Assembly (NCBI GenBank): GCA_963718615.1
Contig: OY970368.1
Location: 2,944,001 to 3,008,000, forward strand
DNA length: 64,000 bases
DNA from: an uncultured cyanobacterium
GTDB lineage: Bacteria > Cyanobacteriota > Cyanobacteriia > PCC-9006 > JAAUQQ01
Reading direction: 5' to 3'
Under the pieces are notes generated by a model that saw only the letters and a list, made by a program, of their open reading frames with translations, was not told the DNA's origin and did no database searches. The translations under genes and the position numbers were made by a program. This document shows positions 1 through 64,000 of this stretch, piece by piece (the stretch's first letter is position 1; every line of letters starts with the position of its first letter).

Positions 1-2
1 AT

Positions 3-2205
<2,203 letters not shown>

Positions 2206-2250
2206 ACCTCACGCTTTTTCCAGTAAACCCCATTACCTCCAAAACCCCTT

Positions 2251-2279
2251 GTAGGGCCATCGCAATGCGATGGCCCTAC
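2251..2279. repeat. GTAG-type REP-like palindrome / stem-loop downstream of thiC
   Basis: GTAGGGCCATCGCA-A-TGCGATGGCCCTAC, a perfect 14-bp inverted repeat starting with GTAG. Confidence 0.6.
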
Positions 2280-2387
2280 CCTATTCGGCATAAGTTTCAT
2301 GAACCGGACTCCCGTTTGATGGCACTTCGGCTGTTTTTTCGATAGGATTTTGCTGGGATTCAGCTCCTTTCTCTCAGCCTCTATATC

Positions 2388-3020
2388 ATGATTGCGACCA
2401 TCGGTGTTACAAAAGCAATTACCAACCTTAATGTAGCCCACGAGCGCTTAAATTTGCACCCAGCGGCTAATCCCGATTTCTTCGCAGAATGGCAAGGCGA
2501 GTTTGAAGATTTGTCAGCAGCAGATCGAACTTTCTTAGATCGGCTTAAAAGCCGTTATCGTTATTATCAAGCAGATGGATTGATCACCGAAAGTACAGTC
2601 AGCTTAATTTTAGTTGCGCCTCTGCTGGAATATCTAGGTCTTTGTGATCCCCCTTACAAAGTAAAAGGAGAAAAGTACGTCAAGATTGAAATTGAGAATG
2701 GGGCACAGGTGCTAGAGGGATTAATTGACTATTTAGTGATTCAGGATACTTTTTGGCTTGTCTTACTGGAAACAAAACGCTACGGCTTTAGCGTTCTCCA
2801 AGCTTTGCCCCAAACCTTGGCCTATATGGCTAGTGCCGGGTCTTCTCCAAGTTTTGGTTTAATTACAACGGGCGAGGATTATCTCTTGGTCAAACTCGAT
2901 TTATCCTCAAGACAATATGATATTTCAGATAAGTTTACCCTTTCAACCCGTCAAGGAAATCAGCTCTATCAAGTCACACAAATCCTAAAGTTCTTGCTGA
3001 GCTTACACACGTCTACCTAA
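2388..3020 (+). CDS. Restriction-endonuclease-like (HsdR N-terminal-like, PD-(D/E)XK) protein
   Basis: 'ESTVSLILVAPLL', 'GLIDYLV...LLETK', 'ALPQTLAYM' and 'FGLITTG' are typical of this cyanobacterial family. Confidence 0.7.
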   Translation: MIATIGVTKAITNLNVAHERLNLHPAANPDFFAEWQGEFEDLSAADRTFLDRLKSRYRYYQADGLITESTVSLILVAPLLEYLGLCDPPYKVKGEKYVKIEIENGAQVLEGLIDYLVIQDTFWLVLLETKRYGFSVLQALPQTLAYMASAGSSPSFGLITTGEDYLLVKLDLSSRQYDISDKFTLSTRQGNQLYQVTQILKFLLSLHTST

Positions 3021-3024
3021 GTAA

Positions 3025-3588
3025 TTATCGCCACAACGGTCCCCAGTCGCGATTGTCGTAAAAATGTAGACGACCATACCCTACGAATTGACCCACGCCT
3101 TGTTCTCCCGCCGGAAACACCGTCACCCCAAAGAGATAGATGCCTGCACTCGGCGTTTGAATGGGAGAAAGCGATAGGGTTAGCTGAGTTCCTGGTGCAA
3201 CCGGGGGATCAAAGGCGATCGCCACCGATCGCGCCTGCTGATCCAACGCCACCACCTCCGCTTTGACCGATAATTTGCGATCGCCATTCAAATAGGCAAC
3301 CGTCTTCGACCAATCAAACCGCTCAAACCGATCCGCCCCTTCCTGCTGCTGAATCTCAATTCGTCCTAGGGGTTCACTGGCATCCTCAGGAATTTGCAAA
3401 GTGAAATAGTAGCGACCGCCCCAGGATCTAGCCCGGTCATGGGTCGTAGAGACTTTTTCCAACCGAGGAACGCCGACGAAATGACGACTGCCATCGGAAA
3501 ATTCCACTGCTTTGACTGGAGCGCCTAGCCCATAGGGCCATAAACCGCCCAAAACGGTCAGAAATAATAGGGTTCGCGATCGCACCAT
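3025..3588 (-). CDS. DUF2808 family exported protein
   Basis: Signal peptide, YYFTL, 'FDPPVAPG', 'GIYLFGVTVFP' and 'QFVGYGRLHF'. ATG at 3588. Confidence 0.8.
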   Translation of the reverse strand: MVRSRTLLFLTVLGGLWPYGLGAPVKAVEFSDGSRHFVGVPRLEKVSTTHDRARSWGGRYYFTLQIPEDASEPLGRIEIQQQEGADRFERFDWSKTVAYLNGDRKLSVKAEVVALDQQARSVAIAFDPPVAPGTQLTLSLSPIQTPSAGIYLFGVTVFPAGEQGVGQFVGYGRLHFYDNRDWGPLWR

Positions 3589-3629
3589 ACCCCCCCTTGC
3601 ATCGACTGCATCTCCCCCTATGCTAACGC

Positions 3630-4442
3630 TCAGCCCCGATGAATCAGAGCCTTCCAAGCAAACACCGGCAGCGCCAACATCCGTCGCCAGCGCCAAGGCT
3701 CCTGATAGAGGCGATAAACCCATTCCAAATTATTGTTGCGCAGCCAGCCCGGTGCCCGCTGTTTTAGACCAGACCAAATATCAAAACTACCGCCAACGCC
3801 AATCCAGATCGCATGGGGACAAACCTGCCGATAGGCCTGGATCCAACGCTCCTGGCGTGGCACCCCAAGACCCACCAAAATCAACTGGGGCTGAAGCAAC
3901 CGCAACCGGTTGAGGAGATCCGCTTCAGCATCATCCTTGATATAGCCATTTTCGACCCCGACCAAATTGAGCCCCGGTGCCCGCTGCTGCCATTGCTCCG
4001 CCGCTGCGGAGATCACCTCCGGCGCACCCCCATAGAAAAATACAGACCAACCGCGCTGGGCCGCCCGCTGAATCATCGTCTCCGCGAGCTCAATGCCGGG
4101 ACAACGCTGGACTCGCTTGCGCCGTAGCTTGAGGTAAAGCACCACCCCCGCCCCGTCAGGAATGACTAAATCGGCCTGACGGATCACCTGGTCCAAAATG
4201 GGATCCTTTTCGGCTTGGATGGCCATTTCTGCATTGAGCGTCACCACGTGGATACTGTCTTGGGCTTCGAGGCGATCGCCCAACCAACCGGCATAATCAT
4301 CTAAAAGCTGGATCGGCAGACCCAAAACGGAGGCCGCCTGGAGGCCAGTTTGAGGGCCAGTTTTGGGGCCAGTCTGGGAAGTCGCCTGAGTCACAGGATT
4401 GGGGGAAATATTCGACAGGAGCCGACGGGGCGGGAGGGACAT
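3630..4442 (-). CDS. WecB/TagA/CpsF family glycosyltransferase
   Basis: VVTLNAE, IPDGAGV, GLGVPRQE, GVGGSFD and EWVYRLYQEPWRWRR motifs. Confidence 0.93.
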   Translation of the reverse strand: MSLPPRRLLSNISPNPVTQATSQTGPKTGPQTGLQAASVLGLPIQLLDDYAGWLGDRLEAQDSIHVVTLNAEMAIQAEKDPILDQVIRQADLVIPDGAGVVLYLKLRRKRVQRCPGIELAETMIQRAAQRGWSVFFYGGAPEVISAAAEQWQQRAPGLNLVGVENGYIKDDAEADLLNRLRLLQPQLILVGLGVPRQERWIQAYRQVCPHAIWIGVGGSFDIWSGLKQRAPGWLRNNNLEWVYRLYQEPWRWRRMLALPVFAWKALIHRG

Positions 4443-4643
4443 GGGTCTCTCGGGGGAGCGATCGCATCAAGGGTTAGCCACACCATCCATCTTTGCGAAC
4501 CAAACGTCAAGCGCATTCACGGGCACACTCACAAGCATATTCAAAAGGGTCCTCAGAAATGCCCTTCCGGGTCTGCGGAGCAATGGTAATATTTAGAAAC
4601 CTGAAGAATCCAATACACCATTTTCAAAAGGACAATTATTTAA

Positions 4644-4781
4644 ATGGATGCAGTCATTCTTTTAGCAAAACTTCCCGAAGCCTATCGGATGTTTGGTCCC
4701 ATGGTGGACATTCTGCCGGTAATTCCGGTCTTCTTCCTGCTGTTGGCCTTTGTTTGGCAAGCAGCGGTGGGCTTCCGCTAA
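4644..4781 (+). CDS. psbK: Photosystem II reaction centre protein K (not in ORF track)
   Basis: Manual translation: [45 protein letters not shown]. Confidence 0.97.
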
Positions 4782-4966
4782 GCGGTTCTCGCTAAGAACT
4801 TTTGCGTGGTCTGGCAGCGGATTGATACCCCTTGGCGGTTACCCGTCCCTCTGTCGGTTCATTGCTGTTTTATCGCTAGATTCTAGCTAACCTGGGCGTG
4901 TCGCACTGTTGTGAGACACGCTTTTTGTTGTGGGACAGGCTTTTTATTGAATTATCGGAATTTCCC

Positions 4967-6136
4967 ATGCGGACGATCGCCGACATCAATGACAAAATCC
5001 GCACCGGCCAAGTCACGGTTTGGACCCTAGCGGAAGCCAAGGCCCGGATTGCCCAAATTGGCGTGGTGCAGGCGGCGAAAACCGTTGATGTGATCGTCAC
5101 GGGGACGTTTGAGCCCATGGAAGGTTCGGGGGCCATGATCAACCTGGGTCATACGGATCCCCCGATCAAATTTCGTCAAGCCTGGCTGAATGAGGTTTTA
5201 GCCTATAGCGCCTTTGGGGCGGTGGATTTGTATTTGGGCGCGTCTCAAATGACCGAGGAGCCGGAGGTGGAGCGGGGCGGGGGCCATGTGATTGCGGATC
5301 TGATTGCGGGCAAGCCAGTGACACTGCGGGCGGTGGGTCAGGGAACCGATTGCTATCCGCGCATGGGCCTAGAGACAACGATTAGCAAAGAGACGATCAA
5401 CCAGTTTTATCTGTTTAATCCGCGTAATCTCTACCAGAACTTTATTGTGGGTGTGAATGGAGGCGATCGCCCTCTCCATACCTATCTCGGCCCCCTTCAG
5501 CCCCAACTCGGCAACGCCGTCTATGCTAATCTGGGAGCCCTATCTCCCCTGCTGAATGATCCGGAATTGCGGCTGATCGGGATTGGCACGCGGATTTGGT
5601 TGGGGGGCGGCATTGGCTATGTGGCCTGGGAGGGAACCCAGCATTTTCCGCTGCAAAGGCGCTTGGCCAATGGCACTCCTATGGGTCCGGCGGCAACCCT
5701 GGCGCTGATTGGCGATGCCAAGTTAATGGACCCTCGCTGGGTGCGCGGCTGCTATTTTCGAGGCTATGGTCCTTCCCTCATGCTCGGCGTAGGGGTACCG
5801 TTGCCCGTTTTAGATCAGGCGGTAGTCGAGCGCTGTGCAGTCCAGGATGAAGATGTGGTGGCACCGGTGATCGATTTTTCGATTCCCCGCCGGGTCCGAC
5901 CGACGTTTGGGCTCGTCACCTACGCCCAGCTCAAATCCGGTCGGATCAAAATTGAAGGAAAAACCGTGCGCGTTGCGCCCTTGGCCAGTGGTTATTTATC
6001 TCAGCAGGTGGCGATCGCCCTCAAGCAGGCCATTGTCACCGGTGAGTTTACCTTGACTGAGGCGATCGCCCCACTCCCCACGGACCGCACCTTCATGCCT
6101 CAAAACACCTGGGGAGCTCCTCTGTCGTTAGAGTAA
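4967..6136 (+). CDS. DUF39 family homocysteine biosynthesis protein (aspartate-semialdehyde sulfurtransferase-like)
   Basis: MRTIADINDKI start, 'VDVIVTGTF', 'GGGHVI', 'NPRNLYQN' and 'GTRIWLGG'. Confidence 0.85.
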   Translation: MRTIADINDKIRTGQVTVWTLAEAKARIAQIGVVQAAKTVDVIVTGTFEPMEGSGAMINLGHTDPPIKFRQAWLNEVLAYSAFGAVDLYLGASQMTEEPEVERGGGHVIADLIAGKPVTLRAVGQGTDCYPRMGLETTISKETINQFYLFNPRNLYQNFIVGVNGGDRPLHTYLGPLQPQLGNAVYANLGALSPLLNDPELRLIGIGTRIWLGGGIGYVAWEGTQHFPLQRRLANGTPMGPAATLALIGDAKLMDPRWVRGCYFRGYGPSLMLGVGVPLPVLDQAVVERCAVQDEDVVAPVIDFSIPRRVRPTFGLVTYAQLKSGRIKIEGKTVRVAPLASGYLSQQVAIALKQAIVTGEFTLTEAIAPLPTDRTFMPQNTWGAPLSLE

Positions 6137-6152
6137 TTTCAAGTTTTTTATC

Positions 6153-7115
6153 ATGACCCATGAGACCCAATCTACCACCCCCATGGAGCCCTCCCTCCTC
6201 AACCTCACGATCCTAGGGGCCGGGGTTTGGGGCTCGGCCCTAGCCGGTTTAGCCGCCGAAAATCATCATCCGGTGCGACTCTGGTCGCGGCGAGGTTCGC
6301 TGAGCTTGGCGGAAGCAGTGGAGAACGCAGATATCATTTTGTCGGCCATTTCCATGAAGGGCGTTCCCGAAACCTTGGAAAGGCTCAAAGCCTTGCAGTT
6401 GCCGCGCCACATCATCCTGGCCAGCGCCACCAAGGGACTAGACGCCGCAACCCTGCAAACCCCGTCTCAAATTTGGCAAGCTGCTTTTCCGCATAATCCC
6501 TTTGTGATTCTCTCTGGTCCCAATCTTTCTGAAGAAATTCGCCAGGGACTCCCCGGCGCAACCGCCGTTGCCAGTACCGATCAAAGGGCAGCGGAGCAGG
6601 TGCAGCAGCTTTTCGCCTCCGATCGGTTTCGGGTCTATACCAACAGCGATCCCATTGGAACGGAACTGGGGGGAACGCTCAAAAATGTGATTGCGATCGC
6701 CGTTGGAGTCTGTGATGGCCTTAATCTGGGCACCAATGCCAAGTCTGCCCTAATTACCAGGGCTCTGCCGGAAATTATCCGCATTGGCACCCACCTTGGC
6801 GGTCAGACCGAGACTTTCTTTGGGTTGTCGGGGCTGGGGGATTTACTCGCCACCTGTAGCAGTGCCCTCAGCCGCAACTATCGCGTGGGCTATGGCCTAG
6901 CCCAGGGCAAAACCCTGGCGCAAATTCTCACCGAACTGCAGGGCACGGCGGAAGGCATCAATACAACGCGGGTGTTGATTCCCCTGGCAGCGCGGGAGCA
7001 AATTCCGGTGCCGATTTCGCGATTGGTCTATCTGCTCTTGGAAGGCAAAATTACGCCCCAGCAAGCGATCCAAGCCTTGATGGCACGGGATCTGAAGGCT
7101 GAGGGGATTGATTAA
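6153..7115 (+). CDS. gpsA: NAD(P)H-dependent glycerol-3-phosphate dehydrogenase
   Basis: [27 protein letters not shown] and [14 protein letters not shown]. Confidence 0.95.
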
Positions 7116-8346
7116 GCGCGACTGGATTGGCCATTGCCGAATTGACAATTGCTGAATTAACCACTGACGGCTGGATCAATTGATACAACGTATCGCGCTG
7201 GGCGGCAGGACGTCCGAGGGAGGCGATCGCCCCCTCCAAAACCTCCACGGTCTGACAAGTTCCCCCCTGGGCTCCAGCCATACTGGTAATGTGCTCCTCC
7301 ATCAGGGTTCCCCCAAGGTCATTACAGCCCCAACGCAACGCCGTCGTCGCCCCCGCCAACCCCAGCTTGACCCAGCTGGGCTGATGGTTTTGGATCCAGC
7401 GACCCAAAAAGAGCCGACTCACCGCTGTCAATCGCAGCGCATCGGCCAAAACTGGCTGGTCCCGGCCCACCCGTCGCCGGAGCGGTTGGGGGGCATGGAG
7501 ACCGACAAAGGGCAACAGAATAAATTCGCTGATGCGAGCTGGATAGGCTTTGTGTTCGGCGGTTTGTTGGAGCGATCGCAACTGGGCCAAATGCTCCATC
7601 TGCTGCAGCGGCGTTTCAATATGGCCCGAGAGCATCGTGCTCGTCGTCGGCAATCCCAAGCGGTGAGCCGTTTCCACAATCTCTAGCCAAGTGGCTGTGT
7701 CAATCTTTTCGGGGCACAGTACCCGCCGCACCTGATCATCCAACACCTCCGCTGCGGTCCCTGGCATTGACCCGACCCCAGCCTCCTGCAACGCTGCAAT
7801 CACAGTTTCATAACTCAGACCATCCTGCCGTGCGATAAATTGCACTTCCTGGGGCGAAAACGCATGGAGATGAATGGCAGGGAAAGCCTGTTTAATAGTT
7901 TTGATTAATTTGAGATAAAACGAGAGGGATTTTCCCGCCAATTTTGCCGCTGGATTTAGCCCTCCCTGCATACAAATTTCTGTTGCCCCTCGGGCCACGG
8001 CATCCGCTGTTTTTTCTAAAATTTGCTCCCAACCCAGTTCATAAGCTCCGGCAGCATCCTCATCCCGTCGAAAAGCACAAAAACTGCAATGCTGTTCGCA
8101 AATATTGGTGAAATTGATATTGCGATTGACCACATAGGTCACCGTTTCACCAACCAGTTGTTTTCGCAATCGATCTGCCGCCTGCTGGATCTGGGCGATC
8201 GCCCCCGCTTCCCGTTGTTCCAACAACCAAACGCCCTCCGCAACGGTCAAGGCGTGATCCTCCGGGCAAGCAGGATCTAAAATCCGGTCCAAGATTTGAT
8301 CTAAGGCAAAGGATTGAGCAGAAACGAATTGGGAAGAAACAATCAT
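7051..8346 (-). CDS. cofH: 7,8-didemethyl-8-hydroxy-5-deazariboflavin (FO) synthase subunit CofH, radical SAM
   Basis: [34 protein letters not shown] and [14 protein letters not shown]. Start uncertain (8346 or 8373). Confidence 0.88.
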
Positions 8347-8463
8347 GGCAACAGTAACAGAAATAAGGTTCAAAATTCCTGCCCCTATTATTAATCTTCC
8401 TCCGTAATCTTGCGGGTGGCGATCGCGGCGATCCCTGTGCTATCCTTAAGGTGCTAGCAAAGA

Positions 8464-8560
8464 GTTCGTATTCGGAAGACTAATCTTGTTTCATTTTCGG
8501 CTGTTTCAAGTTCATCTCCGTCCAACTCGCTACGTTGTTGTTGACTAAGGAGATGTCCTC
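8464..8560 (+). promoter_or_regulatory. Putative conserved 5'-UTR boxes of cyanobacterial rbp genes
   Basis: TTCGGAAGAC, TTGTTT, TTCGGCTG and TCTCCG segments plus an AGGAG RBS resemble motifs described for cold-regulated rbp leaders. Confidence 0.4.
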
Positions 8561-8872
8561 ATGTCTATTTATGTTGGTAATTTGTCCTACGAAGTGACCA
8601 GTGAATCCCTTGAAGAGGTATTTGCTGAGTATGGCAAGGTCAAGCGCCTCAGCTTGCCCATGGATCGCGAAACCGGTCGTCCTCGGGGCTTTGCCTTTGT
8701 GGATATGTCCGCTGATGCGGAAGAAACCGCTGTAATCGAAGCCCTTGACGGCGCTGAGTGGATGGGTCGCGAAATGCGAGTCAATAAAGCAAAGCCCCGC
8801 ACCGAGTCTGGCTCCGGTTCGTTCGGTGGCGGCGGCGGTGGCGGTGGTAACTATCGTCGTAATTCCTGGTAA
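8561..8872 (+). CDS. rbp: RRM RNA-binding protein with Gly-rich tail
   Basis: MSIYVGNL (RNP2), RGFAFV (RNP1), 'LDGAEWMGR' and a poly-Gly tail. Confidence 0.95.
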   Translation: MSIYVGNLSYEVTSESLEEVFAEYGKVKRLSLPMDRETGRPRGFAFVDMSADAEETAVIEALDGAEWMGREMRVNKAKPRTESGSGSFGGGGGGGGNYRRNSW

Positions 8873-8907
8873 GCAGGAATCCCTCACTAGCTCCTAGCTT
8901 TTGATGC

Positions 8908-8941
8908 AAAGCCCTGGCCTTAGCGGTCAGGGCTTTTGTTT
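8908..8941. terminator. Probable bidirectional terminator between convergent rbp and the ABC permease
   Basis: AAAGCCCTGGCC-TTAGC-GGTCAGGGCTTT stem followed by TGTTT. Confidence 0.6.
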
Positions 8942-9795
8942 GGGATTTTGGGATAATTTTCTGAGGTCGTTTTGCCCGGAATGAGCAATCCTTGGCTGGG
9001 GCTAAAGAGGAGCGTTAGAAAGAAAAGGACAAAGACAGTAAGCGCGATCGCTGGTCCCGAAGGCAGATCAAGATAGTAGCTCAAGTACAGCCCAATCACA
9101 CTCGCCAAAGCGCCTAGGCCAGACCCTAGAATAATCATCCAGTGGAGCTCCTTGACGAGCAGGTAGGCGGCGATCGCCGGTCCCACCATCAGCGCCATGA
9201 CCAAAATCGCACCAACGGCTTTCATCCCGGTAATAATCGCCAGCGTCATCGCCCCCATGAGGGCTAGATTAATCCCGTGGACCGGGAGCCCTAAGGCTTC
9301 AGCCCCTCGTCGATCAAAGGTAAAGCAAAGCAGCGGTCGGTAAAACAGCTTAATGGCACACAGCACAAACAGCGTGATCCCGGCCATTTGCCAAACATCC
9401 GCACGGCTCACGCTGAGAATATTGCCAAACAGCAGATCTTCTAAGGAAAGATAATTTTTTAGCTTCGTCAGTAGCACCACTCCAAGGGCAAAAAAGCTCG
9501 ATAGACACAGCGCCATAATGCCATCGGCCTTGACCCGTGATTGTGTTCGCACCCAGGCGACGATCGTCGTGCTCAAAATACCAGAAACAAAGGCCCCAAT
9601 CAGTAAATTGATGCCCCAAAAATGAGCCAGGGCCAACCCTGGCAACACCGCATGGGCCACCACATCCCCCAACATGGCCATCCGCTGGACCACGAGGTAG
9701 GCTCCCACCGCAGGACAGAGAATTCCTACCAAAATCCCCGCCACTAAGGCATTGCGCATAAACTCAAATTGCAGCGGATCGAGAAACCAGTGCAT
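8920..9795 (-). CDS. Metal (Mn/Zn) ABC transporter permease
   Basis: 'FEFMRNAL', 'GDVVAHAVLPG', 'LFGNIL' and 'DLPSGPAI' (ABC-3 family). Confidence 0.9.
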   Translation of the reverse strand: MHWFLDPLQFEFMRNALVAGILVGILCPAVGAYLVVQRMAMLGDVVAHAVLPGLALAHFWGINLLIGAFVSGILSTTIVAWVRTQSRVKADGIMALCLSSFFALGVVLLTKLKNYLSLEDLLFGNILSVSRADVWQMAGITLFVLCAIKLFYRPLLCFTFDRRGAEALGLPVHGINLALMGAMTLAIITGMKAVGAILVMALMVGPAIAAYLLVKELHWMIILGSGLGALASVIGLYLSYYLDLPSGPAIALTVFVLFFLTLLFSPSQGLLIPGKTTSENYPKIPNKSPDR

Positions 9796-9898
9796 GTCAA
9801 ACCTTGAGGGAACCGACAGTTGAGCCAAACAGGCCCTACGCTAATCCTAGACCGAAGCGATCGGTTAACATGGTGCCAATCTGCGAAATCATTACACT

Positions 9899-10366
9899 AT
9901 GAACAAGCCTTTCTTACTCCCCTTGGCATTGCTCACGGCCCTGGCCATTCCCACTCAGGCCCTGGCTCACTCCGTTGAAACCAACTATTTGGTCGATATC
10001 AACAAGCAGCTAGAGCTGGAAACGGTTTTTAGTACGGGCGAACCGCTCCAGGGCGCAACGGTGCGGGTTTATGCTCCTGGCAATTCCCAGACCCCCTGGC
10101 TGGAGGGCAAAACCGACGAGAATGGCAAGTTTACCTTTAAGCCCGACAGCAAAATTCCAGGGGATTGGGAAGTCTCCATCAAAGACCAAGGCCATGCCGA
10201 TATTTTGACCGTTCCCGTGGACGACAAGGGTGTGGAAGTTGACGAAATCAGCGAAGCCATGGGCGTTCATATGCACTATGCTACGGGACCTTTGGCGGCC
10301 TTTGGCACGCTGATCGTGGGTGGCGTTTGGGTCTTCAAGCGTCGTCGCCAGTCACCCAAGGTCTAG
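9899..10366 (+). CDS. Exported transthyretin/carboxypeptidase-regulatory-like protein with C-terminal TM; probable Ni/Co uptake accessory component
   Basis: Signal ALA|HS, 'FSTGEP', 'GKTDENGKFTF', 'GHAD' and a C-terminal TM plus basic tail. Sits next to Ni/Co genes. Confidence 0.65.
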   Translation: MNKPFLLPLALLTALAIPTQALAHSVETNYLVDINKQLELETVFSTGEPLQGATVRVYAPGNSQTPWLEGKTDENGKFTFKPDSKIPGDWEVSIKDQGHADILTVPVDDKGVEVDEISEAMGVHMHYATGPLAAFGTLIVGGVWVFKRRRQSPKV

Positions 10367-10373
10367 CTCAGGT

Positions 10374-11309
10374 TTAGAACGTGGCCAACCCCATCATTAA
10401 CAGACCAATGGCGATCACCGCGATCGCACTCATTGTGGGTAAAACCCGTTGCACCGGCTCCAGCCAGGACCAGTCCTTTAGCCAGTTCTGGGCATAAATC
10501 ACCATCAGTCCAATGGACACCAGCACAATCGCTAAGCCACCGCTAAAGGCAGTCACAAGGACAAGACCGTAGGCCGCTTGATGTAGGGCGATCGCACTCA
10601 GCAACAGTACCAAAGCGGACGGGCAAGGCACCAGTCCCCCAGCGATCCCTAGGGTGAGGAGCGATCGCCCTGTCAGACTGGCCGGAACGTGACTGTGGCT
10701 ATGACCGGGGCTATGACCATGGCTGTGATGACCATGGCTATGATGACCATGGCTATGATGACCATGGTGATTATGGTCATCACCGTGGGGTTGGGCGAGC
10801 TTAGGCCGTAGCTGACGATCCAGGAGCCAAAACCCCACGACACAGATCATCAATCCACTCAATAAGCTCAGCACAGGGTAAAGTTGTTCGGGCAACACAT
10901 ACTGGGAGGCAAACAGCGCCAGCAGCCCCAAGAGAAAAACACCCAGGGTATGGGTGATGGTTGTTACTAAGCCCAAGAACAAAGCATGCTTGGGCGTTCC
11001 CCGTGAGCCGATGAGGTAGGCTGCCACCATGGTTTTGCCATGACCCGGCGAAAAGGCGTGCCCGGCCCCGGCAACCATCGCAATCCCGATACCGGCCAGC
11101 TTGAAAGCGGGTGAGAGGCTCGCCTGGGTGAGACGTTCAACCCAAAAACTATCATGCCCTAGATGAGCGAGCGCAGGATGGGTGGGCAAGAGCGCCACAA
11201 AAAGCAGGGTCAAGCCCGCAAGGGAAATGAACCACTGGCGACGCTGGGATCGAAGCAGAGATCGAAGCGGAGACTGAATGCCCATCCCGTACAGCTCCTG
11301 ACAAAGCAT
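10374..11309 (-). CDS. RcnA/HoxN-like nickel/cobalt transporter with His-rich loop
   Basis: HAFSPGHGKT, TITHTLGV, (HHSHG)n loop and GLVPCPSAL. Confidence 0.88.
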   Translation of the reverse strand: MLCQELYGMGIQSPLRSLLRSQRRQWFISLAGLTLLFVALLPTHPALAHLGHDSFWVERLTQASLSPAFKLAGIGIAMVAGAGHAFSPGHGKTMVAAYLIGSRGTPKHALFLGLVTTITHTLGVFLLGLLALFASQYVLPEQLYPVLSLLSGLMICVVGFWLLDRQLRPKLAQPHGDDHNHHGHHSHGHHSHGHHSHGHSPGHSHSHVPASLTGRSLLTLGIAGGLVPCPSALVLLLSAIALHQAAYGLVLVTAFSGGLAIVLVSIGLMVIYAQNWLKDWSWLEPVQRVLPTMSAIAVIAIGLLMMGLATF

Positions 11310-11362
11310 GACCTTGCCTAGTTTAAGGCCAGCGGCTCCAGATTGTAATTGATTTTTGATTA

Positions 11363-11379
11363 ACCCCCCCTAGGGGGAT
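11363..11379. promoter_or_regulatory. Putative InrS/RcnR/CsoR-family operator
   Basis: ACCCCCCCTAGGGGGAT: C-tract/G-tract palindrome about 55 bp upstream of the rcnA-like gene. Confidence 0.6.
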
Positions 11380-11669
11380 TGCAATTTTGAGCGATTTTTA
11401 CTCAGATGCATAATAGCAAAATAAATTAAAGGTTAGTGAACAGGAGCAGCCTCATCATCATGGATCAATTAAGCTAGGAAAAGTTCTTGAGAATCCTCGG
11501 TTTCTGATGGCAATCTTGCAGGGACAATTTGCGTTTGTCAGCCAACATCGATCTAAATCATCCCGTAGATTCAGTCAATTGACCGCTTCCAAGGCTTGAC
11601 AATTCCCAATGTTTTCATTTATCGAGTTTCGTCAACCCTAAGATTGTCTAGCATAGCTATGCGCTACGA

Positions 11670-11694
11670 TTGCAATTACAAAGATCAATTGCAA
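11670..11694. promoter_or_regulatory. Inverted-repeat operator candidate upstream of cbiM
   Basis: TTGCAATT-N9-AATTGCAA, a perfect 8-bp inverted repeat about 35 bp before the ATG. Confidence 0.5.
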
Positions 11695-11728
11695 AGATTT
11701 TCGCCGTTTCGATCTTGGTATTGAGTTC

Positions 11729-12493
11729 ATGATTTCATCTTCTCTGTCATGGATCCTGGGACAGAATTTACTCCAGGATGGGTCAAGGGCACTTTATCTG
11801 GCCCTGCATTTACCTGATGGCTTTTTGAGCCTGCCGGTTAGTGCTATCACTTGGTTAATCGCGCTTACCCTTATTGCCGCCTCCCTCAAGCAGGTTCAAA
11901 GCGAATATCAAGACCGAGCCGTCCCGCTGATGGGCGTCTGTGCGGCCTTCATTTTCGCGGCTCAAATGATCAACTTTCCGATCCCCGGTGGAACTTCGGG
12001 GCATTTATTAGGGGGAACATTAGCCGGTGTGCTGTTAGGACCTTGGGCCGGATCCCTGGTCATGACCGTCGTGTTTATTGTGCAAAGCGTCCTGTTTCAA
12101 GACGGTGGGCTGACGGTTTTAGGGGCCAATATTGTCAACATGGGATTGGTGGGTACCTTTGGCGGATATTTTCTGTACAAAGCCCTGCGATCGCTCTTTG
12201 GCTTCAATAGCTGGCGCGGTATGTTAGTTTCAACAACGGTCACCGCTTGGACCAGCGTGGTAGCAGGCTCACTTCTTTGCGCTCTCCAACTGGCTCTGTC
12301 CGGCACTGTACCGCTCAACGTTGCCCTCATTTCCATGCTGTCTTGGCATTTGATCATCGGTGTGGGTGAAGCCTTGATTACGATCGTTGCAGTCAGCTAT
12401 ATCTGGCGAACCCGTCCAGATTTACTTTACGATCCGCCGCAAAAGACCCTGGCGCGGGATCCGGCCTTCATTTCGGATTCCTTTCCCCGTTAA
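11729..12493 (+). CDS. cbiM: ECF Co/Ni transporter substrate component CbiM/NikM
   Basis: HLPDGFL, 'PIPGGTSGHLLG' and 'QDGGLTVLGANI'. Confidence 0.92.
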   Translation: MISSSLSWILGQNLLQDGSRALYLALHLPDGFLSLPVSAITWLIALTLIAASLKQVQSEYQDRAVPLMGVCAAFIFAAQMINFPIPGGTSGHLLGGTLAGVLLGPWAGSLVMTVVFIVQSVLFQDGGLTVLGANIVNMGLVGTFGGYFLYKALRSLFGFNSWRGMLVSTTVTAWTSVVAGSLLCALQLALSGTVPLNVALISMLSWHLIIGVGEALITIVAVSYIWRTRPDLLYDPPQKTLARDPAFISDSFPR

Positions 12494-12535
12494 CCCCATA
12501 AAAGACAATTAGGAAGCTTGATCAGGAGTTTGATA

Positions 12536-12889
12536 ATGGACCGTTCTTCTATCCATCGTTCTAGTCAACATAGTCGCAAAACAACGTTTTTTTGGGTGGG
12601 GATAGGGAGTGCCTTGGCGATCGCCGGTTTACTTTCCCCCTTCGCCAGCCCCAATCCAGATGGCCTTGACCGGGTAGCCCAGGACGAAGGCTTTGAGACC
12701 AAGGCCCTAGAGAATGCCCCTGCGACACAACTCCCCTTTGCCCAAGTTTTTGACGAATATTCCCTTAGGGGGGTGCCAGATCGCCTAGCTACCCCCTTGG
12801 CGGGATTAGTGGGCACGCTGACCACCTTTGGCCTAGCCTGGGGCACAGGTCGCCTGCTCGTGAAAAAGTCAAGTTCCCATTCTGAATAA
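12536..12889 (+). CDS. PDGLE-domain ECF Co/Ni transporter component (CbiN/NikN-like)
   Basis: 'SPFASPNPDGLD' motif flanked by two TM helices. Confidence 0.85.
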   Translation: MDRSSIHRSSQHSRKTTFFWVGIGSALAIAGLLSPFASPNPDGLDRVAQDEGFETKALENAPATQLPFAQVFDEYSLRGVPDRLATPLAGLVGTLTTFGLAWGTGRLLVKKSSSHSE

Positions 12890-12894
12890 TCCCT

Positions 12895-13683
12895 ATGCTC
12901 TTGCTCCATATCAGCGCGATGGCCTTGGCGGCTAACCCAGCGACGGCCACCCTGTGGCATCGGCTGATTCCCCAAACCCGTGTCCTTTGTGCGTTGCTTT
13001 TTGTTTTTGCAACTACATTGATTCCCAATGGGCAATGGTGGACTTGGGTTTGGTATGGCTTAGGGATTTTAATGGTGCTTGGGATCAGTCGAATAGACTG
13101 GCTGGTTCTGGGTAAAAGAGTCGCCCTTGAAGCAACTTTTGTCGGAACCATTCTTCTGGGAACCCTCTTTCGCAGTGGCGGTGAAACGCTCTGGCAATGG
13201 GGAATCTTCAAGATTACGACTGTGGGTTTAATAGTGTTAGGCAGCGTTAGCTTCAAGGCAATTTTGTGTTTGTTAATGCTCAATCTTTTAGTGTTGACCA
13301 CACCGTTGCCTGAGCTACTAGAGGCACTCACCGCCCTCAAGATGCCGCCACTTTTAGTCGCTATCTTAGCTTCAATGATGCGCTATATCAGTCTGCTCAC
13401 GGATGAATTTAATCGGATGCGACGGGCGGCAACGGCACGGAATCTCCTCAGTCAACGCCAACGACAGCGGCAGCTACTCGGCAATATGATGGGAGCTTTG
13501 TTTATTCGCACCTATGAACGGGGCGATCGCATCCATCAAGCCATGCTTGCCCGAGGCTATAAAGGCCCCAAAGCGCAATCATCTTCTATTCATTTGCCTC
13601 GACGCGATTGCTTCGCCCTCAGTGGCATCTTGATATTTTTATTCATGGGTTGGTGGCTGGGTAAAGGGGGCTTAACTCTATGA
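12895..13683 (+). CDS. cbiQ: ECF transporter T component CbiQ
   Basis: 'RYISLL', 'LFIRTYERGDRIHQAMLARGY'. Confidence 0.92.
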   Translation: MLLLHISAMALAANPATATLWHRLIPQTRVLCALLFVFATTLIPNGQWWTWVWYGLGILMVLGISRIDWLVLGKRVALEATFVGTILLGTLFRSGGETLWQWGIFKITTVGLIVLGSVSFKAILCLLMLNLLVLTTPLPELLEALTALKMPPLLVAILASMMRYISLLTDEFNRMRRAATARNLLSQRQRQRQLLGNMMGALFIRTYERGDRIHQAMLARGYKGPKAQSSSIHLPRRDCFALSGILIFLFMGWWLGKGGLTL

Positions 13684-13767
13684 AATGATCCAATGAAATC
13701 AGCCCAAGGCCATAGACATTAGCTAGATCGACGACGTTTTAATTTTCTGTTCCGTTTACAAGTTTCT

Positions 13768-14619
13768 ATGCACCACAATCCGATTTCGATTCAAAATCTC
13801 AGTCACACCTATCCCGACGGGATGCAGGCGCTTAGAAAAATTAATTTGGAAATTCGGGCGACGGAACGGGTCGCTTTAGTCGGTGCCAATGGTTCTGGAA
13901 AATCCACCTTGCTGCTCCATTTAAATGGCATTTTAATGCCCCAAAGCGGTTGCATTACCGTGGGTGAATACCCCATGGAAGCCCAATACTTGGAAGCAAT
14001 TCGCAATTTTGTTGGCCTAGTTTTTCAAAATCCCGATGATCAGTTATTTATGCCAACGGTGTGGGAAGATGTCACCTTCGGCCCCCTTAATCAAGGTGTT
14101 GAGAATGACATACTTCAGCACCGCTGTCGCCATTGCCTCCATGCCGTTGGGCTAGATCCTGAACATTATGGCCCGCGTCATCCTGGCAATCTTTCTGGCG
14201 GTGAAAAACGGCGCGTAACCATTGCTGGAGTGCTAGCGATGCAGCCTCAAATTTTGGTTTTGGATGAACCCTCAGCTCAACTGGATCCGCGATCGCGTCG
14301 GCAACTCATTGATCTTCTGCGAGGACTACCGCTCACGCAACTGATTGCAACCCACGACTTAGATTTGGCTTTGGAATTGTGCGATCGCACCATTGTCCTA
14401 GGACAGGGAAAAGTTTTGCGAGATGCTCCGACAGCGGAAGTATTGAGCGATCGCGTTTTTCTAGAACAGCATCACCTCGAACTCCCCCTCAGCTACAGTC
14501 GCCCCTACTGTCTTTTGGAAGATGCACCCTTGCGATTAGATCGAGGGCTAGAGTCACTCAGCTTGAGTTTGGACCCCGAGTCTCTGCGCACGGCTACACC
14601 CACAGCACGTCTGAATTGA
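13768..14619 (+). CDS. cbiO: ECF transporter ATPase CbiO
   Basis: GANGSGKST, FQNPDDQLF, LSGGEKRR and LDEP. Confidence 0.93.
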   Translation: MHHNPISIQNLSHTYPDGMQALRKINLEIRATERVALVGANGSGKSTLLLHLNGILMPQSGCITVGEYPMEAQYLEAIRNFVGLVFQNPDDQLFMPTVWEDVTFGPLNQGVENDILQHRCRHCLHAVGLDPEHYGPRHPGNLSGGEKRRVTIAGVLAMQPQILVLDEPSAQLDPRSRRQLIDLLRGLPLTQLIATHDLDLALELCDRTIVLGQGKVLRDAPTAEVLSDRVFLEQHHLELPLSYSRPYCLLEDAPLRLDRGLESLSLSLDPESLRTATPTARLN

Positions 14620-15850
14620 AGTTAAAGCTGGTTGAATCTGCCAAAATTGCAACGATATTACCATTGAGCAAAATCGCCGCATCAGTTGCATTTGATCCAA
14701 TCCCGCTGTAGGACTGGAATGACAACGTGTACTGGAAACCACTGCTTAATTGAACATAATCGGCAGATGAGTTCCAATCGGTGATGACCGCATAGGAATA
14801 ATCGAGATTTCCGGAAAGTGACTCTAGGTAATAGCTGCCATTTAACGAATCACCTAAAACAAAATAATCAGTTCCAGTTCCCCCCGTCAGATAATCGATT
14901 TCACCTCCAAAGCTAAAGTCATAGCCCACCAGGTAATCACTACCACTACCACCAGATAACGTATCATCGCCTAAGCCGCCATAGAGACTATCATTACCAG
15001 TCCCACCACTCAAGAAATCGTTGCCTCCAGCACCCCACAACCAATTGTCTGCACTATCACCCACAATATCGTCAGCCTGAGAAGTCCCAATAACATCAAC
15101 AAAATTAACCACTTGAAAAGATTGATCAGAAGTTTGGGGAATACCTTGAACGATAAGGCTTTCTTGAGCTAGATTCACCCGAATTGAAACAGGACTATTA
15201 AAGCTACTAGAGGCATCAATCAAATTAAATTGATTTGCTGCACCAATGATAACTTCAACATCTTGGACTTGATCCGTTCCCATGCCATTACCCTTATTAA
15301 TAACACCCTGGGCGCTGAGTGTAATCGATTGGGACATGTCACTGTAGTCCACTGTATCTTGACCCATTCCACCATTCATCAAATCATTGCCTAGGGAGGC
15401 AAAAAACAAATCATTGCCGCCTAGGCCAAACATTTGATTATCGCCGGCGTTTCCCATTAGGCCATTATCGAGACTATTACCATTGGCATTGAGATTTGCA
15501 TTACCCGAAAGAATAATGCCCTCTACATGGTCACCTAAGGTGTGGCTGACACTGGAAATAACAATATCAATCCCCCCATCACTATCGGTTTCAACCACCA
15601 TGTCTCCAGAATGATCGACATAGTAGAGGTCATTCCCATTGCCACCAACCATCACATCCTGGCCAGTACCACCCACTAGTTCATCATCGCCATCTCCTCC
15701 ACCCAAAACATCATCCCCATTTCCCCCTTCGAGTCGGTCATCTCCCAGACCTCCCGCCAACACATCATCGCCTCCCAGTCCTGCAAGGGTATCACTACCA
15801 TTTGTGCCGACCAAAATATTGTCAATGCTATCGCCGTTCAGAATCGCCAT
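14594..15850 (-). CDS. RTX-type calcium-binding secreted protein
   Basis: Many GGxGxDxL nonapeptide repeats. No Sec signal. ATG at 15850. Confidence 0.88.
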   Translation of the reverse strand: MAILNGDSIDNILVGTNGSDTLAGLGGDDVLAGGLGDDRLEGGNGDDVLGGGDGDDELVGGTGQDVMVGGNGNDLYYVDHSGDMVVETDSDGGIDIVISSVSHTLGDHVEGIILSGNANLNANGNSLDNGLMGNAGDNQMFGLGGNDLFFASLGNDLMNGGMGQDTVDYSDMSQSITLSAQGVINKGNGMGTDQVQDVEVIIGAANQFNLIDASSSFNSPVSIRVNLAQESLIVQGIPQTSDQSFQVVNFVDVIGTSQADDIVGDSADNWLWGAGGNDFLSGGTGNDSLYGGLGDDTLSGGSGSDYLVGYDFSFGGEIDYLTGGTGTDYFVLGDSLNGSYYLESLSGNLDYSYAVITDWNSSADYVQLSSGFQYTLSFQSYSGIGSNATDAAILLNGNIVAILADSTSFNFNSDVLWV

Positions 15851-15988
15851 AAACAGAGTCTCCCAGTCGTAAAGTTTGCGCGGCGAGAACAATCGGTTAG
15901 CCGCTCAACGACTATCGGTCAGACAGGAAATTTTTATTCACGCTCAAGCGCAAAGTCGAACTATTCTCTGTTTTTGACGATCTCCAAT

Positions 15989-16489
15989 TCACAAGGCCTT
16001 CTCATACCATTCCACGTCCCAGTAGCGACCAAACTTTCGCCCCACCTCACGATAAATGCCAACCGGTTGAAATCCGAATTTGCGATGCAGCGCGATCGAG
16101 GCCGGATTAGGTAGCGTAATCCCCGCATAGGCGCGGTGCACATCTTCAAGCTGAAGCGCAGCAAATAGACGCTCATACAACTTTGAGCCAATTCCTTGCC
16201 CTTGGGCCTCGGACGCTAAATAAATACTGACTTCTACCGAGGTTTGGTAGGCAGCTTTTGGGGCAAAGGGGCTACTAGTTGTGTAGCCTACAGCTTGTCC
16301 CTCCAGATCTGCAATCCACAGCTGATAGGGTCCTTTGCTAGCATAGTGGTTATACCAACTTCGGCGTCGTGCTTCTAGGGAGTAAGGCTCCAGATCAAAC
16401 GTAATTGGGGTTGTAGAAATATACGTATTATAAAGCTCAACCAAACTCGGCAAATCCGAGGTTTGGGGCAGACGGATCGTTACAGCCAT
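15989..16489 (-). CDS. GNAT N-acetyltransferase (phosphinothricin/methionine-sulfoximine acetyltransferase-like)
   Basis: 'QGQGIGSKL', 'PNPASIALH' and 'VGRKFGRYWD'. ATG at 16489 overlaps the crcB end. Confidence 0.9.
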   Translation of the reverse strand: MAVTIRLPQTSDLPSLVELYNTYISTTPITFDLEPYSLEARRRSWYNHYASKGPYQLWIADLEGQAVGYTTSSPFAPKAAYQTSVEVSIYLASEAQGQGIGSKLYERLFAALQLEDVHRAYAGITLPNPASIALHRKFGFQPVGIYREVGRKFGRYWDVEWYEKAL

Positions 16490-16872
16490 CGCGCCACCCC
16501 CGCTCCCATCTGCACCCCCATCTGCACCCCTAAAACTCCCAACGCGGCACTCCCCAGCCAATACATCAGCGAAAGCGGAGCCGTATTATGCTTAAACAAA
16601 TTGAGAGAGTCTAGACCATAGGTAGAAAACGTCGTGTAGGCTCCCAGGAATCCCGTCGTTACCAGCAGCTTCCATTCCGGCGAGACCTCGATCAGCCGTC
16701 CTGTAAACAGCGTGACACAAAATCCCATCATGAAACAACCACTGAGATTAATAAAGAACGTACCGAACGGAAATCCAGCCCCCAATAGCCGGAAGGCCAG
16801 CAGCGTCAAGTAATAGCGGCTCAAGGCACCTGCGATCGCCCCCAGGCTAATGGCAAGAGACGTGCGAATCAT
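16480..16872 (-). CDS. crcB: Fluoride efflux channel
   Basis: GAIAGALSRY, FPFGTFFIN and TTGFLGAYTTFST. Confidence 0.95.
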   Translation of the reverse strand: MIRTSLAISLGAIAGALSRYYLTLLAFRLLGAGFPFGTFFINLSGCFMMGFCVTLFTGRLIEVSPEWKLLVTTGFLGAYTTFSTYGLDSLNLFKHNTAPLSLMYWLGSAALGVLGVQMGVQMGAGVARWL

Positions 16873-16938
16873 AGGCCGTACTCATAGGCAACATCGATAA
16901 GCACAATCACAAAAAACTTGCCACTTTGTAAATAAACG

Positions 16939-16956
16939 GTTACATTCGTTTACATA
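16939..16956 (+). promoter_or_regulatory. HLR1 (RpaB-binding) direct repeat
   Basis: GTTACATT-CG-TTTACATA matches (G/T)TTACA(T/A)2-N2-(G/T)TTACA(T/A)2 and lies upstream of the psb34-like gene. Confidence 0.75.
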
Positions 16957-16982
16957 AAGACATATTAAGCGCGGAGTTCCCG

Positions 16983-17150
16983 ATGTACACCACTTACAAC
17001 GAAGACGGCATCATGAACAACTACGCAGTCGAGCCTAAGCTCTACTTTGCCGCCTATCCCTCTCCAGAGCAGCAACGCAACTATATGCAGCAAGGGGCGA
17101 TCGCCATGCTCGTAGTTCTCTCTACAATCCTGATTGCGTTTGCCGCCTAG
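16983..17150 (+). CDS. psb34: Psb34/Ssl1498-family PSII assembly small protein (not in ORF track)
   Basis: MYTTYNEDGIMNNYAVEPKLYFAAYPSPEQQRNYMQQGAIAMLVVLSTILIAFAA*, with a GGAG RBS. Confidence 0.85.
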   Translation: MYTTYNEDGIMNNYAVEPKLYFAAYPSPEQQRNYMQQGAIAMLVVLSTILIAFAA

Positions 17151-17246
17151 CTCACCCTAGAGCACCCTAACTCACCTGCAAGTTGGGAGCAATAACACGC
17201 TATGCTAAATCCGTCTTAGTCGATTGCTTAGATACTGCCAGCCGAT

Positions 17247-17702
17247 ATGACCAGGGCGGATTCAGAAAATCAAAATTCGCAGCCTTTAGGACAGAGCCCA
17301 GCCCTAGTTATTGATGCTTTGGGTTGGGTTCATGTACGGAATCGCCAACTCCTCTGTGTTCGCAGTCGGGGTAAGGACGCTTTTTACTTACCGGGTGGCA
17401 AACGCGAATCTGGCGAGTCTGACTGGCAGGCAATCGCCCGTGAGGTCCGTGAAGAACTTCAGGTGGAGCTAGATCTTCAAAGCTTTCAGCCCTTTGCAAC
17501 CTTTAACGCTCCAGCCCACGGCTACACAGCAACCACCCGTGTGATTTTGGCCTGTTATCAAGCTGAATTTCGCGGAGAGATCCAGCCTAGTGCCGAAATC
17601 GAAGAAATTGCCTGGTTTGGTTATGGCGATCGCTATCAATGCGCCCCCGCCACGGCCTTGGTTCTCGATCAATTGCATCAGCAGTCAAGCCTTTCCGATT
17701 AG
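17247..17702 (+). CDS. NUDIX hydrolase
   Basis: Nudix box GGKRESGESDWQAIAREVREELQV. Confidence 0.9.
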   Translation: MTRADSENQNSQPLGQSPALVIDALGWVHVRNRQLLCVRSRGKDAFYLPGGKRESGESDWQAIAREVREELQVELDLQSFQPFATFNAPAHGYTATTRVILACYQAEFRGEIQPSAEIEEIAWFGYGDRYQCAPATALVLDQLHQQSSLSD

Positions 17703-17718
17703 AACTACCCGATTAGAA

Positions 17719-18360
17719 TTATTCATCGACCACCAACTGACCCCGATAACCAGTCACAATTCGACTCCCATCCTTAAGAATGTGAATCTCCACCTGGTCG
17801 CTGGCCCAGGAGATGCTGTCTCGCAGCACGGGATTAAAAATATGTACGCTTTGATTGCTGGATGAAACAGGCGATTTAGGGTCATTAACCGCCAAATAGT
17901 CGACAAACGGACCATCCACCAAAATATCTAGCTGCTCCAGTAATGCTTGACTCCCGACAGGAGCCTGTCGCCCCATCAACTGTCCCAACAAAAATCCCGT
18001 AAAGGACATGATATTCAATCCCTTGGCTTTAACCCGGCGAGCCACTTCTGCGAGAGCCGGAGCTTGGGTAAAGGGCTCGCCGCCTGAGAACGTCACGCCT
18101 TGATTGCGAGGATTCGCCAAGATTCGTTCAACCACTTCGTCAATGGAAAGCAATTGGTTGATTTCAAAGGACCAAGAGGACGGATTGAAGCAACTCGGGC
18201 AGTGACGACCACAGCCTTGCACCCACAACACAGCCCGATACCCCGGACCATTGACTTCGGACTCGTCCACGTAGCCCATCAAATTGAGATAACCTTCTGG
18301 AATCTCAGGCCGTTGAGAGGATAGAACAGACTGGGTTGTGGGTTGCAAATTCATGATCAA
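17719..18360 (-). CDS. NrdG-like radical SAM 4Fe-4S protein
   Basis: 'VNGPG...WVQGCGRHCPSCFNP', 'GVTFSGGEP' and 'DILVDGPF'. Confidence 0.88.
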   Translation of the reverse strand: MIMNLQPTTQSVLSSQRPEIPEGYLNLMGYVDESEVNGPGYRAVLWVQGCGRHCPSCFNPSSWSFEINQLLSIDEVVERILANPRNQGVTFSGGEPFTQAPALAEVARRVKAKGLNIMSFTGFLLGQLMGRQAPVGSQALLEQLDILVDGPFVDYLAVNDPKSPVSSSNQSVHIFNPVLRDSISWASDQVEIHILKDGSRIVTGYRGQLVVDE

Positions 18361-18367
18361 TCAATCC

Positions 18368-19225
18368 TCAGAGATTAGGGGGCATAATCACCCGTTGAGC
18401 AATGCCAAGACGCTGGAGAAGGGCGATCGCCCACCAGGTCACATCCACTTCCCACCATCGCCATCCAGCCTTCGCAACATTGGGGTAGGCATGATGATTA
18501 TTGTGCCATCCTTCCCCATAGGTCAGCAACGCTGCCCACCAAAGGTTGCGGGAATTATCCGTCGTTTCAAACCGGCGGTAGCCCCAAAGATGGGTGACAG
18601 AATTGATAAACCAAGTGCTATGCCAAAGCAACACGGCACGCACAAAAACGCCATAAATCACCCAGGACCAACCGCCTAGCACATACAGCAGGATCGCGAT
18701 CGGCAGTTGCAGAAACACATGATAACGATTGAGCCAACGGTAGTAGGGATCGCGGTCGAGATCCGTTGCAAACCGGCGATACCGTTCGTATTCAAAAAAG
18801 TCCGGCTGGGGATAAAAAATCCAGAGCATATGACTCCACCAAAATCCCCGTTTTGCGGAGTAAGGATCTTGGTCAATATCCTCCGTATGGGCATGGTGTA
18901 ATCGGTGCCCCGCCACCCAGAAAATAGGACCGCCCTGGAGTGCGGCTGTGCCAATGAGGGCGATCGCATATTCCACCGGCTTCGGAACCCGCAAACTGCG
19001 ATGGCTCAAGAGGCGATGGTAACCCAAACAAATACCAATACTCCCCAAAAGCCAATGGAGGAACAGAGCGACCCCCAGTGCTGACCAAGAAAAAAACCAA
19101 GGCGCTAACAGTGCTATCCCATGAACAATGGCAAAAAACAGCACTGACCATCGATCTAGATGTAATGCCTCTGTGGGTTTTGCAACCTCAGATGCTTCCA
19201 AACTCATCTTGTTCTCCTTCGCCAC
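18368..19225 (-). CDS. Delta-9 acyl-lipid desaturase (DesC/DesF-like)
   Basis: His boxes HRLLSH, HRLHH and HNNHH. Start at 19225 (GTG) or 19207 (ATG). Confidence 0.92.
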   Translation of the reverse strand: MAKENKMSLEASEVAKPTEALHLDRWSVLFFAIVHGIALLAPWFFSWSALGVALFLHWLLGSIGICLGYHRLLSHRSLRVPKPVEYAIALIGTAALQGGPIFWVAGHRLHHAHTEDIDQDPYSAKRGFWWSHMLWIFYPQPDFFEYERYRRFATDLDRDPYYRWLNRYHVFLQLPIAILLYVLGGWSWVIYGVFVRAVLLWHSTWFINSVTHLWGYRRFETTDNSRNLWWAALLTYGEGWHNNHHAYPNVAKAGWRWWEVDVTWWAIALLQRLGIAQRVIMPPNL

Positions 19226-19307
19226 CGATTCAACTCAATTTAATTCAATTCACAAATCAATTCACAAGCTAGATTCAAACCGAGACTTCTAGTGAGATTT
19301 TCAACGG

Positions 19308-20768
19308 TTAAACCGAGCGAGAAAATCCTTGACTAGCCTCTGGATTGAGATACGTATCAAAGACCGAAACAATATTACGAATCAGCAATCGACCCACTGG
19401 CGTAATCTCAATATGATTAGGCGAGAGACGAACCAATCCATCCACTTCAAGACGTTCTAGGGCTTTATGCTCTGGGGCAAAGTAATCATCAAAATCTCCA
19501 GAGAAACTAAGATGATATTTTTCCTCAATCGCCCCCTTGGATAACTGGAACTGACACATCAGCTCCATAATCACAGCTCGCCGAATCTGATCATCTCGAC
19601 TCAGACTTACGCCTCGTTCGATCGCCAACCCCTCGTCGTCAATGGCTTGATAAAAGTCTTTAATTCGCTTCTGATGTTGCACATAAACTTCGTTTAGCAT
19701 ACTAATTGAAGTCATGCCAAACCCTAGCAAATCTGATTCTGGCTTAATCGTATAGCCCTGAAAATTGCGGTGGAGTTGGCCTTGACGTTGGGCGATCGCC
19801 AATTCGTCATTCGGTTTAGCAAAATGGTCCATGCCAATAAACTCATAGCCATTGCTCGTGAGTTCTTCGATCGTCATGCGCAGAATTTCCAATTTTTCTG
19901 CACCGGACGGCATAGCCTCTACAGGCATTCGCTTCTGAATCGGTTTAATCCAAGGTACATAGGCAAAATTAAAGACGGCGATGCGATCCGGATCGAGAGC
20001 GATCGTCTTGCGAATAGTCTCTCGGAAGGTTTCTAGGGTTTGAAAGGGCAACCCATAAATCAGATCGACATTGACGCTTTCAAAATCAGCCTGACGCATC
20101 CAGTCCATACCGTTGAAGAGCAGCTCCTCGGGCTGAATCCGATTAATCGCCTCTTGAACGGTGGGATGAAAATCTTGAATCCCAAAGCTAATACGATTAA
20201 AGCCGAGGTCTCGGATACCCTGAACCAGAGTGGCATCCAAATAACGTGGATTGACCTCAATCGAGAGCTCCGCATCCGGGGCAATCTGAAAATTATCCTG
20301 AAGCGTTTGCCACAGGAGTTCCATCTGATTCAAGCTCAAATAGTTTGGGGTACCGCCACCCCAATGAAGTTGCTGAACCGAACGATCGACCTTTACTAAA
20401 TCTGCGGTGCGTTCGATATGGCGGATCAAATAATTAAGGTATGGATCCGCTAGGGATTTACGCTGAGTAATAACGGTATTACAACCACAAAAGTAGCAGG
20501 GCGTTTCGCAAAAAGGAATGTGGCAATAGAGCGAAAGTGGACGATCTTGATAGTTTCCCAGAGCGATCGCAGCTCGAAAATTTCGTTCATCAAATTCAGG
20601 TGTGAGCTGCGTTGCTGGAGGGTAGCTGGTATATCGCGGCAGGGGGCGATCGTATTTTTTGATTAGGTCAGCATCAAACTGAACCGTGGCAGACTGAACC
20701 GCAGCAGACTGAACCGTAGCGGACAATGGAGTTGGGAGCGATGTTGTGGGCGACGTTGTTAAAGGCAT
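19308..20768 (-). CDS. hemN: Oxygen-independent coproporphyrinogen III oxidase
   Basis: PRYTSYP, HIPFCETPCYFCGC, GGGTP and HRNFQGY. Confidence 0.96.
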   Translation of the reverse strand: MPLTTSPTTSLPTPLSATVQSAAVQSATVQFDADLIKKYDRPLPRYTSYPPATQLTPEFDERNFRAAIALGNYQDRPLSLYCHIPFCETPCYFCGCNTVITQRKSLADPYLNYLIRHIERTADLVKVDRSVQQLHWGGGTPNYLSLNQMELLWQTLQDNFQIAPDAELSIEVNPRYLDATLVQGIRDLGFNRISFGIQDFHPTVQEAINRIQPEELLFNGMDWMRQADFESVNVDLIYGLPFQTLETFRETIRKTIALDPDRIAVFNFAYVPWIKPIQKRMPVEAMPSGAEKLEILRMTIEELTSNGYEFIGMDHFAKPNDELAIAQRQGQLHRNFQGYTIKPESDLLGFGMTSISMLNEVYVQHQKRIKDFYQAIDDEGLAIERGVSLSRDDQIRRAVIMELMCQFQLSKGAIEEKYHLSFSGDFDDYFAPEHKALERLEVDGLVRLSPNHIEITPVGRLLIRNIVSVFDTYLNPEASQGFSRSV

Positions 20769-20815
20769 CTTCAATCAATTTTCAAGGATATTCAAAAATT
20801 AAAACTTGCTCAATA

Positions 20816-21571
20816 TCATTCCGCAGCAACCAGTTGAATGGAAGCCTCTCCATGACCCTGATGATGCTCTGTGCTCCCCGGTCGATCTTGACGAGTCACC
20901 AAATCAAACACATGTTCTCCGATAGCAGTACGCACATCCGCTTCCAGCTCATGCATCACATCGCGATTGAGCTGAAATGCAAGGTTGGCCTCATCAACGA
21001 TCGCCTGAGTGATTGCCTCATCAACCGGCAGCGCATTCAGCGCATCCCGATAGTGAAATTTAAAGGCACGGCGGGCTTCCGGAGTCTGCATTTGCTCAAA
21101 CTCATGTAGACGGGTTCCCTCCCCTTCGGGTAAATTGAGGGCAGAGCGCGCGATCGCCCGCAATCCCTGTCCTCCCGACAAATCCCCCATGTAGCGCACA
21201 TAGGCATGGGCCACTAACAATTCAGGCTGGTTAGCTGCGATTTCCTGGAGACGGGCGACATACCGCTGGCCAGCGGCAGAGGGGGCAATTAAGTTGGACC
21301 AGTCTGGACCATAGTAAAAGGCGAGATCAGCAGCTAAATTGTCGCGCCGCTCTAGCTGAGGAAAAATCATGGGACCCACAACCGGATTGGCTTGATGCGC
21401 CTGCAACGCTGCTTCAAGGGTGCTATAGACCCAGTACAGATCGGCCAAAAGCTTGCGCAGGGGCTCTCTTTCAACAATGCCCTTGAGAAAGCACTTCATA
21501 AAAGCAGTATTCTCTGCGGCGGTATGGGACTGCTGCGTACCTTCCCGCAGTCGTGTTGCTAACTCACCCAT
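20816..21571 (-). CDS. ho2: Heme oxygenase, probably the low-oxygen isoform Ho2
   Basis: 'LREGTQQSHTAAE' and 'AHAYVRYMGDLSGGQ'. Clustered with hemN and acsF. Confidence 0.9.
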   Translation of the reverse strand: MGELATRLREGTQQSHTAAENTAFMKCFLKGIVEREPLRKLLADLYWVYSTLEAALQAHQANPVVGPMIFPQLERRDNLAADLAFYYGPDWSNLIAPSAAGQRYVARLQEIAANQPELLVAHAYVRYMGDLSGGQGLRAIARSALNLPEGEGTRLHEFEQMQTPEARRAFKFHYRDALNALPVDEAITQAIVDEANLAFQLNRDVMHELEADVRTAIGEHVFDLVTRQDRPGSTEHHQGHGEASIQLVAAE

Positions 21572-21689
21572 GGCTAAACTCCGTTTTCCGTAAACTTCTA
21601 TGAACGTTCAATCACTATATAGCGATTAAAGGCTTTAATAGACACAGTTTTCATAACTTAACAGTCATAGAAATCCAGCGAGTCTTTAC

Positions 21690-22757
21690 ATGGTTGCCAC
21701 CCCTTCTTTACCGCCGCTCCAGTCTGACAAGGTCGCCAAGCTGCAAGAAAGCTTGCTGACCCCGCGCTTCTATACCACCAACTTTGAGGTCGCAGCGGGG
21801 CTGGATTTGTCCTCTCAAGACACCGAATTGCGGGCTATGCTGGCGGAGATGCAGGCCGATTACAACCGTCATCACTTTGTCCGGGATGCGTCGTTCGAGC
21901 AATCCTGGGAGCATATTGATGGGGTTGCTCGGCAGGCGTTCATTGATTATCTAGAGCGGTCCTGCGTTTCAGAGTTTTCGGGCTTTTTGTTATTTAAGGA
22001 ACTGTCGCGCAAACTGAAGACCGATAGCTCTCTGCTAGCAGAGATCTTTCAGCTTATGGCACGGGATGAGGCGCGTCATGCGGGTTTTTTGAATAAGGCA
22101 ATGGCGGATTTTGGGCGATCGCTAGACCTAGGCCGTCTGACCAAACAACGCACCTACACGTTTTTCCCCATTGAGTGGGTGATCTACACCGTCTATTTGT
22201 CAGAAAAAATCGGTTATTGGCGCTACATCCTAATCCATCGTCATCTGGAAAAGCACCCTGAAAACCAGTTTTACCCACTCTTCCGCTATTTTGAGCCCTG
22301 GTGCCAGGATGAGAACCGTCATGGGGATATCTTTAAAGCACTGTTGCGCTCTCAACCCTCCCTTTGGAAAGGTTGGAAAGCTCGCTTTTGGAGCCGCTTC
22401 TTCTTGTTGACAGTCTTTGCCACCCACACCTTAACGGTCCATGAACGAGCCAACTTTTATCATTCTCTGGGTCTGGATCCCACCGAATTTGATACAGATG
22501 TTGTGCGAGAAACCAATGCAACTGCGGCACGGGCCTTTCCTATGGTTTTGGATGTGGATAATCCTGCCTTTTTTGAGCGGATGCACCGTTGTTCAGCACT
22601 GAATTTGAAGATTTTGGCGATCGATAAGTCCAATGCACCGAATTGGCTAAAACGCCTGCGGAAGCTTCCCCTTCAGTTAGGTATTTTCGGGCATCTATGG
22701 GCTATTTTCTGGCTCAAGCCCGTAGATGCAGAGGCCATGCGATCGATGGTCTGCTAG
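21690..22757 (+). CDS. acsF: Mg-protoporphyrin IX monomethyl ester oxidative cyclase, probably the low-oxygen paralogue (ChlAII)
   Basis: LLTPRFYTT, EFSGFLL, DEARHAG and QDENRHGD. Confidence 0.95.
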   Translation: MVATPSLPPLQSDKVAKLQESLLTPRFYTTNFEVAAGLDLSSQDTELRAMLAEMQADYNRHHFVRDASFEQSWEHIDGVARQAFIDYLERSCVSEFSGFLLFKELSRKLKTDSSLLAEIFQLMARDEARHAGFLNKAMADFGRSLDLGRLTKQRTYTFFPIEWVIYTVYLSEKIGYWRYILIHRHLEKHPENQFYPLFRYFEPWCQDENRHGDIFKALLRSQPSLWKGWKARFWSRFFLLTVFATHTLTVHERANFYHSLGLDPTEFDTDVVRETNATAARAFPMVLDVDNPAFFERMHRCSALNLKILAIDKSNAPNWLKRLRKLPLQLGIFGHLWAIFWLKPVDAEAMRSMVC

Positions 22758-22897
22758 AACAGGAAAGTTGGAAGTGCCAATGCACTCGTAGAGCTAGGGA
22801 TTCCGAAGGCGGACATTGTGCGGGCCTACCATGCGCCCCTGCTGCGTCAGTAGGGTGATTTCATGGTGATTTCGCAGTGAGCTAATGGGCGTATCGT

Positions 22898-23614
22898 TTA
22901 GCGATCGCCCAGCACCTGCTGAACCCGCGCCGCCAATTCCCGCACCGCAGCCCGCTGCCCAATCAGCTTCGCCCGCGCAATAAACGACGGCAACTCCCGC
23001 ACCGGCAATTGCGGAAACGCCAGACTTTCTTCTGCCTCCCCATAGCCCGTCTGTTCCGCATTCAACAGATGAATCGACAACACGTCGCCTCGCAATCGCC
23101 AAATCTCTGGTACCTTCAACGCCACATAAATCGGGAATTTATCCAGCGAACCACTACTGTTATCGACCTCCACCACTAAATCCGGTGGCGGATGAATTTC
23201 AAAATCCAGCCGATCCAGCTCCCGCACCGCCGCCTCATTCTGAATATAAAAGCAGCAATCTGGCTCCAAACCTTTCCGCTGCTCCGGTTGCTTCATCGTC
23301 AGCGACCCCAAACTCAATAGCTCTAGCCCCAGCGCATCCACCATCACCCCGACAAAATGCTCAAATAAACGCGTCGGGCGCTCGTGATCGGGCAATGGAA
23401 CCATAATTTCTAAAAATCCATCTTTGTAGGCAAAACGCTGATGGCGATCGCAGCCCGTCTCCGCCAACAATCGCTCATAAGTTTCCCAGCTCACTCCCTC
23501 CAGCAGAATTCGCGTCTCCGTGGGTGCCTCAGCAGAGGAATCAGGTGACGAATCAGGTTTCGTTGGCTTGGCTAAAGCGGCAGTCATCGCGTCAGTCATC
23601 ACGGCGGCCTCCAC
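22898..23614 (-). CDS. Uma2 family endonuclease-like protein
   Basis: 'VSWETYERLL', 'EPDCCFYI', 'PPDLVVEVD' and 'VPEIWR'. Confidence 0.9.
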   Translation of the reverse strand: MEAAVMTDAMTAALAKPTKPDSSPDSSAEAPTETRILLEGVSWETYERLLAETGCDRHQRFAYKDGFLEIMVPLPDHERPTRLFEHFVGVMVDALGLELLSLGSLTMKQPEQRKGLEPDCCFYIQNEAAVRELDRLDFEIHPPPDLVVEVDNSSGSLDKFPIYVALKVPEIWRLRGDVLSIHLLNAEQTGYGEAEESLAFPQLPVRELPSFIARAKLIGQRAAVRELAARVQQVLGDR

Positions 23615-23715
23615 AGCATTCTGGCCTCATTTTAGCGACAGACCAGTATGGCGGCGATCGCACCACCAGGGGATCTGTCGCATTTCTGTTCTCTACGTTT
23701 GCCTAGATGGGTCTG

Positions 23716-25242
23716 CTAAGCGCCCACTGCCTCCTTGGCCGCGTAAAGAACCTCTGCCGTAATCGTGTCAATACCCTGCTTGCGCGCAAACTTCTCGGTG
23801 TTGCGCTTGACCTTACCCCGCACAAACCCTGGCACTCGTTTCAGCTCCACCAGACCATCAGCACTCCAGTTCAAATCGGCATTGAGCTGCACTTCCTTCG
23901 TGACCACTTCCACAGTGTCATGGCCACCAAAGATTTCCAGGAGATGATCTTCCATGCCTAGGGTAAAGGAGTTGTAGATCAAATCAACCAGTTGGTTAGC
24001 GCCTTCATAGCCGACAAAGGGACGATAGCCCACGGGGAAGTTTTGAATGTGGATCGGTGCGGCAATTACACCACAGGGAATGTCTAGACGTTTGCCCACA
24101 TGGCGCTCCATTTGAGTGCCAAAAATTGCGGCGGGTTCTAGACGGGCGATCGCATTGGCAATCTCCGCATGATCTTCGCTAATCAAGACTTCATCACAAT
24201 ATTCACTCACCTGTTCCCGGAACCAATCCGCATCATATTTGCAGTAGGTTCCCGCCATCACTACACGAATTCCCATCTCACGCGCGAGTACCTTGGTAAT
24301 CGCTGCGGCATGGGTATTGTCGCCAAAGACGACGGCTCGTTTACCCGTAAGGTTTTGGCAGTCGATGGAGCGGGAAAACCAAGCCGCTTGGGAAATGTAG
24401 CGGGTTTGGGTGTCGATAAAGGATTCGTAGTCAACCGCCGCCCCTTGGGCATTTAAGACCTGCTGAATCTTGCGAATACAGCGGGCTGTATCCACAATTC
24501 CCATGGGGGTAATGTCTACGGAGGGCGTGCCGAATTCCTGCTCTAAATACTGGGCCGTACGGGGTCCTAATTCGCGGTAGGGGATGAGGTTAAACCAAGC
24601 TCTGGGCAGCTGTTTGAGCTCTTCCACAGAAGCTTGATCCGGCAGGACGAGATTAACCGTAATACCGAGATCGGTCATGAGCTTGATCAGCTCTTTGCGA
24701 TCATGATTGTTATGAAATCCTAGGGTTGAAATTCCAATGATATTGACGGAGGGTTGCTCGGTTTTCTCCGTGGCTAGGGTGCCTTGCTTGCGGGCTTTGG
24801 CAATGTAGAACTGAACAATTTGTTCGAGGGTGCGATCGGCTGCTTGAATCTCATTCACCCGGTAGTGATTGACATCCGCCAGCAAGACATCCGCCTTGGC
24901 GTCCATCTGCGCCCGTTCGACGAAATTGGCGAGGTCTTCTTGGAGAATGCTGGAGGTACAGGTGGGGGTTAGGACAATCAAATCGGGATGTTCTTCACCA
25001 TCCTTGCGGGTGATGTTATCCACCACTTTTTCCTGGGAACCTCGCGCCAAAACATTGCGATCGACAACACTCGTAGTCACAGGGGTGAAGTCCCGTTCCC
25101 GTTCTAGCATCGATCGCATGACATTAAAATAATCGTCCCCCAGTGGGGCATGCATGATGGCATGGACGTTTTTGAACGAGCTGGCAACACGCAGCGTGCC
25201 AATGTGAGCGGGGCCAGCATACATCCAGTAGGCCAGTTTCAT
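23716..25242 (-). CDS. chlB: Light-independent protochlorophyllide reductase subunit B
   Basis: [15 protein letters not shown] start at 25242, LGMEDHLL and a C-terminal PCP-red domain. Confidence 0.97.
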
Positions 25243-25699
25243 GGGTGCGTTCTCCTGTGGGTCGGTGCGTAGGTCTAGGTGAATAGGTCTAAGCGAAAAA
25301 GGGCGATCGCATTCAGGCTGGCAAACCTTAGTGCGATCGCAAACAACCAACCCGGAGTTTGCGATCATTAACCCAGTTACACTACGGGATTGGCAGTCCG
25401 GCGCAGGGCTTGGGTTCTGAAATGTTAACTCGGCAAATGAGTAATCTGGGCTTATTATGGCAGGCTGCCGAGACGATGCATCCTGGCAGTGAAAGTTCTT
25501 AACAGAACCAGACAGAAGCAGGCAGGACCAGACCTTGAGCTGAGGATTGATTTGTCAACGCCGATAAAATTCGGCCAACTGTTAGAAAAACAACCATCTG
25601 GGTCATTCTAACCATACAGTTCTTCTCCTAGAACCTTGGGAGAGTCCCCGAGCATCTGTGGTGCAGCTACAGGTAGTGATCTGAATCTTCCTGGAACCC

Positions 25700-26002
25700 A
25701 TGTCTCTAGAGCAAGCTAACGCGTTTTACCGTGCCCTCATCACCGATCCGATTCTCTACGCTCAGTATCTCAGCCACTGCAGCTATCAGCGTGCGCTGAA
25801 TGCCCCCGCCGGACGGGTCGAGCTCGCTCGTCAGTGGGATGAGACCCAAATTCTGAGTTTTGCCACAAAGCAGGGGTTTAACTTCAGCCTCGGCGATCTG
25901 TACCAGGTTTGGTTTGGCCAGCATGATTATCGCTCAGCTCATATGGAACAAGTCGGCTGGAAGCTGGGAACGCTTTCACTCCTGAGACGGCAGCTCGCTT
26001 AA
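25700..26002 (+). CDS. Nif11-like leader domain protein
   Basis: 'MSLEQANAFY..L..DP' and 'ILSFATKQGFNFSLGDL' pattern. Confidence 0.7.
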   Translation: MSLEQANAFYRALITDPILYAQYLSHCSYQRALNAPAGRVELARQWDETQILSFATKQGFNFSLGDLYQVWFGQHDYRSAHMEQVGWKLGTLSLLRRQLA

Positions 26003-26008
26003 TTCTCA

Positions 26009-26061
26009 AGCCCGTGACTTAAAACCCATGAATTAAAAGCCGTGACTTAGAGCCCGTGACT
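26009..26061. repeat. Degenerate ~14-bp tandem micro-duplication of the mutL 3' end
   Basis: gcccgtgactta / acccatgaatta / agccgtgactta / gcccgtgactt. Confidence 0.55.
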
Positions 26062-27690
26062 TTTGCCAATCACCCAATGCCGTCGGAAAAAGCGCGCTAG
26101 GCTGGTTTCCTCCAGCGCCATGTAAATCGGGCGACCGTGGGGACAGGTTTGGGGATGGCGGGTTTGTTGCCATTGATCCAAGAGGGTTTGCATGGCTTCC
26201 AGGGACAAGGGCATGCCGTTGCGAATGGCGCTGCGGCAGGCGGTGGCCACTTGGGCGGTTTGGAGGTCTCCCCCGAGACTGAGTTCTGCGATCGCCTCCC
26301 CACAATCTTCCCGCTCAGCCAGCAGCGCCGGAGCCGTGCGAATGGCCCAGAGCCCTTCCCCAAAGGGTTCCGCTTCAATTTGTAACCGCTGGAGTTGTTC
26401 GAGCTGAGCTTCGCTGAGCTGGTTGAGGATGAGCGGTGGCTTGAGGGGAATGCAGGTCCAGCGATCGCAAATCTGTTCATACAAAACCCGTTCATGGGCG
26501 ATATGTTGCTCAACCAACCAGAGGCCGGTGGGATGTTCGGCGGCGATGTAGGTGTTGTGGACTTGGGCGATGGCTTTGAGGGGGGTAAGGGGGGTCGGGG
26601 GTGATGGGGTGATTTGGCGGGAGGTGAGGTAGGAGGCTTGGGCTTCGGCGGTTTTGAGCAGTTGGCTAACGCGCTGGTTGTTGGGGTTGAGCGGGCTGTC
26701 GGCGGGGGCAAGGGTGAGGGCTTGGGCGATCGCCTCTTGGATGGCGGCCTGCCAGGTGCTGAGGTTGCGGAGATAGACCTCGGTTTTGGCGGGATGGCGG
26801 TTCCAGTCCACTTCACTAGGGTGGAGTTGTAGACGCAGGAAGGCGATGGGGAAGCGATCGCGGGGCAGACTGCGGCGCAGGGTTCCGAGGATGGTGTGTT
26901 CGAGTTCGGGGAGATGGACGCAGCGACCGTTGATGGCGATTTTGACCCAGTCAGGGCGGCGGCGATGGCAGCGATCGGGGAGGGCCAAGGTGAATTGGGA
27001 TTGGGTTGGGTTGCCTCCGACGGTGACTTCTCGCAAGTCTGATTCCGTAACGCCTCGCAGGATTTGGGGCAAAAGGGCTTGAGCGGATGAGCTGGGCCAA
27101 AGGGAAAACCAGGGTTTGTCGGTTTGTTCGATGTTCCAGGTGATCTGGGGATGGCAGAGGGCGATTTGCTGGATCGTGAGCTGGATGGCGCGGAGTTGTT
27201 GGCTGGGATTGGGGAGGGATTGGCGGCGGGCGGGCCAGTGGGCGAAGAGGTCGGTGACGGTGACGGTGGTGCCGGGGGCGATCGCCACAGCCTGGGGGTC
27301 TTGGGCTTCTCCTTCAGCGGTATAGATCACTTTCCAGCCCTGTTCAGTCTCGACGCGGCTACAAATTTCGAGCTGAGCCAGTTGGGCCAAGCTATGCAAG
27401 GCTTCTCCGCGAAAGCCAAGGCTGCGAATTTGCCAGAGGTCGTCGCTGGTGTGAATTTTGCTGGTGCTGTGAGGTTGGGCGGCGCAGTGGAGGTCAGCGA
27501 GGGAGATGCCACTACCGTTGTCGGTGACGCGCACTTGCCAATGGTCGGGCCAGACGGAGAGATAAATTCGGGTTGCACCTGCATCAATGCTGTTCTCAAC
27601 CAGTTCGCGCACGACAGCAGCCAGGGAGTCGATGACTTCTCCGGCGGCAATGCGGTGGATGGTTTCGGTGGGCAGGGACTGGATGGCCAT
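26047..27690 (-). CDS. mutL: DNA mismatch repair endonuclease MutL
   Basis: IAAGEVI, ELVENSIDAGA, GFRGEAL, QHIAHER and CPHGRP. Confidence 0.96.
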   Translation of the reverse strand: MAIQSLPTETIHRIAAGEVIDSLAAVVRELVENSIDAGATRIYLSVWPDHWQVRVTDNGSGISLADLHCAAQPHSTSKIHTSDDLWQIRSLGFRGEALHSLAQLAQLEICSRVETEQGWKVIYTAEGEAQDPQAVAIAPGTTVTVTDLFAHWPARRQSLPNPSQQLRAIQLTIQQIALCHPQITWNIEQTDKPWFSLWPSSSAQALLPQILRGVTESDLREVTVGGNPTQSQFTLALPDRCHRRRPDWVKIAINGRCVHLPELEHTILGTLRRSLPRDRFPIAFLRLQLHPSEVDWNRHPAKTEVYLRNLSTWQAAIQEAIAQALTLAPADSPLNPNNQRVSQLLKTAEAQASYLTSRQITPSPPTPLTPLKAIAQVHNTYIAAEHPTGLWLVEQHIAHERVLYEQICDRWTCIPLKPPLILNQLSEAQLEQLQRLQIEAEPFGEGLWAIRTAPALLAEREDCGEAIAELSLGGDLQTAQVATACRSAIRNGMPLSLEAMQTLLDQWQQTRHPQTCPHGRPIYMALEETSLARFFRRHWVIGKSHGL

Positions 27691-27778
27691 AGCCCGATCC
27701 TAACCGAAGGCTGGGAGAGGCTGCTATTTTAGCCTGCTATTTTCTTGGGTTTCACGCGGCTCAACCACAATCGACCGC

Positions 27779-28903
27779 TTATCCCAGACGCTGATATTGT
27801 TTTCCTGGCAACTCTGTAATCAAACCCAATAGCTCAAGTTGAACCAGCGCACTCGAAACGTTACCAGCGGGCAGTTGGGTCGTGTGAACAATGCGATCGA
27901 AAGAACAGGTTTCTGGGGCGATCGCCTCAAACACAGGTCTCAACGCCTCCGGTAAATTGGGTGGCGGTTCTGGTCGCAACGATGACTCAGCAACTGCCCC
28001 ATCCAGCGGCGGCATTGTCCCCAAGAGGCCCAGCAAATGCTCCTCATCCAAAATCACCTGCGCCCCTTGGCCAATCAGTTCCAAACACCCCCGCGCATTG
28101 CGGTTGTCCAACGTCCCCGGTACCACATAGACATCCCGGCAAAATTCATTGGCCACATTCGCCGTAATCAAAGCCCCCGATCGCGGCGGAGCCTCCACGA
28201 CAATCACCGCCCGACAAAGCCCCGCCACAATCCGATTGCGCTGGGGGAAATGGGTGCGATCGGGCTGGGTCCCCGCCGGAAATTCGCTCAGAATCAGCCC
28301 CCGCTGAGCAATATCCTGATGCAGCGCCCGGTTACGCCAGGGATAAACCACATCAACCCCGGTGCCCAAAACCGCGATCGTCCGCCCGCCCGCCTGGAGG
28401 CAACTGCTGTGCGCTTCTCCATCGATTCCTTCTGCCAATCCTGACACCACCGTAAAGCCGTTTTTCGTCAATGCTGTGCTCAGCCGTCTCGCCCAGCGGC
28501 GACCATATTCCGTGGGATTGCGCGTGCCGACGATGGCGATCGCCACCGGCTCCCCCCGCATTTCCGCTCGATCCACTGCCCCCCGGTAATATAACAACGG
28601 CGGTGGTCCCGGCAGTTCGCGCAGGAGCGCCGGATAGTCCGGGTCCGTGGGAATCCAAAACTGCGGATTGGCTTGGCAATGATTCTCGAAAAATTCCTGG
28701 GGATTCAGTTGCGATCGCGCTTCACTCACCAAGGCCAACAGTTTCGGCCCAAACCCCTCCACCCGGCCCAACTGAGTTTTCGGGGCCATCCAAGCTGCTT
28801 CGAGACTGCCAAATTCCTGATGCAAACGGCGAATCAGCACAGGGCCAACGCGGGGCATCTGTTGCCAAGCTAGCCAGTAGGGGCGATCGTCAGTCAGGGG
28901 CAT
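27779..28903 (-). CDS. dprA: DNA-processing protein DprA
   Basis: AIVGTR, VSGLAEGIDG, FPQRNRIV and SGALITA, plus a C-terminal wHTH. Confidence 0.96.
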   Translation of the reverse strand: MPLTDDRPYWLAWQQMPRVGPVLIRRLHQEFGSLEAAWMAPKTQLGRVEGFGPKLLALVSEARSQLNPQEFFENHCQANPQFWIPTDPDYPALLRELPGPPPLLYYRGAVDRAEMRGEPVAIAIVGTRNPTEYGRRWARRLSTALTKNGFTVVSGLAEGIDGEAHSSCLQAGGRTIAVLGTGVDVVYPWRNRALHQDIAQRGLILSEFPAGTQPDRTHFPQRNRIVAGLCRAVIVVEAPPRSGALITANVANEFCRDVYVVPGTLDNRNARGCLELIGQGAQVILDEEHLLGLLGTMPPLDGAVAESSLRPEPPPNLPEALRPVFEAIAPETCSFDRIVHTTQLPAGNVSSALVQLELLGLITELPGKQYQRLG

Positions 28904-29089
28904 GGGGGTGATGAGGGGATAGGGTATGGGGTGATGGGGTGATGGGCCTGACTGGGTTTAGAATTCCCAAGTTTTGGGGGTTAGATGGGGGTAAAATTGC
29001 GAAATGAGCCAGATTGGACGGTTTTCTCGCTGCCGTTTTGATTTAGGATTGAGGCAATCTGTCTTTTTGACCTGAGAGGGCGATCGCGC

Positions 29090-29476
29090 ATGGCTATGGA
29101 GTATCCCGCTGATCTTCAGTATCTGGATTCCCACGAGTACCTTCGGATTGAGGGGGATACGGCAACGATTGGCATTACAGCCTTTGCGATTGACCAGTTG
29201 GGGGATGTGGTGTTTCTAGAGTTGCCTGAGGTAGGAGATTCACTGACCCAGGGGGAAACCTTTGGCACGGTGGAATCGGTGAAAGCGGTGGAAGATTTGT
29301 ATGCGCCGATTTCGGGTGAGGTGTTGGAGCGCAACGAAGCTGCCATTGAAGCACCGGAAAGTTTGGTGGAAGATCCCTATGGGGCCGGTTGGTTGATTAA
29401 GGTGAAGCTGGAGGGCTCGGTGGAAGGGGCGATGGATGCGGCGGCCTATCAGGCGTTGGTTGAAGGCCATTCGTGA
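29090..29476 (+). CDS. gcvH: Glycine cleavage system H protein
   Basis: SHEY, VESVKAV (lipoyl Lys) and DPYGAGWL. Confidence 0.97.
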   Translation: MAMEYPADLQYLDSHEYLRIEGDTATIGITAFAIDQLGDVVFLELPEVGDSLTQGETFGTVESVKAVEDLYAPISGEVLERNEAAIEAPESLVEDPYGAGWLIKVKLEGSVEGAMDAAAYQALVEGHS

Positions 29477-30216
29477 GAGCTTTAGTGGTCGGCGCGAGTC
29501 GTGGGATTGGCTTGGGGTTTGTTCAGCAGTTGTTGGATGATCCCCAGGTGGCCTGTGTCTATGCAACCTATCGCAGCCCAGAGTCGGCCCAGGCATTGAT
29601 GGCGCTGTCCCAGTGGCAGGGCGATCGCCTGGTTTTGCTCAAAATGGATGTCACGGATGAGGACCAGATTGCCTCCGGAATTGAACAGATCAAAGCTGCT
29701 GGGTTGCCGCTGCATCTCACTATTTATTGCGTGGGCGTTTTGCATGGGGGGGAGATGCAGCCGGAGAAGAGTTTGCGATCGCTCAACCGGGAGCAACTCC
29801 TCCATTATTTTGAGGTGAATGCCATCGGCGCAGCCCTGTTGGCGAAGCATTTGATGACGGTTCTCAGGCACAAGGAACCCAGTACGTTTGCCGCGATTTC
29901 GGCGAAAGTTGGGAGTATTGGCGATAATCGGCTAGGCGGTTGGTATGGTTATCGGGCCTCGAAGGCGGCGCTGAATATGTTGATGAAAACTACGGCGTTG
30001 GAGTATGAGCGACGTTGCCCCAATACTCGGGTAGTAGTGCTCCATCCCGGCACGACAGACACGGATCTTTCTAAGCCGTTTCAGCGCAATGTGTCCCCGG
30101 AAAAGTTGTTTCCCGTAGAGCGAACGGTGGGGCAGTTGCTGGGGGTCTTGCGGCAGCTTCAGCCCGGTGATACGGGTAAGTTTTTTTCTTGGGATGGCAG
30201 CGAGTTGCCCTGGTAG
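29473..30216 (+). CDS. SDR oxidoreductase (C-factor/CsgA-like)
   Basis: GASRGIG, SAKVGSIGDN, YRASKAALN and HPGTTDT. Confidence 0.9.
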   Translation: MRALVVGASRGIGLGFVQQLLDDPQVACVYATYRSPESAQALMALSQWQGDRLVLLKMDVTDEDQIASGIEQIKAAGLPLHLTIYCVGVLHGGEMQPEKSLRSLNREQLLHYFEVNAIGAALLAKHLMTVLRHKEPSTFAAISAKVGSIGDNRLGGWYGYRASKAALNMLMKTTALEYERRCPNTRVVVLHPGTTDTDLSKPFQRNVSPEKLFPVERTVGQLLGVLRQLQPGDTGKFFSWDGSELPW

Positions 30217-30295
30217 GGTGTTCCCTGTAGAGGCATTCTGTGGCCCTTGAATTCGTGTCAGAATGGAGGGGTAGGGCGCGCAAGGATAAACCCGC

Positions 30296-30856
30296 ATGAC
30301 CCCCCGTGCCGTTCAACAGCGATTGACGTTAGAGGAGTTTCTGACCCTGCCGGAGACGAAACCTGCTTCGGAGTTTGGCAAGGGTGAAATTTGGCAGAAA
30401 CCGATGCCTCAAGGAGAACATAGCTGTTTACAGGTTGAGTTGTGTAGAGTATTGAACCAAGTCGGCCAACCGGCTCAAATTGCCTATGCTTTTTCGGAGT
30501 TACGCTGCTCGTTTGGGGGGCGATCGCTCGTTCCGGATGTGTCGGTGTTTCGCTGGGATCGCATTCCTCGGACGGAGACGGGGCGAGTGGCGAATCGTTT
30601 TTTGAGTCATCCAGATTGGGCGATCGAAATTTTGTCACCGGGACAGCGGCAAACCAAAGTATTGGAAAATTTGCTCCATTGTTCGGAGCAGGGGACGGAG
30701 TTAGGTTGGTTGTTAGATGCGGAGGAGGAGATGATTTTGGTGGTGGATGAAGCTCAGCGGGTGCGAATTGTGCAGGGAGAGGCGAGGGTGCCGACCTTGC
30801 CAGAATTAGGGTTGAGTTTGACCGTAGCCGAGGTGTTTGGTTGGCTGATGTTGTAA
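30296..30856 (+). CDS. Uma2 family endonuclease-like protein
   Basis: 'LPETKPASE', 'KPMPQGEHS' and 'PDWAIEILSP'. Confidence 0.9.
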   Translation: MTPRAVQQRLTLEEFLTLPETKPASEFGKGEIWQKPMPQGEHSCLQVELCRVLNQVGQPAQIAYAFSELRCSFGGRSLVPDVSVFRWDRIPRTETGRVANRFLSHPDWAIEILSPGQRQTKVLENLLHCSEQGTELGWLLDAEEEMILVVDEAQRVRIVQGEARVPTLPELGLSLTVAEVFGWLML

Positions 30857-30896
30857 TGCAACTCATCTGAAATCTGAATCCATTGAGGGTGCTCCC

Positions 30897-32807
30897 ATGA
30901 ATCGTCGTTTGCTTTTAATCAGTCTCTCCTGCTGTCTTGCGATCGTCTCTACCCTCCTCCAAAGCCCTTCGGCAATTTCCCAATCTACGAACCCCCAATC
31001 CACGAATCCCCAATCTGCCGAATCCCAAACTACGGCCCCCCAGCCCGACTACATCGCCACGGGAACCGGTGGAGCCGTCGCCAGCGAAGACCCCCTCGCC
31101 ACGCAGATTGGCCTAGAAGTCCTGCGCTCTGGCGGAAATGCTGTCGATGCTGCGATTGCAACTGCTGCTGCCTTGGGTGTTGTGACTCCCTTTTCTGGTG
31201 GCATTGGCGGTGGTGGGTTCATGGTCATCGCTCAATCGGACCACAAGACCCCGAACGGTCAAACAGTCATCACTCTCGACAGTCGCGAAACCGCCCCTGC
31301 TGCCACTACAACCGATCAATTCCGAGACCCTGATAGCCCGGCAGACCTACTGCCCTTCATGCCCAACCGCGTCAGCAGCGGGCTGTCCGTTGGCGTACCC
31401 GGCACTCCGTTGCATTGGCAAACTGCCCTGGAGCGCTATGGCACAAAGTCCTTGGCAGAAGTGCTGGAACCGGCGATCGCCCTCGCCCAAACCGGTTTTC
31501 CGGTAGACGCCACCTTCGCTGAACAAATTCGCAGCAACCAAACGCGGTTTGAAGCCTTTTCCAGTACGCGATCGCTCTACCTCCCCCAGGGCAAAGCCCC
31601 TGAACCGGGCAGTCGTTTTCGCAACCCTGACCTTGCCAAAACCTATCGTATCCTTGCAGAGCAGGGCATGAATGCCTTTTATCGGGGGGAGATCGGTGAG
31701 GCGATCGCCCAAACTGTCCAACAGCCGCCGATCATCGCGCAGCCCCCCTTCAAAGTTTGGCCCGGTCGGATGACTACAGCCGATCTCGATCGCTACGAAG
31801 TTCGCATCCGGCCTGCGGTTTCTAGCCGATACCGAGGCTATCAAATCTATGGCATGGGGTTGCCCAGCAGCGGTGGCATTACCGTGGCACAAACCCTAAA
31901 CCTGCTGGAGGGTTATAACCTCGGGAGAATGGATCGAGCTGAAGCGTTGCACTGGCTGATTGAAGCGGAAAGACTGGCCTTTGGCGATCGCAATGCTTAC
32001 CTGGGCGATCCAGAATTCGTCGATGTCCCCCTCGCTGGACTGCTCAGTTCGACCTACATCCGTCAGCGCCGCACCGATCTCCCCAAAACACCCCCGGCAA
32101 ACGGAGCGAATTATCGGGCTGTATCAGGTAATCCGTTGCCCTATCAACAGGATCCGAGCCCTAGCTTAACGCTGTCGTCGACCTTGGCTCAACGCCCTGA
32201 CACCGAAGGTCTATCCACCACCCATCTAACGGTGATCGATGGCAACGGCATGGCCGTCTCCTACACGATGACCATCGAATCAACCGGCGGTTCAGGCATT
32301 GTCGTTCCCGGTTATGGCTTTCTCCTCAACAACGAACTCACCGACTTCGACCCCATCATCCCCCACCCCAATACCCCCGAACCCGGCAAACGCCCCCGTA
32401 GCAGCATGGCCCCAACCATCGCCATCGCCCCCGACGGCACAGTTCTTGCCTTTGGTTCCCCTGGAGGCTCGACGATTATTACGACGGTGTTGGGGATGGC
32501 GGTGAATCTGATGGACTTTGGCATGGGGTTGGAGGAGGCGATCGCCGCACCCCGAATTTCCCAACGCAACAGTGGCATAACCTTCGTAGAGGCAGGCTTT
32601 GAACAAACTGATCTGGGGAAAAAACTAATGGCCAGGGGCCATCAGCTCCAATCCACTGCCGAAATTGGCGCGGCAACTGGAATTGTCCTGCGGCCTGATG
32701 GGCGGCTAACAGCGGTAGCGGAGCCGGTACGACGGGGAGGCGGTAGTGCAAAGGTTATACAAACAATGGCTACCCAATCGTCCTTCCAACCGTCCTTGAA
32801 CCGCTGA
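30897..32807 (+). CDS. ggt: Gamma-glutamyltransferase, exported
   Basis: Signal peptide, GGNAVDAA, TTHL autocleavage site, LNNELTDF, RPRSSM and GSPGG. Confidence 0.95.
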   Translation: MNRRLLLISLSCCLAIVSTLLQSPSAISQSTNPQSTNPQSAESQTTAPQPDYIATGTGGAVASEDPLATQIGLEVLRSGGNAVDAAIATAAALGVVTPFSGGIGGGGFMVIAQSDHKTPNGQTVITLDSRETAPAATTTDQFRDPDSPADLLPFMPNRVSSGLSVGVPGTPLHWQTALERYGTKSLAEVLEPAIALAQTGFPVDATFAEQIRSNQTRFEAFSSTRSLYLPQGKAPEPGSRFRNPDLAKTYRILAEQGMNAFYRGEIGEAIAQTVQQPPIIAQPPFKVWPGRMTTADLDRYEVRIRPAVSSRYRGYQIYGMGLPSSGGITVAQTLNLLEGYNLGRMDRAEALHWLIEAERLAFGDRNAYLGDPEFVDVPLAGLLSSTYIRQRRTDLPKTPPANGANYRAVSGNPLPYQQDPSPSLTLSSTLAQRPDTEGLSTTHLTVIDGNGMAVSYTMTIESTGGSGIVVPGYGFLLNNELTDFDPIIPHPNTPEPGKRPRSSMAPTIAIAPDGTVLAFGSPGGSTIITTVLGMAVNLMDFGMGLEEAIAAPRISQRNSGITFVEAGFEQTDLGKKLMARGHQLQSTAEIGAATGIVLRPDGRLTAVAEPVRRGGGSAKVIQTMATQSSFQPSLNR

Positions 32808-32836
32808 ACCCACCGAAGCCCTTTTCGACATCAGGC

Positions 32837-35692
32837 TTACCAGAACCGCAAGGCAAACTTGCTCAACCGCTCCTGGGCTTCATCAAACAGCGAATAGACC
32901 ACCGGCACGACGATCAGGCTCAACAGGGTTGAAGTCGCAAGACCACCGATCGCCGCCACGGCTAAAGGCTGACGCAGCTCCGCTCCGGCTCCGAGGCCAA
33001 AGGCAATCGGCATCATCCCTAAAATAGTCGAGAGCGCCGTCATCAAAATCGGGCGTAAGCGGATAGGACCCGCCTGTAAAATCGCCTCCAGCTTCGAGAC
33101 CCCTTGATCCCGCAATTGATTGATGTAATCCACAATCAGAATCGCGCTTTTATCGACCAGGCCCATCAGCAAAATAATGCCAATTACCGCAATCATGCCA
33201 AAGTCGCTTTGGGTCACCACGAGGCCCAGCATAGCCCCGACGATGGCCAAGGGCAACGACAGCAAGACCACAAAGGGATCGAGCAACCGCCGGAACAGCG
33301 CCACCAACACCAGCAACATACAGCCGATCGACATAGCCAGCGTCAGGCCAAAGCTGCTCAAAACCTGATTGCTGCGGGCCGAATCTCCCCCCAAATTGAG
33401 TGTTACCCCAGCGGGTAGAAGACCTTGGGCTTCGGCGATCACCACATTCGTGGCATCGCCCAGGGCTTGGCCTTGGCTCAGATTAGCTGTGACGTAGACC
33501 GTACGTTGGCCGTCCTGGCGCTGAATTTCCTGAACATTCGCCACAGACTGGCCTTCGCTCGTCACCGTGACATCAACGAACCCTTTGGCGCGGACGCGAT
33601 CGCCAATCTTCTCCCCAGTCTCCAGCAACGCTTTCAGATCATTGCCTTGCAGCGCCACCTGCAAAGGTTTTTCACCGCCCGTATCAACAAACTGAATGTC
33701 TTCGACGCTGACCGTTGTATTATCCAACGTCGGTAAAGCCTGTCGTACCTGGTCTTGAATCTTAGCCGTATGGGCCGTGCGGTCCTCTTTGAGTTGTACA
33801 AACAGCCGCCCCTGATTGACCGCGCCCCGCTCTCCTAAGACTGCAAACACCGACTCCACATTGGGATTTTCACGGATCTTCGCTTCTAGCTCAGCGGCAA
33901 TAGTTTTGGATTCTGCTAGGGAGAATTGGGTGACCTCTGCGGGCGTCGGCTGGGGCTGCTGTCCCGACTGGGCCGCCGCTAGCGAGGCTGCACTAGGCAA
34001 CCGCAGGGTTTGACCCGGCTGCAATGGGCTGCGGGGATCAATCTGGTTGATCTGAGCAATTTGTCCGGCGGCAACGGGGGAGCCTAATCGTTGGATGGCG
34101 ATCGCCTCGAATGTATCTCCGGGCTGAACCCTGTAGGGCTCAAAGAGTTTTGCCTGAAACTGTTCCGACAGACTGGATTCGAGTCGCTGACTGGCGATCG
34201 CATAGGTCACATTAAACGTACCGCGATCGAGCTTGGGAATAAACCCCTTAGGAATCAGCGGCACCAGCGCAATCCCTGCCACCAAGCTCAGCACCGCCAG
34301 CGACACCACCAGCCAGCGATGGCCCAAGGACCAGTTCAACAACTGCCGATAGCGTTTCATCACCCCATTCCAGAAGCCAGTGCCCTGCTGCTCTCGGATT
34401 TGGGCACGTTGGACCGCTTCTGGATCGGCGCGGCGCAGCCAGAGCGACGCCAACACAGGGGACAATGTGCGCGAGACCAGTAGTGAAATCAGCACCGCCG
34501 CCGACACCGTAATCCCGAAGGGCTTGAAAAACTGGCCTATGGTTCCCCCCATTAAACCAATGGGCAAGAACACCGCCACAATGGTTAGCGTTGCCGCCGC
34601 AACCGTCAGGCCAATTTCGCTCGTGGCTTTGTGGGCCGCCCGTTTAGGAGACTCGCCGTTTTCGATGTGGCGCGTAATATTTTCTACATCAACAATGGCG
34701 TCGTCAATGATAATGCCAATCACCAGGGCCAGGGCCAGGAGCGTGATGGTTTCTAGGTTAAACCCGGCGATCGCCATGACAATAAACGTTCCCAGCAGGG
34801 AAATGGGAATGGCCAAGGCCGCAATAATCGTGGCTCGCCAGCTCCAGAGGAATGGAAAAATAATCAGGACCGCCAGTCCCATGGCCAGAAACAGATCCTC
34901 TAGGGTTGAGCGGGTAGCTTCCTTAATAAATTTGGCTTGGGTCGCCGCCTGACGAATCGTCAGGTCCGGTAGAGCCTTACGCAATTGGGCCACGGCCCGG
35001 TCCGATTGGGCCACCACTTCTAGGGTATTGGCCTCGCTGGTTTTGATCACCTCCAGGGCCAAGGCATCCTGGTCATTGAACCGCACCCTTGTATCCCCAT
35101 CGCCCCGGAGTTCAACTCGCAGGACCCCCGGAAGCTCTTCAAGCTTGGGAAGGAGGCGATCGCGCACCGTCGGCAACAACGACTCCGCTGATTTGCCCTC
35201 GCCATAGACCGCATAGCTGACCGCCGCCGACTCGTTCAAGTTGAAGGGCAGGACCTTAAATCTGGAGCCCTCGGGTAGCTTAACCCCAGACAGCGCTGCT
35301 TCCACCGCTGCTTCTGACTTTTTCAGATTTGAGCCCACTTCAAACGAGAGGGTCAGCGCGGCGCGACCTTTATAGCTCGATGTCTTGAGGCCATCCAAGC
35401 CATCCAGTTGTTCTAGGCGATTTTCTAGCGGAATGGCCAGCCGTTGTTCTGTGTCTAGGACCGTTTCCAGGGGAGCCTGGGCATCGACCACGACCACGGG
35501 GAAGGTAATATCTGGGAACAGCGCATACTTGAGAGAGCTAAAGGCCAGCAGGCCCGCCACCGAAACAGCGATCCAAAACCCGATGGTCAGCCAGGGGTAG
35601 GAAAGGGCTAACCGAGATAGGTTTAGGTGTTGCCGGAGGTCAGCATTATTCCGGTATGGCGGCACCATCGAAAATTTTTTCGCTAAAGACAT
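32837..35692 (-). CDS. AcrB/RND family permease with an internal LysM domain
   Basis: 'LFPDITFP', 'IIIDDAIVDVENI' and 'RLRPILMT'. LysM-like insert at 33995-34135. Confidence 0.92.
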   Translation of the reverse strand: MSLAKKFSMVPPYRNNADLRQHLNLSRLALSYPWLTIGFWIAVSVAGLLAFSSLKYALFPDITFPVVVVDAQAPLETVLDTEQRLAIPLENRLEQLDGLDGLKTSSYKGRAALTLSFEVGSNLKKSEAAVEAALSGVKLPEGSRFKVLPFNLNESAAVSYAVYGEGKSAESLLPTVRDRLLPKLEELPGVLRVELRGDGDTRVRFNDQDALALEVIKTSEANTLEVVAQSDRAVAQLRKALPDLTIRQAATQAKFIKEATRSTLEDLFLAMGLAVLIIFPFLWSWRATIIAALAIPISLLGTFIVMAIAGFNLETITLLALALVIGIIIDDAIVDVENITRHIENGESPKRAAHKATSEIGLTVAAATLTIVAVFLPIGLMGGTIGQFFKPFGITVSAAVLISLLVSRTLSPVLASLWLRRADPEAVQRAQIREQQGTGFWNGVMKRYRQLLNWSLGHRWLVVSLAVLSLVAGIALVPLIPKGFIPKLDRGTFNVTYAIASQRLESSLSEQFQAKLFEPYRVQPGDTFEAIAIQRLGSPVAAGQIAQINQIDPRSPLQPGQTLRLPSAASLAAAQSGQQPQPTPAEVTQFSLAESKTIAAELEAKIRENPNVESVFAVLGERGAVNQGRLFVQLKEDRTAHTAKIQDQVRQALPTLDNTTVSVEDIQFVDTGGEKPLQVALQGNDLKALLETGEKIGDRVRAKGFVDVTVTSEGQSVANVQEIQRQDGQRTVYVTANLSQGQALGDATNVVIAEAQGLLPAGVTLNLGGDSARSNQVLSSFGLTLAMSIGCMLLVLVALFRRLLDPFVVLLSLPLAIVGAMLGLVVTQSDFGMIAVIGIILLMGLVDKSAILIVDYINQLRDQGVSKLEAILQAGPIRLRPILMTALSTILGMMPIAFGLGAGAELRQPLAVAAIGGLATSTLLSLIVVPVVYSLFDEAQERLSKFALRFW

Positions 35693-36224
35693 TGCGAGTC
35701 TCTCTCGATCCTAAAGGAAGATGGGCGTACAAGAAGATGGGCAGGCCAAGTTGCTTCCCAATCAGCTCTATATGGGATTCCTATGACTGTTCACGAAGCG
35801 AAAGGTGCCCTACCTCAAGTCCACAGGAGGAACCTGAGATATTACTGAACTTCGTCTGAAAAAGTGCCATTATGCAGGTTTCAGGTTCTCAGCTTCGGAA
35901 TCTAGAGCCTCAACTTCGTTGAACAATAAGCCTTCATGCAGGGGACCACAGACCGCAGCCACGAGAGCCAAAATTTTTGTGGATGCGCGGGAGGGAGAGG
36001 TTAGGGGGGCAAAAAATTGGCAAAAGCGGGAGGAATCGCGGGGGGCAGATTGGGCGATCGCTCCTCTTAATTTATGATTCCCCAAAAATCTAACTGTCCA
36101 TGACTTCCTAAATTCTCTATTCAAAAACTTTTTACTCCTATGATTTTATCGATAAGGATTAACAAAAAGAACAAATCAGCACAGCCCAGAATCAAGACAA
36201 AACGTTTGATAGACCGTTGAGAGA

Positions 36225-37001
36225 ATGTTGGAAAGAGACGCAATCACAATGCCAAGGGCGTTTGACGGAATTTTGGTGCCCCAGGGCGCAGAGGAACAGG
36301 CAGTCCGGCGAGGGATGCGGCGAGCCCAAGCTAACATCGAGATTTTGCCGCTGGCTATGGGGTCAGAGGCCACGCGCAGACGTTTGAAGGCAGCCCTTCG
36401 ACAGGGATGGCTGGGCGATCGCCAACGACTTTTGGTTTTGGGGGTGGCGGGGAGTCTGACGGCTCAGCTCAGGGTCGGGGATGGGGTGGTGTATCAAAGT
36501 GTTGTGGGGCCTGATGGGGAGGAGATTCCGCTGGGAGAAGCGGGGGAAATGGCGTTGGGCGTTTCCCGGCTCATGGCCCAGGTGCCCCAGCTTCAACCGG
36601 TGAAGGCGGTGAGTTGCGATCGCCTCATCCACCAAGCCCCAGCAAAACAGGCGCTCCAAGCCCAAACCGGAGCCCAGGTCGTGGATATGGAAGCAGCGGC
36701 GATCGCTCAGATCCTCGTGCCCTTGGGGATTGCGATCGCCACCGTGCGGGTGATTAGTGACGATGCCCAGGGGGATTTGCCGGATTTGAGTCAGGCGACA
36801 GGGGCCGATGGGCAGTTGCAGGGGGGAAAAATGGCGATTGCCTTTCTGCGTCAGCCGAGGGCGGCGGTGCGGTTAATCCGAGGCTCCCTGCAAGCTTTGC
36901 AACAATTAGAGGCAATTACGGCTCAGCTTTTGGCGTCTAGGCCACAGCCAGAAACAAACCCCCCACTGGGAGCAAGCGGGGGGCAACTAGGTTCACGCTA
37001 A
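36225..37001 (+). CDS. Nucleoside phosphorylase-family protein (PNP/UDP, HpnG-like)
   Basis: 'ILVPQGAE', 'LGVAGSL', 'VVDMEAA' and 'RVISDD'. Confidence 0.75.
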   Translation: MLERDAITMPRAFDGILVPQGAEEQAVRRGMRRAQANIEILPLAMGSEATRRRLKAALRQGWLGDRQRLLVLGVAGSLTAQLRVGDGVVYQSVVGPDGEEIPLGEAGEMALGVSRLMAQVPQLQPVKAVSCDRLIHQAPAKQALQAQTGAQVVDMEAAAIAQILVPLGIAIATVRVISDDAQGDLPDLSQATGADGQLQGGKMAIAFLRQPRAAVRLIRGSLQALQQLEAITAQLLASRPQPETNPPLGASGGQLGSR

Positions 37002-37138
37002 AAGCGTCTCGATGATGAATGCGACCTGAGTTTTATGGGTGTGTTGCGTCTAGAGAAGACATTCCCATATTTGGGCGGGGGGATCAGTGACCGCGATCGC
37101 AATTTTTGTGACAAATATCTCCAGTCACACCTTCCGAT

Positions 37139-37279
37139 TCATAGGGGCTCCCCATAATCTACGGAACCGTCCGGTTTGAGGCTTTGGGTGGCTGCCATCA
37201 AAAATCCTCCCATCCCAATAAACAGAGCCAGCAGCGCTACGAGGACTGCGGTTCTTGCCCGTTGGCTGGAGACTTTCCC
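37139..37279 (-). other. Putative -1 programmed-frameshift extension (TM anchor) of the 37237-38043 gene
   Basis: G_GGA_AAG at 37279-37273 is in the correct phase. The -1 frame reads GKVSSQRARTAVLVALLALFIGMGGFLMAATQSLKPDGSVDYGEPL*. Confidence 0.6.
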
Positions 37280-38043
37280 AAGACCTGAATCTCCCGCAGG
37301 GCTTCCTGGAGTTCGGCGGTGGTGCGCTGCTGGGCTTGGCCCAGATTGGCGGAGTGAATCATATATTCCAGTTTTTTGTCCTGGAGTTGCTTGGCTTTGA
37401 GCCTCAGGGCTTGGGCCGCTTCTTGGGTTTCCTGAAGCTGGTGGCGCTGCTGGCGAATATCGGCGTCCATCCCCGCGACGAGGGCTTCGATCGCATTCAT
37501 GGCTTGGGATACGACGGCACCGGGATCGTTGTAGCTGGCGATCGCCTCTTCCCCCCGAAACTTGGCCAAATCATAGGCATGGGGCATCGAAGGAGTTTCC
37601 AGGGTGCGGCGGTGATTACCCGTAGAAATTTCAATTTCACCTCGCCAAGGATTTTGCACGGTGGCGGGTGCAGACGGCACGGAGGGTTGGGGAACCGGCT
37701 GGATGGGCCGGGGACCGGGTACGGGAAAGGGTTGCAGAGTAGGCTGTGGGGGAGCCGATTGTGAAGGAGCCGATTGTAAAGGAGCCGATTGTGGGGGAGT
37801 CGATTGAGCCTCTTCTTCTAACGGTCCCTCTAGATAGTCCAAAATCTGCTCCTGGTCTTCAGGCAACAACAGCACCGGCTTTCCCCGACCCTGGGATTGA
37901 CTCTGGATCGAGAGCTGGCGCATGGCCTGCCGAACCTCGGCCTCCGGGTGGTCGTAATAGTGGGCAAAGTCTCGAATGGTGAGCGGCTGCGTGGGAAAAG
38001 CAGGCGCAGTCCCATCGGGTGAACCTGAAATGAAATCCTGCAT
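37237..38043 (-). CDS. Hypothetical protein: HTH-like N-terminus, Pro/Gln-rich linker, C-terminal coiled coil
   Basis: ORF track with ATG at 38043. Heptad-rich C-terminal segment. 15-bp tandem repeats encode (QSAPx)n. Confidence 0.8.
   Translation of the reverse strand: MQDFISGSPDGTAPAFPTQPLTIRDFAHYYDHPEAEVRQAMRQLSIQSQSQGRGKPVLLLPEDQEQILDYLEGPLEEEAQSTPPQSAPLQSAPSQSAPPQPTLQPFPVPGPRPIQPVPQPSVPSAPATVQNPWRGEIEISTGNHRRTLETPSMPHAYDLAKFRGEEAIASYNDPGAVVSQAMNAIEALVAGMDADIRQQRHQLQETQEAAQALRLKAKQLQDKKLEYMIHSANLGQAQQRTTAELQEALREIQVLGKSPANGQEPQSS
37751..37806. repeat. 15-bp tandem repeat x4 encoding a QSAP linker
   Basis: ggagccgattgtgaa / ggagccgattgtaaa / ggagccgattgtggg / ggagtcgattg. Confidence 0.8.
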
Positions 38044-38062
38044 GGCGACAAACTCTAACTTC

Positions 38063-38106
38063 AATACACTTGTACCATAAAAACAAAGATCAATACAAAT
38101 GTATTG
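38063..38106 (-). promoter_or_regulatory. Two LexA (SOS) boxes upstream of the hypothetical gene
   Basis: GGTACAAGTGTATT (minus strand, 38063-38076) and CAATACAAATGTATTG (38091-38106) resemble the cyanobacterial RGTAC-N3-DGTWCB box. Confidence 0.7.
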
Positions 38107-38347
38107 AATAATCGACCGGAGAACTGCTTGAAGAATTGGTTAGGAAATCGGTTAGGAAATCGGTTAGGCCATCGGTTCGAGGATGCCGCGAAGCATCTTG
38201 CACGATTTCGCAGTTTCGCAATTTCGCAGCCAATTTTGCCGTCAAATCGGCACGGCAGCGGTAGGATTGAACTTTCTTAGCGCAAGCTTGGCGCAAATTA
38301 ATTTGGCACCAAGTAACATCATCTACCGCAATTATTGGGAGTGAGGC

Positions 38348-39271
38348 ATGATGGGGGCTCTCCAGGGGAAAGACTTTTTAACATTGGCCGATATCACCGC
38401 AGCGCAGCTCCGGGAGTTGCTCGGCTTAGCGGCGGATCTGAAAACCGGAAAACTTAAACCCCAGGCCAATCGAACCCTGGGCCTCATTTTTTCCAAGGCT
38501 TCTACCCGAACCCGCGTTAGTTTTTCCGCCGCGATGTACCAGATTGGGGGGCAGGTGTTGGACCTCAACCCGCTGGTCACCCAGGTAGGACGGGGCGAGC
38601 CGATCGCCGATACGGCCAGGGTTCTGAGTCGCTATCTCGATGTTTTGGCCATCCGCACGTTTGAGCAAACGGATCTTGAAACCTATGCTCAATACGCCGA
38701 TATCCCGGTCATTAATGCCCTGACGGATCTCTATCATCCCTGCCAGATTTTGGCGGATCTGCAAACCATCCGAGAAAACTTTCAAGATTTGCAAGGGCTA
38801 ACCCTGTGCTATTGCGGCGATGGCAATAACATGGCCCATTCACTAATGCTGGGCTGCGCGCTGAGTGGCATGAACGTTCGCATTGCTTCCCCAGAGGACT
38901 ATAGCCCGCTGCCTGAAATTGTCGCAAAAGCCCAGGACCTCAGCGGTGGCACCAGCGAGGTGCTCGTCACGACCGACCCGGAGCTTGCGGCGAAGGGTGC
39001 CCATGTGGTCTATACGGATGTTTGGGCCAGTATGGGTCAAGAGGATGAAGCGGATTCTCGCCTACCGGTGTTTCAGCCCTATCAGGTGAATGAAGCATTA
39101 TTGGCGTTGGCAGATCCTGAGGCGATCGTCCTCCATTGCCTCCCTGCCCACCGAGGGGAAGAAATTACCGAAGCGGTGATGGAAGGACCGCGATCGCGCC
39201 TTTGGGATCAAGCCGAAAACCGGCTCCATGCGCAAAAAGCCCTGCTCGTAAGCCTATTGGGCCTAGTTTAG
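38348..39271 (+). CDS. argF: Ornithine carbamoyltransferase
   Basis: STRTR, HPCQ, GDGNNM, DVWASMGQE and HCLP. Confidence 0.97.
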   Translation: MMGALQGKDFLTLADITAAQLRELLGLAADLKTGKLKPQANRTLGLIFSKASTRTRVSFSAAMYQIGGQVLDLNPLVTQVGRGEPIADTARVLSRYLDVLAIRTFEQTDLETYAQYADIPVINALTDLYHPCQILADLQTIRENFQDLQGLTLCYCGDGNNMAHSLMLGCALSGMNVRIASPEDYSPLPEIVAKAQDLSGGTSEVLVTTDPELAAKGAHVVYTDVWASMGQEDEADSRLPVFQPYQVNEALLALADPEAIVLHCLPAHRGEEITEAVMEGPRSRLWDQAENRLHAQKALLVSLLGLV

Positions 39272-39326
39272 GATGGCCGCCAGTTTGACCCAAAAGCTTG
39301 ACCCAAACAGAGTACAGTCAAAACAT

Positions 39327-39373
39327 AGTACAGGAGTATGGACATTTGTCAGCGTATGCGATACAAATGTTCT
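39327..39373 (+). promoter_or_regulatory. LexA autoregulatory boxes
   Basis: AGTACAGGAGTATG (39327-39340) and GATACAAATGTTCT (39360-39373) upstream of lexA. Confidence 0.65.
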
Positions 39374-39500
39374 GGAGTCTCCGTGAATCAGGCCTGAATC
39401 ATTCTCACCCAGACTTTTGGGCATCCCCTTGGGGTCGCTCAGGTTCTGTTGTGTATTTTTGTGCCCATTCACTGTCCGACATATTTGTCTGACCCCGATC

Positions 39501-40109
39501 ATGGAAAAGCTTACCGAGGCCCAGCAAGAGCTGTTTGATTGGCTCCTGCTCTATATCCGCGAAAATCAGCATCCGCCTTCGATTCGGCAAATGATGCGAG
39601 CGATGGATTTGCGATCGCCCGCCCCTGTCCAAAGCCGCCTCAAGCATTTGCAGAAAAAGGGCTATATCGACTGGAATGAGGGCCGTGCCCGCACGATTCG
39701 GGTGTTGACGGAGAAGGGAATTCCCCTGGAGGGGGCGATCGCTGCCGGTAGTCTGATCGATGTCTTTCCCGACAGCGTGGAGCGCTTGGATTTATCGGAT
39801 GTCTTCCAAAATCCGGACTGCTACGCTCTGCGGGTGCGCGGCGACAGCATGATCGAAGCCCACATTGATAGCGGCGATATTGTCATCATGCAGAAGGTCA
39901 AGGATCCGTCGCGGGTCAAGGATGGCACCATCGTAGCCGCTCGGGTAGAGAGCCAAACAACGCTTAAATATCTTCACTATCAGGGTAAGAAAGCGATTCT
40001 CAAACCGGCCAACAGTAATTACGACCCCATTGAAGTATCTACCGAAAATTTAGAGATTCAGGGGGTGCTGGTGGGCGTTTGGCGGGGGTATGGCGTCACA
40101 GACCTCTAA
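39501..40109 (+). CDS. lexA: LexA repressor
   Basis: MEKLTEAQ start, PPSIRQ wHTH, Ala-Gly cleavage site (IAAG), catalytic Ser (GDSM) and Lys (TTLK). Confidence 0.96.
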   Translation: MEKLTEAQQELFDWLLLYIRENQHPPSIRQMMRAMDLRSPAPVQSRLKHLQKKGYIDWNEGRARTIRVLTEKGIPLEGAIAAGSLIDVFPDSVERLDLSDVFQNPDCYALRVRGDSMIEAHIDSGDIVIMQKVKDPSRVKDGTIVAARVESQTTLKYLHYQGKKAILKPANSNYDPIEVSTENLEIQGVLVGVWRGYGVTDL

Positions 40110-40138
40110 TAACCGACAGATCTCTAATCATCCGCTAT

Positions 40139-42478
40139 CTAACCGTTCATCACCTGGGTTGGAAACCGCTGTGCTAAGGCCGTGAGTGCGGGGCAGGCGG
40201 GTTTGCTGTCCAGGTTTTCGGGTTTGTTCCAGCTAAAGGGGGCCTGTTTGGCGGCGGCCAGCCAGAGTAATCGCTTGGCACGGGTCATGGCGACGTAGAG
40301 CAGACGAAATTCTTCCGCCTGTTTGAGCTGGCTGGCTTTTCTCCAAGCGCTGTCTAGATCGGGCAAGATTGCCTGGGGTTGCTCGCGATCGCCTCCTAAA
40401 ACCACCCCATTCTGTAAAACCCCATTCTGTAAGTGGGTGCGGATCTGGGCGCGGGCCACCTCTGCCAACGTAAAATCCCCCAGAAACTGACTCTGCGGGG
40501 GCACCCAACTTTGTCCCGGAATCGTTTGGGCCTGTAAAAAGGGCAAAAAGACATGGTCCCAATCCAGCCCTTTGGCTTTGTGCATCGTAATAATCGTGAC
40601 TTGGCCAGGGCGAGTATAGCGGGATTCAGAGTCTTCTAAATCAACCCCCTCAAACCGTTCGGCGCTGACAATTTCGCTCAGCGTCACCACAATCATGCCA
40701 AGGGACAAATCACCGCTGGCCCGACGGGCGACCTGTTCTAGGAGCTTGTCGGCGGTGGCCAGCTCCGGGGCGTCGTAATTGAGCGTCAGCGCTAAAAATG
40801 CAATGAGCTGGAGCGGTGGCAGCGCCAAGCGTGCCTGGAGTAAGCCTTTGCAGTAGCGGCGGGCCTCGCGTACGACATGGGCTTGGGGCGGCTCTAGGGC
40901 GCTGGGATAGAGAAATTGCTCCGGGGCGATCGCCAGGGCATTGAGATCCTGGCTGGGAATGAGCTGTCGCTTCATCAGCACAGTCAGCGCCCCCTTAAGC
41001 AAATCGGGAGAATGGGGTCGCTGGATAAATTGCAGCAGGATTAAAATTTCGCTGGGGATATGGGAGCGGCGATCGCGTTGCCCCACTTCGTAGATGGGAA
41101 TCCCATGGGTTTTCTCAAGGGCTTCGAGCCTCTGGGCCAAAAATCGTCCCTGTTTGTTTTCGCGAACTAAAATTGCCGCCTGGGTTTGGTCATCTTGGCT
41201 AAAGAGCTTAATCAGCCTCTGGCGAAGCATGGCAACGGTGTCCACGGTCGTTTCCGGAAACCAGAGCTCTAGCCCTCGACCCTGGGGGGCTGGATTGGCC
41301 TGGGGTTGGGGGTCACCCTTGGGAACGGGCTGAATATGCTGGGGTCGGAAGGGTTCGTTGGGATAGTTGCGGTTGACCCAGTCCAGGACAAAATTGGCAG
41401 CATCGAGAATAATCGGGCTGCTGCGACCGGCGCGGTCCATGGTGACGAGGCGGTTTTGGGTTTGGCAGCGATCGCAAAACTCCCGAAAGAAAATGGGGTC
41501 CGCCGGGGTAAAGGTGGAATTAATCGCTTGATTGGGGTCACCAACGCGCAGGAGATTGGGGGGGGCAGTGGGGCGGTCGGCATCACGACCAAGAATATCG
41601 AGCAGGCGCGACTGTAGCGGCGTTGAATCCTGGGCTTCGTCTTCAAATACGGCGAAGGTTTGGCGTTGCCAAAGGGCGCGAATTTCAGCATTGTCTAACA
41701 CCCGCAACGCCGCCAAAATCATGTCGTCGTAGTCGATCAGGCCCCGTTTTTGCAGAAGGGCCTGGTAGCGTTCGTAGAGACCAGCGGCGATCGCCAAGAC
41801 CGCATATTCGGTCGAGCCCATTGCCCCGGCGTCCGTCGAATCCGCTGCCGACCCTTCCGTTTCAGCCTGCAATGCCCACAGATCCTGGGGCCGTAGGCCT
41901 GAACTTTTAGCCTCATGAATCACCGTATTGGCGAGAGTTGGCAGCACTTCCGTCCGTAGGACCCCCTGTCGTCGTAGCCGTTCGGTGTCTTCACCATCGA
42001 AGCTGCGGCCTGAAATCAGGGTTTGATAGAGCGCCGGAAAATCCGCAATCCATTGGTCTACGCAGGCTCGCAGGAGACGGTGATTGCGAGCCGGGGTAAT
42101 GAGTGCCTGGTCTTCTAGGTTGAGCCCCGATTGTTCCGGGTGACGGCTGGCGATCGACAGGGCCAATCCGTGGAGTGTATGAACCGAAAACCCCGTCACC
42201 GGTAGCGAGAGAGTCCGTAATAAATCGCGAATTTTGAGTTTGAGGTTGGCCGCCGCCGAACGGGTAAAGGTGACTAAAACCAATTGTCGGCGTAGGGTCA
42301 AGCGATTGCGGGCGATGGCGATCGCCGCTGCCCCCGCCATCCCCGTCGATTTTCCGGCCCCCGGTACTGCCGAGACCGCCAGCTCTCCCCCTTGCCAATC
42401 AGCCATTTGCTGTTGACCCGTACGGAGGCGATCGCGAATGTCCTGGATCGCCCGTTCTAACTCCTCTGAGGCAGACAT
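40139..42478 (-). CDS. UvrD/REP-family ATP-dependent helicase
   Basis: AVPGAGKS, DEAQD, VGDPNQAI, TMHKAKGLDW and LLYVAMTRA. Confidence 0.93.
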   Translation of the reverse strand: MSASEELERAIQDIRDRLRTGQQQMADWQGGELAVSAVPGAGKSTGMAGAAAIAIARNRLTLRRQLVLVTFTRSAAANLKLKIRDLLRTLSLPVTGFSVHTLHGLALSIASRHPEQSGLNLEDQALITPARNHRLLRACVDQWIADFPALYQTLISGRSFDGEDTERLRRQGVLRTEVLPTLANTVIHEAKSSGLRPQDLWALQAETEGSAADSTDAGAMGSTEYAVLAIAAGLYERYQALLQKRGLIDYDDMILAALRVLDNAEIRALWQRQTFAVFEDEAQDSTPLQSRLLDILGRDADRPTAPPNLLRVGDPNQAINSTFTPADPIFFREFCDRCQTQNRLVTMDRAGRSSPIILDAANFVLDWVNRNYPNEPFRPQHIQPVPKGDPQPQANPAPQGRGLELWFPETTVDTVAMLRQRLIKLFSQDDQTQAAILVRENKQGRFLAQRLEALEKTHGIPIYEVGQRDRRSHIPSEILILLQFIQRPHSPDLLKGALTVLMKRQLIPSQDLNALAIAPEQFLYPSALEPPQAHVVREARRYCKGLLQARLALPPLQLIAFLALTLNYDAPELATADKLLEQVARRASGDLSLGMIVVTLSEIVSAERFEGVDLEDSESRYTRPGQVTIITMHKAKGLDWDHVFLPFLQAQTIPGQSWVPPQSQFLGDFTLAEVARAQIRTHLQNGVLQNGVVLGGDREQPQAILPDLDSAWRKASQLKQAEEFRLLYVAMTRAKRLLWLAAAKQAPFSWNKPENLDSKPACPALTALAQRFPTQVMNG

Positions 42479-42530
42479 TTCTGGCTGAATCGCATTAGGT
42501 TTCTAGTTAAGTTTCTGGTTAAGCTTTTGG

Positions 42531-42791
42531 CTAGGTTTTTGGGTTTTTATCACCGCGAACGGGCAAGATAGAGCTCGCAGCCCTGAAGGGCTTGGGCAGT
42601 AGCTGACGCAGTCCTTGCTTGAGCGAACGGATGCGATCGCCAAACAAGCGGTCCAGCAAGGGCACGCGTTCCGCCGTGACCAACAGCATGGCCAAGGAGG
42701 CCAACACCACCTTCGGTACAACAAAGACGACTAAACCCACCGTTAATAGCCAATCTGTCCCCGTTCCTTCCAAACCTTCGAGAAATGACAC
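42531..42791 (-). CDS. Small membrane hypothetical protein
   Basis: GTG-start ORF with a hydrophobic segment, co-oriented between tatA and the helicase. Confidence 0.5.
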   Translation of the reverse strand: MSFLEGLEGTGTDWLLTVGLVVFVVPKVVLASLAMLLVTAERVPLLDRLFGDRIRSLKQGLRQLLPKPFRAASSILPVRGDKNPKT

Positions 42792-42826
42792 AGGCGTAAA
42801 TTCCGTTGCGAAAAAAGTCCGTTGAC

Positions 42827-43027
42827 TTAGCGATCGATAATCTTGGGCTCAGGCTTTGATGAATCGAGCTGGGTTTGCACCTCAGCAGTCTCTGTTCCTT
42901 GAAGTTCTTCCTTGAACCCTCGGAGCGTTTTGCCAAAGGCGCTGCCCAGTTGTGGAATTTTCTTAGGACCAAAGACAATTAGAGCCACCCCTACTACGAG
43001 GGCAACTTCAACCCAACCGATATTCAT
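42827..43027 (-). CDS. tatA: Twin-arginine translocase TatA/E
   Basis: 'IGWVEV...LIVFGPKKIPQLGSAFGKTLRGFKEE'. Confidence 0.95.
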   Translation of the reverse strand: MNIGWVEVALVVGVALIVFGPKKIPQLGSAFGKTLRGFKEELQGTETAEVQTQLDSSKPEPKIIDR

Positions 43028-43175
43028 TGAAAAACTCCTGCTTGCCCCAGTCGAGCTCCGGTAATTTTTCCGGCGACTACTGTTTAGATATATTAAAGCG
43101 CGATTCGGGTTTCTCAGAAACCTTGAGGGGGGTTTACTGAACTTTTACCCGCCCTTTCACCCGACCTGTGCTGAC

Positions 43176-43289
43176 CTATTGGCCAATAAATCCTGAGAGC
43201 AGAATCAATACCCCCAGGAGGCCAGCCCCGATGAGCAGGACCTTTCCTGCGTTGGGACTGCCCTTCCATGAATAGTTTTTATCTGGCAT
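43176..43289 (-). CDS. Unannotated 37-aa single-TM small protein (not in ORF track)
   Basis: MPDKNYSWKGSPNAGKVLLIGAGLLGVLILLSGFIGQ*, with an AAGAGG RBS 5 nt upstream. Confidence 0.6.
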   Translation of the reverse strand: MPDKNYSWKGSPNAGKVLLIGAGLLGVLILLSGFIGQ

Positions 43290-43421
43290 CGCAACCTCTT
43301 GGCTTCAGACCATGGCGTGACGGTCCTTCAAATGTAACAATTCGTAGAGCAGTTGGGTTGGGCTTTAGTCGAGCAGCGGCAATCCGCTAAAGTGAACTCC
43401 AGCGCCCATTGCTTGTAGTCT

Positions 43422-44195
43422 ATGACCCACACACGGCAGCCCACGACACAGCCCACGACACAGCCCACGACGGCCTCCTCCCTGCGACAGCAACAGCATC
43501 CGCTCATTCGTCGACTGGCTGACCGAATTGAAACGATCTGGGCGCAGTACCTGACGCTGACCCCCTACGAAATGCCCGAGGACCTGGGCTATGTGGAAGG
43601 GCGACTTGAGGGCGAGAAGGTTGCCATCGAGAATCGCTGTTTTCAAACGCCTGAGTTTCGCAAGCTGCATTTGGAACTGGCCAAGGTTGGTCCAGGGCTG
43701 GATATTTTGCATTGCGTTATGTTTCCGCGATCGCGCTATCCCTTACCCATGTTTGGGGCCGACCTCGTGGGCAGTCGTGCCGGTATTAGTGCGGCGATTG
43801 TAGATCTCTCGCCGGTGAATGGGGAGCGCAAACTGGCGGAGAATTACGATCGCAAACTCGCGGCCCTTCCCCAAGACAAGTTTTCTCAACATCGGGATTT
43901 ACCCGGCTGGGGTGATATTTTCTCGCCCTACTGCGTTTTTGTGCGCCCTGCCGATGAGGACGAGGAGCTAGATTTTCTGGCACGGGTGGAGTCATTTTTG
44001 ACCATTCACTGTCAACATGCGATTCGCACCGAGCCCGTTCATACCCCTGAGGAAGAGGCAGAACTGCTCGCAGCCCAGCGGTACTACTGCCAAAAACAGC
44101 AGGAAAATGACAAGACCCGTCGGGTTCTAGAAAAAGCCTTTGGCGATGCCTGGGCAGAACGCTACATGACCCAAATGCTGTTTGATATGCCTTAG
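43422..44195 (+). CDS. pcyA: Phycocyanobilin:ferredoxin oxidoreductase
   Basis: 'FRKLHLELA', 'LDILHCVMFP', 'MFGADLV' and 'QQENDKTRRVLEKAF'. Confidence 0.96.
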   Translation: MTHTRQPTTQPTTQPTTASSLRQQQHPLIRRLADRIETIWAQYLTLTPYEMPEDLGYVEGRLEGEKVAIENRCFQTPEFRKLHLELAKVGPGLDILHCVMFPRSRYPLPMFGADLVGSRAGISAAIVDLSPVNGERKLAENYDRKLAALPQDKFSQHRDLPGWGDIFSPYCVFVRPADEDEELDFLARVESFLTIHCQHAIRTEPVHTPEEEAELLAAQRYYCQKQQENDKTRRVLEKAFGDAWAERYMTQMLFDMP

Positions 44196-45166
44196 GCCGG
44201 TTGCGATTGCGGGTTTGATTGCGGGTTTGATTGCCGGTGTAATCGCGAGTGCAGTCGGCGGGGGGAAATCAGCAGACCCAGGAGCGTTTTAGCCAGGGTG
44301 ATCGCCATGAGTTTGGTGCGCTGGCGCAGTAGTTGGGGCCGGTAGCGAATGGCCAGGAGCCAAAACCGTAGGCTATCGAGGTACTGGCGGCGGGTGTGGC
44401 CTAGGCTGAGGGAACGAAAGGTGAGGTATTGGTAGAGGTGGCTGAGGCTGGCGTTGAGGTGAGGGGTGAGCTGTTCGGGCGATCGCGCCACCGCCCCCTG
44501 GATCACCTTAAGGGTGTTACACTCCTGCCGCACAAAATTGCTGGAAATGGATTGGGGCATCACGCGATAGAGAATCTGGGGCTTGGGCACGACGACGAAG
44601 ACGGACTGTAACGCTAGTCGCAGCCAGAGATCCCAATCATGGACTGAGGCTAGATCGGGGTCAAACAGACCGACGCGCTGGAGTGCAGTGGCCCGGACCA
44701 TCAAGTTCGAGCCGTTTTCAATAAAATTTTGTTGGAACAGCGCGGCATAAACATTGCCCTGGTGGCGCGTGTAGGCTCCGCCATAGAGCCGCTGACCCGA
44801 CGGATCGATATAGTCCGTCCAGCTATAGACCACATCCGCTTCAGGATGGGCTTGGAGGGCGGCGACTTGGTCCTGGAGTTTCTCGGCTGTCCACAGGTCA
44901 TCGGCGTCCAGAAAGGTAATCAATTCACCGGTGGCCTGTTCGATACCTCGATTGCGGGCGATCGCTGCGCCTCCATTGGTCGTAGTCAATAGCCGAATCC
45001 GCTGATCTTGGGTCTGCTGCACAATTGCGCCAGTTTCATCGCTAGAGCCATCATCCACAACAATGATTTCAAAATCAGAGAAGGTTTGCGCCAGAACGGA
45101 CTGGAGCGTTTCTCCCAGGGTTGCGGCGGCATTGTAAGCCGGAATAATTACTGAAACAGTTGCCAT
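44192..45166 (-). CDS. GT2 family glycosyltransferase
   Basis: VSVIIPAYN, VDDGS, FLDADD and DWDLWLR. Confidence 0.92.
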   Translation of the reverse strand: MATVSVIIPAYNAAATLGETLQSVLAQTFSDFEIIVVDDGSSDETGAIVQQTQDQRIRLLTTTNGGAAIARNRGIEQATGELITFLDADDLWTAEKLQDQVAALQAHPEADVVYSWTDYIDPSGQRLYGGAYTRHQGNVYAALFQQNFIENGSNLMVRATALQRVGLFDPDLASVHDWDLWLRLALQSVFVVVPKPQILYRVMPQSISSNFVRQECNTLKVIQGAVARSPEQLTPHLNASLSHLYQYLTFRSLSLGHTRRQYLDSLRFWLLAIRYRPQLLRQRTKLMAITLAKTLLGLLISPRRLHSRLHRQSNPQSNPQSQPA

Positions 45167-45291
45167 AGCACTCTAGCAATCAAGCTAATCACAATTCTCT
45201 TTAGTAGTGCCCTAGGACTAGCGTGGTTACTTCAGTAAATTTTCGATCAGCAGGCATCTTAAAAATCATCGATGGAAGGGTTTCATCCCAT

Positions 45292-46173
45292 TTACCGGCT
45301 TGTTTTGGTTTCCGCCTCTAGGGCCTGTTGGGCTGCTTGCAATTCTTGCCGTTGGGTTTCGCTGAGCTCTGGATAGTGCAATTTCAAGTTTTTTAAGGTA
45401 TTGCCAATGATATCGGCAACAGCCCAGCGGGTAAACCATTTGTGGTCCGCTGGAATCACATACCAGGGCGCATGATCGGTACTGGTGTGGCTAAGCATAT
45501 CTTCGTAAGCCGCCATGTAGTCATTCCAAAAGGCTCGTTCTCGCACATCTGCTGCGGAAAATTTCCAGTTTTTTTCGGGGCGCTGAATGCGATCGAGAAA
45601 ACGTTGCTTTTGTTCTTCTTTAGAAACATATAGAAAAAACTTTATGACGATTGTACCGTTGTCATAGAGATATTTTTCAAAGTGATTAATTTCTTCAAAC
45701 CGTTGTTGCCAAATCTTGGGATTTTTCTTGATGGGCTCTGGTAGCTGTTGGTGTTGTAGAATCTCCGGATGAACCCGAACCACAAGGACTTCTTCATAGT
45801 AGGAGCGATTGAAAATGCCAATCCGACCTCGCTCCGGAAGAGCCTTCATATTTCGCCACAAATAGTCATGATCTCGCTCTTCCTCCGACGGAGCCTTGAA
45901 GCTAAAGACCTGACAGCCCTGGGGATTAACGCCTGACATGACATGTTTGATCGTGCTATCTTTACCGGCTGCATCCATCGCCTGAAAGATCAATAGGAGT
46001 GAATAGGTATTCTGGGCATAGAGGACGTCTTGATATTGGCTAAGGGCTTCCACGCCTGCGGTCAGCTTATCTTTAGCTTCCTGTTTGTTGTGCAGATTGC
46101 CGGTGTAGGCGGGGTTGTGATCCTTGAGCGAAACGGAGGTTCCGGGCTTAATGCGAAAATCGCTAGATTTCAT
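45292..46173 (-). CDS. ppk2: Polyphosphate kinase 2 family (class III-like)
   Basis: [22 protein letters not shown] and KNWKFS. Confidence 0.93.
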
Positions 46174-46721
46174 AAGTTTGGGGACTGATTGCTAGACAGA
46201 GGGTTTTGCTGTGTTCCTAAAATATACCGTGATGGAACCATCCTTTTTTTACAATCGTTTTTTTGCAATCGTTTTTTACAGGCGGTTGATACTGGACAAA
46301 TGCTGAGAACCGAATCTTTTCAGCCATTTTGCTCAGACATTTTGCTCAACGAATTAATGCGTCCTTCTGGGATGCGTTTTTTCTTCGACCGATTATCTTG
46401 ATTTCTCTATTTAAACAATTTAAATTGATCGACGCAAAACCTTGCTTTTAGACCCATTACTTACTCTTGCGGACAAAAAACTCGTCTAGCATTTACAAAT
46501 ATCGCCATCATTTTGCCGAGTTTTTACGGATGAATCCTGGGTTTTTGTTTATGGTTATGAGTATCAAGCAGGAAGCGTGAGATTGGCGATCGCTTACCCT
46601 ATCGCTTCTACCCTATTGAGTCCAGGGGATCGTACCCATCAATCCTTGCGAAGGACATTCCATTGAGTCAGGGGGCAATATCTGCCTTCGGCCCTTCGTG
46701 CTAGATCCTCAGGAGTTTTTC

Positions 46722-47609
46722 ATGATGAATAGGAATACGGCTCAAGCTATGTTCGGTAAAGGCTTGCCTCTCGTCGTTATGACGGCAATAGTGTCGCTAC
46801 CCGCCCAGGCGGCTACCCTGGCCGGTGCCAGTAGTCAGTCCGAATTATTTAACTTTATGCTCAATGGGGTGACCACGTTGCCCCTTTCAACGGATACCGC
46901 AACAGATACCCATACGCTGGTCATTGGTGGAGAATCGTCCGTTGTTAGCGTGAGCGATGCAACTGCAACCTTTCAAGTCGATCCTCCTGTCGCTCAGGCT
47001 CAGTCAATCGGAATTTCCCAAGGCGATGGACCAACCTCGTATTTCGGTTCCGCTGATGGCACAGCAGAAGCCTTGGGGCTCTTTTGGGTGGAGGGTCTGT
47101 TTTCCTTCGATTTCACGTCGGATCTGGAACTGTTGACGAGCCTTGACGATCCGCATTATGAATCCATCTGGGCTACGGGCAGCACGCTGTTTTCACTCTA
47201 TGGATCCGAAAGTCCCGATAGCCAACCTGTCTTGATTGATTTCTTTTCCCTCGATGGTGAGATTTCCTCGACCAGTTTCGGCGATGCCTTAGCAGTAGGC
47301 TATAGCTCTCATATTTCTCTAGCACCAGAGGATTGTAATGCCATCGAGCCCCTGGCTTGCCTGCAGCAAAACGATGGTGGCAATACAGAATCGGCCTTAG
47401 CCCATCTTACAGGCTCCTACGAACGCAATTTTGATACGCCCCTTTGGATTACCCTGGTCAAATCCCAGTTTGTTGCAGCCCAGGTTCAGAAGACGCCAGA
47501 AAGTACCAGCTCTCTTAGCTTTCTGCTACTGCTCGCCTTCGGTGGGTTTCGCTTCGGACACAAATCATCGGCTCGTCCTGCGGATCCTGACATTAGCGTT
47601 GATGAGTAA
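46722..47609 (+). CDS. Exported Ser/Thr/Asp-rich protein with a PEP-CTERM-like sorting signal
   Basis: Signal PAQA|A and C-terminal 'KTPESTSSLSFLLLLAFGGFRFGHK'. AGGAG RBS. Confidence 0.75.
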   Translation: MMNRNTAQAMFGKGLPLVVMTAIVSLPAQAATLAGASSQSELFNFMLNGVTTLPLSTDTATDTHTLVIGGESSVVSVSDATATFQVDPPVAQAQSIGISQGDGPTSYFGSADGTAEALGLFWVEGLFSFDFTSDLELLTSLDDPHYESIWATGSTLFSLYGSESPDSQPVLIDFFSLDGEISSTSFGDALAVGYSSHISLAPEDCNAIEPLACLQQNDGGNTESALAHLTGSYERNFDTPLWITLVKSQFVAAQVQKTPESTSSLSFLLLLAFGGFRFGHKSSARPADPDISVDE

Positions 47610-47728
47610 TTTGATGAGTAAAAGGATGGCTTAATCAGCAGGTTCGTGGCCTGTGGAGGCGTTGGACAGGCAAGAGGCTAGGCCAATCGTCCCGTCCTAT
47701 GCCTCTAACTACGCCTCTACAGTAGCGC

Positions 47729-48076
47729 CTATCTACCGGTCCATAGCTCAACGGTTAACGTTGTGGCACTACCCACTAATCCGGTAAAGTTGCCAGCCCC
47801 GTAATAGCCCGCAGAAACGGTTATTCCCTGGGATTGGGCAAAGGCATCGCCTCGGGCTCGGGCGCTGCTCGTGGCATATTGCGCGCCTAGGACTGCTCTA
47901 GTACGAGTATCCGCCCCCGCAAAGCTCACCGTTCCTAGGGCCAAGGAGGATGCATCGGCAAGACCATAACCATAACCCACTGCCACATTGCCATCGGCGG
48001 TTGCTTGAGGTCCAGCTGCACCCTGAAGTTTGGCCGACGCCGCTGGATTGCAGAACTTCAAATCTTGAATCTTCAT
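47729..48076 (-). CDS. Small Ala/Gly/Ser/Thr-rich protein with a double-Gly-type (GA) leader, EbfG-like
   Basis: MKIQDLKFC...KLQGA|AG. GGAG RBS. Confidence 0.75.
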   Translation of the reverse strand: MKIQDLKFCNPAASAKLQGAAGPQATADGNVAVGYGYGLADASSLALGTVSFAGADTRTRAVLGAQYATSSARARGDAFAQSQGITVSAGYYGAGNFTGLVGSATTLTVELWTGR

Positions 48077-48238
48077 AGGTCTCCAGTCGCTGAAATATCT
48101 TAGCGATCGCAAGGATTATTCGACAGATTTAAGGCTGGGTTCAGCGGTGGGTGATCTCTGGGAGAACTTTTAAGGCTTGCCCCAGAGATAACATAATGAT
48201 GCGTCGAAAGACTAACCGTTGACGCCGAACCCCAAGAT

Positions 48239-48541
48239 TTATTTCGCTAAATTAATCACAGCAACAGAAGCACTGGCGGAGTAAGAACCACCAAGGAATG
48301 TAGCTAGCGCAACTGAATCACCCCGAGTAAAGGAAAAAGTAGGTAGACTGGTATTGTTAATGGCTTCCGCGCTGCCAGTCGCGGCTGCACTATTACTGCC
48401 TGCTAGTGGAGTGTTGATCAAGGTGGTAAAACTGCTGCTGCTGCCAACAGACAAAAGGCGATAGCCTGCGGCTCCCTTCATCTTGGCACCGAGATGAGTC
48501 TGAGAAAGCCTGTCGATGTAGTCTAAATCGGCAATCTTCAT
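48239..48541 (-). CDS. Small Ser/Ala/Thr-rich protein with a double-Gly-type (GA) leader, EbfG-like
   Basis: MKIADLDYI...KMKGA|AG. GGAGA RBS. Confidence 0.78.
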   Translation of the reverse strand: MKIADLDYIDRLSQTHLGAKMKGAAGYRLLSVGSSSSFTTLINTPLAGSNSAAATGSAEAINNTSLPTFSFTRGDSVALATFLGGSYSASASVAVINLAK

Positions 48542-48607
48542 AGGTATAATTCTCCAGCACTAATTTGATTTTTCTCTTTTGGCTATTAAATTAGCCATTC
48601 TCCAAAA

Positions 48608-48648
48608 ATAATACTCGCTTTAAGAGTGTAAAGACTGCCAAATTGGCA
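48608..48648 (-). promoter_or_regulatory. TGCCA-N3-TGGCA box + 22 nt + TATTAT (-10) promoter
   Basis: Minus strand reads TGCCAATTTGGCA-gtctttacactcttaaagcgag-TATTAT. Confidence 0.65.
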
Positions 48649-48699
48649 ATTTAAAATATTATCTTATCAAGATAGAGCGATCGACAAAAAAATCAGATT

Positions 48700-49530
48700 T
48701 TAACGATGGGCGATGCGGTGATTTTCATTTTTTGCTGCGCCCATAGATCGACTAGAAGATTGGCGGACTAGATTCGGATCTGCAATAATTTCATCTTTTT
48801 CATAATGGACATAGTGACTCAGTTCTCGTTGTAGCCACTCTTGGAAGAGCTGCTCTAGGATACCCTGGCGAACGTCATCTGTTAGTTCCGCCAGTAGAAA
48901 AGATTCTGGTAAAAGCAAATGATAGCCATGTTCCGTTTGAATCGGATAGATTAGTTCGTTAGGATTTGCGCCAAAAACGGCAGCGGCTAGGGCTGCCGGT
49001 AAGGCATTGCGCTGGACTAAACCTTCATAGCCGCAGCGAGACCGCCGTTCTTCATTGACATCATAAATATGAGCTGCCTCATAGAAGCTAATCTCTTCTT
49101 CTTCGACTTGATAAAATAGCTCCTGGGCGAGTTGCTCATAGGGGACGATAATTTGATAGAGCAGCACTTTATCAAAGGTAATTCGATTTTCATAAAAGAA
49201 TTTTTCGACATCTTTTTCAAACAGCGTTTCCTTGAGCTTTTGGATAAGAAGGCGATCGCGAATTCCCTCTTCCCAGTCATTAGGACTAATTCCTTCGCTC
49301 TCCAGCCAGTCAAACGTGTCCGATGCTTTTTCTAGCTTCATTTGACGACGAAGCTGGTCGACTTCGGCCTGAATCTCCTTCTCATCAATGGCCAATTCAT
49401 GACTAGAGGCTTTCTCTTCCACAATCCGTTTTGACAAAATGTGATGGCAAACGGATTTAAATTGGATATTTCGCTTTAGGAAACTCACAATTTGGTCTTG
49501 GCTCACCAACTTTTCTAACGGATTTGTCAT
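48700..49530 (-). CDS. Parvulin/PpiC-type peptidyl-prolyl isomerase of the kind found in cyanobacterial T1SS/bacteriocin clusters
   Basis: 'LYQIIV..EQLAQELFYQVEEEEISFYEAAHIY', 'GYEG' and 'PIQTEHGYHL'. Confidence 0.85.
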   Translation of the reverse strand: MTNPLEKLVSQDQIVSFLKRNIQFKSVCHHILSKRIVEEKASSHELAIDEKEIQAEVDQLRRQMKLEKASDTFDWLESEGISPNDWEEGIRDRLLIQKLKETLFEKDVEKFFYENRITFDKVLLYQIIVPYEQLAQELFYQVEEEEISFYEAAHIYDVNEERRSRCGYEGLVQRNALPAALAAAVFGANPNELIYPIQTEHGYHLLLPESFLLAELTDDVRQGILEQLFQEWLQRELSHYVHYEKDEIIADPNLVRQSSSRSMGAAKNENHRIAHR

Positions 49531-49587
49531 AGGTAGGAAGGCTGCGTTTTAGGACGAGTCAAACGTATTCAACAAAATATTAAACTT

Positions 49588-49628
49588 AGGATATCTCTAA
49601 GTTCGACCTGCGTGTGGCCATTTTGGCA
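49588..49628 (-). promoter_or_regulatory. TGCCA-N3-TGGCC box + 22 nt + TATCCT (-10), possibly bidirectional
   Basis: Minus strand TGCCAAAATGGCC-N22-TATCCT points to the PPIase. On the plus strand CAGAAT also lies 22 nt away, toward GT41. Confidence 0.55.
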
Positions 49629-49686
49629 ACTGCCCTGCCTAGATTTCTGCCAGAATGGCAACCGGGCTCGGTGCATTTCTGCTTTG

Positions 49687-52014
49687 ATGGAGCCGATGAT
49701 TCTTGCTAAAGCAGGATTACCCTCAATATCTCGGGGTTTGGTCATGACTGCAGGACAGCATTCTGAGACGCGTTCTGAGCCAGAGGTGAAGACTTGCTTG
49801 AAAGCGGCGATCGAGCAGCATCGCGCAGGACAGCTTATTCAGGCGGAGAAGCTCTATCAAAGGGTTCTCCAACATCCGTCCTGCGATCGCCAACAGCGGG
49901 CAGAAGCTTATAATAATCTGGGAATTACCCTCCAGCAGCAAAACAAATGGCAAGAGGCTGCCGGGGCTTATCGCAGGGCGATGGAGGAAATGCCCACCTT
50001 GGTTGAGGCTTACTTCAATTTAGGGACTGTGCTGCAGGCGCAGGAGCGATCTTCAGCAGCTATCCTGGCCTATCAGGAGGCGGTGCAGCTTCAGCCAGAT
50101 TATATTGAAGTGTATTACAACTTAGGTCGGCTTTATCATCAACAGGGATTGCTGTTAGAGGCTGAGCAGACCTATCGACAGGGACTAAACTATCGTCCTG
50201 ATGACGTCGAAGTTCAGAAGGCATTGGGTCATCTTTGTTATGAACAGCATCGCTTGGAAGAGGCACAAAATGCCTATGAGAAAGTGATTCAGATTGATCC
50301 TCAAGATGCTAAGGCTCACTATAGTCTAGGGGTTACTTTAAAAGCTCTGGGAAATTCATCAGCCGCAATTCAAGCCTATGTACAAGCCTTGCGCTGCAAT
50401 CCAGATTATTTTGAAGCCCATAATAATCTAGGGACGCTTCTCCAGGAAGCGGGGCGGTTTGATCTCGCAATTCAGGCCTTTCAGCAGGCGCTTAAGTGTC
50501 AGCCCAACTACGCCAGAGGTTATGCTAATTTGGGGGCTATCCTCAAAAGCCAAAATCGCCTAACGGAAGCGATGAAAGCCTATGGCCAAGCGCTTGTGCT
50601 ACAGCCGAGTTTGTTCCAGGCTCGATTGGGCTTGTGCATCAGTCAACTGCCAATTATCTATGAAAGTGCAGCAGAGGTTGAAGAGCGGCGTGGACAATAT
50701 CATCAACAGTTACAGGCGCTTTTTGACTATTACCAAAAAGCGCTACCTCAGGAACGGGCTGAGGCGGCGCGCGATATTGGCCTAGTCCAGCCCTTTTATC
50801 TCACTTATCAAGGACAAAATGATCGAGAACTCCAGGCTCTATACGGTCAGCTCATGACTCAGCTAATGGCCTGCCGTTTTCCTCAATGGAGTCAACCGTT
50901 GGCAAAACGTAAGGTTCAATCCCATGAGAAGATTCGGGTTGGCATCGTTTCTGGTTTCTTTCATAATCATTCCAATTGGAAAATTCCGATTAAGGGGTGG
51001 GTACAACAGCTAGATCGCGATCGCTTTGAGCTGTGGGGATACTATACCCGTGCAAGACAAGATGAAGAGACAGCGATCGCAGCCCAGTCCTTTGATTCCT
51101 TTATTCAGGGGCCTTTGGCACTAGAAGAATGGGCGAAGTTAATTCAGGCAGATCAGCTTGATGTCTTAATTTTTCCTGAATTTGGCATGGATATGACAAC
51201 CTTGCAGTTGGGATGTTTACGACTTTCTCCCACGCAAGTGACGTCCTGGGGACATCCAGAAACGAGTGGTTTGCCGACGATTGACTATTGCCTCAGTAGT
51301 GACTTGATGGAACCACCCCAGGGGCAAGAATATTACACAGAAAATCTTGTCCGGCTGCCAAATCTGTCCATTTATTATGAACCTTTAGCGCTTTCCATAG
51401 ACAGGATTTCTAAAGCAGATATTGGTCTTGAAGAACAACAGACTCTCTATTGGTGTTGTCAATCACTTTACAAATATCTACCCCAGCATGATGATATATT
51501 TCCACGTATTGCAAAGCAAGTCGATCATGCTCGCTTTGTGTTTATCGCTCATCATAGCGATCCGGTAAATGAAGTTTTTCGAAAGCGATTACATCTTGCT
51601 TTTCAAGCGGAAGGTCTTGATCATGAAACCTATTGCATATTTTTACCTGAGATGAAGGTTAATCGCTTTGCGGGCGTTGCTGCGATCGCTGATGTTTTTT
51701 TGGATAGCTTAGGCTGGTCAGGGTGCAATTCAAGTTTTGAGTCTTTGGCCCACCAGACGCCAATTGTGACTTGTCCTGGAGAACTGATGCGTAGTCGTCA
51801 TACCTTGGCAATATTGAAAATGATGGAGCTTGAGGAGGCGATCGCCTATGACAAGTCAGAATATATCAGGATCGCGATCAGACTTGGGCTAGATCCGGTG
51901 TATCGGATGTCCATCGCCCAAAAAATTGCTATGAATAGGCATCGACTTTATTGGGATCTTGAAGCGATTCAGGCTCTAGAAGCCTTTTTGTTAGAATCAG
52001 TCGAACAAGTATAG
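49687..52014 (+). CDS. TPR + GT41 (O-GlcNAc transferase/SPINDLY/HMW1C-like) glycosyltransferase
   Basis: About 8 TPRs, 'KIRVGIVS..F.NHS', 'SWGHPETSG' and 'DVFLDS..WSGCNS'. Start uncertain (49687-49744). Confidence 0.9.
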   Translation: MEPMILAKAGLPSISRGLVMTAGQHSETRSEPEVKTCLKAAIEQHRAGQLIQAEKLYQRVLQHPSCDRQQRAEAYNNLGITLQQQNKWQEAAGAYRRAMEEMPTLVEAYFNLGTVLQAQERSSAAILAYQEAVQLQPDYIEVYYNLGRLYHQQGLLLEAEQTYRQGLNYRPDDVEVQKALGHLCYEQHRLEEAQNAYEKVIQIDPQDAKAHYSLGVTLKALGNSSAAIQAYVQALRCNPDYFEAHNNLGTLLQEAGRFDLAIQAFQQALKCQPNYARGYANLGAILKSQNRLTEAMKAYGQALVLQPSLFQARLGLCISQLPIIYESAAEVEERRGQYHQQLQALFDYYQKALPQERAEAARDIGLVQPFYLTYQGQNDRELQALYGQLMTQLMACRFPQWSQPLAKRKVQSHEKIRVGIVSGFFHNHSNWKIPIKGWVQQLDRDRFELWGYYTRARQDEETAIAAQSFDSFIQGPLALEEWAKLIQADQLDVLIFPEFGMDMTTLQLGCLRLSPTQVTSWGHPETSGLPTIDYCLSSDLMEPPQGQEYYTENLVRLPNLSIYYEPLALSIDRISKADIGLEEQQTLYWCCQSLYKYLPQHDDIFPRIAKQVDHARFVFIAHHSDPVNEVFRKRLHLAFQAEGLDHETYCIFLPEMKVNRFAGVAAIADVFLDSLGWSGCNSSFESLAHQTPIVTCPGELMRSRHTLAILKMMELEEAIAYDKSEYIRIAIRLGLDPVYRMSIAQKIAMNRHRLYWDLEAIQALEAFLLESVEQV

Positions 52015-52157
52015 AGTCAATTTTGCCAAGCGTCGAATCGTCATAAGATTTCAATACGCTGACCGCCCTAGTCTTATCCAAAAAGATATGTTTGTAATTT
52101 TATTTTTTCTTTAGAAAAATAATCAAATTAGATATTGTTTTGATCGCGAAAAGAAGA

Positions 52158-52198
52158 TGCCAAAATGGCAACATAGCGTGATAGAAGATTCGTATATT
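52158..52198 (+). promoter_or_regulatory. TGCCA-N3-TGGCA box + 22 nt + TATATT (-10) promoter
   Basis: TGCCAAAATGGCA-acatagcgtgatagaagattcg-TATATT. Confidence 0.65.
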
Positions 52199-52258
52199 GG
52201 TTGCAGTGAATCGAACAGATTCCTGGCTTAAGTTCCTACATCAACGGGAGAAACTCCA

Positions 52259-52549
52259 ATGATTATTTCTGATCTTTCCTACCTGGATAACGTTGCTGAA
52301 GAGCAAGTTGTGGGTGGTTTTTCGTTTAGTGCTAACAAGAATGTCGACATCAGCATCGGTGTTAACGAAACCATCAACATCAACAAGAATGTCAACTCTG
52401 CTGTGAACATCAGCGGCAACCTCGCAACGGCTGAGTCTGGCGCAACTGCTTTCGGCAACAACACCATTGCTGAAGCCTTTGGTTTCACCTACACGGATGC
52501 TGGTAGCTCTGCTGCTAACGCCTTCTCCGTTTCCGCTACCAACGACTAA
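52259..52549 (+). CDS. Small double-glycine-leader secreted protein, copy 1 (EbfG-like)
   Basis: MIISDLSYLDNVAEEQVVGG| followed by an N/S/A/T-rich alternating core. GGGAG RBS. Confidence 0.88.
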   Translation: MIISDLSYLDNVAEEQVVGGFSFSANKNVDISIGVNETININKNVNSAVNISGNLATAESGATAFGNNTIAEAFGFTYTDAGSSAANAFSVSATND

Positions 52550-52560
52550 TTAATTAGTCA

Positions 52561-52584
52561 TTCCGAGGTCTTCGGTCCTCGGAA
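52561..52584 (+). terminator. C(UUCG)G stem-loop after copy 1 (stabiliser or weak terminator)
   Basis: TTCCGAGGTC-TTCG-GTCCTCGGAA, with no clean poly-U tail. Confidence 0.6.
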
Positions 52585-52664
52585 TTGTTTGGTCATTATG
52601 GCAGGTTTGAAAAACAGATTGCCATTCTTTTATTCCCTTAATTTCCACTTGAAGGAGAACTCCA

Positions 52665-52955
52665 ATGATTATTTCTGATCTTTCCTACCTGGATAACGTT
52701 GCTGAAGAGCAAGTTGTGGGTGGTTTTTCGTTTAGTGCTAACAAGAATGTCGACATCAGCATCGGCGTCAACGAAACCATCAACATCGACAAAAATGTTA
52801 CCTCCGTTGTAAGCATCAGCGGCAATCTCGCAACAGCTGAGTCTGGCGCAACTGCTTTCGGCAACAACACTATTGCTGAAGCCTTTGGCTTCACCTACAC
52901 GGATGCTGGTAGCTCTGCTGCTAACGCCTTCTCCGTTTCCGCTACCAACGACTAA
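52665..52955 (+). CDS. Small double-glycine-leader secreted protein, copy 2
   Basis: 92 of 96 residues identical to copy 1. AAGGAG RBS. Confidence 0.88.
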   Translation: MIISDLSYLDNVAEEQVVGGFSFSANKNVDISIGVNETINIDKNVTSVVSISGNLATAESGATAFGNNTIAEAFGFTYTDAGSSAANAFSVSATND

Positions 52956-52966
52956 TTAATTAGTCA

Positions 52967-52990
52967 ATCCGAGGCCTTCGGGCCTCGGAT
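52967..52990 (+). terminator. C(UUCG)G stem-loop after copy 2
   Basis: ATCCGAGGCC-TTCG-GGCCTCGGAT, a perfect 10-bp stem. Confidence 0.65.
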
Positions 52991-53141
52991 ATTTGGGTTG
53001 ACGGGAAGACATTAAATGGCAATTATTGCTGTTGTTTTACCGATTAAGAATTTTGAGTCGAGATTGCTCTACTTCGAAGACCATAACTCTAAACGGCTAT
53101 TCTTCGTGTCTGTTTAACTGAGCTTTTGAAGAGAGACTCTC

Positions 53142-53438
53142 ATGATTATTGCTGATCTAAACTATTTTGAAAATGCTGATGACCGACCGACCTATGGTGG
53201 GTTTTATGTTGGGGAATCTAAAAAAATTGGAATTGAAGTTAACATAGCAGAAAATGTCTTAATTGGTAAAAATCTCAAGGCTGTTCTTTTGCTCCAGGGT
53301 AATTTGTCTACGGCGGAAGCAGGCGCAACGGCTTTTGGTAAGAACACTCTGGCTGAAGCCTTTGGGTTTACCTATACCGACCATAACGGTTCTTCCTCCA
53401 ACTCCTTCTCGATTTCTGCAACCTCCTCTGGAGCTTAA
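53142..53438 (+). CDS. Small double-glycine-leader protein, divergent paralogue 3
   Basis: MIIADLNYFENADDRPTYGG|. Shares 'GNL.TAE.GATAFG.NT.AEAFGFTYTD' with copies 1 and 2. Confidence 0.85.
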   Translation: MIIADLNYFENADDRPTYGGFYVGESKKIGIEVNIAENVLIGKNLKAVLLLQGNLSTAEAGATAFGKNTLAEAFGFTYTDHNGSSSNSFSISATSSGA

Positions 53439-53443
53439 GAACG

Positions 53444-56400
53444 ATGAATCAGCTTAGGCATAATGCAGCTTTTTCCATGGATACAGTTGTGCTGAATCAT
53501 CAAGTTGCTGTAGTGACTGGAGGAGGAAGGGGTCTGGGTCAAGCCTATGCCTTAGCCTTAGCCACATCGGGTGCAAAAGTTGCGGTGATTGCTCGTTCTT
53601 TCCAACAGCTTGAAGACACTGTTAACGCTATTCAAACTTTAGGTGGGCAGGCGATCGCTATTCCTGCTGATGTCACGGAGCCGAAAACCTGCGAGCAGGC
53701 GATCGCTCAAATTCAGGATCAGCTAGGGCCGATTGACCTGCTGATTAACAATGCCGGTGTGTTTACGCCCATTGGTCCACTGTGGCAGACTTCGCCCCAG
53801 GATTGGTGGCAAACCCTTGAAGTCAATCTTAAAGGCTCCTTTCTATATAGCCATGCCATTCTATCGTCAATGGTGGCTCGTCAACAGGGTCGCATTATTA
53901 ATGTGGTGAGTGAGGCAGGTCTCTTAGGAATTCCTTACTGTTCATCCTATGGGGTTAGCAAAACGGCGCTAATTCGCTTGAGTGAAACCTTGGCTTTAGA
54001 GGCTGCGACCCACAACGTCTACATTTTTGCACTGGATCCTGGAGCCGTTCGAACGACGATGACCGATATTCGGCATTCCCCTGAAGCGCAACAGTGGATT
54101 CCCTGGTGTAATCAAGCCTTTGGGCAGAATCAAGACGTTTCCCTGCAACGGGTTGCTGATGTGATACTACGTCTAGCTTCGGGTCAGTACGACGCTTTGT
54201 CAGGGCGATATCTTCATGCAACAGATGACCTAGCGGCTTTGCTTCAGAAAAGTTCAGAAATTCAAAACCAGCAAGCCTATGTTCTTCGACTAGGTCGATT
54301 AGACCTACCTCTTGTGTCAACAACTCCTATTGATGAGCTTTTGCAACAGGCGATCGCAGTAGAGCCGCAGGATATTGACCAAGCCCAACAACTCTATCAT
54401 CGTATACTAACGGCACAGCCCCATCATCAGGATGTTCTTTATCGCCTCGGTCATTTAGCCCAGCGCCAGGGTCAGCCGAAAGAGGCTATGCAATGGTGGC
54501 AAAGGCTTTTGAATGTCAACTCCCATTCGCTTAAAGCCTGGTTTAGCTTAGGCAATCTCTATCAGGCTGAAGGAGATTTACAGGCTGCTGAAATGGCCTA
54601 CCGTCAAGCCCTTGTGCTTCAGCCACAGCAGGGAGTTCTCTACAATAATTTAGGTTATGTGCTTCATCAACAGACTCGACTTGATGAAGCTATTGTCTGT
54701 TACCAAACGGCTCTAAAACTTCAACCGACCAGTGTCGAAACCGAGGCTAATCTCGGTCACACATTACAGGCACAGGGAGAGCTCTCTTCAGAACAACAGG
54801 CCTATTATGGAGCGCTCAATTATCGGTTGGGTGTTCATCGGCATCAGAGGGGAGATAAAGCAACTGCGGAAGTTTATTATCGACGGGCGATCGCTCTAGA
54901 TCCTACCGTAATTGATTTTTATCTCTCTCTGGGTCAACTATTGCAAGAACAGTGCAAGTTGGATGAAGCGATCCTATCCTTAGAAAAGGCTCTGGTCCTG
55001 CTTGGCGCTCAGTCTCAGGCCCAAACTCAAGTCCAAGCTCCAACCCAACCTCAACCTCAGAAACCTCAGATTCAATCTGAACAACGCCAGACTCAAGAGA
55101 TTAAAACCTATTTTAAACTCGGTCAGCTCTACCAATATCAACGTCAACTGAAGAATGCCGTTGTGATGTATCGGCAGGGGCTGATTCTGGCGAATCCTCA
55201 CTATGCTCAAGCGATCGCAGCCCAGCCTGCTCATGCTAGCGAATTGGTGACCGACGTTCCCACGACACCTTCTATTTCACTCGGAGAAGTGAGGGTGGGA
55301 GACTATCTATTTCCTGCAATTCCTGCGGTTCAAGACTTGGAAACCTCTCGACCTTTTTGGTCTGTTGTAATTCCGGTTTATCGTCGTACGGATTATGTAT
55401 TGGAGGCGATCGCCAGTGTGCTCAGGCAATGGCCTGGCCCAGCAGCTATGGAAATTTTGGTAATGGATAATGCCAGCGATCCACCTCTGTTCGAATGGGT
55501 AAATCAGCTCGGTCAAGGAATTATTCGTTACTATCGTAATTCTCAAAATGTGGGTGTAGTCAACAACTCTAACCTAGGCATTGCTCTGAGTCGAGGGCAA
55601 TGGATTCACGTTCTGCATGATGATGATTGTGTTTTGCCCGGATTCTATCAGAATCTTCAAGCGAGTTTAGAGTCTTGTCCGGACTCTGTTGGAGTTGCCT
55701 GCACTGGCTTTGAATATTTTGATGAGATGGGCAATGCTTTAGAGACTGGCGAAGTCAGTTCAATCTACGGTTCCAATCGGGGGATCATGCAAGATTGGCT
55801 AGCTCGGATTGGAGTCTGTGGTTTGGTGACGATTCCTGCCATGGTGGTGCGTCGCGCAACCCATGAACATTTGGGTGGGTACTATCCGGCGTTGCCAGAA
55901 ATTGCGGACTGGGAAATCTTTAAGCGTTATGCGTCCTTTTATGATTGGTGGTACGAGCCAGGAATTTTAGCCCGTTATCGTGAACATACGCGAAAAATGA
56001 CGCCGGAGAATTGGCGCACGGGAACCATCGCAGAATCAATTCGCTTGGCGATCGAAGTGTCTGATAGCTATTTTCCAGAAGCGCAGCGTCAGGCGATTTC
56101 GCTCAGTGCACGTCGTCATAATTTTAACTATTGCCTGAGTCGGTTATCTATTCCGTTAGAAATGGGCAATCAGGCCGGTGCCCTGCGAATTTTGCGAGAG
56201 GTTCTCAAGATTGATCAGTCGACGGCAGCGATCGCCAAGCTCTTGACTTGGTTGAAGGAAAAGCAAGCAGAGCCGATACGCGAACTCATTTTCTCTCAAC
56301 TATTCTCCCTAAATAGCGAGACTGAAAAATCGAGCAGAGTAGAATTATCCCAAAATCCTTTGCTTTCCTGTGCCGCTAATCAATCAACTTTTTCATCTAG

Positions 56401-57457
56401 TTCTCAGTCCATAACGATTGGCAATACTCAGTTTCCGGCAATTCCTCCCCTACCCACCATTGCGGTTGAACGACCCTTTTGGAGCGTTATTATTCCGGTC
56501 TATAATCGGATTGATTATCTATCCGAATGTCTGAACAGTGTGCTTTCCCAGGATCCTGGAGCAGACAGAATGGAAATTCTAGTCATGGACGACGCTAGTC
56601 TGGAATTATCGGAGACAATTCATGCTCTAGTCAGCTCCTTAGGAAAAGGCCGGGTGCGTTATTTTCGCAATGCCCAGCGTCAAGGTTTACCCGGTAATTG
56701 GAATTGTGGACTTTTGCATAGTCGGGGTCAATGGATTCATGTGTTGCATGATGATGATTATGTACTTCCCGGATTCTATAACCATCTCCAGAAGAGCTTA
56801 GAAGATGCTCCAGTTTCTGTCGGTGCTGCATTTACGGGTTACGAAAATATTGATGAAGCAGGAAAGACAATCTTTACCCGTAGTTATGGGGATTCCCAGG
56901 GTATTGTGCAAAATTGGCTTCAAACCATTGGCGTTTCTAATCCTTTAAATATGCCTGCCGTTGTCATCCGTCGTTCGGTCCATGAGCAGCTTGGGGGATA
57001 TCATCCTCAACTGACCTATACCAGCGATTGGGAGCTGTACAAGCGGATCGCCTCTTTTTATGATTGGTGGCATGAGCCTGGAATTTTGGCGCGGTATCGT
57101 GAACATCGTCAAAGTAAGACTTCGGAGCTTTTTCTCAGTGGTGCTCAGGTGGATTCGATTCGACAGGCGATCGAGATATCTACGGGATATCTTCCTGCTG
57201 AGTGTAATGAATATGTAACCGAAAAGTCGCGCCAGTACTACGTTGCTTACTGTTTGAAGCTTGCATCAATTCCGCTTCAGGCCGGAATGACAGAAAATGC
57301 TTGGAGACTCGTTCAAGAAACATTCAAAATTGATCAATCTCCAACCTCAGTCTCTCGGTTCTTTGACTGGCTAACCCAGACTGATCAATCGTTAATTCAG
57401 TCAGAATTTCTGCCTAGACTTATAGATTTAGAATTGGATAAAGGTCGTCTGCAATGA
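53444..57457 (+). CDS. SDR-TPR-GT2-GT2 multidomain fusion protein
   Basis: TGGGRGLG, NNAG and YGVSK (SDR), then TPRs, then two GT2 domains starting RPFWSV at 55349 and 56471, each with LHDDD. Confidence 0.88.
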   Translation: MNQLRHNAAFSMDTVVLNHQVAVVTGGGRGLGQAYALALATSGAKVAVIARSFQQLEDTVNAIQTLGGQAIAIPADVTEPKTCEQAIAQIQDQLGPIDLLINNAGVFTPIGPLWQTSPQDWWQTLEVNLKGSFLYSHAILSSMVARQQGRIINVVSEAGLLGIPYCSSYGVSKTALIRLSETLALEAATHNVYIFALDPGAVRTTMTDIRHSPEAQQWIPWCNQAFGQNQDVSLQRVADVILRLASGQYDALSGRYLHATDDLAALLQKSSEIQNQQAYVLRLGRLDLPLVSTTPIDELLQQAIAVEPQDIDQAQQLYHRILTAQPHHQDVLYRLGHLAQRQGQPKEAMQWWQRLLNVNSHSLKAWFSLGNLYQAEGDLQAAEMAYRQALVLQPQQGVLYNNLGYVLHQQTRLDEAIVCYQTALKLQPTSVETEANLGHTLQAQGELSSEQQAYYGALNYRLGVHRHQRGDKATAEVYYRRAIALDPTVIDFYLSLGQLLQEQCKLDEAILSLEKALVLLGAQSQAQTQVQAPTQPQPQKPQIQSEQRQTQEIKTYFKLGQLYQYQRQLKNAVVMYRQGLILANPHYAQAIAAQPAHASELVTDVPTTPSISLGEVRVGDYLFPAIPAVQDLETSRPFWSVVIPVYRRTDYVLEAIASVLRQWPGPAAMEILVMDNASDPPLFEWVNQLGQGIIRYYRNSQNVGVVNNSNLGIALSRGQWIHVLHDDDCVLPGFYQNLQASLESCPDSVGVACTGFEYFDEMGNALETGEVSSIYGSNRGIMQDWLARIGVCGLVTIPAMVVRRATHEHLGGYYPALPEIADWEIFKRYASFYDWWYEPGILARYREHTRKMTPENWRTGTIAESIRLAIEVSDSYFPEAQRQAISLSARRHNFNYCLSRLSIPLEMGNQAGALRILREVLKIDQSTAAIAKLLTWLKEKQAEPIRELIFSQLFSLNSETEKSSRVELSQNPLLSCAANQSTFSSSSQSITIGNTQFPAIPPLPTIAVERPFWSVIIPVYNRIDYLSECLNSVLSQDPGADRMEILVMDDASLELSETIHALVSSLGKGRVRYFRNAQRQGLPGNWNCGLLHSRGQWIHVLHDDDYVLPGFYNHLQKSLEDAPVSVGAAFTGYENIDEAGKTIFTRSYGDSQGIVQNWLQTIGVSNPLNMPAVVIRRSVHEQLGGYHPQLTYTSDWELYKRIASFYDWWHEPGILARYREHRQSKTSELFLSGAQVDSIRQAIEISTGYLPAECNEYVTEKSRQYYVAYCLKLASIPLQAGMTENAWRLVQETFKIDQSPTSVSRFFDWLTQTDQSLIQSEFLPRLIDLELDKGRLQ

Positions 57458-58524
57458 ATATTAATTTTTGGCAAGGAAAACGGGTTTTAGTCACTGGGCA
57501 TACTGGTTTTAAGGGCAGTTGGCTGTCGCTGTGGTTACAATCCATGGGGGTCGAATTGTTAGGGTATGCTTTGCAGCCTCCGACAAATCCTAGTCTCTTT
57601 GAAGTGGCAAGCGTTGCAGAAGGGATGACCTCAATTCTTGGAGATGTCGGAGACGCTCAGCATTTGCATTCGGTATTGGCTGAGTTTCAGCCGGAAATAG
57701 TGCTACATCTTGCAGCTCAGTCCGTTGTTCACACGTCCTATTTAGATCCAGTTACTACCTATCATTCAAATGTGATGGGGACTATCTATCTGCTCGAAGC
57801 GATTCGCCAAGTTCCCAGCGTTCGCTCGGTTGTCATTGTGACTTCAGATAAATGCTATGAAAACCGAGAATGGGTTTGGGGCTATCGAGAAACAGATACG
57901 CTAGGGGGCTATGATCCTTACAGCAGCAGCAAAGCCTGTGCTGAACTCGTTACCGCTGCCTATCGCAATTCTTTTTTTAATCCCAATGACTACGCTGAAC
58001 ATGGTGTGGCGATCGCCACAGCCCGAGCTGGAAACGTCATTGCTGGCGGCGATTGGACTGCGGATGGATTAATTGCAGATATTGTCCGTGCGCTGCTACA
58101 AAACCAGATTGTTCAAATTCGCAATCCCTATTCAACCCGTCCTTGGCAGCATGTCTTGAATGCCCTAGAGGGGTATCTTACTCTTGCAGAAAGACTTTAC
58201 TGCCAAGGCATTGCTTTTACGGGGGCTTGGAACTTTGGTCCCTATGAATCTTTTGTTAAACCTGTCGGTTGGATTGTCGAACAAATGCTTACGAGTTGGG
58301 GTGAGGGTAGCAGTTGGCAAGCGAATCAAACTCAATATTTTCATGAGCAAATTGCCTTGAGCCTAGATAGTTCAAAGGCACGATTCAAGCTGAACTGGCG
58401 GCCTCAGCTTTCCTTAGAAGACTCTCTAGATCAGATCATTTCCTGGACTAAAGCATATCGAGCCCAAGAAAATATGCGGCAAGTCAGTCTGGAAACTATT
58501 GCTCAGTTTCTGCGGAAAAGTTGA
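57454..58524 (+). CDS. rfbG: CDP-glucose 4,6-dehydratase
   Basis: TGHTGFKGSW, TSDKCY, YSSSK, RAGNVI and RPWQHV. Confidence 0.95.
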   Translation: MNINFWQGKRVLVTGHTGFKGSWLSLWLQSMGVELLGYALQPPTNPSLFEVASVAEGMTSILGDVGDAQHLHSVLAEFQPEIVLHLAAQSVVHTSYLDPVTTYHSNVMGTIYLLEAIRQVPSVRSVVIVTSDKCYENREWVWGYRETDTLGGYDPYSSSKACAELVTAAYRNSFFNPNDYAEHGVAIATARAGNVIAGGDWTADGLIADIVRALLQNQIVQIRNPYSTRPWQHVLNALEGYLTLAERLYCQGIAFTGAWNFGPYESFVKPVGWIVEQMLTSWGEGSSWQANQTQYFHEQIALSLDSSKARFKLNWRPQLSLEDSLDQIISWTKAYRAQENMRQVSLETIAQFLRKS

Positions 58525-58563
58525 TCTTCTGCCAAATTTAAATCTTTTTCTTGCTCAAAATTC

Positions 58564-59850
58564 ATGACAGCTCATTCCTTAACCCCCTCCTTATCCCGAG
58601 ATACAATTGGCCTAAACAAAGTTTCTCAGTGCCAGTTTTGCCACACGCCACTGCAGCATACGTTTGTCGACTTAGGCATGTCTCCTTTGTGCGAAAGCTA
58701 CATCAGTGTTGATCAACTCAATCAAATGGAGCCTTTTTATCCGCTTCATGTCCGCGTATGTCATCATTGTTTCTTGGTTCAGCTAGAAGCTTATGTAAGC
58801 CCGGAAGAAATTTTTACGGAGTATGCTTATTTTTCATCCTATGCAGATACTTGGCTTAAGCATTGCCAAGCCTACACAGATATGATTATTGAGCGATTTC
58901 AGCTCGGTCAAAACAGTCAGGTGATTGAACTGGCGAGTAATGACGGTTATTTACTTCAGTACTTTATCGAACGTCAGATTCCGGTATTGGGCATTGAACC
59001 TGCTAGCAACATTGCGAAGGTGGCGATCGCCAAAAATATTCCTACACTCAACGCCTTTTTTGGTAAGACCTTAGCCCAAACCCTTGTACAGCAAGGACAA
59101 CAAGCAAATCTCATCGTCGCCAACAATGTCCTCGCCCATGTTCCTGATTTGAACGATTTTGTCGCAGGAATTAAGACACTGCTGAAACCTCAAGGGGTTG
59201 CGACCGGAGAGATTCAACATTTGTTGCGCTTAATGGCCTCTAATCAGTTTGATACGATTTACCATGAGCACTTTTGTTACCATACGTTGACAACGCTAGA
59301 AACTATCTTTTCAGCCCATGGCTTGACTCTATTTGATGTGGAAGAATTGCCGACCCATGGAGGCTCATTACGAATCTATGCGAGACATCTAGAAGATCAG
59401 TCTAAAGCCCTGAGCGATCGCCTAGTCCATCTCAAACAGCGAGAACAGGACGAGGGATTCACCTGCCTAGAACGTTACGTTAACTTTGATGAGCAGGTTC
59501 GAGAAACGAAACGTAAGCTCATTGAGTTTTTGATTCAGGCTAAACGAGCGGGGAAACGCATTGCAGGATATGGTGCTCCCGGCAAGGGTAACACACTATT
59601 AAATTACTGTGGTATTCGTACAGATTTTTTAGATTATACGGTCGATCGCAATCCTTATAAGCATGGTAAGTTTTTGCCGGGAACCCATATCCCTATTTAC
59701 GCACCTCACAAAATTCTAGAAACTAAGCCTGACTATGTCCTAATTTTGCCTTGGAATTTCAAAGAAGAAATCATGGAGCAAATGAGTTCGATTCGTACCT
59801 GGGGTGGTCAGTTTTTGGTGCCTATTCCAGAGCTTACTGTCTATTCTTAA
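58564..59850 (+). CDS. NDP-hexose C-methyltransferase (class I SAM, Zn-binding N-terminus)
   Basis: CQFC..CHHC, ASNDGY, FDTIYHEH, HGGSLR and YGAPGKGNTLLNY. Confidence 0.9.
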   Translation: MTAHSLTPSLSRDTIGLNKVSQCQFCHTPLQHTFVDLGMSPLCESYISVDQLNQMEPFYPLHVRVCHHCFLVQLEAYVSPEEIFTEYAYFSSYADTWLKHCQAYTDMIIERFQLGQNSQVIELASNDGYLLQYFIERQIPVLGIEPASNIAKVAIAKNIPTLNAFFGKTLAQTLVQQGQQANLIVANNVLAHVPDLNDFVAGIKTLLKPQGVATGEIQHLLRLMASNQFDTIYHEHFCYHTLTTLETIFSAHGLTLFDVEELPTHGGSLRIYARHLEDQSKALSDRLVHLKQREQDEGFTCLERYVNFDEQVRETKRKLIEFLIQAKRAGKRIAGYGAPGKGNTLLNYCGIRTDFLDYTVDRNPYKHGKFLPGTHIPIYAPHKILETKPDYVLILPWNFKEEIMEQMSSIRTWGGQFLVPIPELTVYS

Positions 59851-59895
59851 TGCTCAATGATTTTATTGACTCCTTTAGAAGGGAAGTAAGATTGA

Positions 59896-61254
59896 ATGAT
59901 AAAATCTATGCCTTTAACGATCAATACTTTACATCTCGATGACTCACCATCTATCGGCTTAGATCTGCACGAACTCATCACAGAGCTATATCCCATTTGC
60001 CGTAGTATTACGGGGAACGGCGTTCGAGAATCCCTTAAAATCCTCCAAAACCACATTCCTGTCAAGATGTTTGAAGTGCCAAGTGGTACACCGGTGTTTG
60101 ATTGGATTGTTCCTCAGGAATGGAACATTCGTGAGGCATATGTGAAAAATAGTCAGGGAGAAAAGATTATTGACTTTAGAAAATCTAATCTACATGTTCT
60201 AAACTACAGCATACCGATTCACCAAAAAGTGTCATTGCAGGAACTAAAAGAGCATCTCTTTAGTATTCCTGAACATCCAGAATGGATTCCCTATCGTACC
60301 TCCTATTATCGAGAGAACTGGGGCTTTTGCCTCAGCCATCATGAGCTTCAATCTTTAGAAGAAGATGAGTATGAAGTTTTTATTGATTCATCCTTAGAGA
60401 AGGGCTCGCTGACCTATGGAGAATATTATCTACCAGGACAACATCAAGACGAAATTATCCTATCTTGCCATCATTGCCATCCTTCGCTTTGCAATGATAA
60501 TTTGTCTGGAATGGCGGTTACAGCCTTTGTGGCTCGTTATTTGACTACGCTTACAGAACGGCAGTATTCTTATCGCTTCTTGTTTATTCCGGGAACCATC
60601 GGCTCTATCACCTGGCTGTGTCTTAATCAACAGAAAACTCAGTACATTAAACATGGCTTAGTAATTTCAGGCGTCGGTGATTCTGGAACGATCACCTATA
60701 AAAAAAGTCGTCGAGGCAATGCTGAAATCGATCGGGCTGCTATACAGATCTTGAAGGATACAGAGATGACCTATCAGATTGAGCAGTTTTCTCCCTATGG
60801 ATATGATGAACGGCAATATTGCTCACCAGGATTTAACTTACCCGTGGGTCGTTTTAGCCGAACTCCCTTTGGTCAATATCCTGAGTATCATACGTCCGCC
60901 GATAATCTTAATTTTGTAAAAGCTGAATCACTCGAAGCCTCTTATCTAAATATTGTAAATGTTCTTGATCTATTAGAAAACAATTTTATATACATTAATA
61001 CCCATCCTTATTGTGAACCTCAGCTAGGCAAACGGGGATTGTATGGTTCTGTGGGTGGAGAACAGGAAAAGAAAAGTCAAGAGATGGCGATTCTTTGGAT
61101 TTTAAACCTTTCGGATGGTAAGCATTCACTGCTCGATATTGCTGAGCGTTCTGGTCTAAAATTTGCACAACTTCAAGCGGCTGCTCAGACATTGTACCGC
61201 TCTGGGCTATTAATCTACTCAAATTCATCTGTTTTGGAGGAAAATTTAAAATGA
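59896..61254 (+). CDS. DUF4910 family polysaccharide-biosynthesis protein (aminopeptidase-like)
   Basis: 'PICRSITG', 'CHPSLCNDNLSG', 'DERQYCSPG', 'YHTSADN' and 'CEPQLGKRGLY'. Confidence 0.88.
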   Translation: MIKSMPLTINTLHLDDSPSIGLDLHELITELYPICRSITGNGVRESLKILQNHIPVKMFEVPSGTPVFDWIVPQEWNIREAYVKNSQGEKIIDFRKSNLHVLNYSIPIHQKVSLQELKEHLFSIPEHPEWIPYRTSYYRENWGFCLSHHELQSLEEDEYEVFIDSSLEKGSLTYGEYYLPGQHQDEIILSCHHCHPSLCNDNLSGMAVTAFVARYLTTLTERQYSYRFLFIPGTIGSITWLCLNQQKTQYIKHGLVISGVGDSGTITYKKSRRGNAEIDRAAIQILKDTEMTYQIEQFSPYGYDERQYCSPGFNLPVGRFSRTPFGQYPEYHTSADNLNFVKAESLEASYLNIVNVLDLLENNFIYINTHPYCEPQLGKRGLYGSVGGEQEKKSQEMAILWILNLSDGKHSLLDIAERSGLKFAQLQAAAQTLYRSGLLIYSNSSVLEENLK

Positions 61255-62096
61255 AAGTTGTTCTATTTTGTGGTGGCCTTGGAACAAGGCTGCGAGAATA
61301 TTCTGAAACGATTCCTAAGCCCATGGTAGAGATCGGCTATCGACCTATAATCTGGCATTTGATGCGATATTATGCATACTTTGGTCATAAGGACTTCATT
61401 CTGTGCTTAGGTTACAAAGGTGATTATATTAAGGAATATTTTCTCCATTACAATGAATGTCTCTCTAATAACTTTACGCTCTCCAAGGGCGGCAGAAGTA
61501 TTGAGCTACATTCCAGCGATATTGAGGATTGGACGATTTCATTCGTTGATACGGGTCTTCAATCTAATATTGGTCAGCGCTTGATGGCTGTAAAACCTTA
61601 TCTTAAAGATGAAGAAGTTTTTCTCGCTAACTATGCAGATGGTCTCAGCGATCTAGATCTGGATCTTTACCTTGATCATTTTGATGCACAAGATAGGGTT
61701 GCAAGTTTTCTGGCAGTACAGCCCTCCCAATCATTTCACGTTGTCTCCCTCAATGGTGAATCTCAGGTAGATAAGATCCAACCTGTTGGTGCTTCTGATC
61801 TGTGGATTAATGGAGGATTCTTTGCATTTAAGCAAGCGATATTTGACTATATTAAACCGGGTGAGGAGTTAGTTCTAGAACCTTTTCAACGATTGATTCA
61901 ACGAAAAGAGCTAATCGCCTATCGTAATCCTGGCTTTTGGGCCTGCATGGATACGTTTAAGGAGAAAATGATGCTTGATGAAATGTATGCATCAGGCAAG
62001 ACGCCTTGGGCGCTTTGGGAAAAGGAGCGTCAACTACATCGTTATCCTGGGGCAACGCTGGGTGAAACTCACCGCCAGCAGCATGCCAATGTATAG
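61251..62096 (+). CDS. rfbF: Glucose-1-phosphate cytidylyltransferase
   Basis: FCGGLGTRL, PKPMVEIG, INGGFF and FWACMDT. Confidence 0.92.
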   Translation: MKVVLFCGGLGTRLREYSETIPKPMVEIGYRPIIWHLMRYYAYFGHKDFILCLGYKGDYIKEYFLHYNECLSNNFTLSKGGRSIELHSSDIEDWTISFVDTGLQSNIGQRLMAVKPYLKDEEVFLANYADGLSDLDLDLYLDHFDAQDRVASFLAVQPSQSFHVVSLNGESQVDKIQPVGASDLWINGGFFAFKQAIFDYIKPGEELVLEPFQRLIQRKELIAYRNPGFWACMDTFKEKMMLDEMYASGKTPWALWEKERQLHRYPGATLGETHRQQHANV

Positions 62097-62131
62097 ATTT
62101 TCATTGATGCTTAGTTTCCAGCTTAGTTCCC

Positions 62132-62791
62132 ATGATTCAACTCTTGTCCTCTTCCCAAGCCCCCAGGTCTCTTCGCTGTGTGCTTTGCTTAGGAGCACAC
62201 AGTGACGATATTGAGATCGGCTGTGGAGGAACGATCCTAAAACTCATTGAACAGTTTCCTGATCTAAGTTTTTATTGGGTTGTTTTTGGGGCATCGGGTG
62301 CTCGCGAAGCAGAAGCGATCGCCAGTGCCCAAACCTTTTTGAAGGATGCTAAGCACAGTAAGGTCATCGTCAAGGAATTCCGAGATGGTTTTTTCCCTTA
62401 TTCTGGCATTGATATTAAAGAAACTTTCGAACAATTAAAACAAGAGATTTCTCCGGATTTGATTTTCACCCATTATCGTCATGATGCCCATCAAGACCAT
62501 CGCCTGATCGCAGAGCTGACCTGGAATACCTTTCGCGATCACTGGATCTTAGAATATGAAATCCCAAAATATGATGGTGATTTAGGTCAACCTAATACCT
62601 TTACTCATTTAAGTGCTTCCATTTGCGATCGCAAAATTTCGTATTTGATGCAATTTTTCTCGACCCAGAAAAATCGAACTTGGTTTGATGAAGATACTTT
62701 CTGTTCAATTATGCGATTGCGAGGCATTGAATCTAACTCACCGAGCAACTATGCGGAAGCTTTCCATTGTCGTAAGACAATTTTATTTTAA
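62132..62791 (+). CDS. PIG-L/LmbE family deacetylase-like protein
   Basis: GAHSDDIEIGCGG, HQDH and YEIPKYDGD. Confidence 0.9.
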   Translation: MIQLLSSSQAPRSLRCVLCLGAHSDDIEIGCGGTILKLIEQFPDLSFYWVVFGASGAREAEAIASAQTFLKDAKHSKVIVKEFRDGFFPYSGIDIKETFEQLKQEISPDLIFTHYRHDAHQDHRLIAELTWNTFRDHWILEYEIPKYDGDLGQPNTFTHLSASICDRKISYLMQFFSTQKNRTWFDEDTFCSIMRLRGIESNSPSNYAEAFHCRKTILF

Positions 62792-63164
62792 ATTTATTTA
62801 ACTAGACAGTGGCCGATTGACTGCCTCGGTCAGAATGAAATATCAATCCTTTGGGTGAGGCTTGACGCTGGCCTAAGGCTGCTTTCAATGCCGTCAGAAC
62901 TAGCTCGGTACGTATGTGGTCTGCCATGGACCAACCCACTACTCAACGAGAAAATAGTTTGTCATTTGAACATTCTCCTTCATTGGCGACTCATTGGGAA
63001 TGCCCACTTTCTTGGGGAAAGGTCATTTATTTTAGGCGATCGGATCAGTAAAAAATCCGGATGGCCAAAACGTACTGATGCAAAATATATCCATGGCGAG
63101 TCAGTATAACCACATAAATATGAGTTGTTTGACTCCCATGCCATAAGCGGTCTCACGGAAACCT

Positions 63165-64000
63165 ATGGATAAGCGCAGGTGCCAACTGTTAGGGCTCTAT
63201 CTCAATGTGATCAATATTTTTCTCGGTGTGCAGCCAGCCTGGAGTCAAGCTGTGCCAGATACCACGCTGGGTTCGGAACTCTCCGGGGTCAATGGTTCCG
63301 GGGTTAATGGTTTTGCAGCACAGCCGGAGCGGGAACTGGTCACGGGCGGGGCTGTGCGGGGAAAGGTTCTGTTTCATAGTTTTTCTGAATTGAATGTGGG
63401 GGAGGGGCGATCGCTCTATTTCACCCACCCCAGCGGCATCAGCCAAATCTTCAGCCGCGTTACCGGCAGCAGTCCGTCCAAGATCAACGGCACCCTCGGC
63501 GTTCTCGGCAATGCTGATCTGTATTTGCTCAACCCCAATGGGGTGTTATTTGGGCCGAATGCGCGGTTGGATTTGAGCGGGAGTTTTACCGCAACGACGG
63601 CGACGAGTGTGAAGATCGGAGGACTGGAGTTTAGTGCGGTTTCTCCCTCGGCCCCGCCATTCCCGCCATTGTTGAATCTGTCGGTGCAGCCAGGGTTGCA
63701 GTGGGGGGCTGTGGCGAGTGATTCACGCCTTCAAAATCAAGGCTCCTTGGCCGTAGAAGCGGGGCGATCGCTCTCCTTCATGGCGGGGCAAATCGATCAG
63801 ACGGGAACAATCCTGGCACCGGGCGGAACGGTGACGTTGCAGGGTGAAACCTTTAGCTTAACGGGGAGCATTGATACCCGAGATAGCCTAGGAAAAGCGG
63901 GAGCGTTGCGACTGATTTCGCCTCTGGATTTGCAGATTAAACCGACGGGACCGCTGACGAATGGGGCGATCGCCCAAGCCCTTCTGAGCAATAGTGTGGT
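63165..64000 (+). CDS. Filamentous-haemagglutinin (TPS) N-terminal domain protein, runs off the window (not in ORF track)
   Basis: Manual translation: MDKRRCQLL...PDTTLG...LFHSFSELNV...IFSRVTG...LYLLNPNGVLFGPNARLDLSGSF. Confidence 0.9.
   Translation, partial: MDKRRCQLLGLYLNVINIFLGVQPAWSQAVPDTTLGSELSGVNGSGVNGFAAQPERELVTGGAVRGKVLFHSFSELNVGEGRSLYFTHPSGISQIFSRVTGSSPSKINGTLGVLGNADLYLLNPNGVLFGPNARLDLSGSFTATTATSVKIGGLEFSAVSPSAPPFPPLLNLSVQPGLQWGAVASDSRLQNQGSLAVEAGRSLSFMAGQIDQTGTILAPGGTVTLQGETFSLTGSIDTRDSLGKAGALRLISPLDLQIKPTGPLTNGAIAQALLSNSV

Follow-up and report, generated by a model that had tools for sequence, protein, structure and literature searches.

Small double-glycine-leader proteins encoded together with TPR-fused glycosyltransferases in cyanobacteria: a putative system for glycosylation before export

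The stretch of 64,000 nucleotides from an uncultured cyanobacterium that was analysed here (the window) harbors five small genes which encode precursor proteins with an almost invariant leader at the N-terminus. Three of these are located in tandem on the plus strand: sp1 (52259-52549, 96 aa, leader MIISDLSYLDNVAEEQVVGG), sp2 (52665-52955, 96 aa, 96% identity with sp1) and sp3 (53142-53438, 98 aa, 49% identity with sp1). The other two are found on the minus strand: sp4 (48239-48541, 100 aa, leader MKIADLDY...) and sp5 (47729-48076, 115 aa, leader MKIQDLKF...QGA). Six-frame translation of the whole window gave exactly five matches to the motif M.I.DL.[YF], every one at the first codon of one of the small ORFs, as compared to a mean of 0.015 and a maximum of 1 in 200 mononucleotide shuffles, so the five leader-bearing proteins reported in the first-pass annotation are real. 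The leader ends with GG in sp1-3 and with GA in sp4 and sp5, the exact cleavage site of sp4 being ambiguous. The cores (76-95 aa) are Cys-free and consist for 54-64% of Ala, Ser, Thr, Asn and Gly, in agreement with the composition that had been claimed. With 277 of 291 nucleotides identical, sp1 and sp2 are by sequence a recent duplicate pair. Both are directly followed on the plus strand by a GC-rich hairpin (52560..52585, -15.3 kcal/mol, z = -3.8, after sp1; 52967..52990, -22.4 kcal/mol, z = -3.6, after sp2), unlike sp3, which has none; such an arrangement fits structural or precursor proteins that are needed in larger amounts than their enzymes. Sp4 and sp5 have the leader in common with sp1-3 and nothing else. 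The Gly/Ala/Thr-rich core of sp5 is weakly similar to a small-protein family of related loci called spB (phmmer E = 3.9e-5 in a set of 1341 proteins), and the core of sp4 is an orphan, a word-indexed search of 5.8 billion proteins returning only the protein itself.

Sp1-3 are members of a cyanobacterial family for which we coin the name spA. It comprises 625 representative clusters at E <= 1e-3 and 201 at E <= 1e-10, and its 22 close homologs all originate from cyanobacteria or metagenomes. A set of 78 spA-related loci (79 sources with the window) was used for comparison, with homologs of window proteins counted by tblastn and other genes by ORF clustering; many of these loci are from Nostoc and relatives and the counts do not represent independent events. 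The loci share a cassette composed of a cNMP-C39-ABC exporter (49/78, ORF clustering), HlyD (52/78, ORF clustering), often a HetP-family gene (28/78, ORF clustering), a signal-less parvulin (62/78, tblastn), one to four spA genes, which in arrays may be near-identical copies, and a TPR-fused tailoring enzyme. The exporters are of the HetC/PteB type and all 49 full-length sequences possess the C39 motif Q..DCG with an intact catalytic Cys. The double-glycine-leader family is thus real, and elsewhere adjoins a peptidase-containing ABC exporter. Neither a C39 exporter nor HlyD is encoded in the 64-kb window, so that export in this organism depends on genes beyond it.

The parvulin/SurA-like protein of the window (48700..49530, minus strand) matches PF00639 (37.8 bits) and PF13145, and weakly SurA_N_3 and TIGR04500. 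Its gene is the first of a minus-strand operon with sp4 and sp5. The protein has no signal peptide and no hydrophobic segment, and is likely a cytoplasmic chaperone.

Two large glycosyltransferase genes flank the sp1-3 array on the same strand. The first encodes a TPR-GT41 protein glycosyltransferase of the OGT/SPINDLY type (49687..52014, PF13844, 67.3 bits vs cut-off 25); the ORF is open from 49612 and 49687 is the first ATG. The best solved relatives of its catalytic part are the OGT of T. terrenum, XcOGT, Arabidopsis SPY and human OGT. The Lys and His aligning with positions 388 and 218 of XcOGT are kept in 32/32 and 31/32 of the GT41 locus homologs, respectively. The second gene (53444..57457, 1337 aa) starts 5 nt past the sp3 stop codon and encodes an SDR-TPR-GT2-GT2 fusion with two GT2 modules; SDR-TPR-GT2 fusions are also present in three other protein clusters. 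Both sequence and fold searches with the GT2 module returned generic GT-A enzymes, and its structural neighbors have glycans, teichoic acid or small molecules as substrates. SunS was matched in neither search, and the earlier designation of these modules as SunS-type is not retained. All window enzymes are devoid of a signal peptide or membrane segment, no stretch of 19 residues exceeding a mean hydropathy of 1.6.

The fusion protein contains a TPR module of about 160 residues (ca. 311-470), which is common to GT41, GT2, GT4 and GNAT enzymes in 45 of the 78 loci and the window. It was detected in 61 proteins from 46 of the 79 sources with scores of 108-177 bits, as against 84 bits for the TPR of the window GT41 itself. 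A TPR enzyme is absent from the examined flank in 33/78 loci, several of these flanks being short. Co-occurrence across genomes, which had been set beforehand as decisive, is indeed observed. The GT41 catalytic part is present in 31/78 loci (tblastn), usually as the immediate neighbor of the small-protein genes: its start is no more than 712 bp from the spA array in 25 of the 31 and no more than 3.3 kb away in 30. Among the genera represented are Nostoc, Anabaena, Scytonema, Mojavia, Rivularia, Calothrix, Leptothoe, Symploca and Pleurocapsa. The GT2 module was found in 16/78 loci by tblastn, or 17-18 if truncated copies are counted. The spA proteins linked to GT41 are acidic (D+E 13.5% vs K+R 4.0%), and positions T77, T79 and S92 are Ser or Thr in 85-87% of 46 GT41-linked sequences vs 5-30% of 20 GNAT-linked ones, a contrast that is confounded by phylogeny.

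Further downstream, the plus strand carries genes for a CDP-glucose 4,6-dehydratase (RfbG, 57454..58524, TIGR02622, 481.7 bits vs cut-off 278), an NDP-hexose C-methyltransferase (Methyltransf_13/14, 58564..59850, PF08421 and PF08484), a DUF4910/DUF2172/HTH_47 protein with an aminopeptidase-like fold according to its domain matches (59896..61254), a glucose-1-phosphate cytidylyltransferase-like protein (RfbF, 61251..62096, TIGR02623, 237.9 bits, under the cut-off of 300) and a PIG-L family de-N-acetylase (62132..62791, PF02585). Profile matches bear out the domains that the first-pass annotation had named in this neighborhood, i.e. parvulin, TPR-GT41, SDR-TPR-GT2-GT2, RfbG, C-methyltransferase, DUF4910, RfbF and PIG-L. 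Among the 78 related loci, the cytidylyltransferase has a homolog in four and the DUF4910 protein in none; a C-methyltransferase homolog adjoins the TPR-GT2 gene in five loci, NDP-sugar genes lie 3' of the TPR-GT2 gene in loci L003, L005, L006, L015, L035 and L037, and PIG-L genes also follow glycosyltransferases in L002 and L045. CDP-sugar genes occur alongside the system in 6/78 loci and no more.

The genes rfbF, rfbG and that of the C-methyltransferase are classical O-antigen genes, and together with the GT2 modules they might serve the synthesis of a polysaccharide, be it LPS O-antigen, EPS or a sheath glycan, with adjacency to the small-protein genes due to chance or shared regulation. 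The activities of the GT2 structural neighbors would fit such a role, as would the G+C content of the region (0.41-0.48 vs 0.50-0.59 for the rest of the window), which is lowered as in many polysaccharide islands. We nevertheless regard this explanation as quite improbable. No Wzx flippase, Wzy polymerase, initiating phosphoglycosyl transferase, chain-length regulator, export gene or membrane protein was recognised within 46.7-62.8 kb, the GT2 modules occur in one protein with the TPR module that GT41 and GNAT enzymes of spA loci also carry, and in four loci (L035, L037, L045 and L071) GT2 is part of the same polypeptide as GT41 itself. Moreover, distant genera repeatedly show spA, GT41, TPR-GT2 and NDP-sugar genes linked together.

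If the acceptors are proteins, the small proteins are not the only candidates. At 46722..47609 (plus strand) lies a gene for a secreted protein with an N-terminal signal peptide, described earlier as a PEP-CTERM protein. This description holds for the short members of its family, in which the canonical VPEPS motif is accompanied by a membrane helix and a basic tail, but the protein itself is borderline, with a degenerate C-terminus (TIGR02595, 13.9 bits vs cut-off 16) and the motif PES instead of PEP. Its closest Atlas clusters consist of cyanobacterial PEP-CTERM proteins (score 0.98). The family has 34 relatives in 31/78 loci, and those of 408-452 aa carry RTX repeats instead of PEP-CTERM. 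In most Nostocales loci, the gene immediately after GT41 encodes an RTX-repeat protein of ~370 aa or 1020-1080 aa, and RTX-type and PEP-CTERM exoproteins are GT41 neighbors as regularly as the small proteins are. Oscillin, for one, is RTX-like and glycosylated, and the GT41 enzyme HMW1C modifies the TPS adhesin HMW1; on the latter model, the TPS-domain (two-partner-secretion) exoprotein whose gene starts at 63165, 370 bp downstream of PIG-L, is a further candidate. The glycosyltransferases could accordingly act on such oscillin-like RTX proteins, on the PEP-CTERM/RTX-linked family or on the TPS exoprotein, the small proteins being exported unmodified. We consider this rather unlikely, because the cluster itself is without an RTX gene (the nearest in the window is at 14594-15892), the TPS query gave no match in the 78 loci, and the GT41 matches HMW1C-type enzymes weakly and over partial length (E about 1e-8, residues 111-199 of the catalytic part; 37 bits vs a cut-off of 1000 for NF049992). 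In addition, the start of the fusion gene immediately after sp3 and the gene order of Microcoleus-type loci (spA, spB, GNAT-TPR, spC) place TPR enzymes among the small-protein genes.

In glycocins such as sublancin (SunA/SunS/SunT) and glycocin F, the precursor also has a double-glycine leader; it receives its sugar in the cytoplasm, after which a C39 ABC transporter cleaves and exports it. Glycocins are disulfide-stapled peptides of 35-45 residues modified on Cys, Ser or Thr by SunS-type GT2 enzymes. The order of events proposed here is the same, whereas the cores are longer and Cys-free, priming is attributed to a GT41, and no SunS match was obtained for the GT2 modules. That the products are diffusible bioactive peptides, bacteriocin-like or signals of the HetC/PatS kind, with glycosylation tuning activity as in glycocins, is unlikely in our judgment. 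Long, acidic, Cys-free cores that are not amphipathic argue against it, as do the lack of a recognised immunity-like gene in the window and the arrays of near-identical copies with post-gene hairpins, which suggest abundant structural products. On the other side, related loci contain genes characteristic of modified peptides (ATP-grasp, radical-SAM/SPASM, JmjC, M16 peptidase), the exporters have the architecture of HetC and often adjoin a HetP-family gene, and the combination of GG leader, peptidase-ABC exporter, HlyD and rotamase has been termed a 'group I/II bacteriocin gene cluster' by Wang, Fewer and Sivonen in 2011 (PMC3140520; reused in PMC4558948). These authors described the leader motif KIxDLxYLEx10GG in 'HetP-type' precursors; true HetP-family genes of the related loci (NF037966) do not carry the leader. 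As in the 2011 clusters, the related loci combine the leader, the long cNMP-C39-ABC exporter, HlyD and the rotamase ('SurA'), some with M16 peptidases, whereas the spacer before GG is ~8 instead of 10 residues and, in the window, precursors, rotamase and glycosylation genes stand without exporter and HlyD. The leader and exporter/parvulin cassette were thus already described; for the link to glycosylation no description was found, the main text of the 2011 paper containing none of the terms 'glycosyl', 'TPR' or 'transferase'. HetC is a peptidase ABC exporter of heterocyst differentiation; its substrate is stated to be unknown and hetC to have neither a GG-leader gene nor a membrane-fusion gene nearby (PMC10986499), whereas the loci related to the window have both. 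The 2011 description, the absent exporter, the leader-only kinship of sp4 and sp5 and the RTX-type exoproteins as alternative substrates had all been missed in the first-pass annotation.

Two cyanobacterial systems provide precedents for the proposed system. The EbfG1-4 proteins of Synechococcus elongatus are extracellular components of the biofilm matrix or cell surface; their precursors of ~9-10 kDa have a GG secretion motif, are encoded in tandem and are exported by the C39-peptidase ABC transporter PteB, and EbfG1-3 form amyloid (PMC4997328, PMC9981879). The facts quoted earlier on EbfG and PteB agree with these papers. The likeness noted here is one of description; the mature EbfG1-4 are stated to have no homologs in other cyanobacteria, and in the relevant sections of these papers glycosylation is not described for EbfG, unlike in the system proposed here. 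The Ogt of S. elongatus and Nostoc punctiforme is a cytoplasmic TPR-GT41 without secretion signal that glycosylates the pilin PilA encoded alongside, and ogt adjoins pilin genes in 77 of 201 genomes (PMC9306852). The GT41 described here likewise has no secretion signal and is encoded beside a small secreted protein, but this neighbor is a GG-leader, ABC-exported protein instead of a type IV pilin, and the cluster further includes GT2 modules, a CDP-sugar pathway and PIG-L.

Taken together, the earlier interpretation is partly supported, and it seems somewhat more probable than not that the region encodes small secreted proteins along with cytoplasmic enzymes that glycosylate them before export. 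The parvulin/SurA-like protein would hold the proline-poor, aggregation-prone precursors in the cytoplasm, where the leader would guide O-glycosylation. The OGT/SPY-like GT41 would put the first sugar on Ser/Thr, with the FTYT and SVSAT positions as candidate sites, and PIG-L may remove the acetyl group from a GlcNAc. The glycan could then be lengthened by both GT2 modules of the fusion protein with a 6-deoxy, C-methyl hexose supplied in CDP-activated form, for whose synthesis the cytidylyltransferase, the 4,6-dehydratase, the C-methyltransferase and perhaps the fused SDR, as ketoreductase, would be responsible. Cleavage after GG/GA and export of a glycoprotein of ~76 residues would fall to a peptidase-containing ABC exporter whose gene lies elsewhere in the genome. 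The suggested polymerisation into a fibre is unsupported, and the AlphaFold2 monomer model of sp1 is of low confidence (pLDDT 51). Once exported, the acidic Cys-free products may become part of the cell surface or matrix, perhaps along with the PEP-CTERM protein. The recurring pairing of small proteins and sugar enzymes in many cyanobacteria points to an undescribed kind of sugar-decorated secreted protein.

ORF listing, translation and a motif count confirmed the five small genes with a shared leader that the first-pass annotation had described: sp1 (52259-52549, +), sp2 (52665-52955, +), sp3 (53142-53438, +), sp4 (48239-48541, -) and sp5 (47729-48076, -). The encoded proteins all start with M-(I/K)-I-x-D-L-x-(Y/F) and carry a leader of 19-20 residues that ends in GG in sp1-sp3 and in GA in sp4 and sp5, within the range of PCAT substrates, which have leaders of ~15-30 residues ending in GG, GA or GS. 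The pattern M.I.DL.[YF] gave exactly 5 matches in a six-frame translation of the 64-kb window, each at the start of one of these proteins, as compared to a mean of 0.015 and a maximum of 1 in 200 shuffles. The cores of 76-95 residues are Cys-free, nearly lack Pro and consist of 54-64% Ala, Ser, Thr, Asn and Gly. No Pfam or NCBIfam model matched sp1-sp5, and an Atlas search with the small proteins returned cyanobacterial hypothetical clusters together with a lead, below threshold, to the bacteriocin family 'CTB' (0.85). A homologue search with sp4 matched the protein itself alone, making it an orphan, and the core of sp5 weakly resembles a core family termed spB (phmmer E = 3.9e-5, 1341 proteins); thus, the five proteins have the leader in common, not the core.

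The proteins sp1-sp3 and their relatives form a family that we call spA. A word-indexed protein search with sp1 gave 22 homologues, of which the named ones are all cyanobacterial and all annotated as 'hypothetical', and a profile of 97 family members matched 625 representative clusters at E <= 1e-3 and 201 at E <= 1e-10 (1.84 billion representatives). Conservation is much higher in the leader than in the core. M1, I3, D5, L6 and G19 do not vary among the 97 members, and conservation reaches 90% or more at I2, S4, Y8, L9, E10 and G20. In the core, the centre (GNLATAE..A.A.G.NT..E) is conserved and is followed by a Ser/Thr-rich tail. Comparison of the spA alignment profile with PDB sequences gave nothing meaningful (a single match, E = 0.18), and AlphaFold2 modelling of sp1 from the 97-sequence alignment produced no confident fold (mean pLDDT 51.4, pTM 0.24). 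Such a monomer model says nothing either way on fibre formation, and the proposed polymerisation of the proteins into a fibre is left unsupported, spA being without a solved relative.

Double-glycine small proteins and ABC exporters are common in cyanobacteria; among these small proteins EbfG alone has, to our knowledge, a known role. In the accessible parts of the EbfG/PteB reports, small proteins with a GG motif are described as able to serve as biofilm matrix components, EbfG1-3 as amyloid-forming, and the mature parts of EbfG1-4 as lacking homologues in other cyanobacteria (PMC4997328, PMC9981879). S. elongatus is not named among the 22 sp1 homologues or the 150 spA relatives listed. The leader of sp1-sp3 partly resembles the 'HetP-type' precursor motif KIxDLxYLEx10GG of Wang et al. 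2011 (PMC3140520), which is repeated in a 2015 survey (PMC4558948). As far as these sources are accessible, the N-terminal part agrees with M[IK]IxDLxY[LFI][DE] in the window, whereas the spacer to GG comprises ~8 residues in sp1-sp3 versus x10 in the printed motif. The same portion of the 2011 paper reports 145 cyanobacterial 'bacteriocin' clusters, including some in which HlyD and a rotamase ('SurA') accompany long CAP_ED-C39-ABC transporters (PMC3140520); of this group II set (long C39 ABC, HlyD, rotamase) the window has the rotamase only, whereas most of the related loci discussed below have all. The terms 'glycosyl', 'TPR' and 'transferase' appear nowhere in its main text so far as accessible (PMC3140520), and a literature search that covered this main text, not the supplementary domain lists of the survey, gave no account of a pairing of the leader family with glycosylation enzymes.

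Scanning of genomes for the leader pattern yielded 238 matches, 156 of which were confirmed by tblastn; the best 80 of these 156 were kept and represent 78 distinct loci (numbered with an L prefix), all cyanobacterial. The window proteins were compared with these loci by tblastn, and locus ORFs from a simple ORF caller were clustered; many of the 78 loci are phylogenetically non-independent, and the counts among these best matches are to be read accordingly. By tblastn, the parvulin has a homologue in 62/78 loci, the GT41 catalytic half in 31/78, the GT2 modules in 16/78 (17-18 including copies cut at a locus end), the C-methyltransferase in 5/78, the cytidylyltransferase in 4/78 and the SDR in 2/78; DUF4910, the TPS protein, sp4 and sp5 have none in the 78. 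ORF clustering revealed three partners without a counterpart in the window: a cNMP-C39-ABC transporter of 1020-1060 aa in 49 of the 78, with the catalytic Q..DCG motif kept in 49/49 full-length copies, an HlyD adaptor in 52 and a HetP-family protein of 150 aa in 28 (NF037966, 103 bits against a cut-off of 45). The usual order is exporter, HlyD, (HetP-like), parvulin, one to four spA genes and a TPR enzyme, followed by RTX-type proteins and by additional families of small proteins that share the leader. The 79 sources (the 78 loci and the window) contain 151 leader-bearing small ORFs in total. The C39 ABC transporter and HlyD are absent from the whole 64-kb window, the remaining genes of which are ordinary cyanobacterial housekeeping genes. 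HetC itself is a developmental cNMP-C39-ABC exporter whose substrate is given as unknown in the part of PMC10986499 that is accessible.

In the 28 loci with a HetP-family gene, which include non-heterocystous genera such as Microcoleus, this gene lies between HlyD and the parvulin or small-protein genes (for example at L049:9123-9578, directly after HlyD), and its products do not carry the leader motif. Genes for peptide tailoring are also found beside the cassette, viz. MvdD-like ATP-grasp ligases, radical-SAM/SPASM proteins with Nif11-type precursors, JmjC hydroxylases adjoining spA, and paired M16 peptidases (examples are L056:14616-15608, L023:18982-20247, L035:16813-18144 and L024:16363-17913).

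Pfam and NCBIfam searches bore out the assignments made earlier to the neighbours of the small genes in the window: a parvulin, a TPR-GT41 protein, an SDR-TPR-GT2-GT2 fusion protein, a CDP-glucose 4,6-dehydratase, a C-methyltransferase, a DUF4910/DUF2172/HTH_47 protein, a cytidylyltransferase (below the curated cut-off) and PIG-L (62132-62791, +). The GT41 protein matches PF13844 with 67.3 bits (cut-off 25) and has seven TPR_1 repeats, the TPR array being N-terminal of the catalytic domain. The catalytic part aligns with T. terrenum OGT (4e-27), XcOGT (9e-20), Arabidopsis SPY (7e-19) and human OGT (1e-15), and these OGT/SPINDLY matches are far better than those of HMW1C type. Since OGT uses UDP-GlcNAc and SPY uses GDP-fucose, the GT41 sequence does not fix the sugar donor. 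The Lys in the sequence QSLYK and the His in FHNH fall on XcOGT positions 388 and 218 (counted by hand on the alignment), which we take to be the phosphate-binding Lys and the active-site His, hence catalytic residues; among GT41 homologues of the loci the Lys is kept in 32/32 and the His in 31/32. Human OGT K842M is reported to be inactive, as is S. elongatus Ogt K445A in the accessible part of PMC9306852. According to the same part of that report, this TPR-GT41 Ogt glycosylates pilin and its gene adjoins pilin genes in 77/201 genomes (PMC9306852).

An HMW1C-type N-glycosyltransferase was also considered for GT41, with a conserved 'GNNT' as the modified site. The model NF049992 reaches 37 bits against a cut-off of 1000 and covers residues 508-601 only, and HMW1C/NGT chains in the PDB match with E ~3e-8 over ~90 residues, not over the full length. 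The idea was dropped, since spA shows no conservation of the N-x-S/T sequon and GT41 is OGT/SPY-like.

The co-occurrence of spA and GT41 across genomes, on which the first-pass annotation depended, is present: in the 31 loci with a GT41 catalytic part this mostly adjoins spA, the GT41 match starting at most 712 bp from the spA array in 25/31 loci and at most 3.3 kb in 30/31. The genera concerned include Nostoc, Anabaena, Scytonema, Mojavia, Rivularia, Calothrix, Leptothoe, Symploca and Pleurocapsa. The link extends beyond GT41. A TPR module of ~160 residues (residues ~311-470 of the fusion protein, 53444-57457, +) occurs in 61 proteins from 46/79 sources with 39-57% identity (108-177 bits), attached to GT41 (N- or C-terminally), GT2, GT4 or GNAT (Acetyltransf_6); against the own TPR array of the window GT41 it scores 84 bits. 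Because this non-catalytic module is common to four kinds of tailoring enzyme and always lies beside genes with the invariant leader, it looks like a substrate-recruiting domain.

Fusions tie the enzymes further together. GT41 and a GT2 module reside in one polypeptide in four loci, as TPR-GT41-TPR-GT2 in L035 and L037 (1337 and 1357 aa), as GT41-TPR-GT2 in L045 and in a protein of 2012 aa in L071. The SDR-TPR-GT2-GT2 protein of 1337 aa starts 5 nt downstream of sp3; this form with two GT2 modules is found in the window alone, and SDR-TPR-GT2 fusions with one module occur in three other protein clusters. The predicted structure of one of the two, module B, is confident (pLDDT 87.9, pTM 0.88), and its best fold neighbours, a Leptospira GT, AvpGT, chondroitin polymerase, TarP/TarS and WrtF, belong to generic GT-A enzymes with glycans, teichoic acids or small molecules as substrates; the sequence search agrees. 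The earlier 'SunS-type' label does not hold, as no SunS chain appears in 14 sequence matches or among the best fold matches listed. Because the neighbours are generic GT-A enzymes and SunS is absent, the GT2 modules are read as glycan-extending enzymes and GT41 as the protein-priming enzyme. Glycocins differ in both respects: they have a short, Cys-containing and disulfide-stapled core and a SunS-like GT2, whereas the cores of 76-95 residues described here have no Cys and the GT2 modules of the window give no SunS match.

Of the sugar genes, the CDP-glucose 4,6-dehydratase (RfbG) scores 481.7 bits with TIGR02622 (cut-off 278.45), and the glucose-1-phosphate cytidylyltransferase (RfbF) matches TIGR02623 over its full length with 237.9 bits, under the cut-off of 300.25. 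In L003, L005, L006, L015, L035 and L037 the TPR-GT2 gene has NDP-sugar genes (cytidylyltransferase, SDR epimerase/dehydratase, C-methyltransferase) directly downstream of it, and in L002 and L045 a TPR-GT4 and a PIG-L follow; the available DNA of seven loci extends no further than the GT2 gene. The window enzymes are all free of hydrophobic segments, and Pfam and NCBIfam searches found no flippase, polymerase, initiating transferase or polysaccharide exporter in 46.7-62.8 kb. The G+C content is 0.41-0.48 at ~48000-62000, as compared to 0.50-0.59 over most of the window, and the cluster may have been acquired horizontally or be an island of distinct composition.

In 16 loci (L031, L036, L039-L041, L046, L048, L050, L051, L054, L056-L058, L067, L068 and L073) an Acetyltransf_6 (GNAT) enzyme of 570-600 aa with the shared TPR module replaces GT41, and small-protein genes from three core families lie on both sides of its gene. 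The spA cores differ between the two settings. Positions T77, T79 and S92 of sp1 are Ser or Thr in 85-87% of 46 GT41-linked spA proteins versus 5-30% of 20 GNAT-linked ones, and the Lys content of the cores is 8.2% when GNAT-linked versus 3.5% when GT41-linked. The contrast in Ser/Thr and Lys, though confounded by relatedness, fits differing chemistries on differing residues, and the Lys-rich cores at the GNAT loci suggest acylation instead of glycosylation.

The sp1 and sp2 genes are identical at 277/291 nt and are followed by stable, GC-rich hairpins at 52560-52585 and 52967-52990, which are near-identical (CCGAGG-N-CTTCGG-N-CCTCGG); no such hairpin is found 3' of sp3. Both probably act as partial terminators or stabilise the transcript. 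The 60 nt 3' of spA genes fold with a median of -11.9 kcal/mol versus -8.2 kcal/mol for other genes (n = 103 and 584; Mann-Whitney p = 5e-9, the data points not being independent). Rfam gave nothing in the 44-64 kb region.

The PEP-CTERM assignment of the ORF at 46722-47609 (+) is borderline. The protein has a signal peptide, 14 of its short homologues carry canonical PEPS or PEAS tails and its nearest Atlas clusters are PEP-CTERM proteins, but its own tail (TPES...LLLLAFGGFRFGHK) is degenerate, scoring 13.9 with TIGR02595 against a cut-off of 16, and no Pfam model matches. An exosortase gene was not seen in the window. Grouping of the protein in ORF cluster 2 ('RTXc') as one family was rejected, since this cluster is a chained mixture and the protein is dissimilar to its 373-aa RTX representative; relatives occur in 21/78 loci by tblastn, and a separate recount by blastp on called ORFs gave 31/78. 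Its domain of ~230 residues is combined either with a signal peptide and PEP-CTERM (forms of 270-310 aa) or with RTX repeats (forms of 408-452 aa, without signal peptide and with a type-I-secretion-like C-terminus), for example at L031:16153-16986 and L012:17523-18749. As both modes of delivery are secretory, the domain is extracellular by either route.

Such RTX and PEP-CTERM exoproteins could be the acceptors of the sugar in place of the small proteins. The sole RTX gene of the window encodes a calcium-binding repeat protein of 432 aa (14594-15892, -), 30 kb upstream of the cluster. A further glycosylation target is conceivable in the two-partner-secretion exoprotein encoded at 63165-63998 (+), with a TPS domain and filamentous-haemagglutinin N-terminal region (PF05860, 140.8 bits; TIGR01901), which starts 370 bp 3' of PIG-L and runs past the window end, but this protein has no counterpart in the 78 loci. 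Between PIG-L and this gene lies a GTG-start ORF of 84 aa (62855-63109, +) with no family match and no leader, which may be a non-gene. Elsewhere in the window, an AcrB/RND-type transporter ORF of 951 aa (32837-35692, -) also has a LysM match at residues 520-566, an unusual pairing.

For the small proteins as the acceptors, the following sequence of events can be proposed. The parvulin would chaperone the precursors, GT41 would O-glycosylate them, PIG-L would de-acetylate, and the GT2 modules would extend the glycan with a CDP-6-deoxy-C-methyl-hexose; a peptidase ABC transporter encoded elsewhere would then cleave and export the products, which would have an extracellular structural role. The sequences themselves display the leader family and its cassette, the enzyme families with their shared TPR module and fusions, and no membrane or polysaccharide machinery. 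Of the glycosylated system put forward in the first-pass annotation, the leader family and its recurring tie to TPR-fused glycosyltransferases stand, whereas the fibre is unsupported and the SunS-type GT2 is rejected. The first-pass interpretation is partly supported: small secreted proteins of a known leader-tagged type are tied, here and in many genomes, to dedicated, putatively TPR-recruited glycosylation enzymes. The wider proposal is tentative and, in our judgement, rather doubtful: a widespread, undescribed cyanobacterial class of leader-tagged 'mini-glycoproteins' with acidic, Cys-free cores of ~75 residues, the precursors of which would be recruited by one TPR module, analogous to a RiPP recognition element and fused interchangeably to GT41, GT2, GT4 or GNAT, exported by HetC-type peptidase ABC transporters and assembled outside the cell as a glycoprotein matrix or fibre.

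If true, these proteins would supply HetC-like exporters with the substrate class that they have lacked so far, and their modification would be a new protein-glycosylation route with a CDP-derived branched deoxy-sugar. One large double-glycine family is systematically tied to TPR-fused tailoring enzymes with a single shared TPR module, and in the window spA is also linked to a putative pathway for an unusual CDP-sugar, the cytidylyltransferase of which scores below its cut-off. This gives a testable model of how ABC-exported proteins could be O-glycosylated in the cytoplasm of a Gram-negative phototroph, together with a candidate substrate-recognition domain and a gene set for the sheath, biofilm or surface biology of filamentous cyanobacteria.
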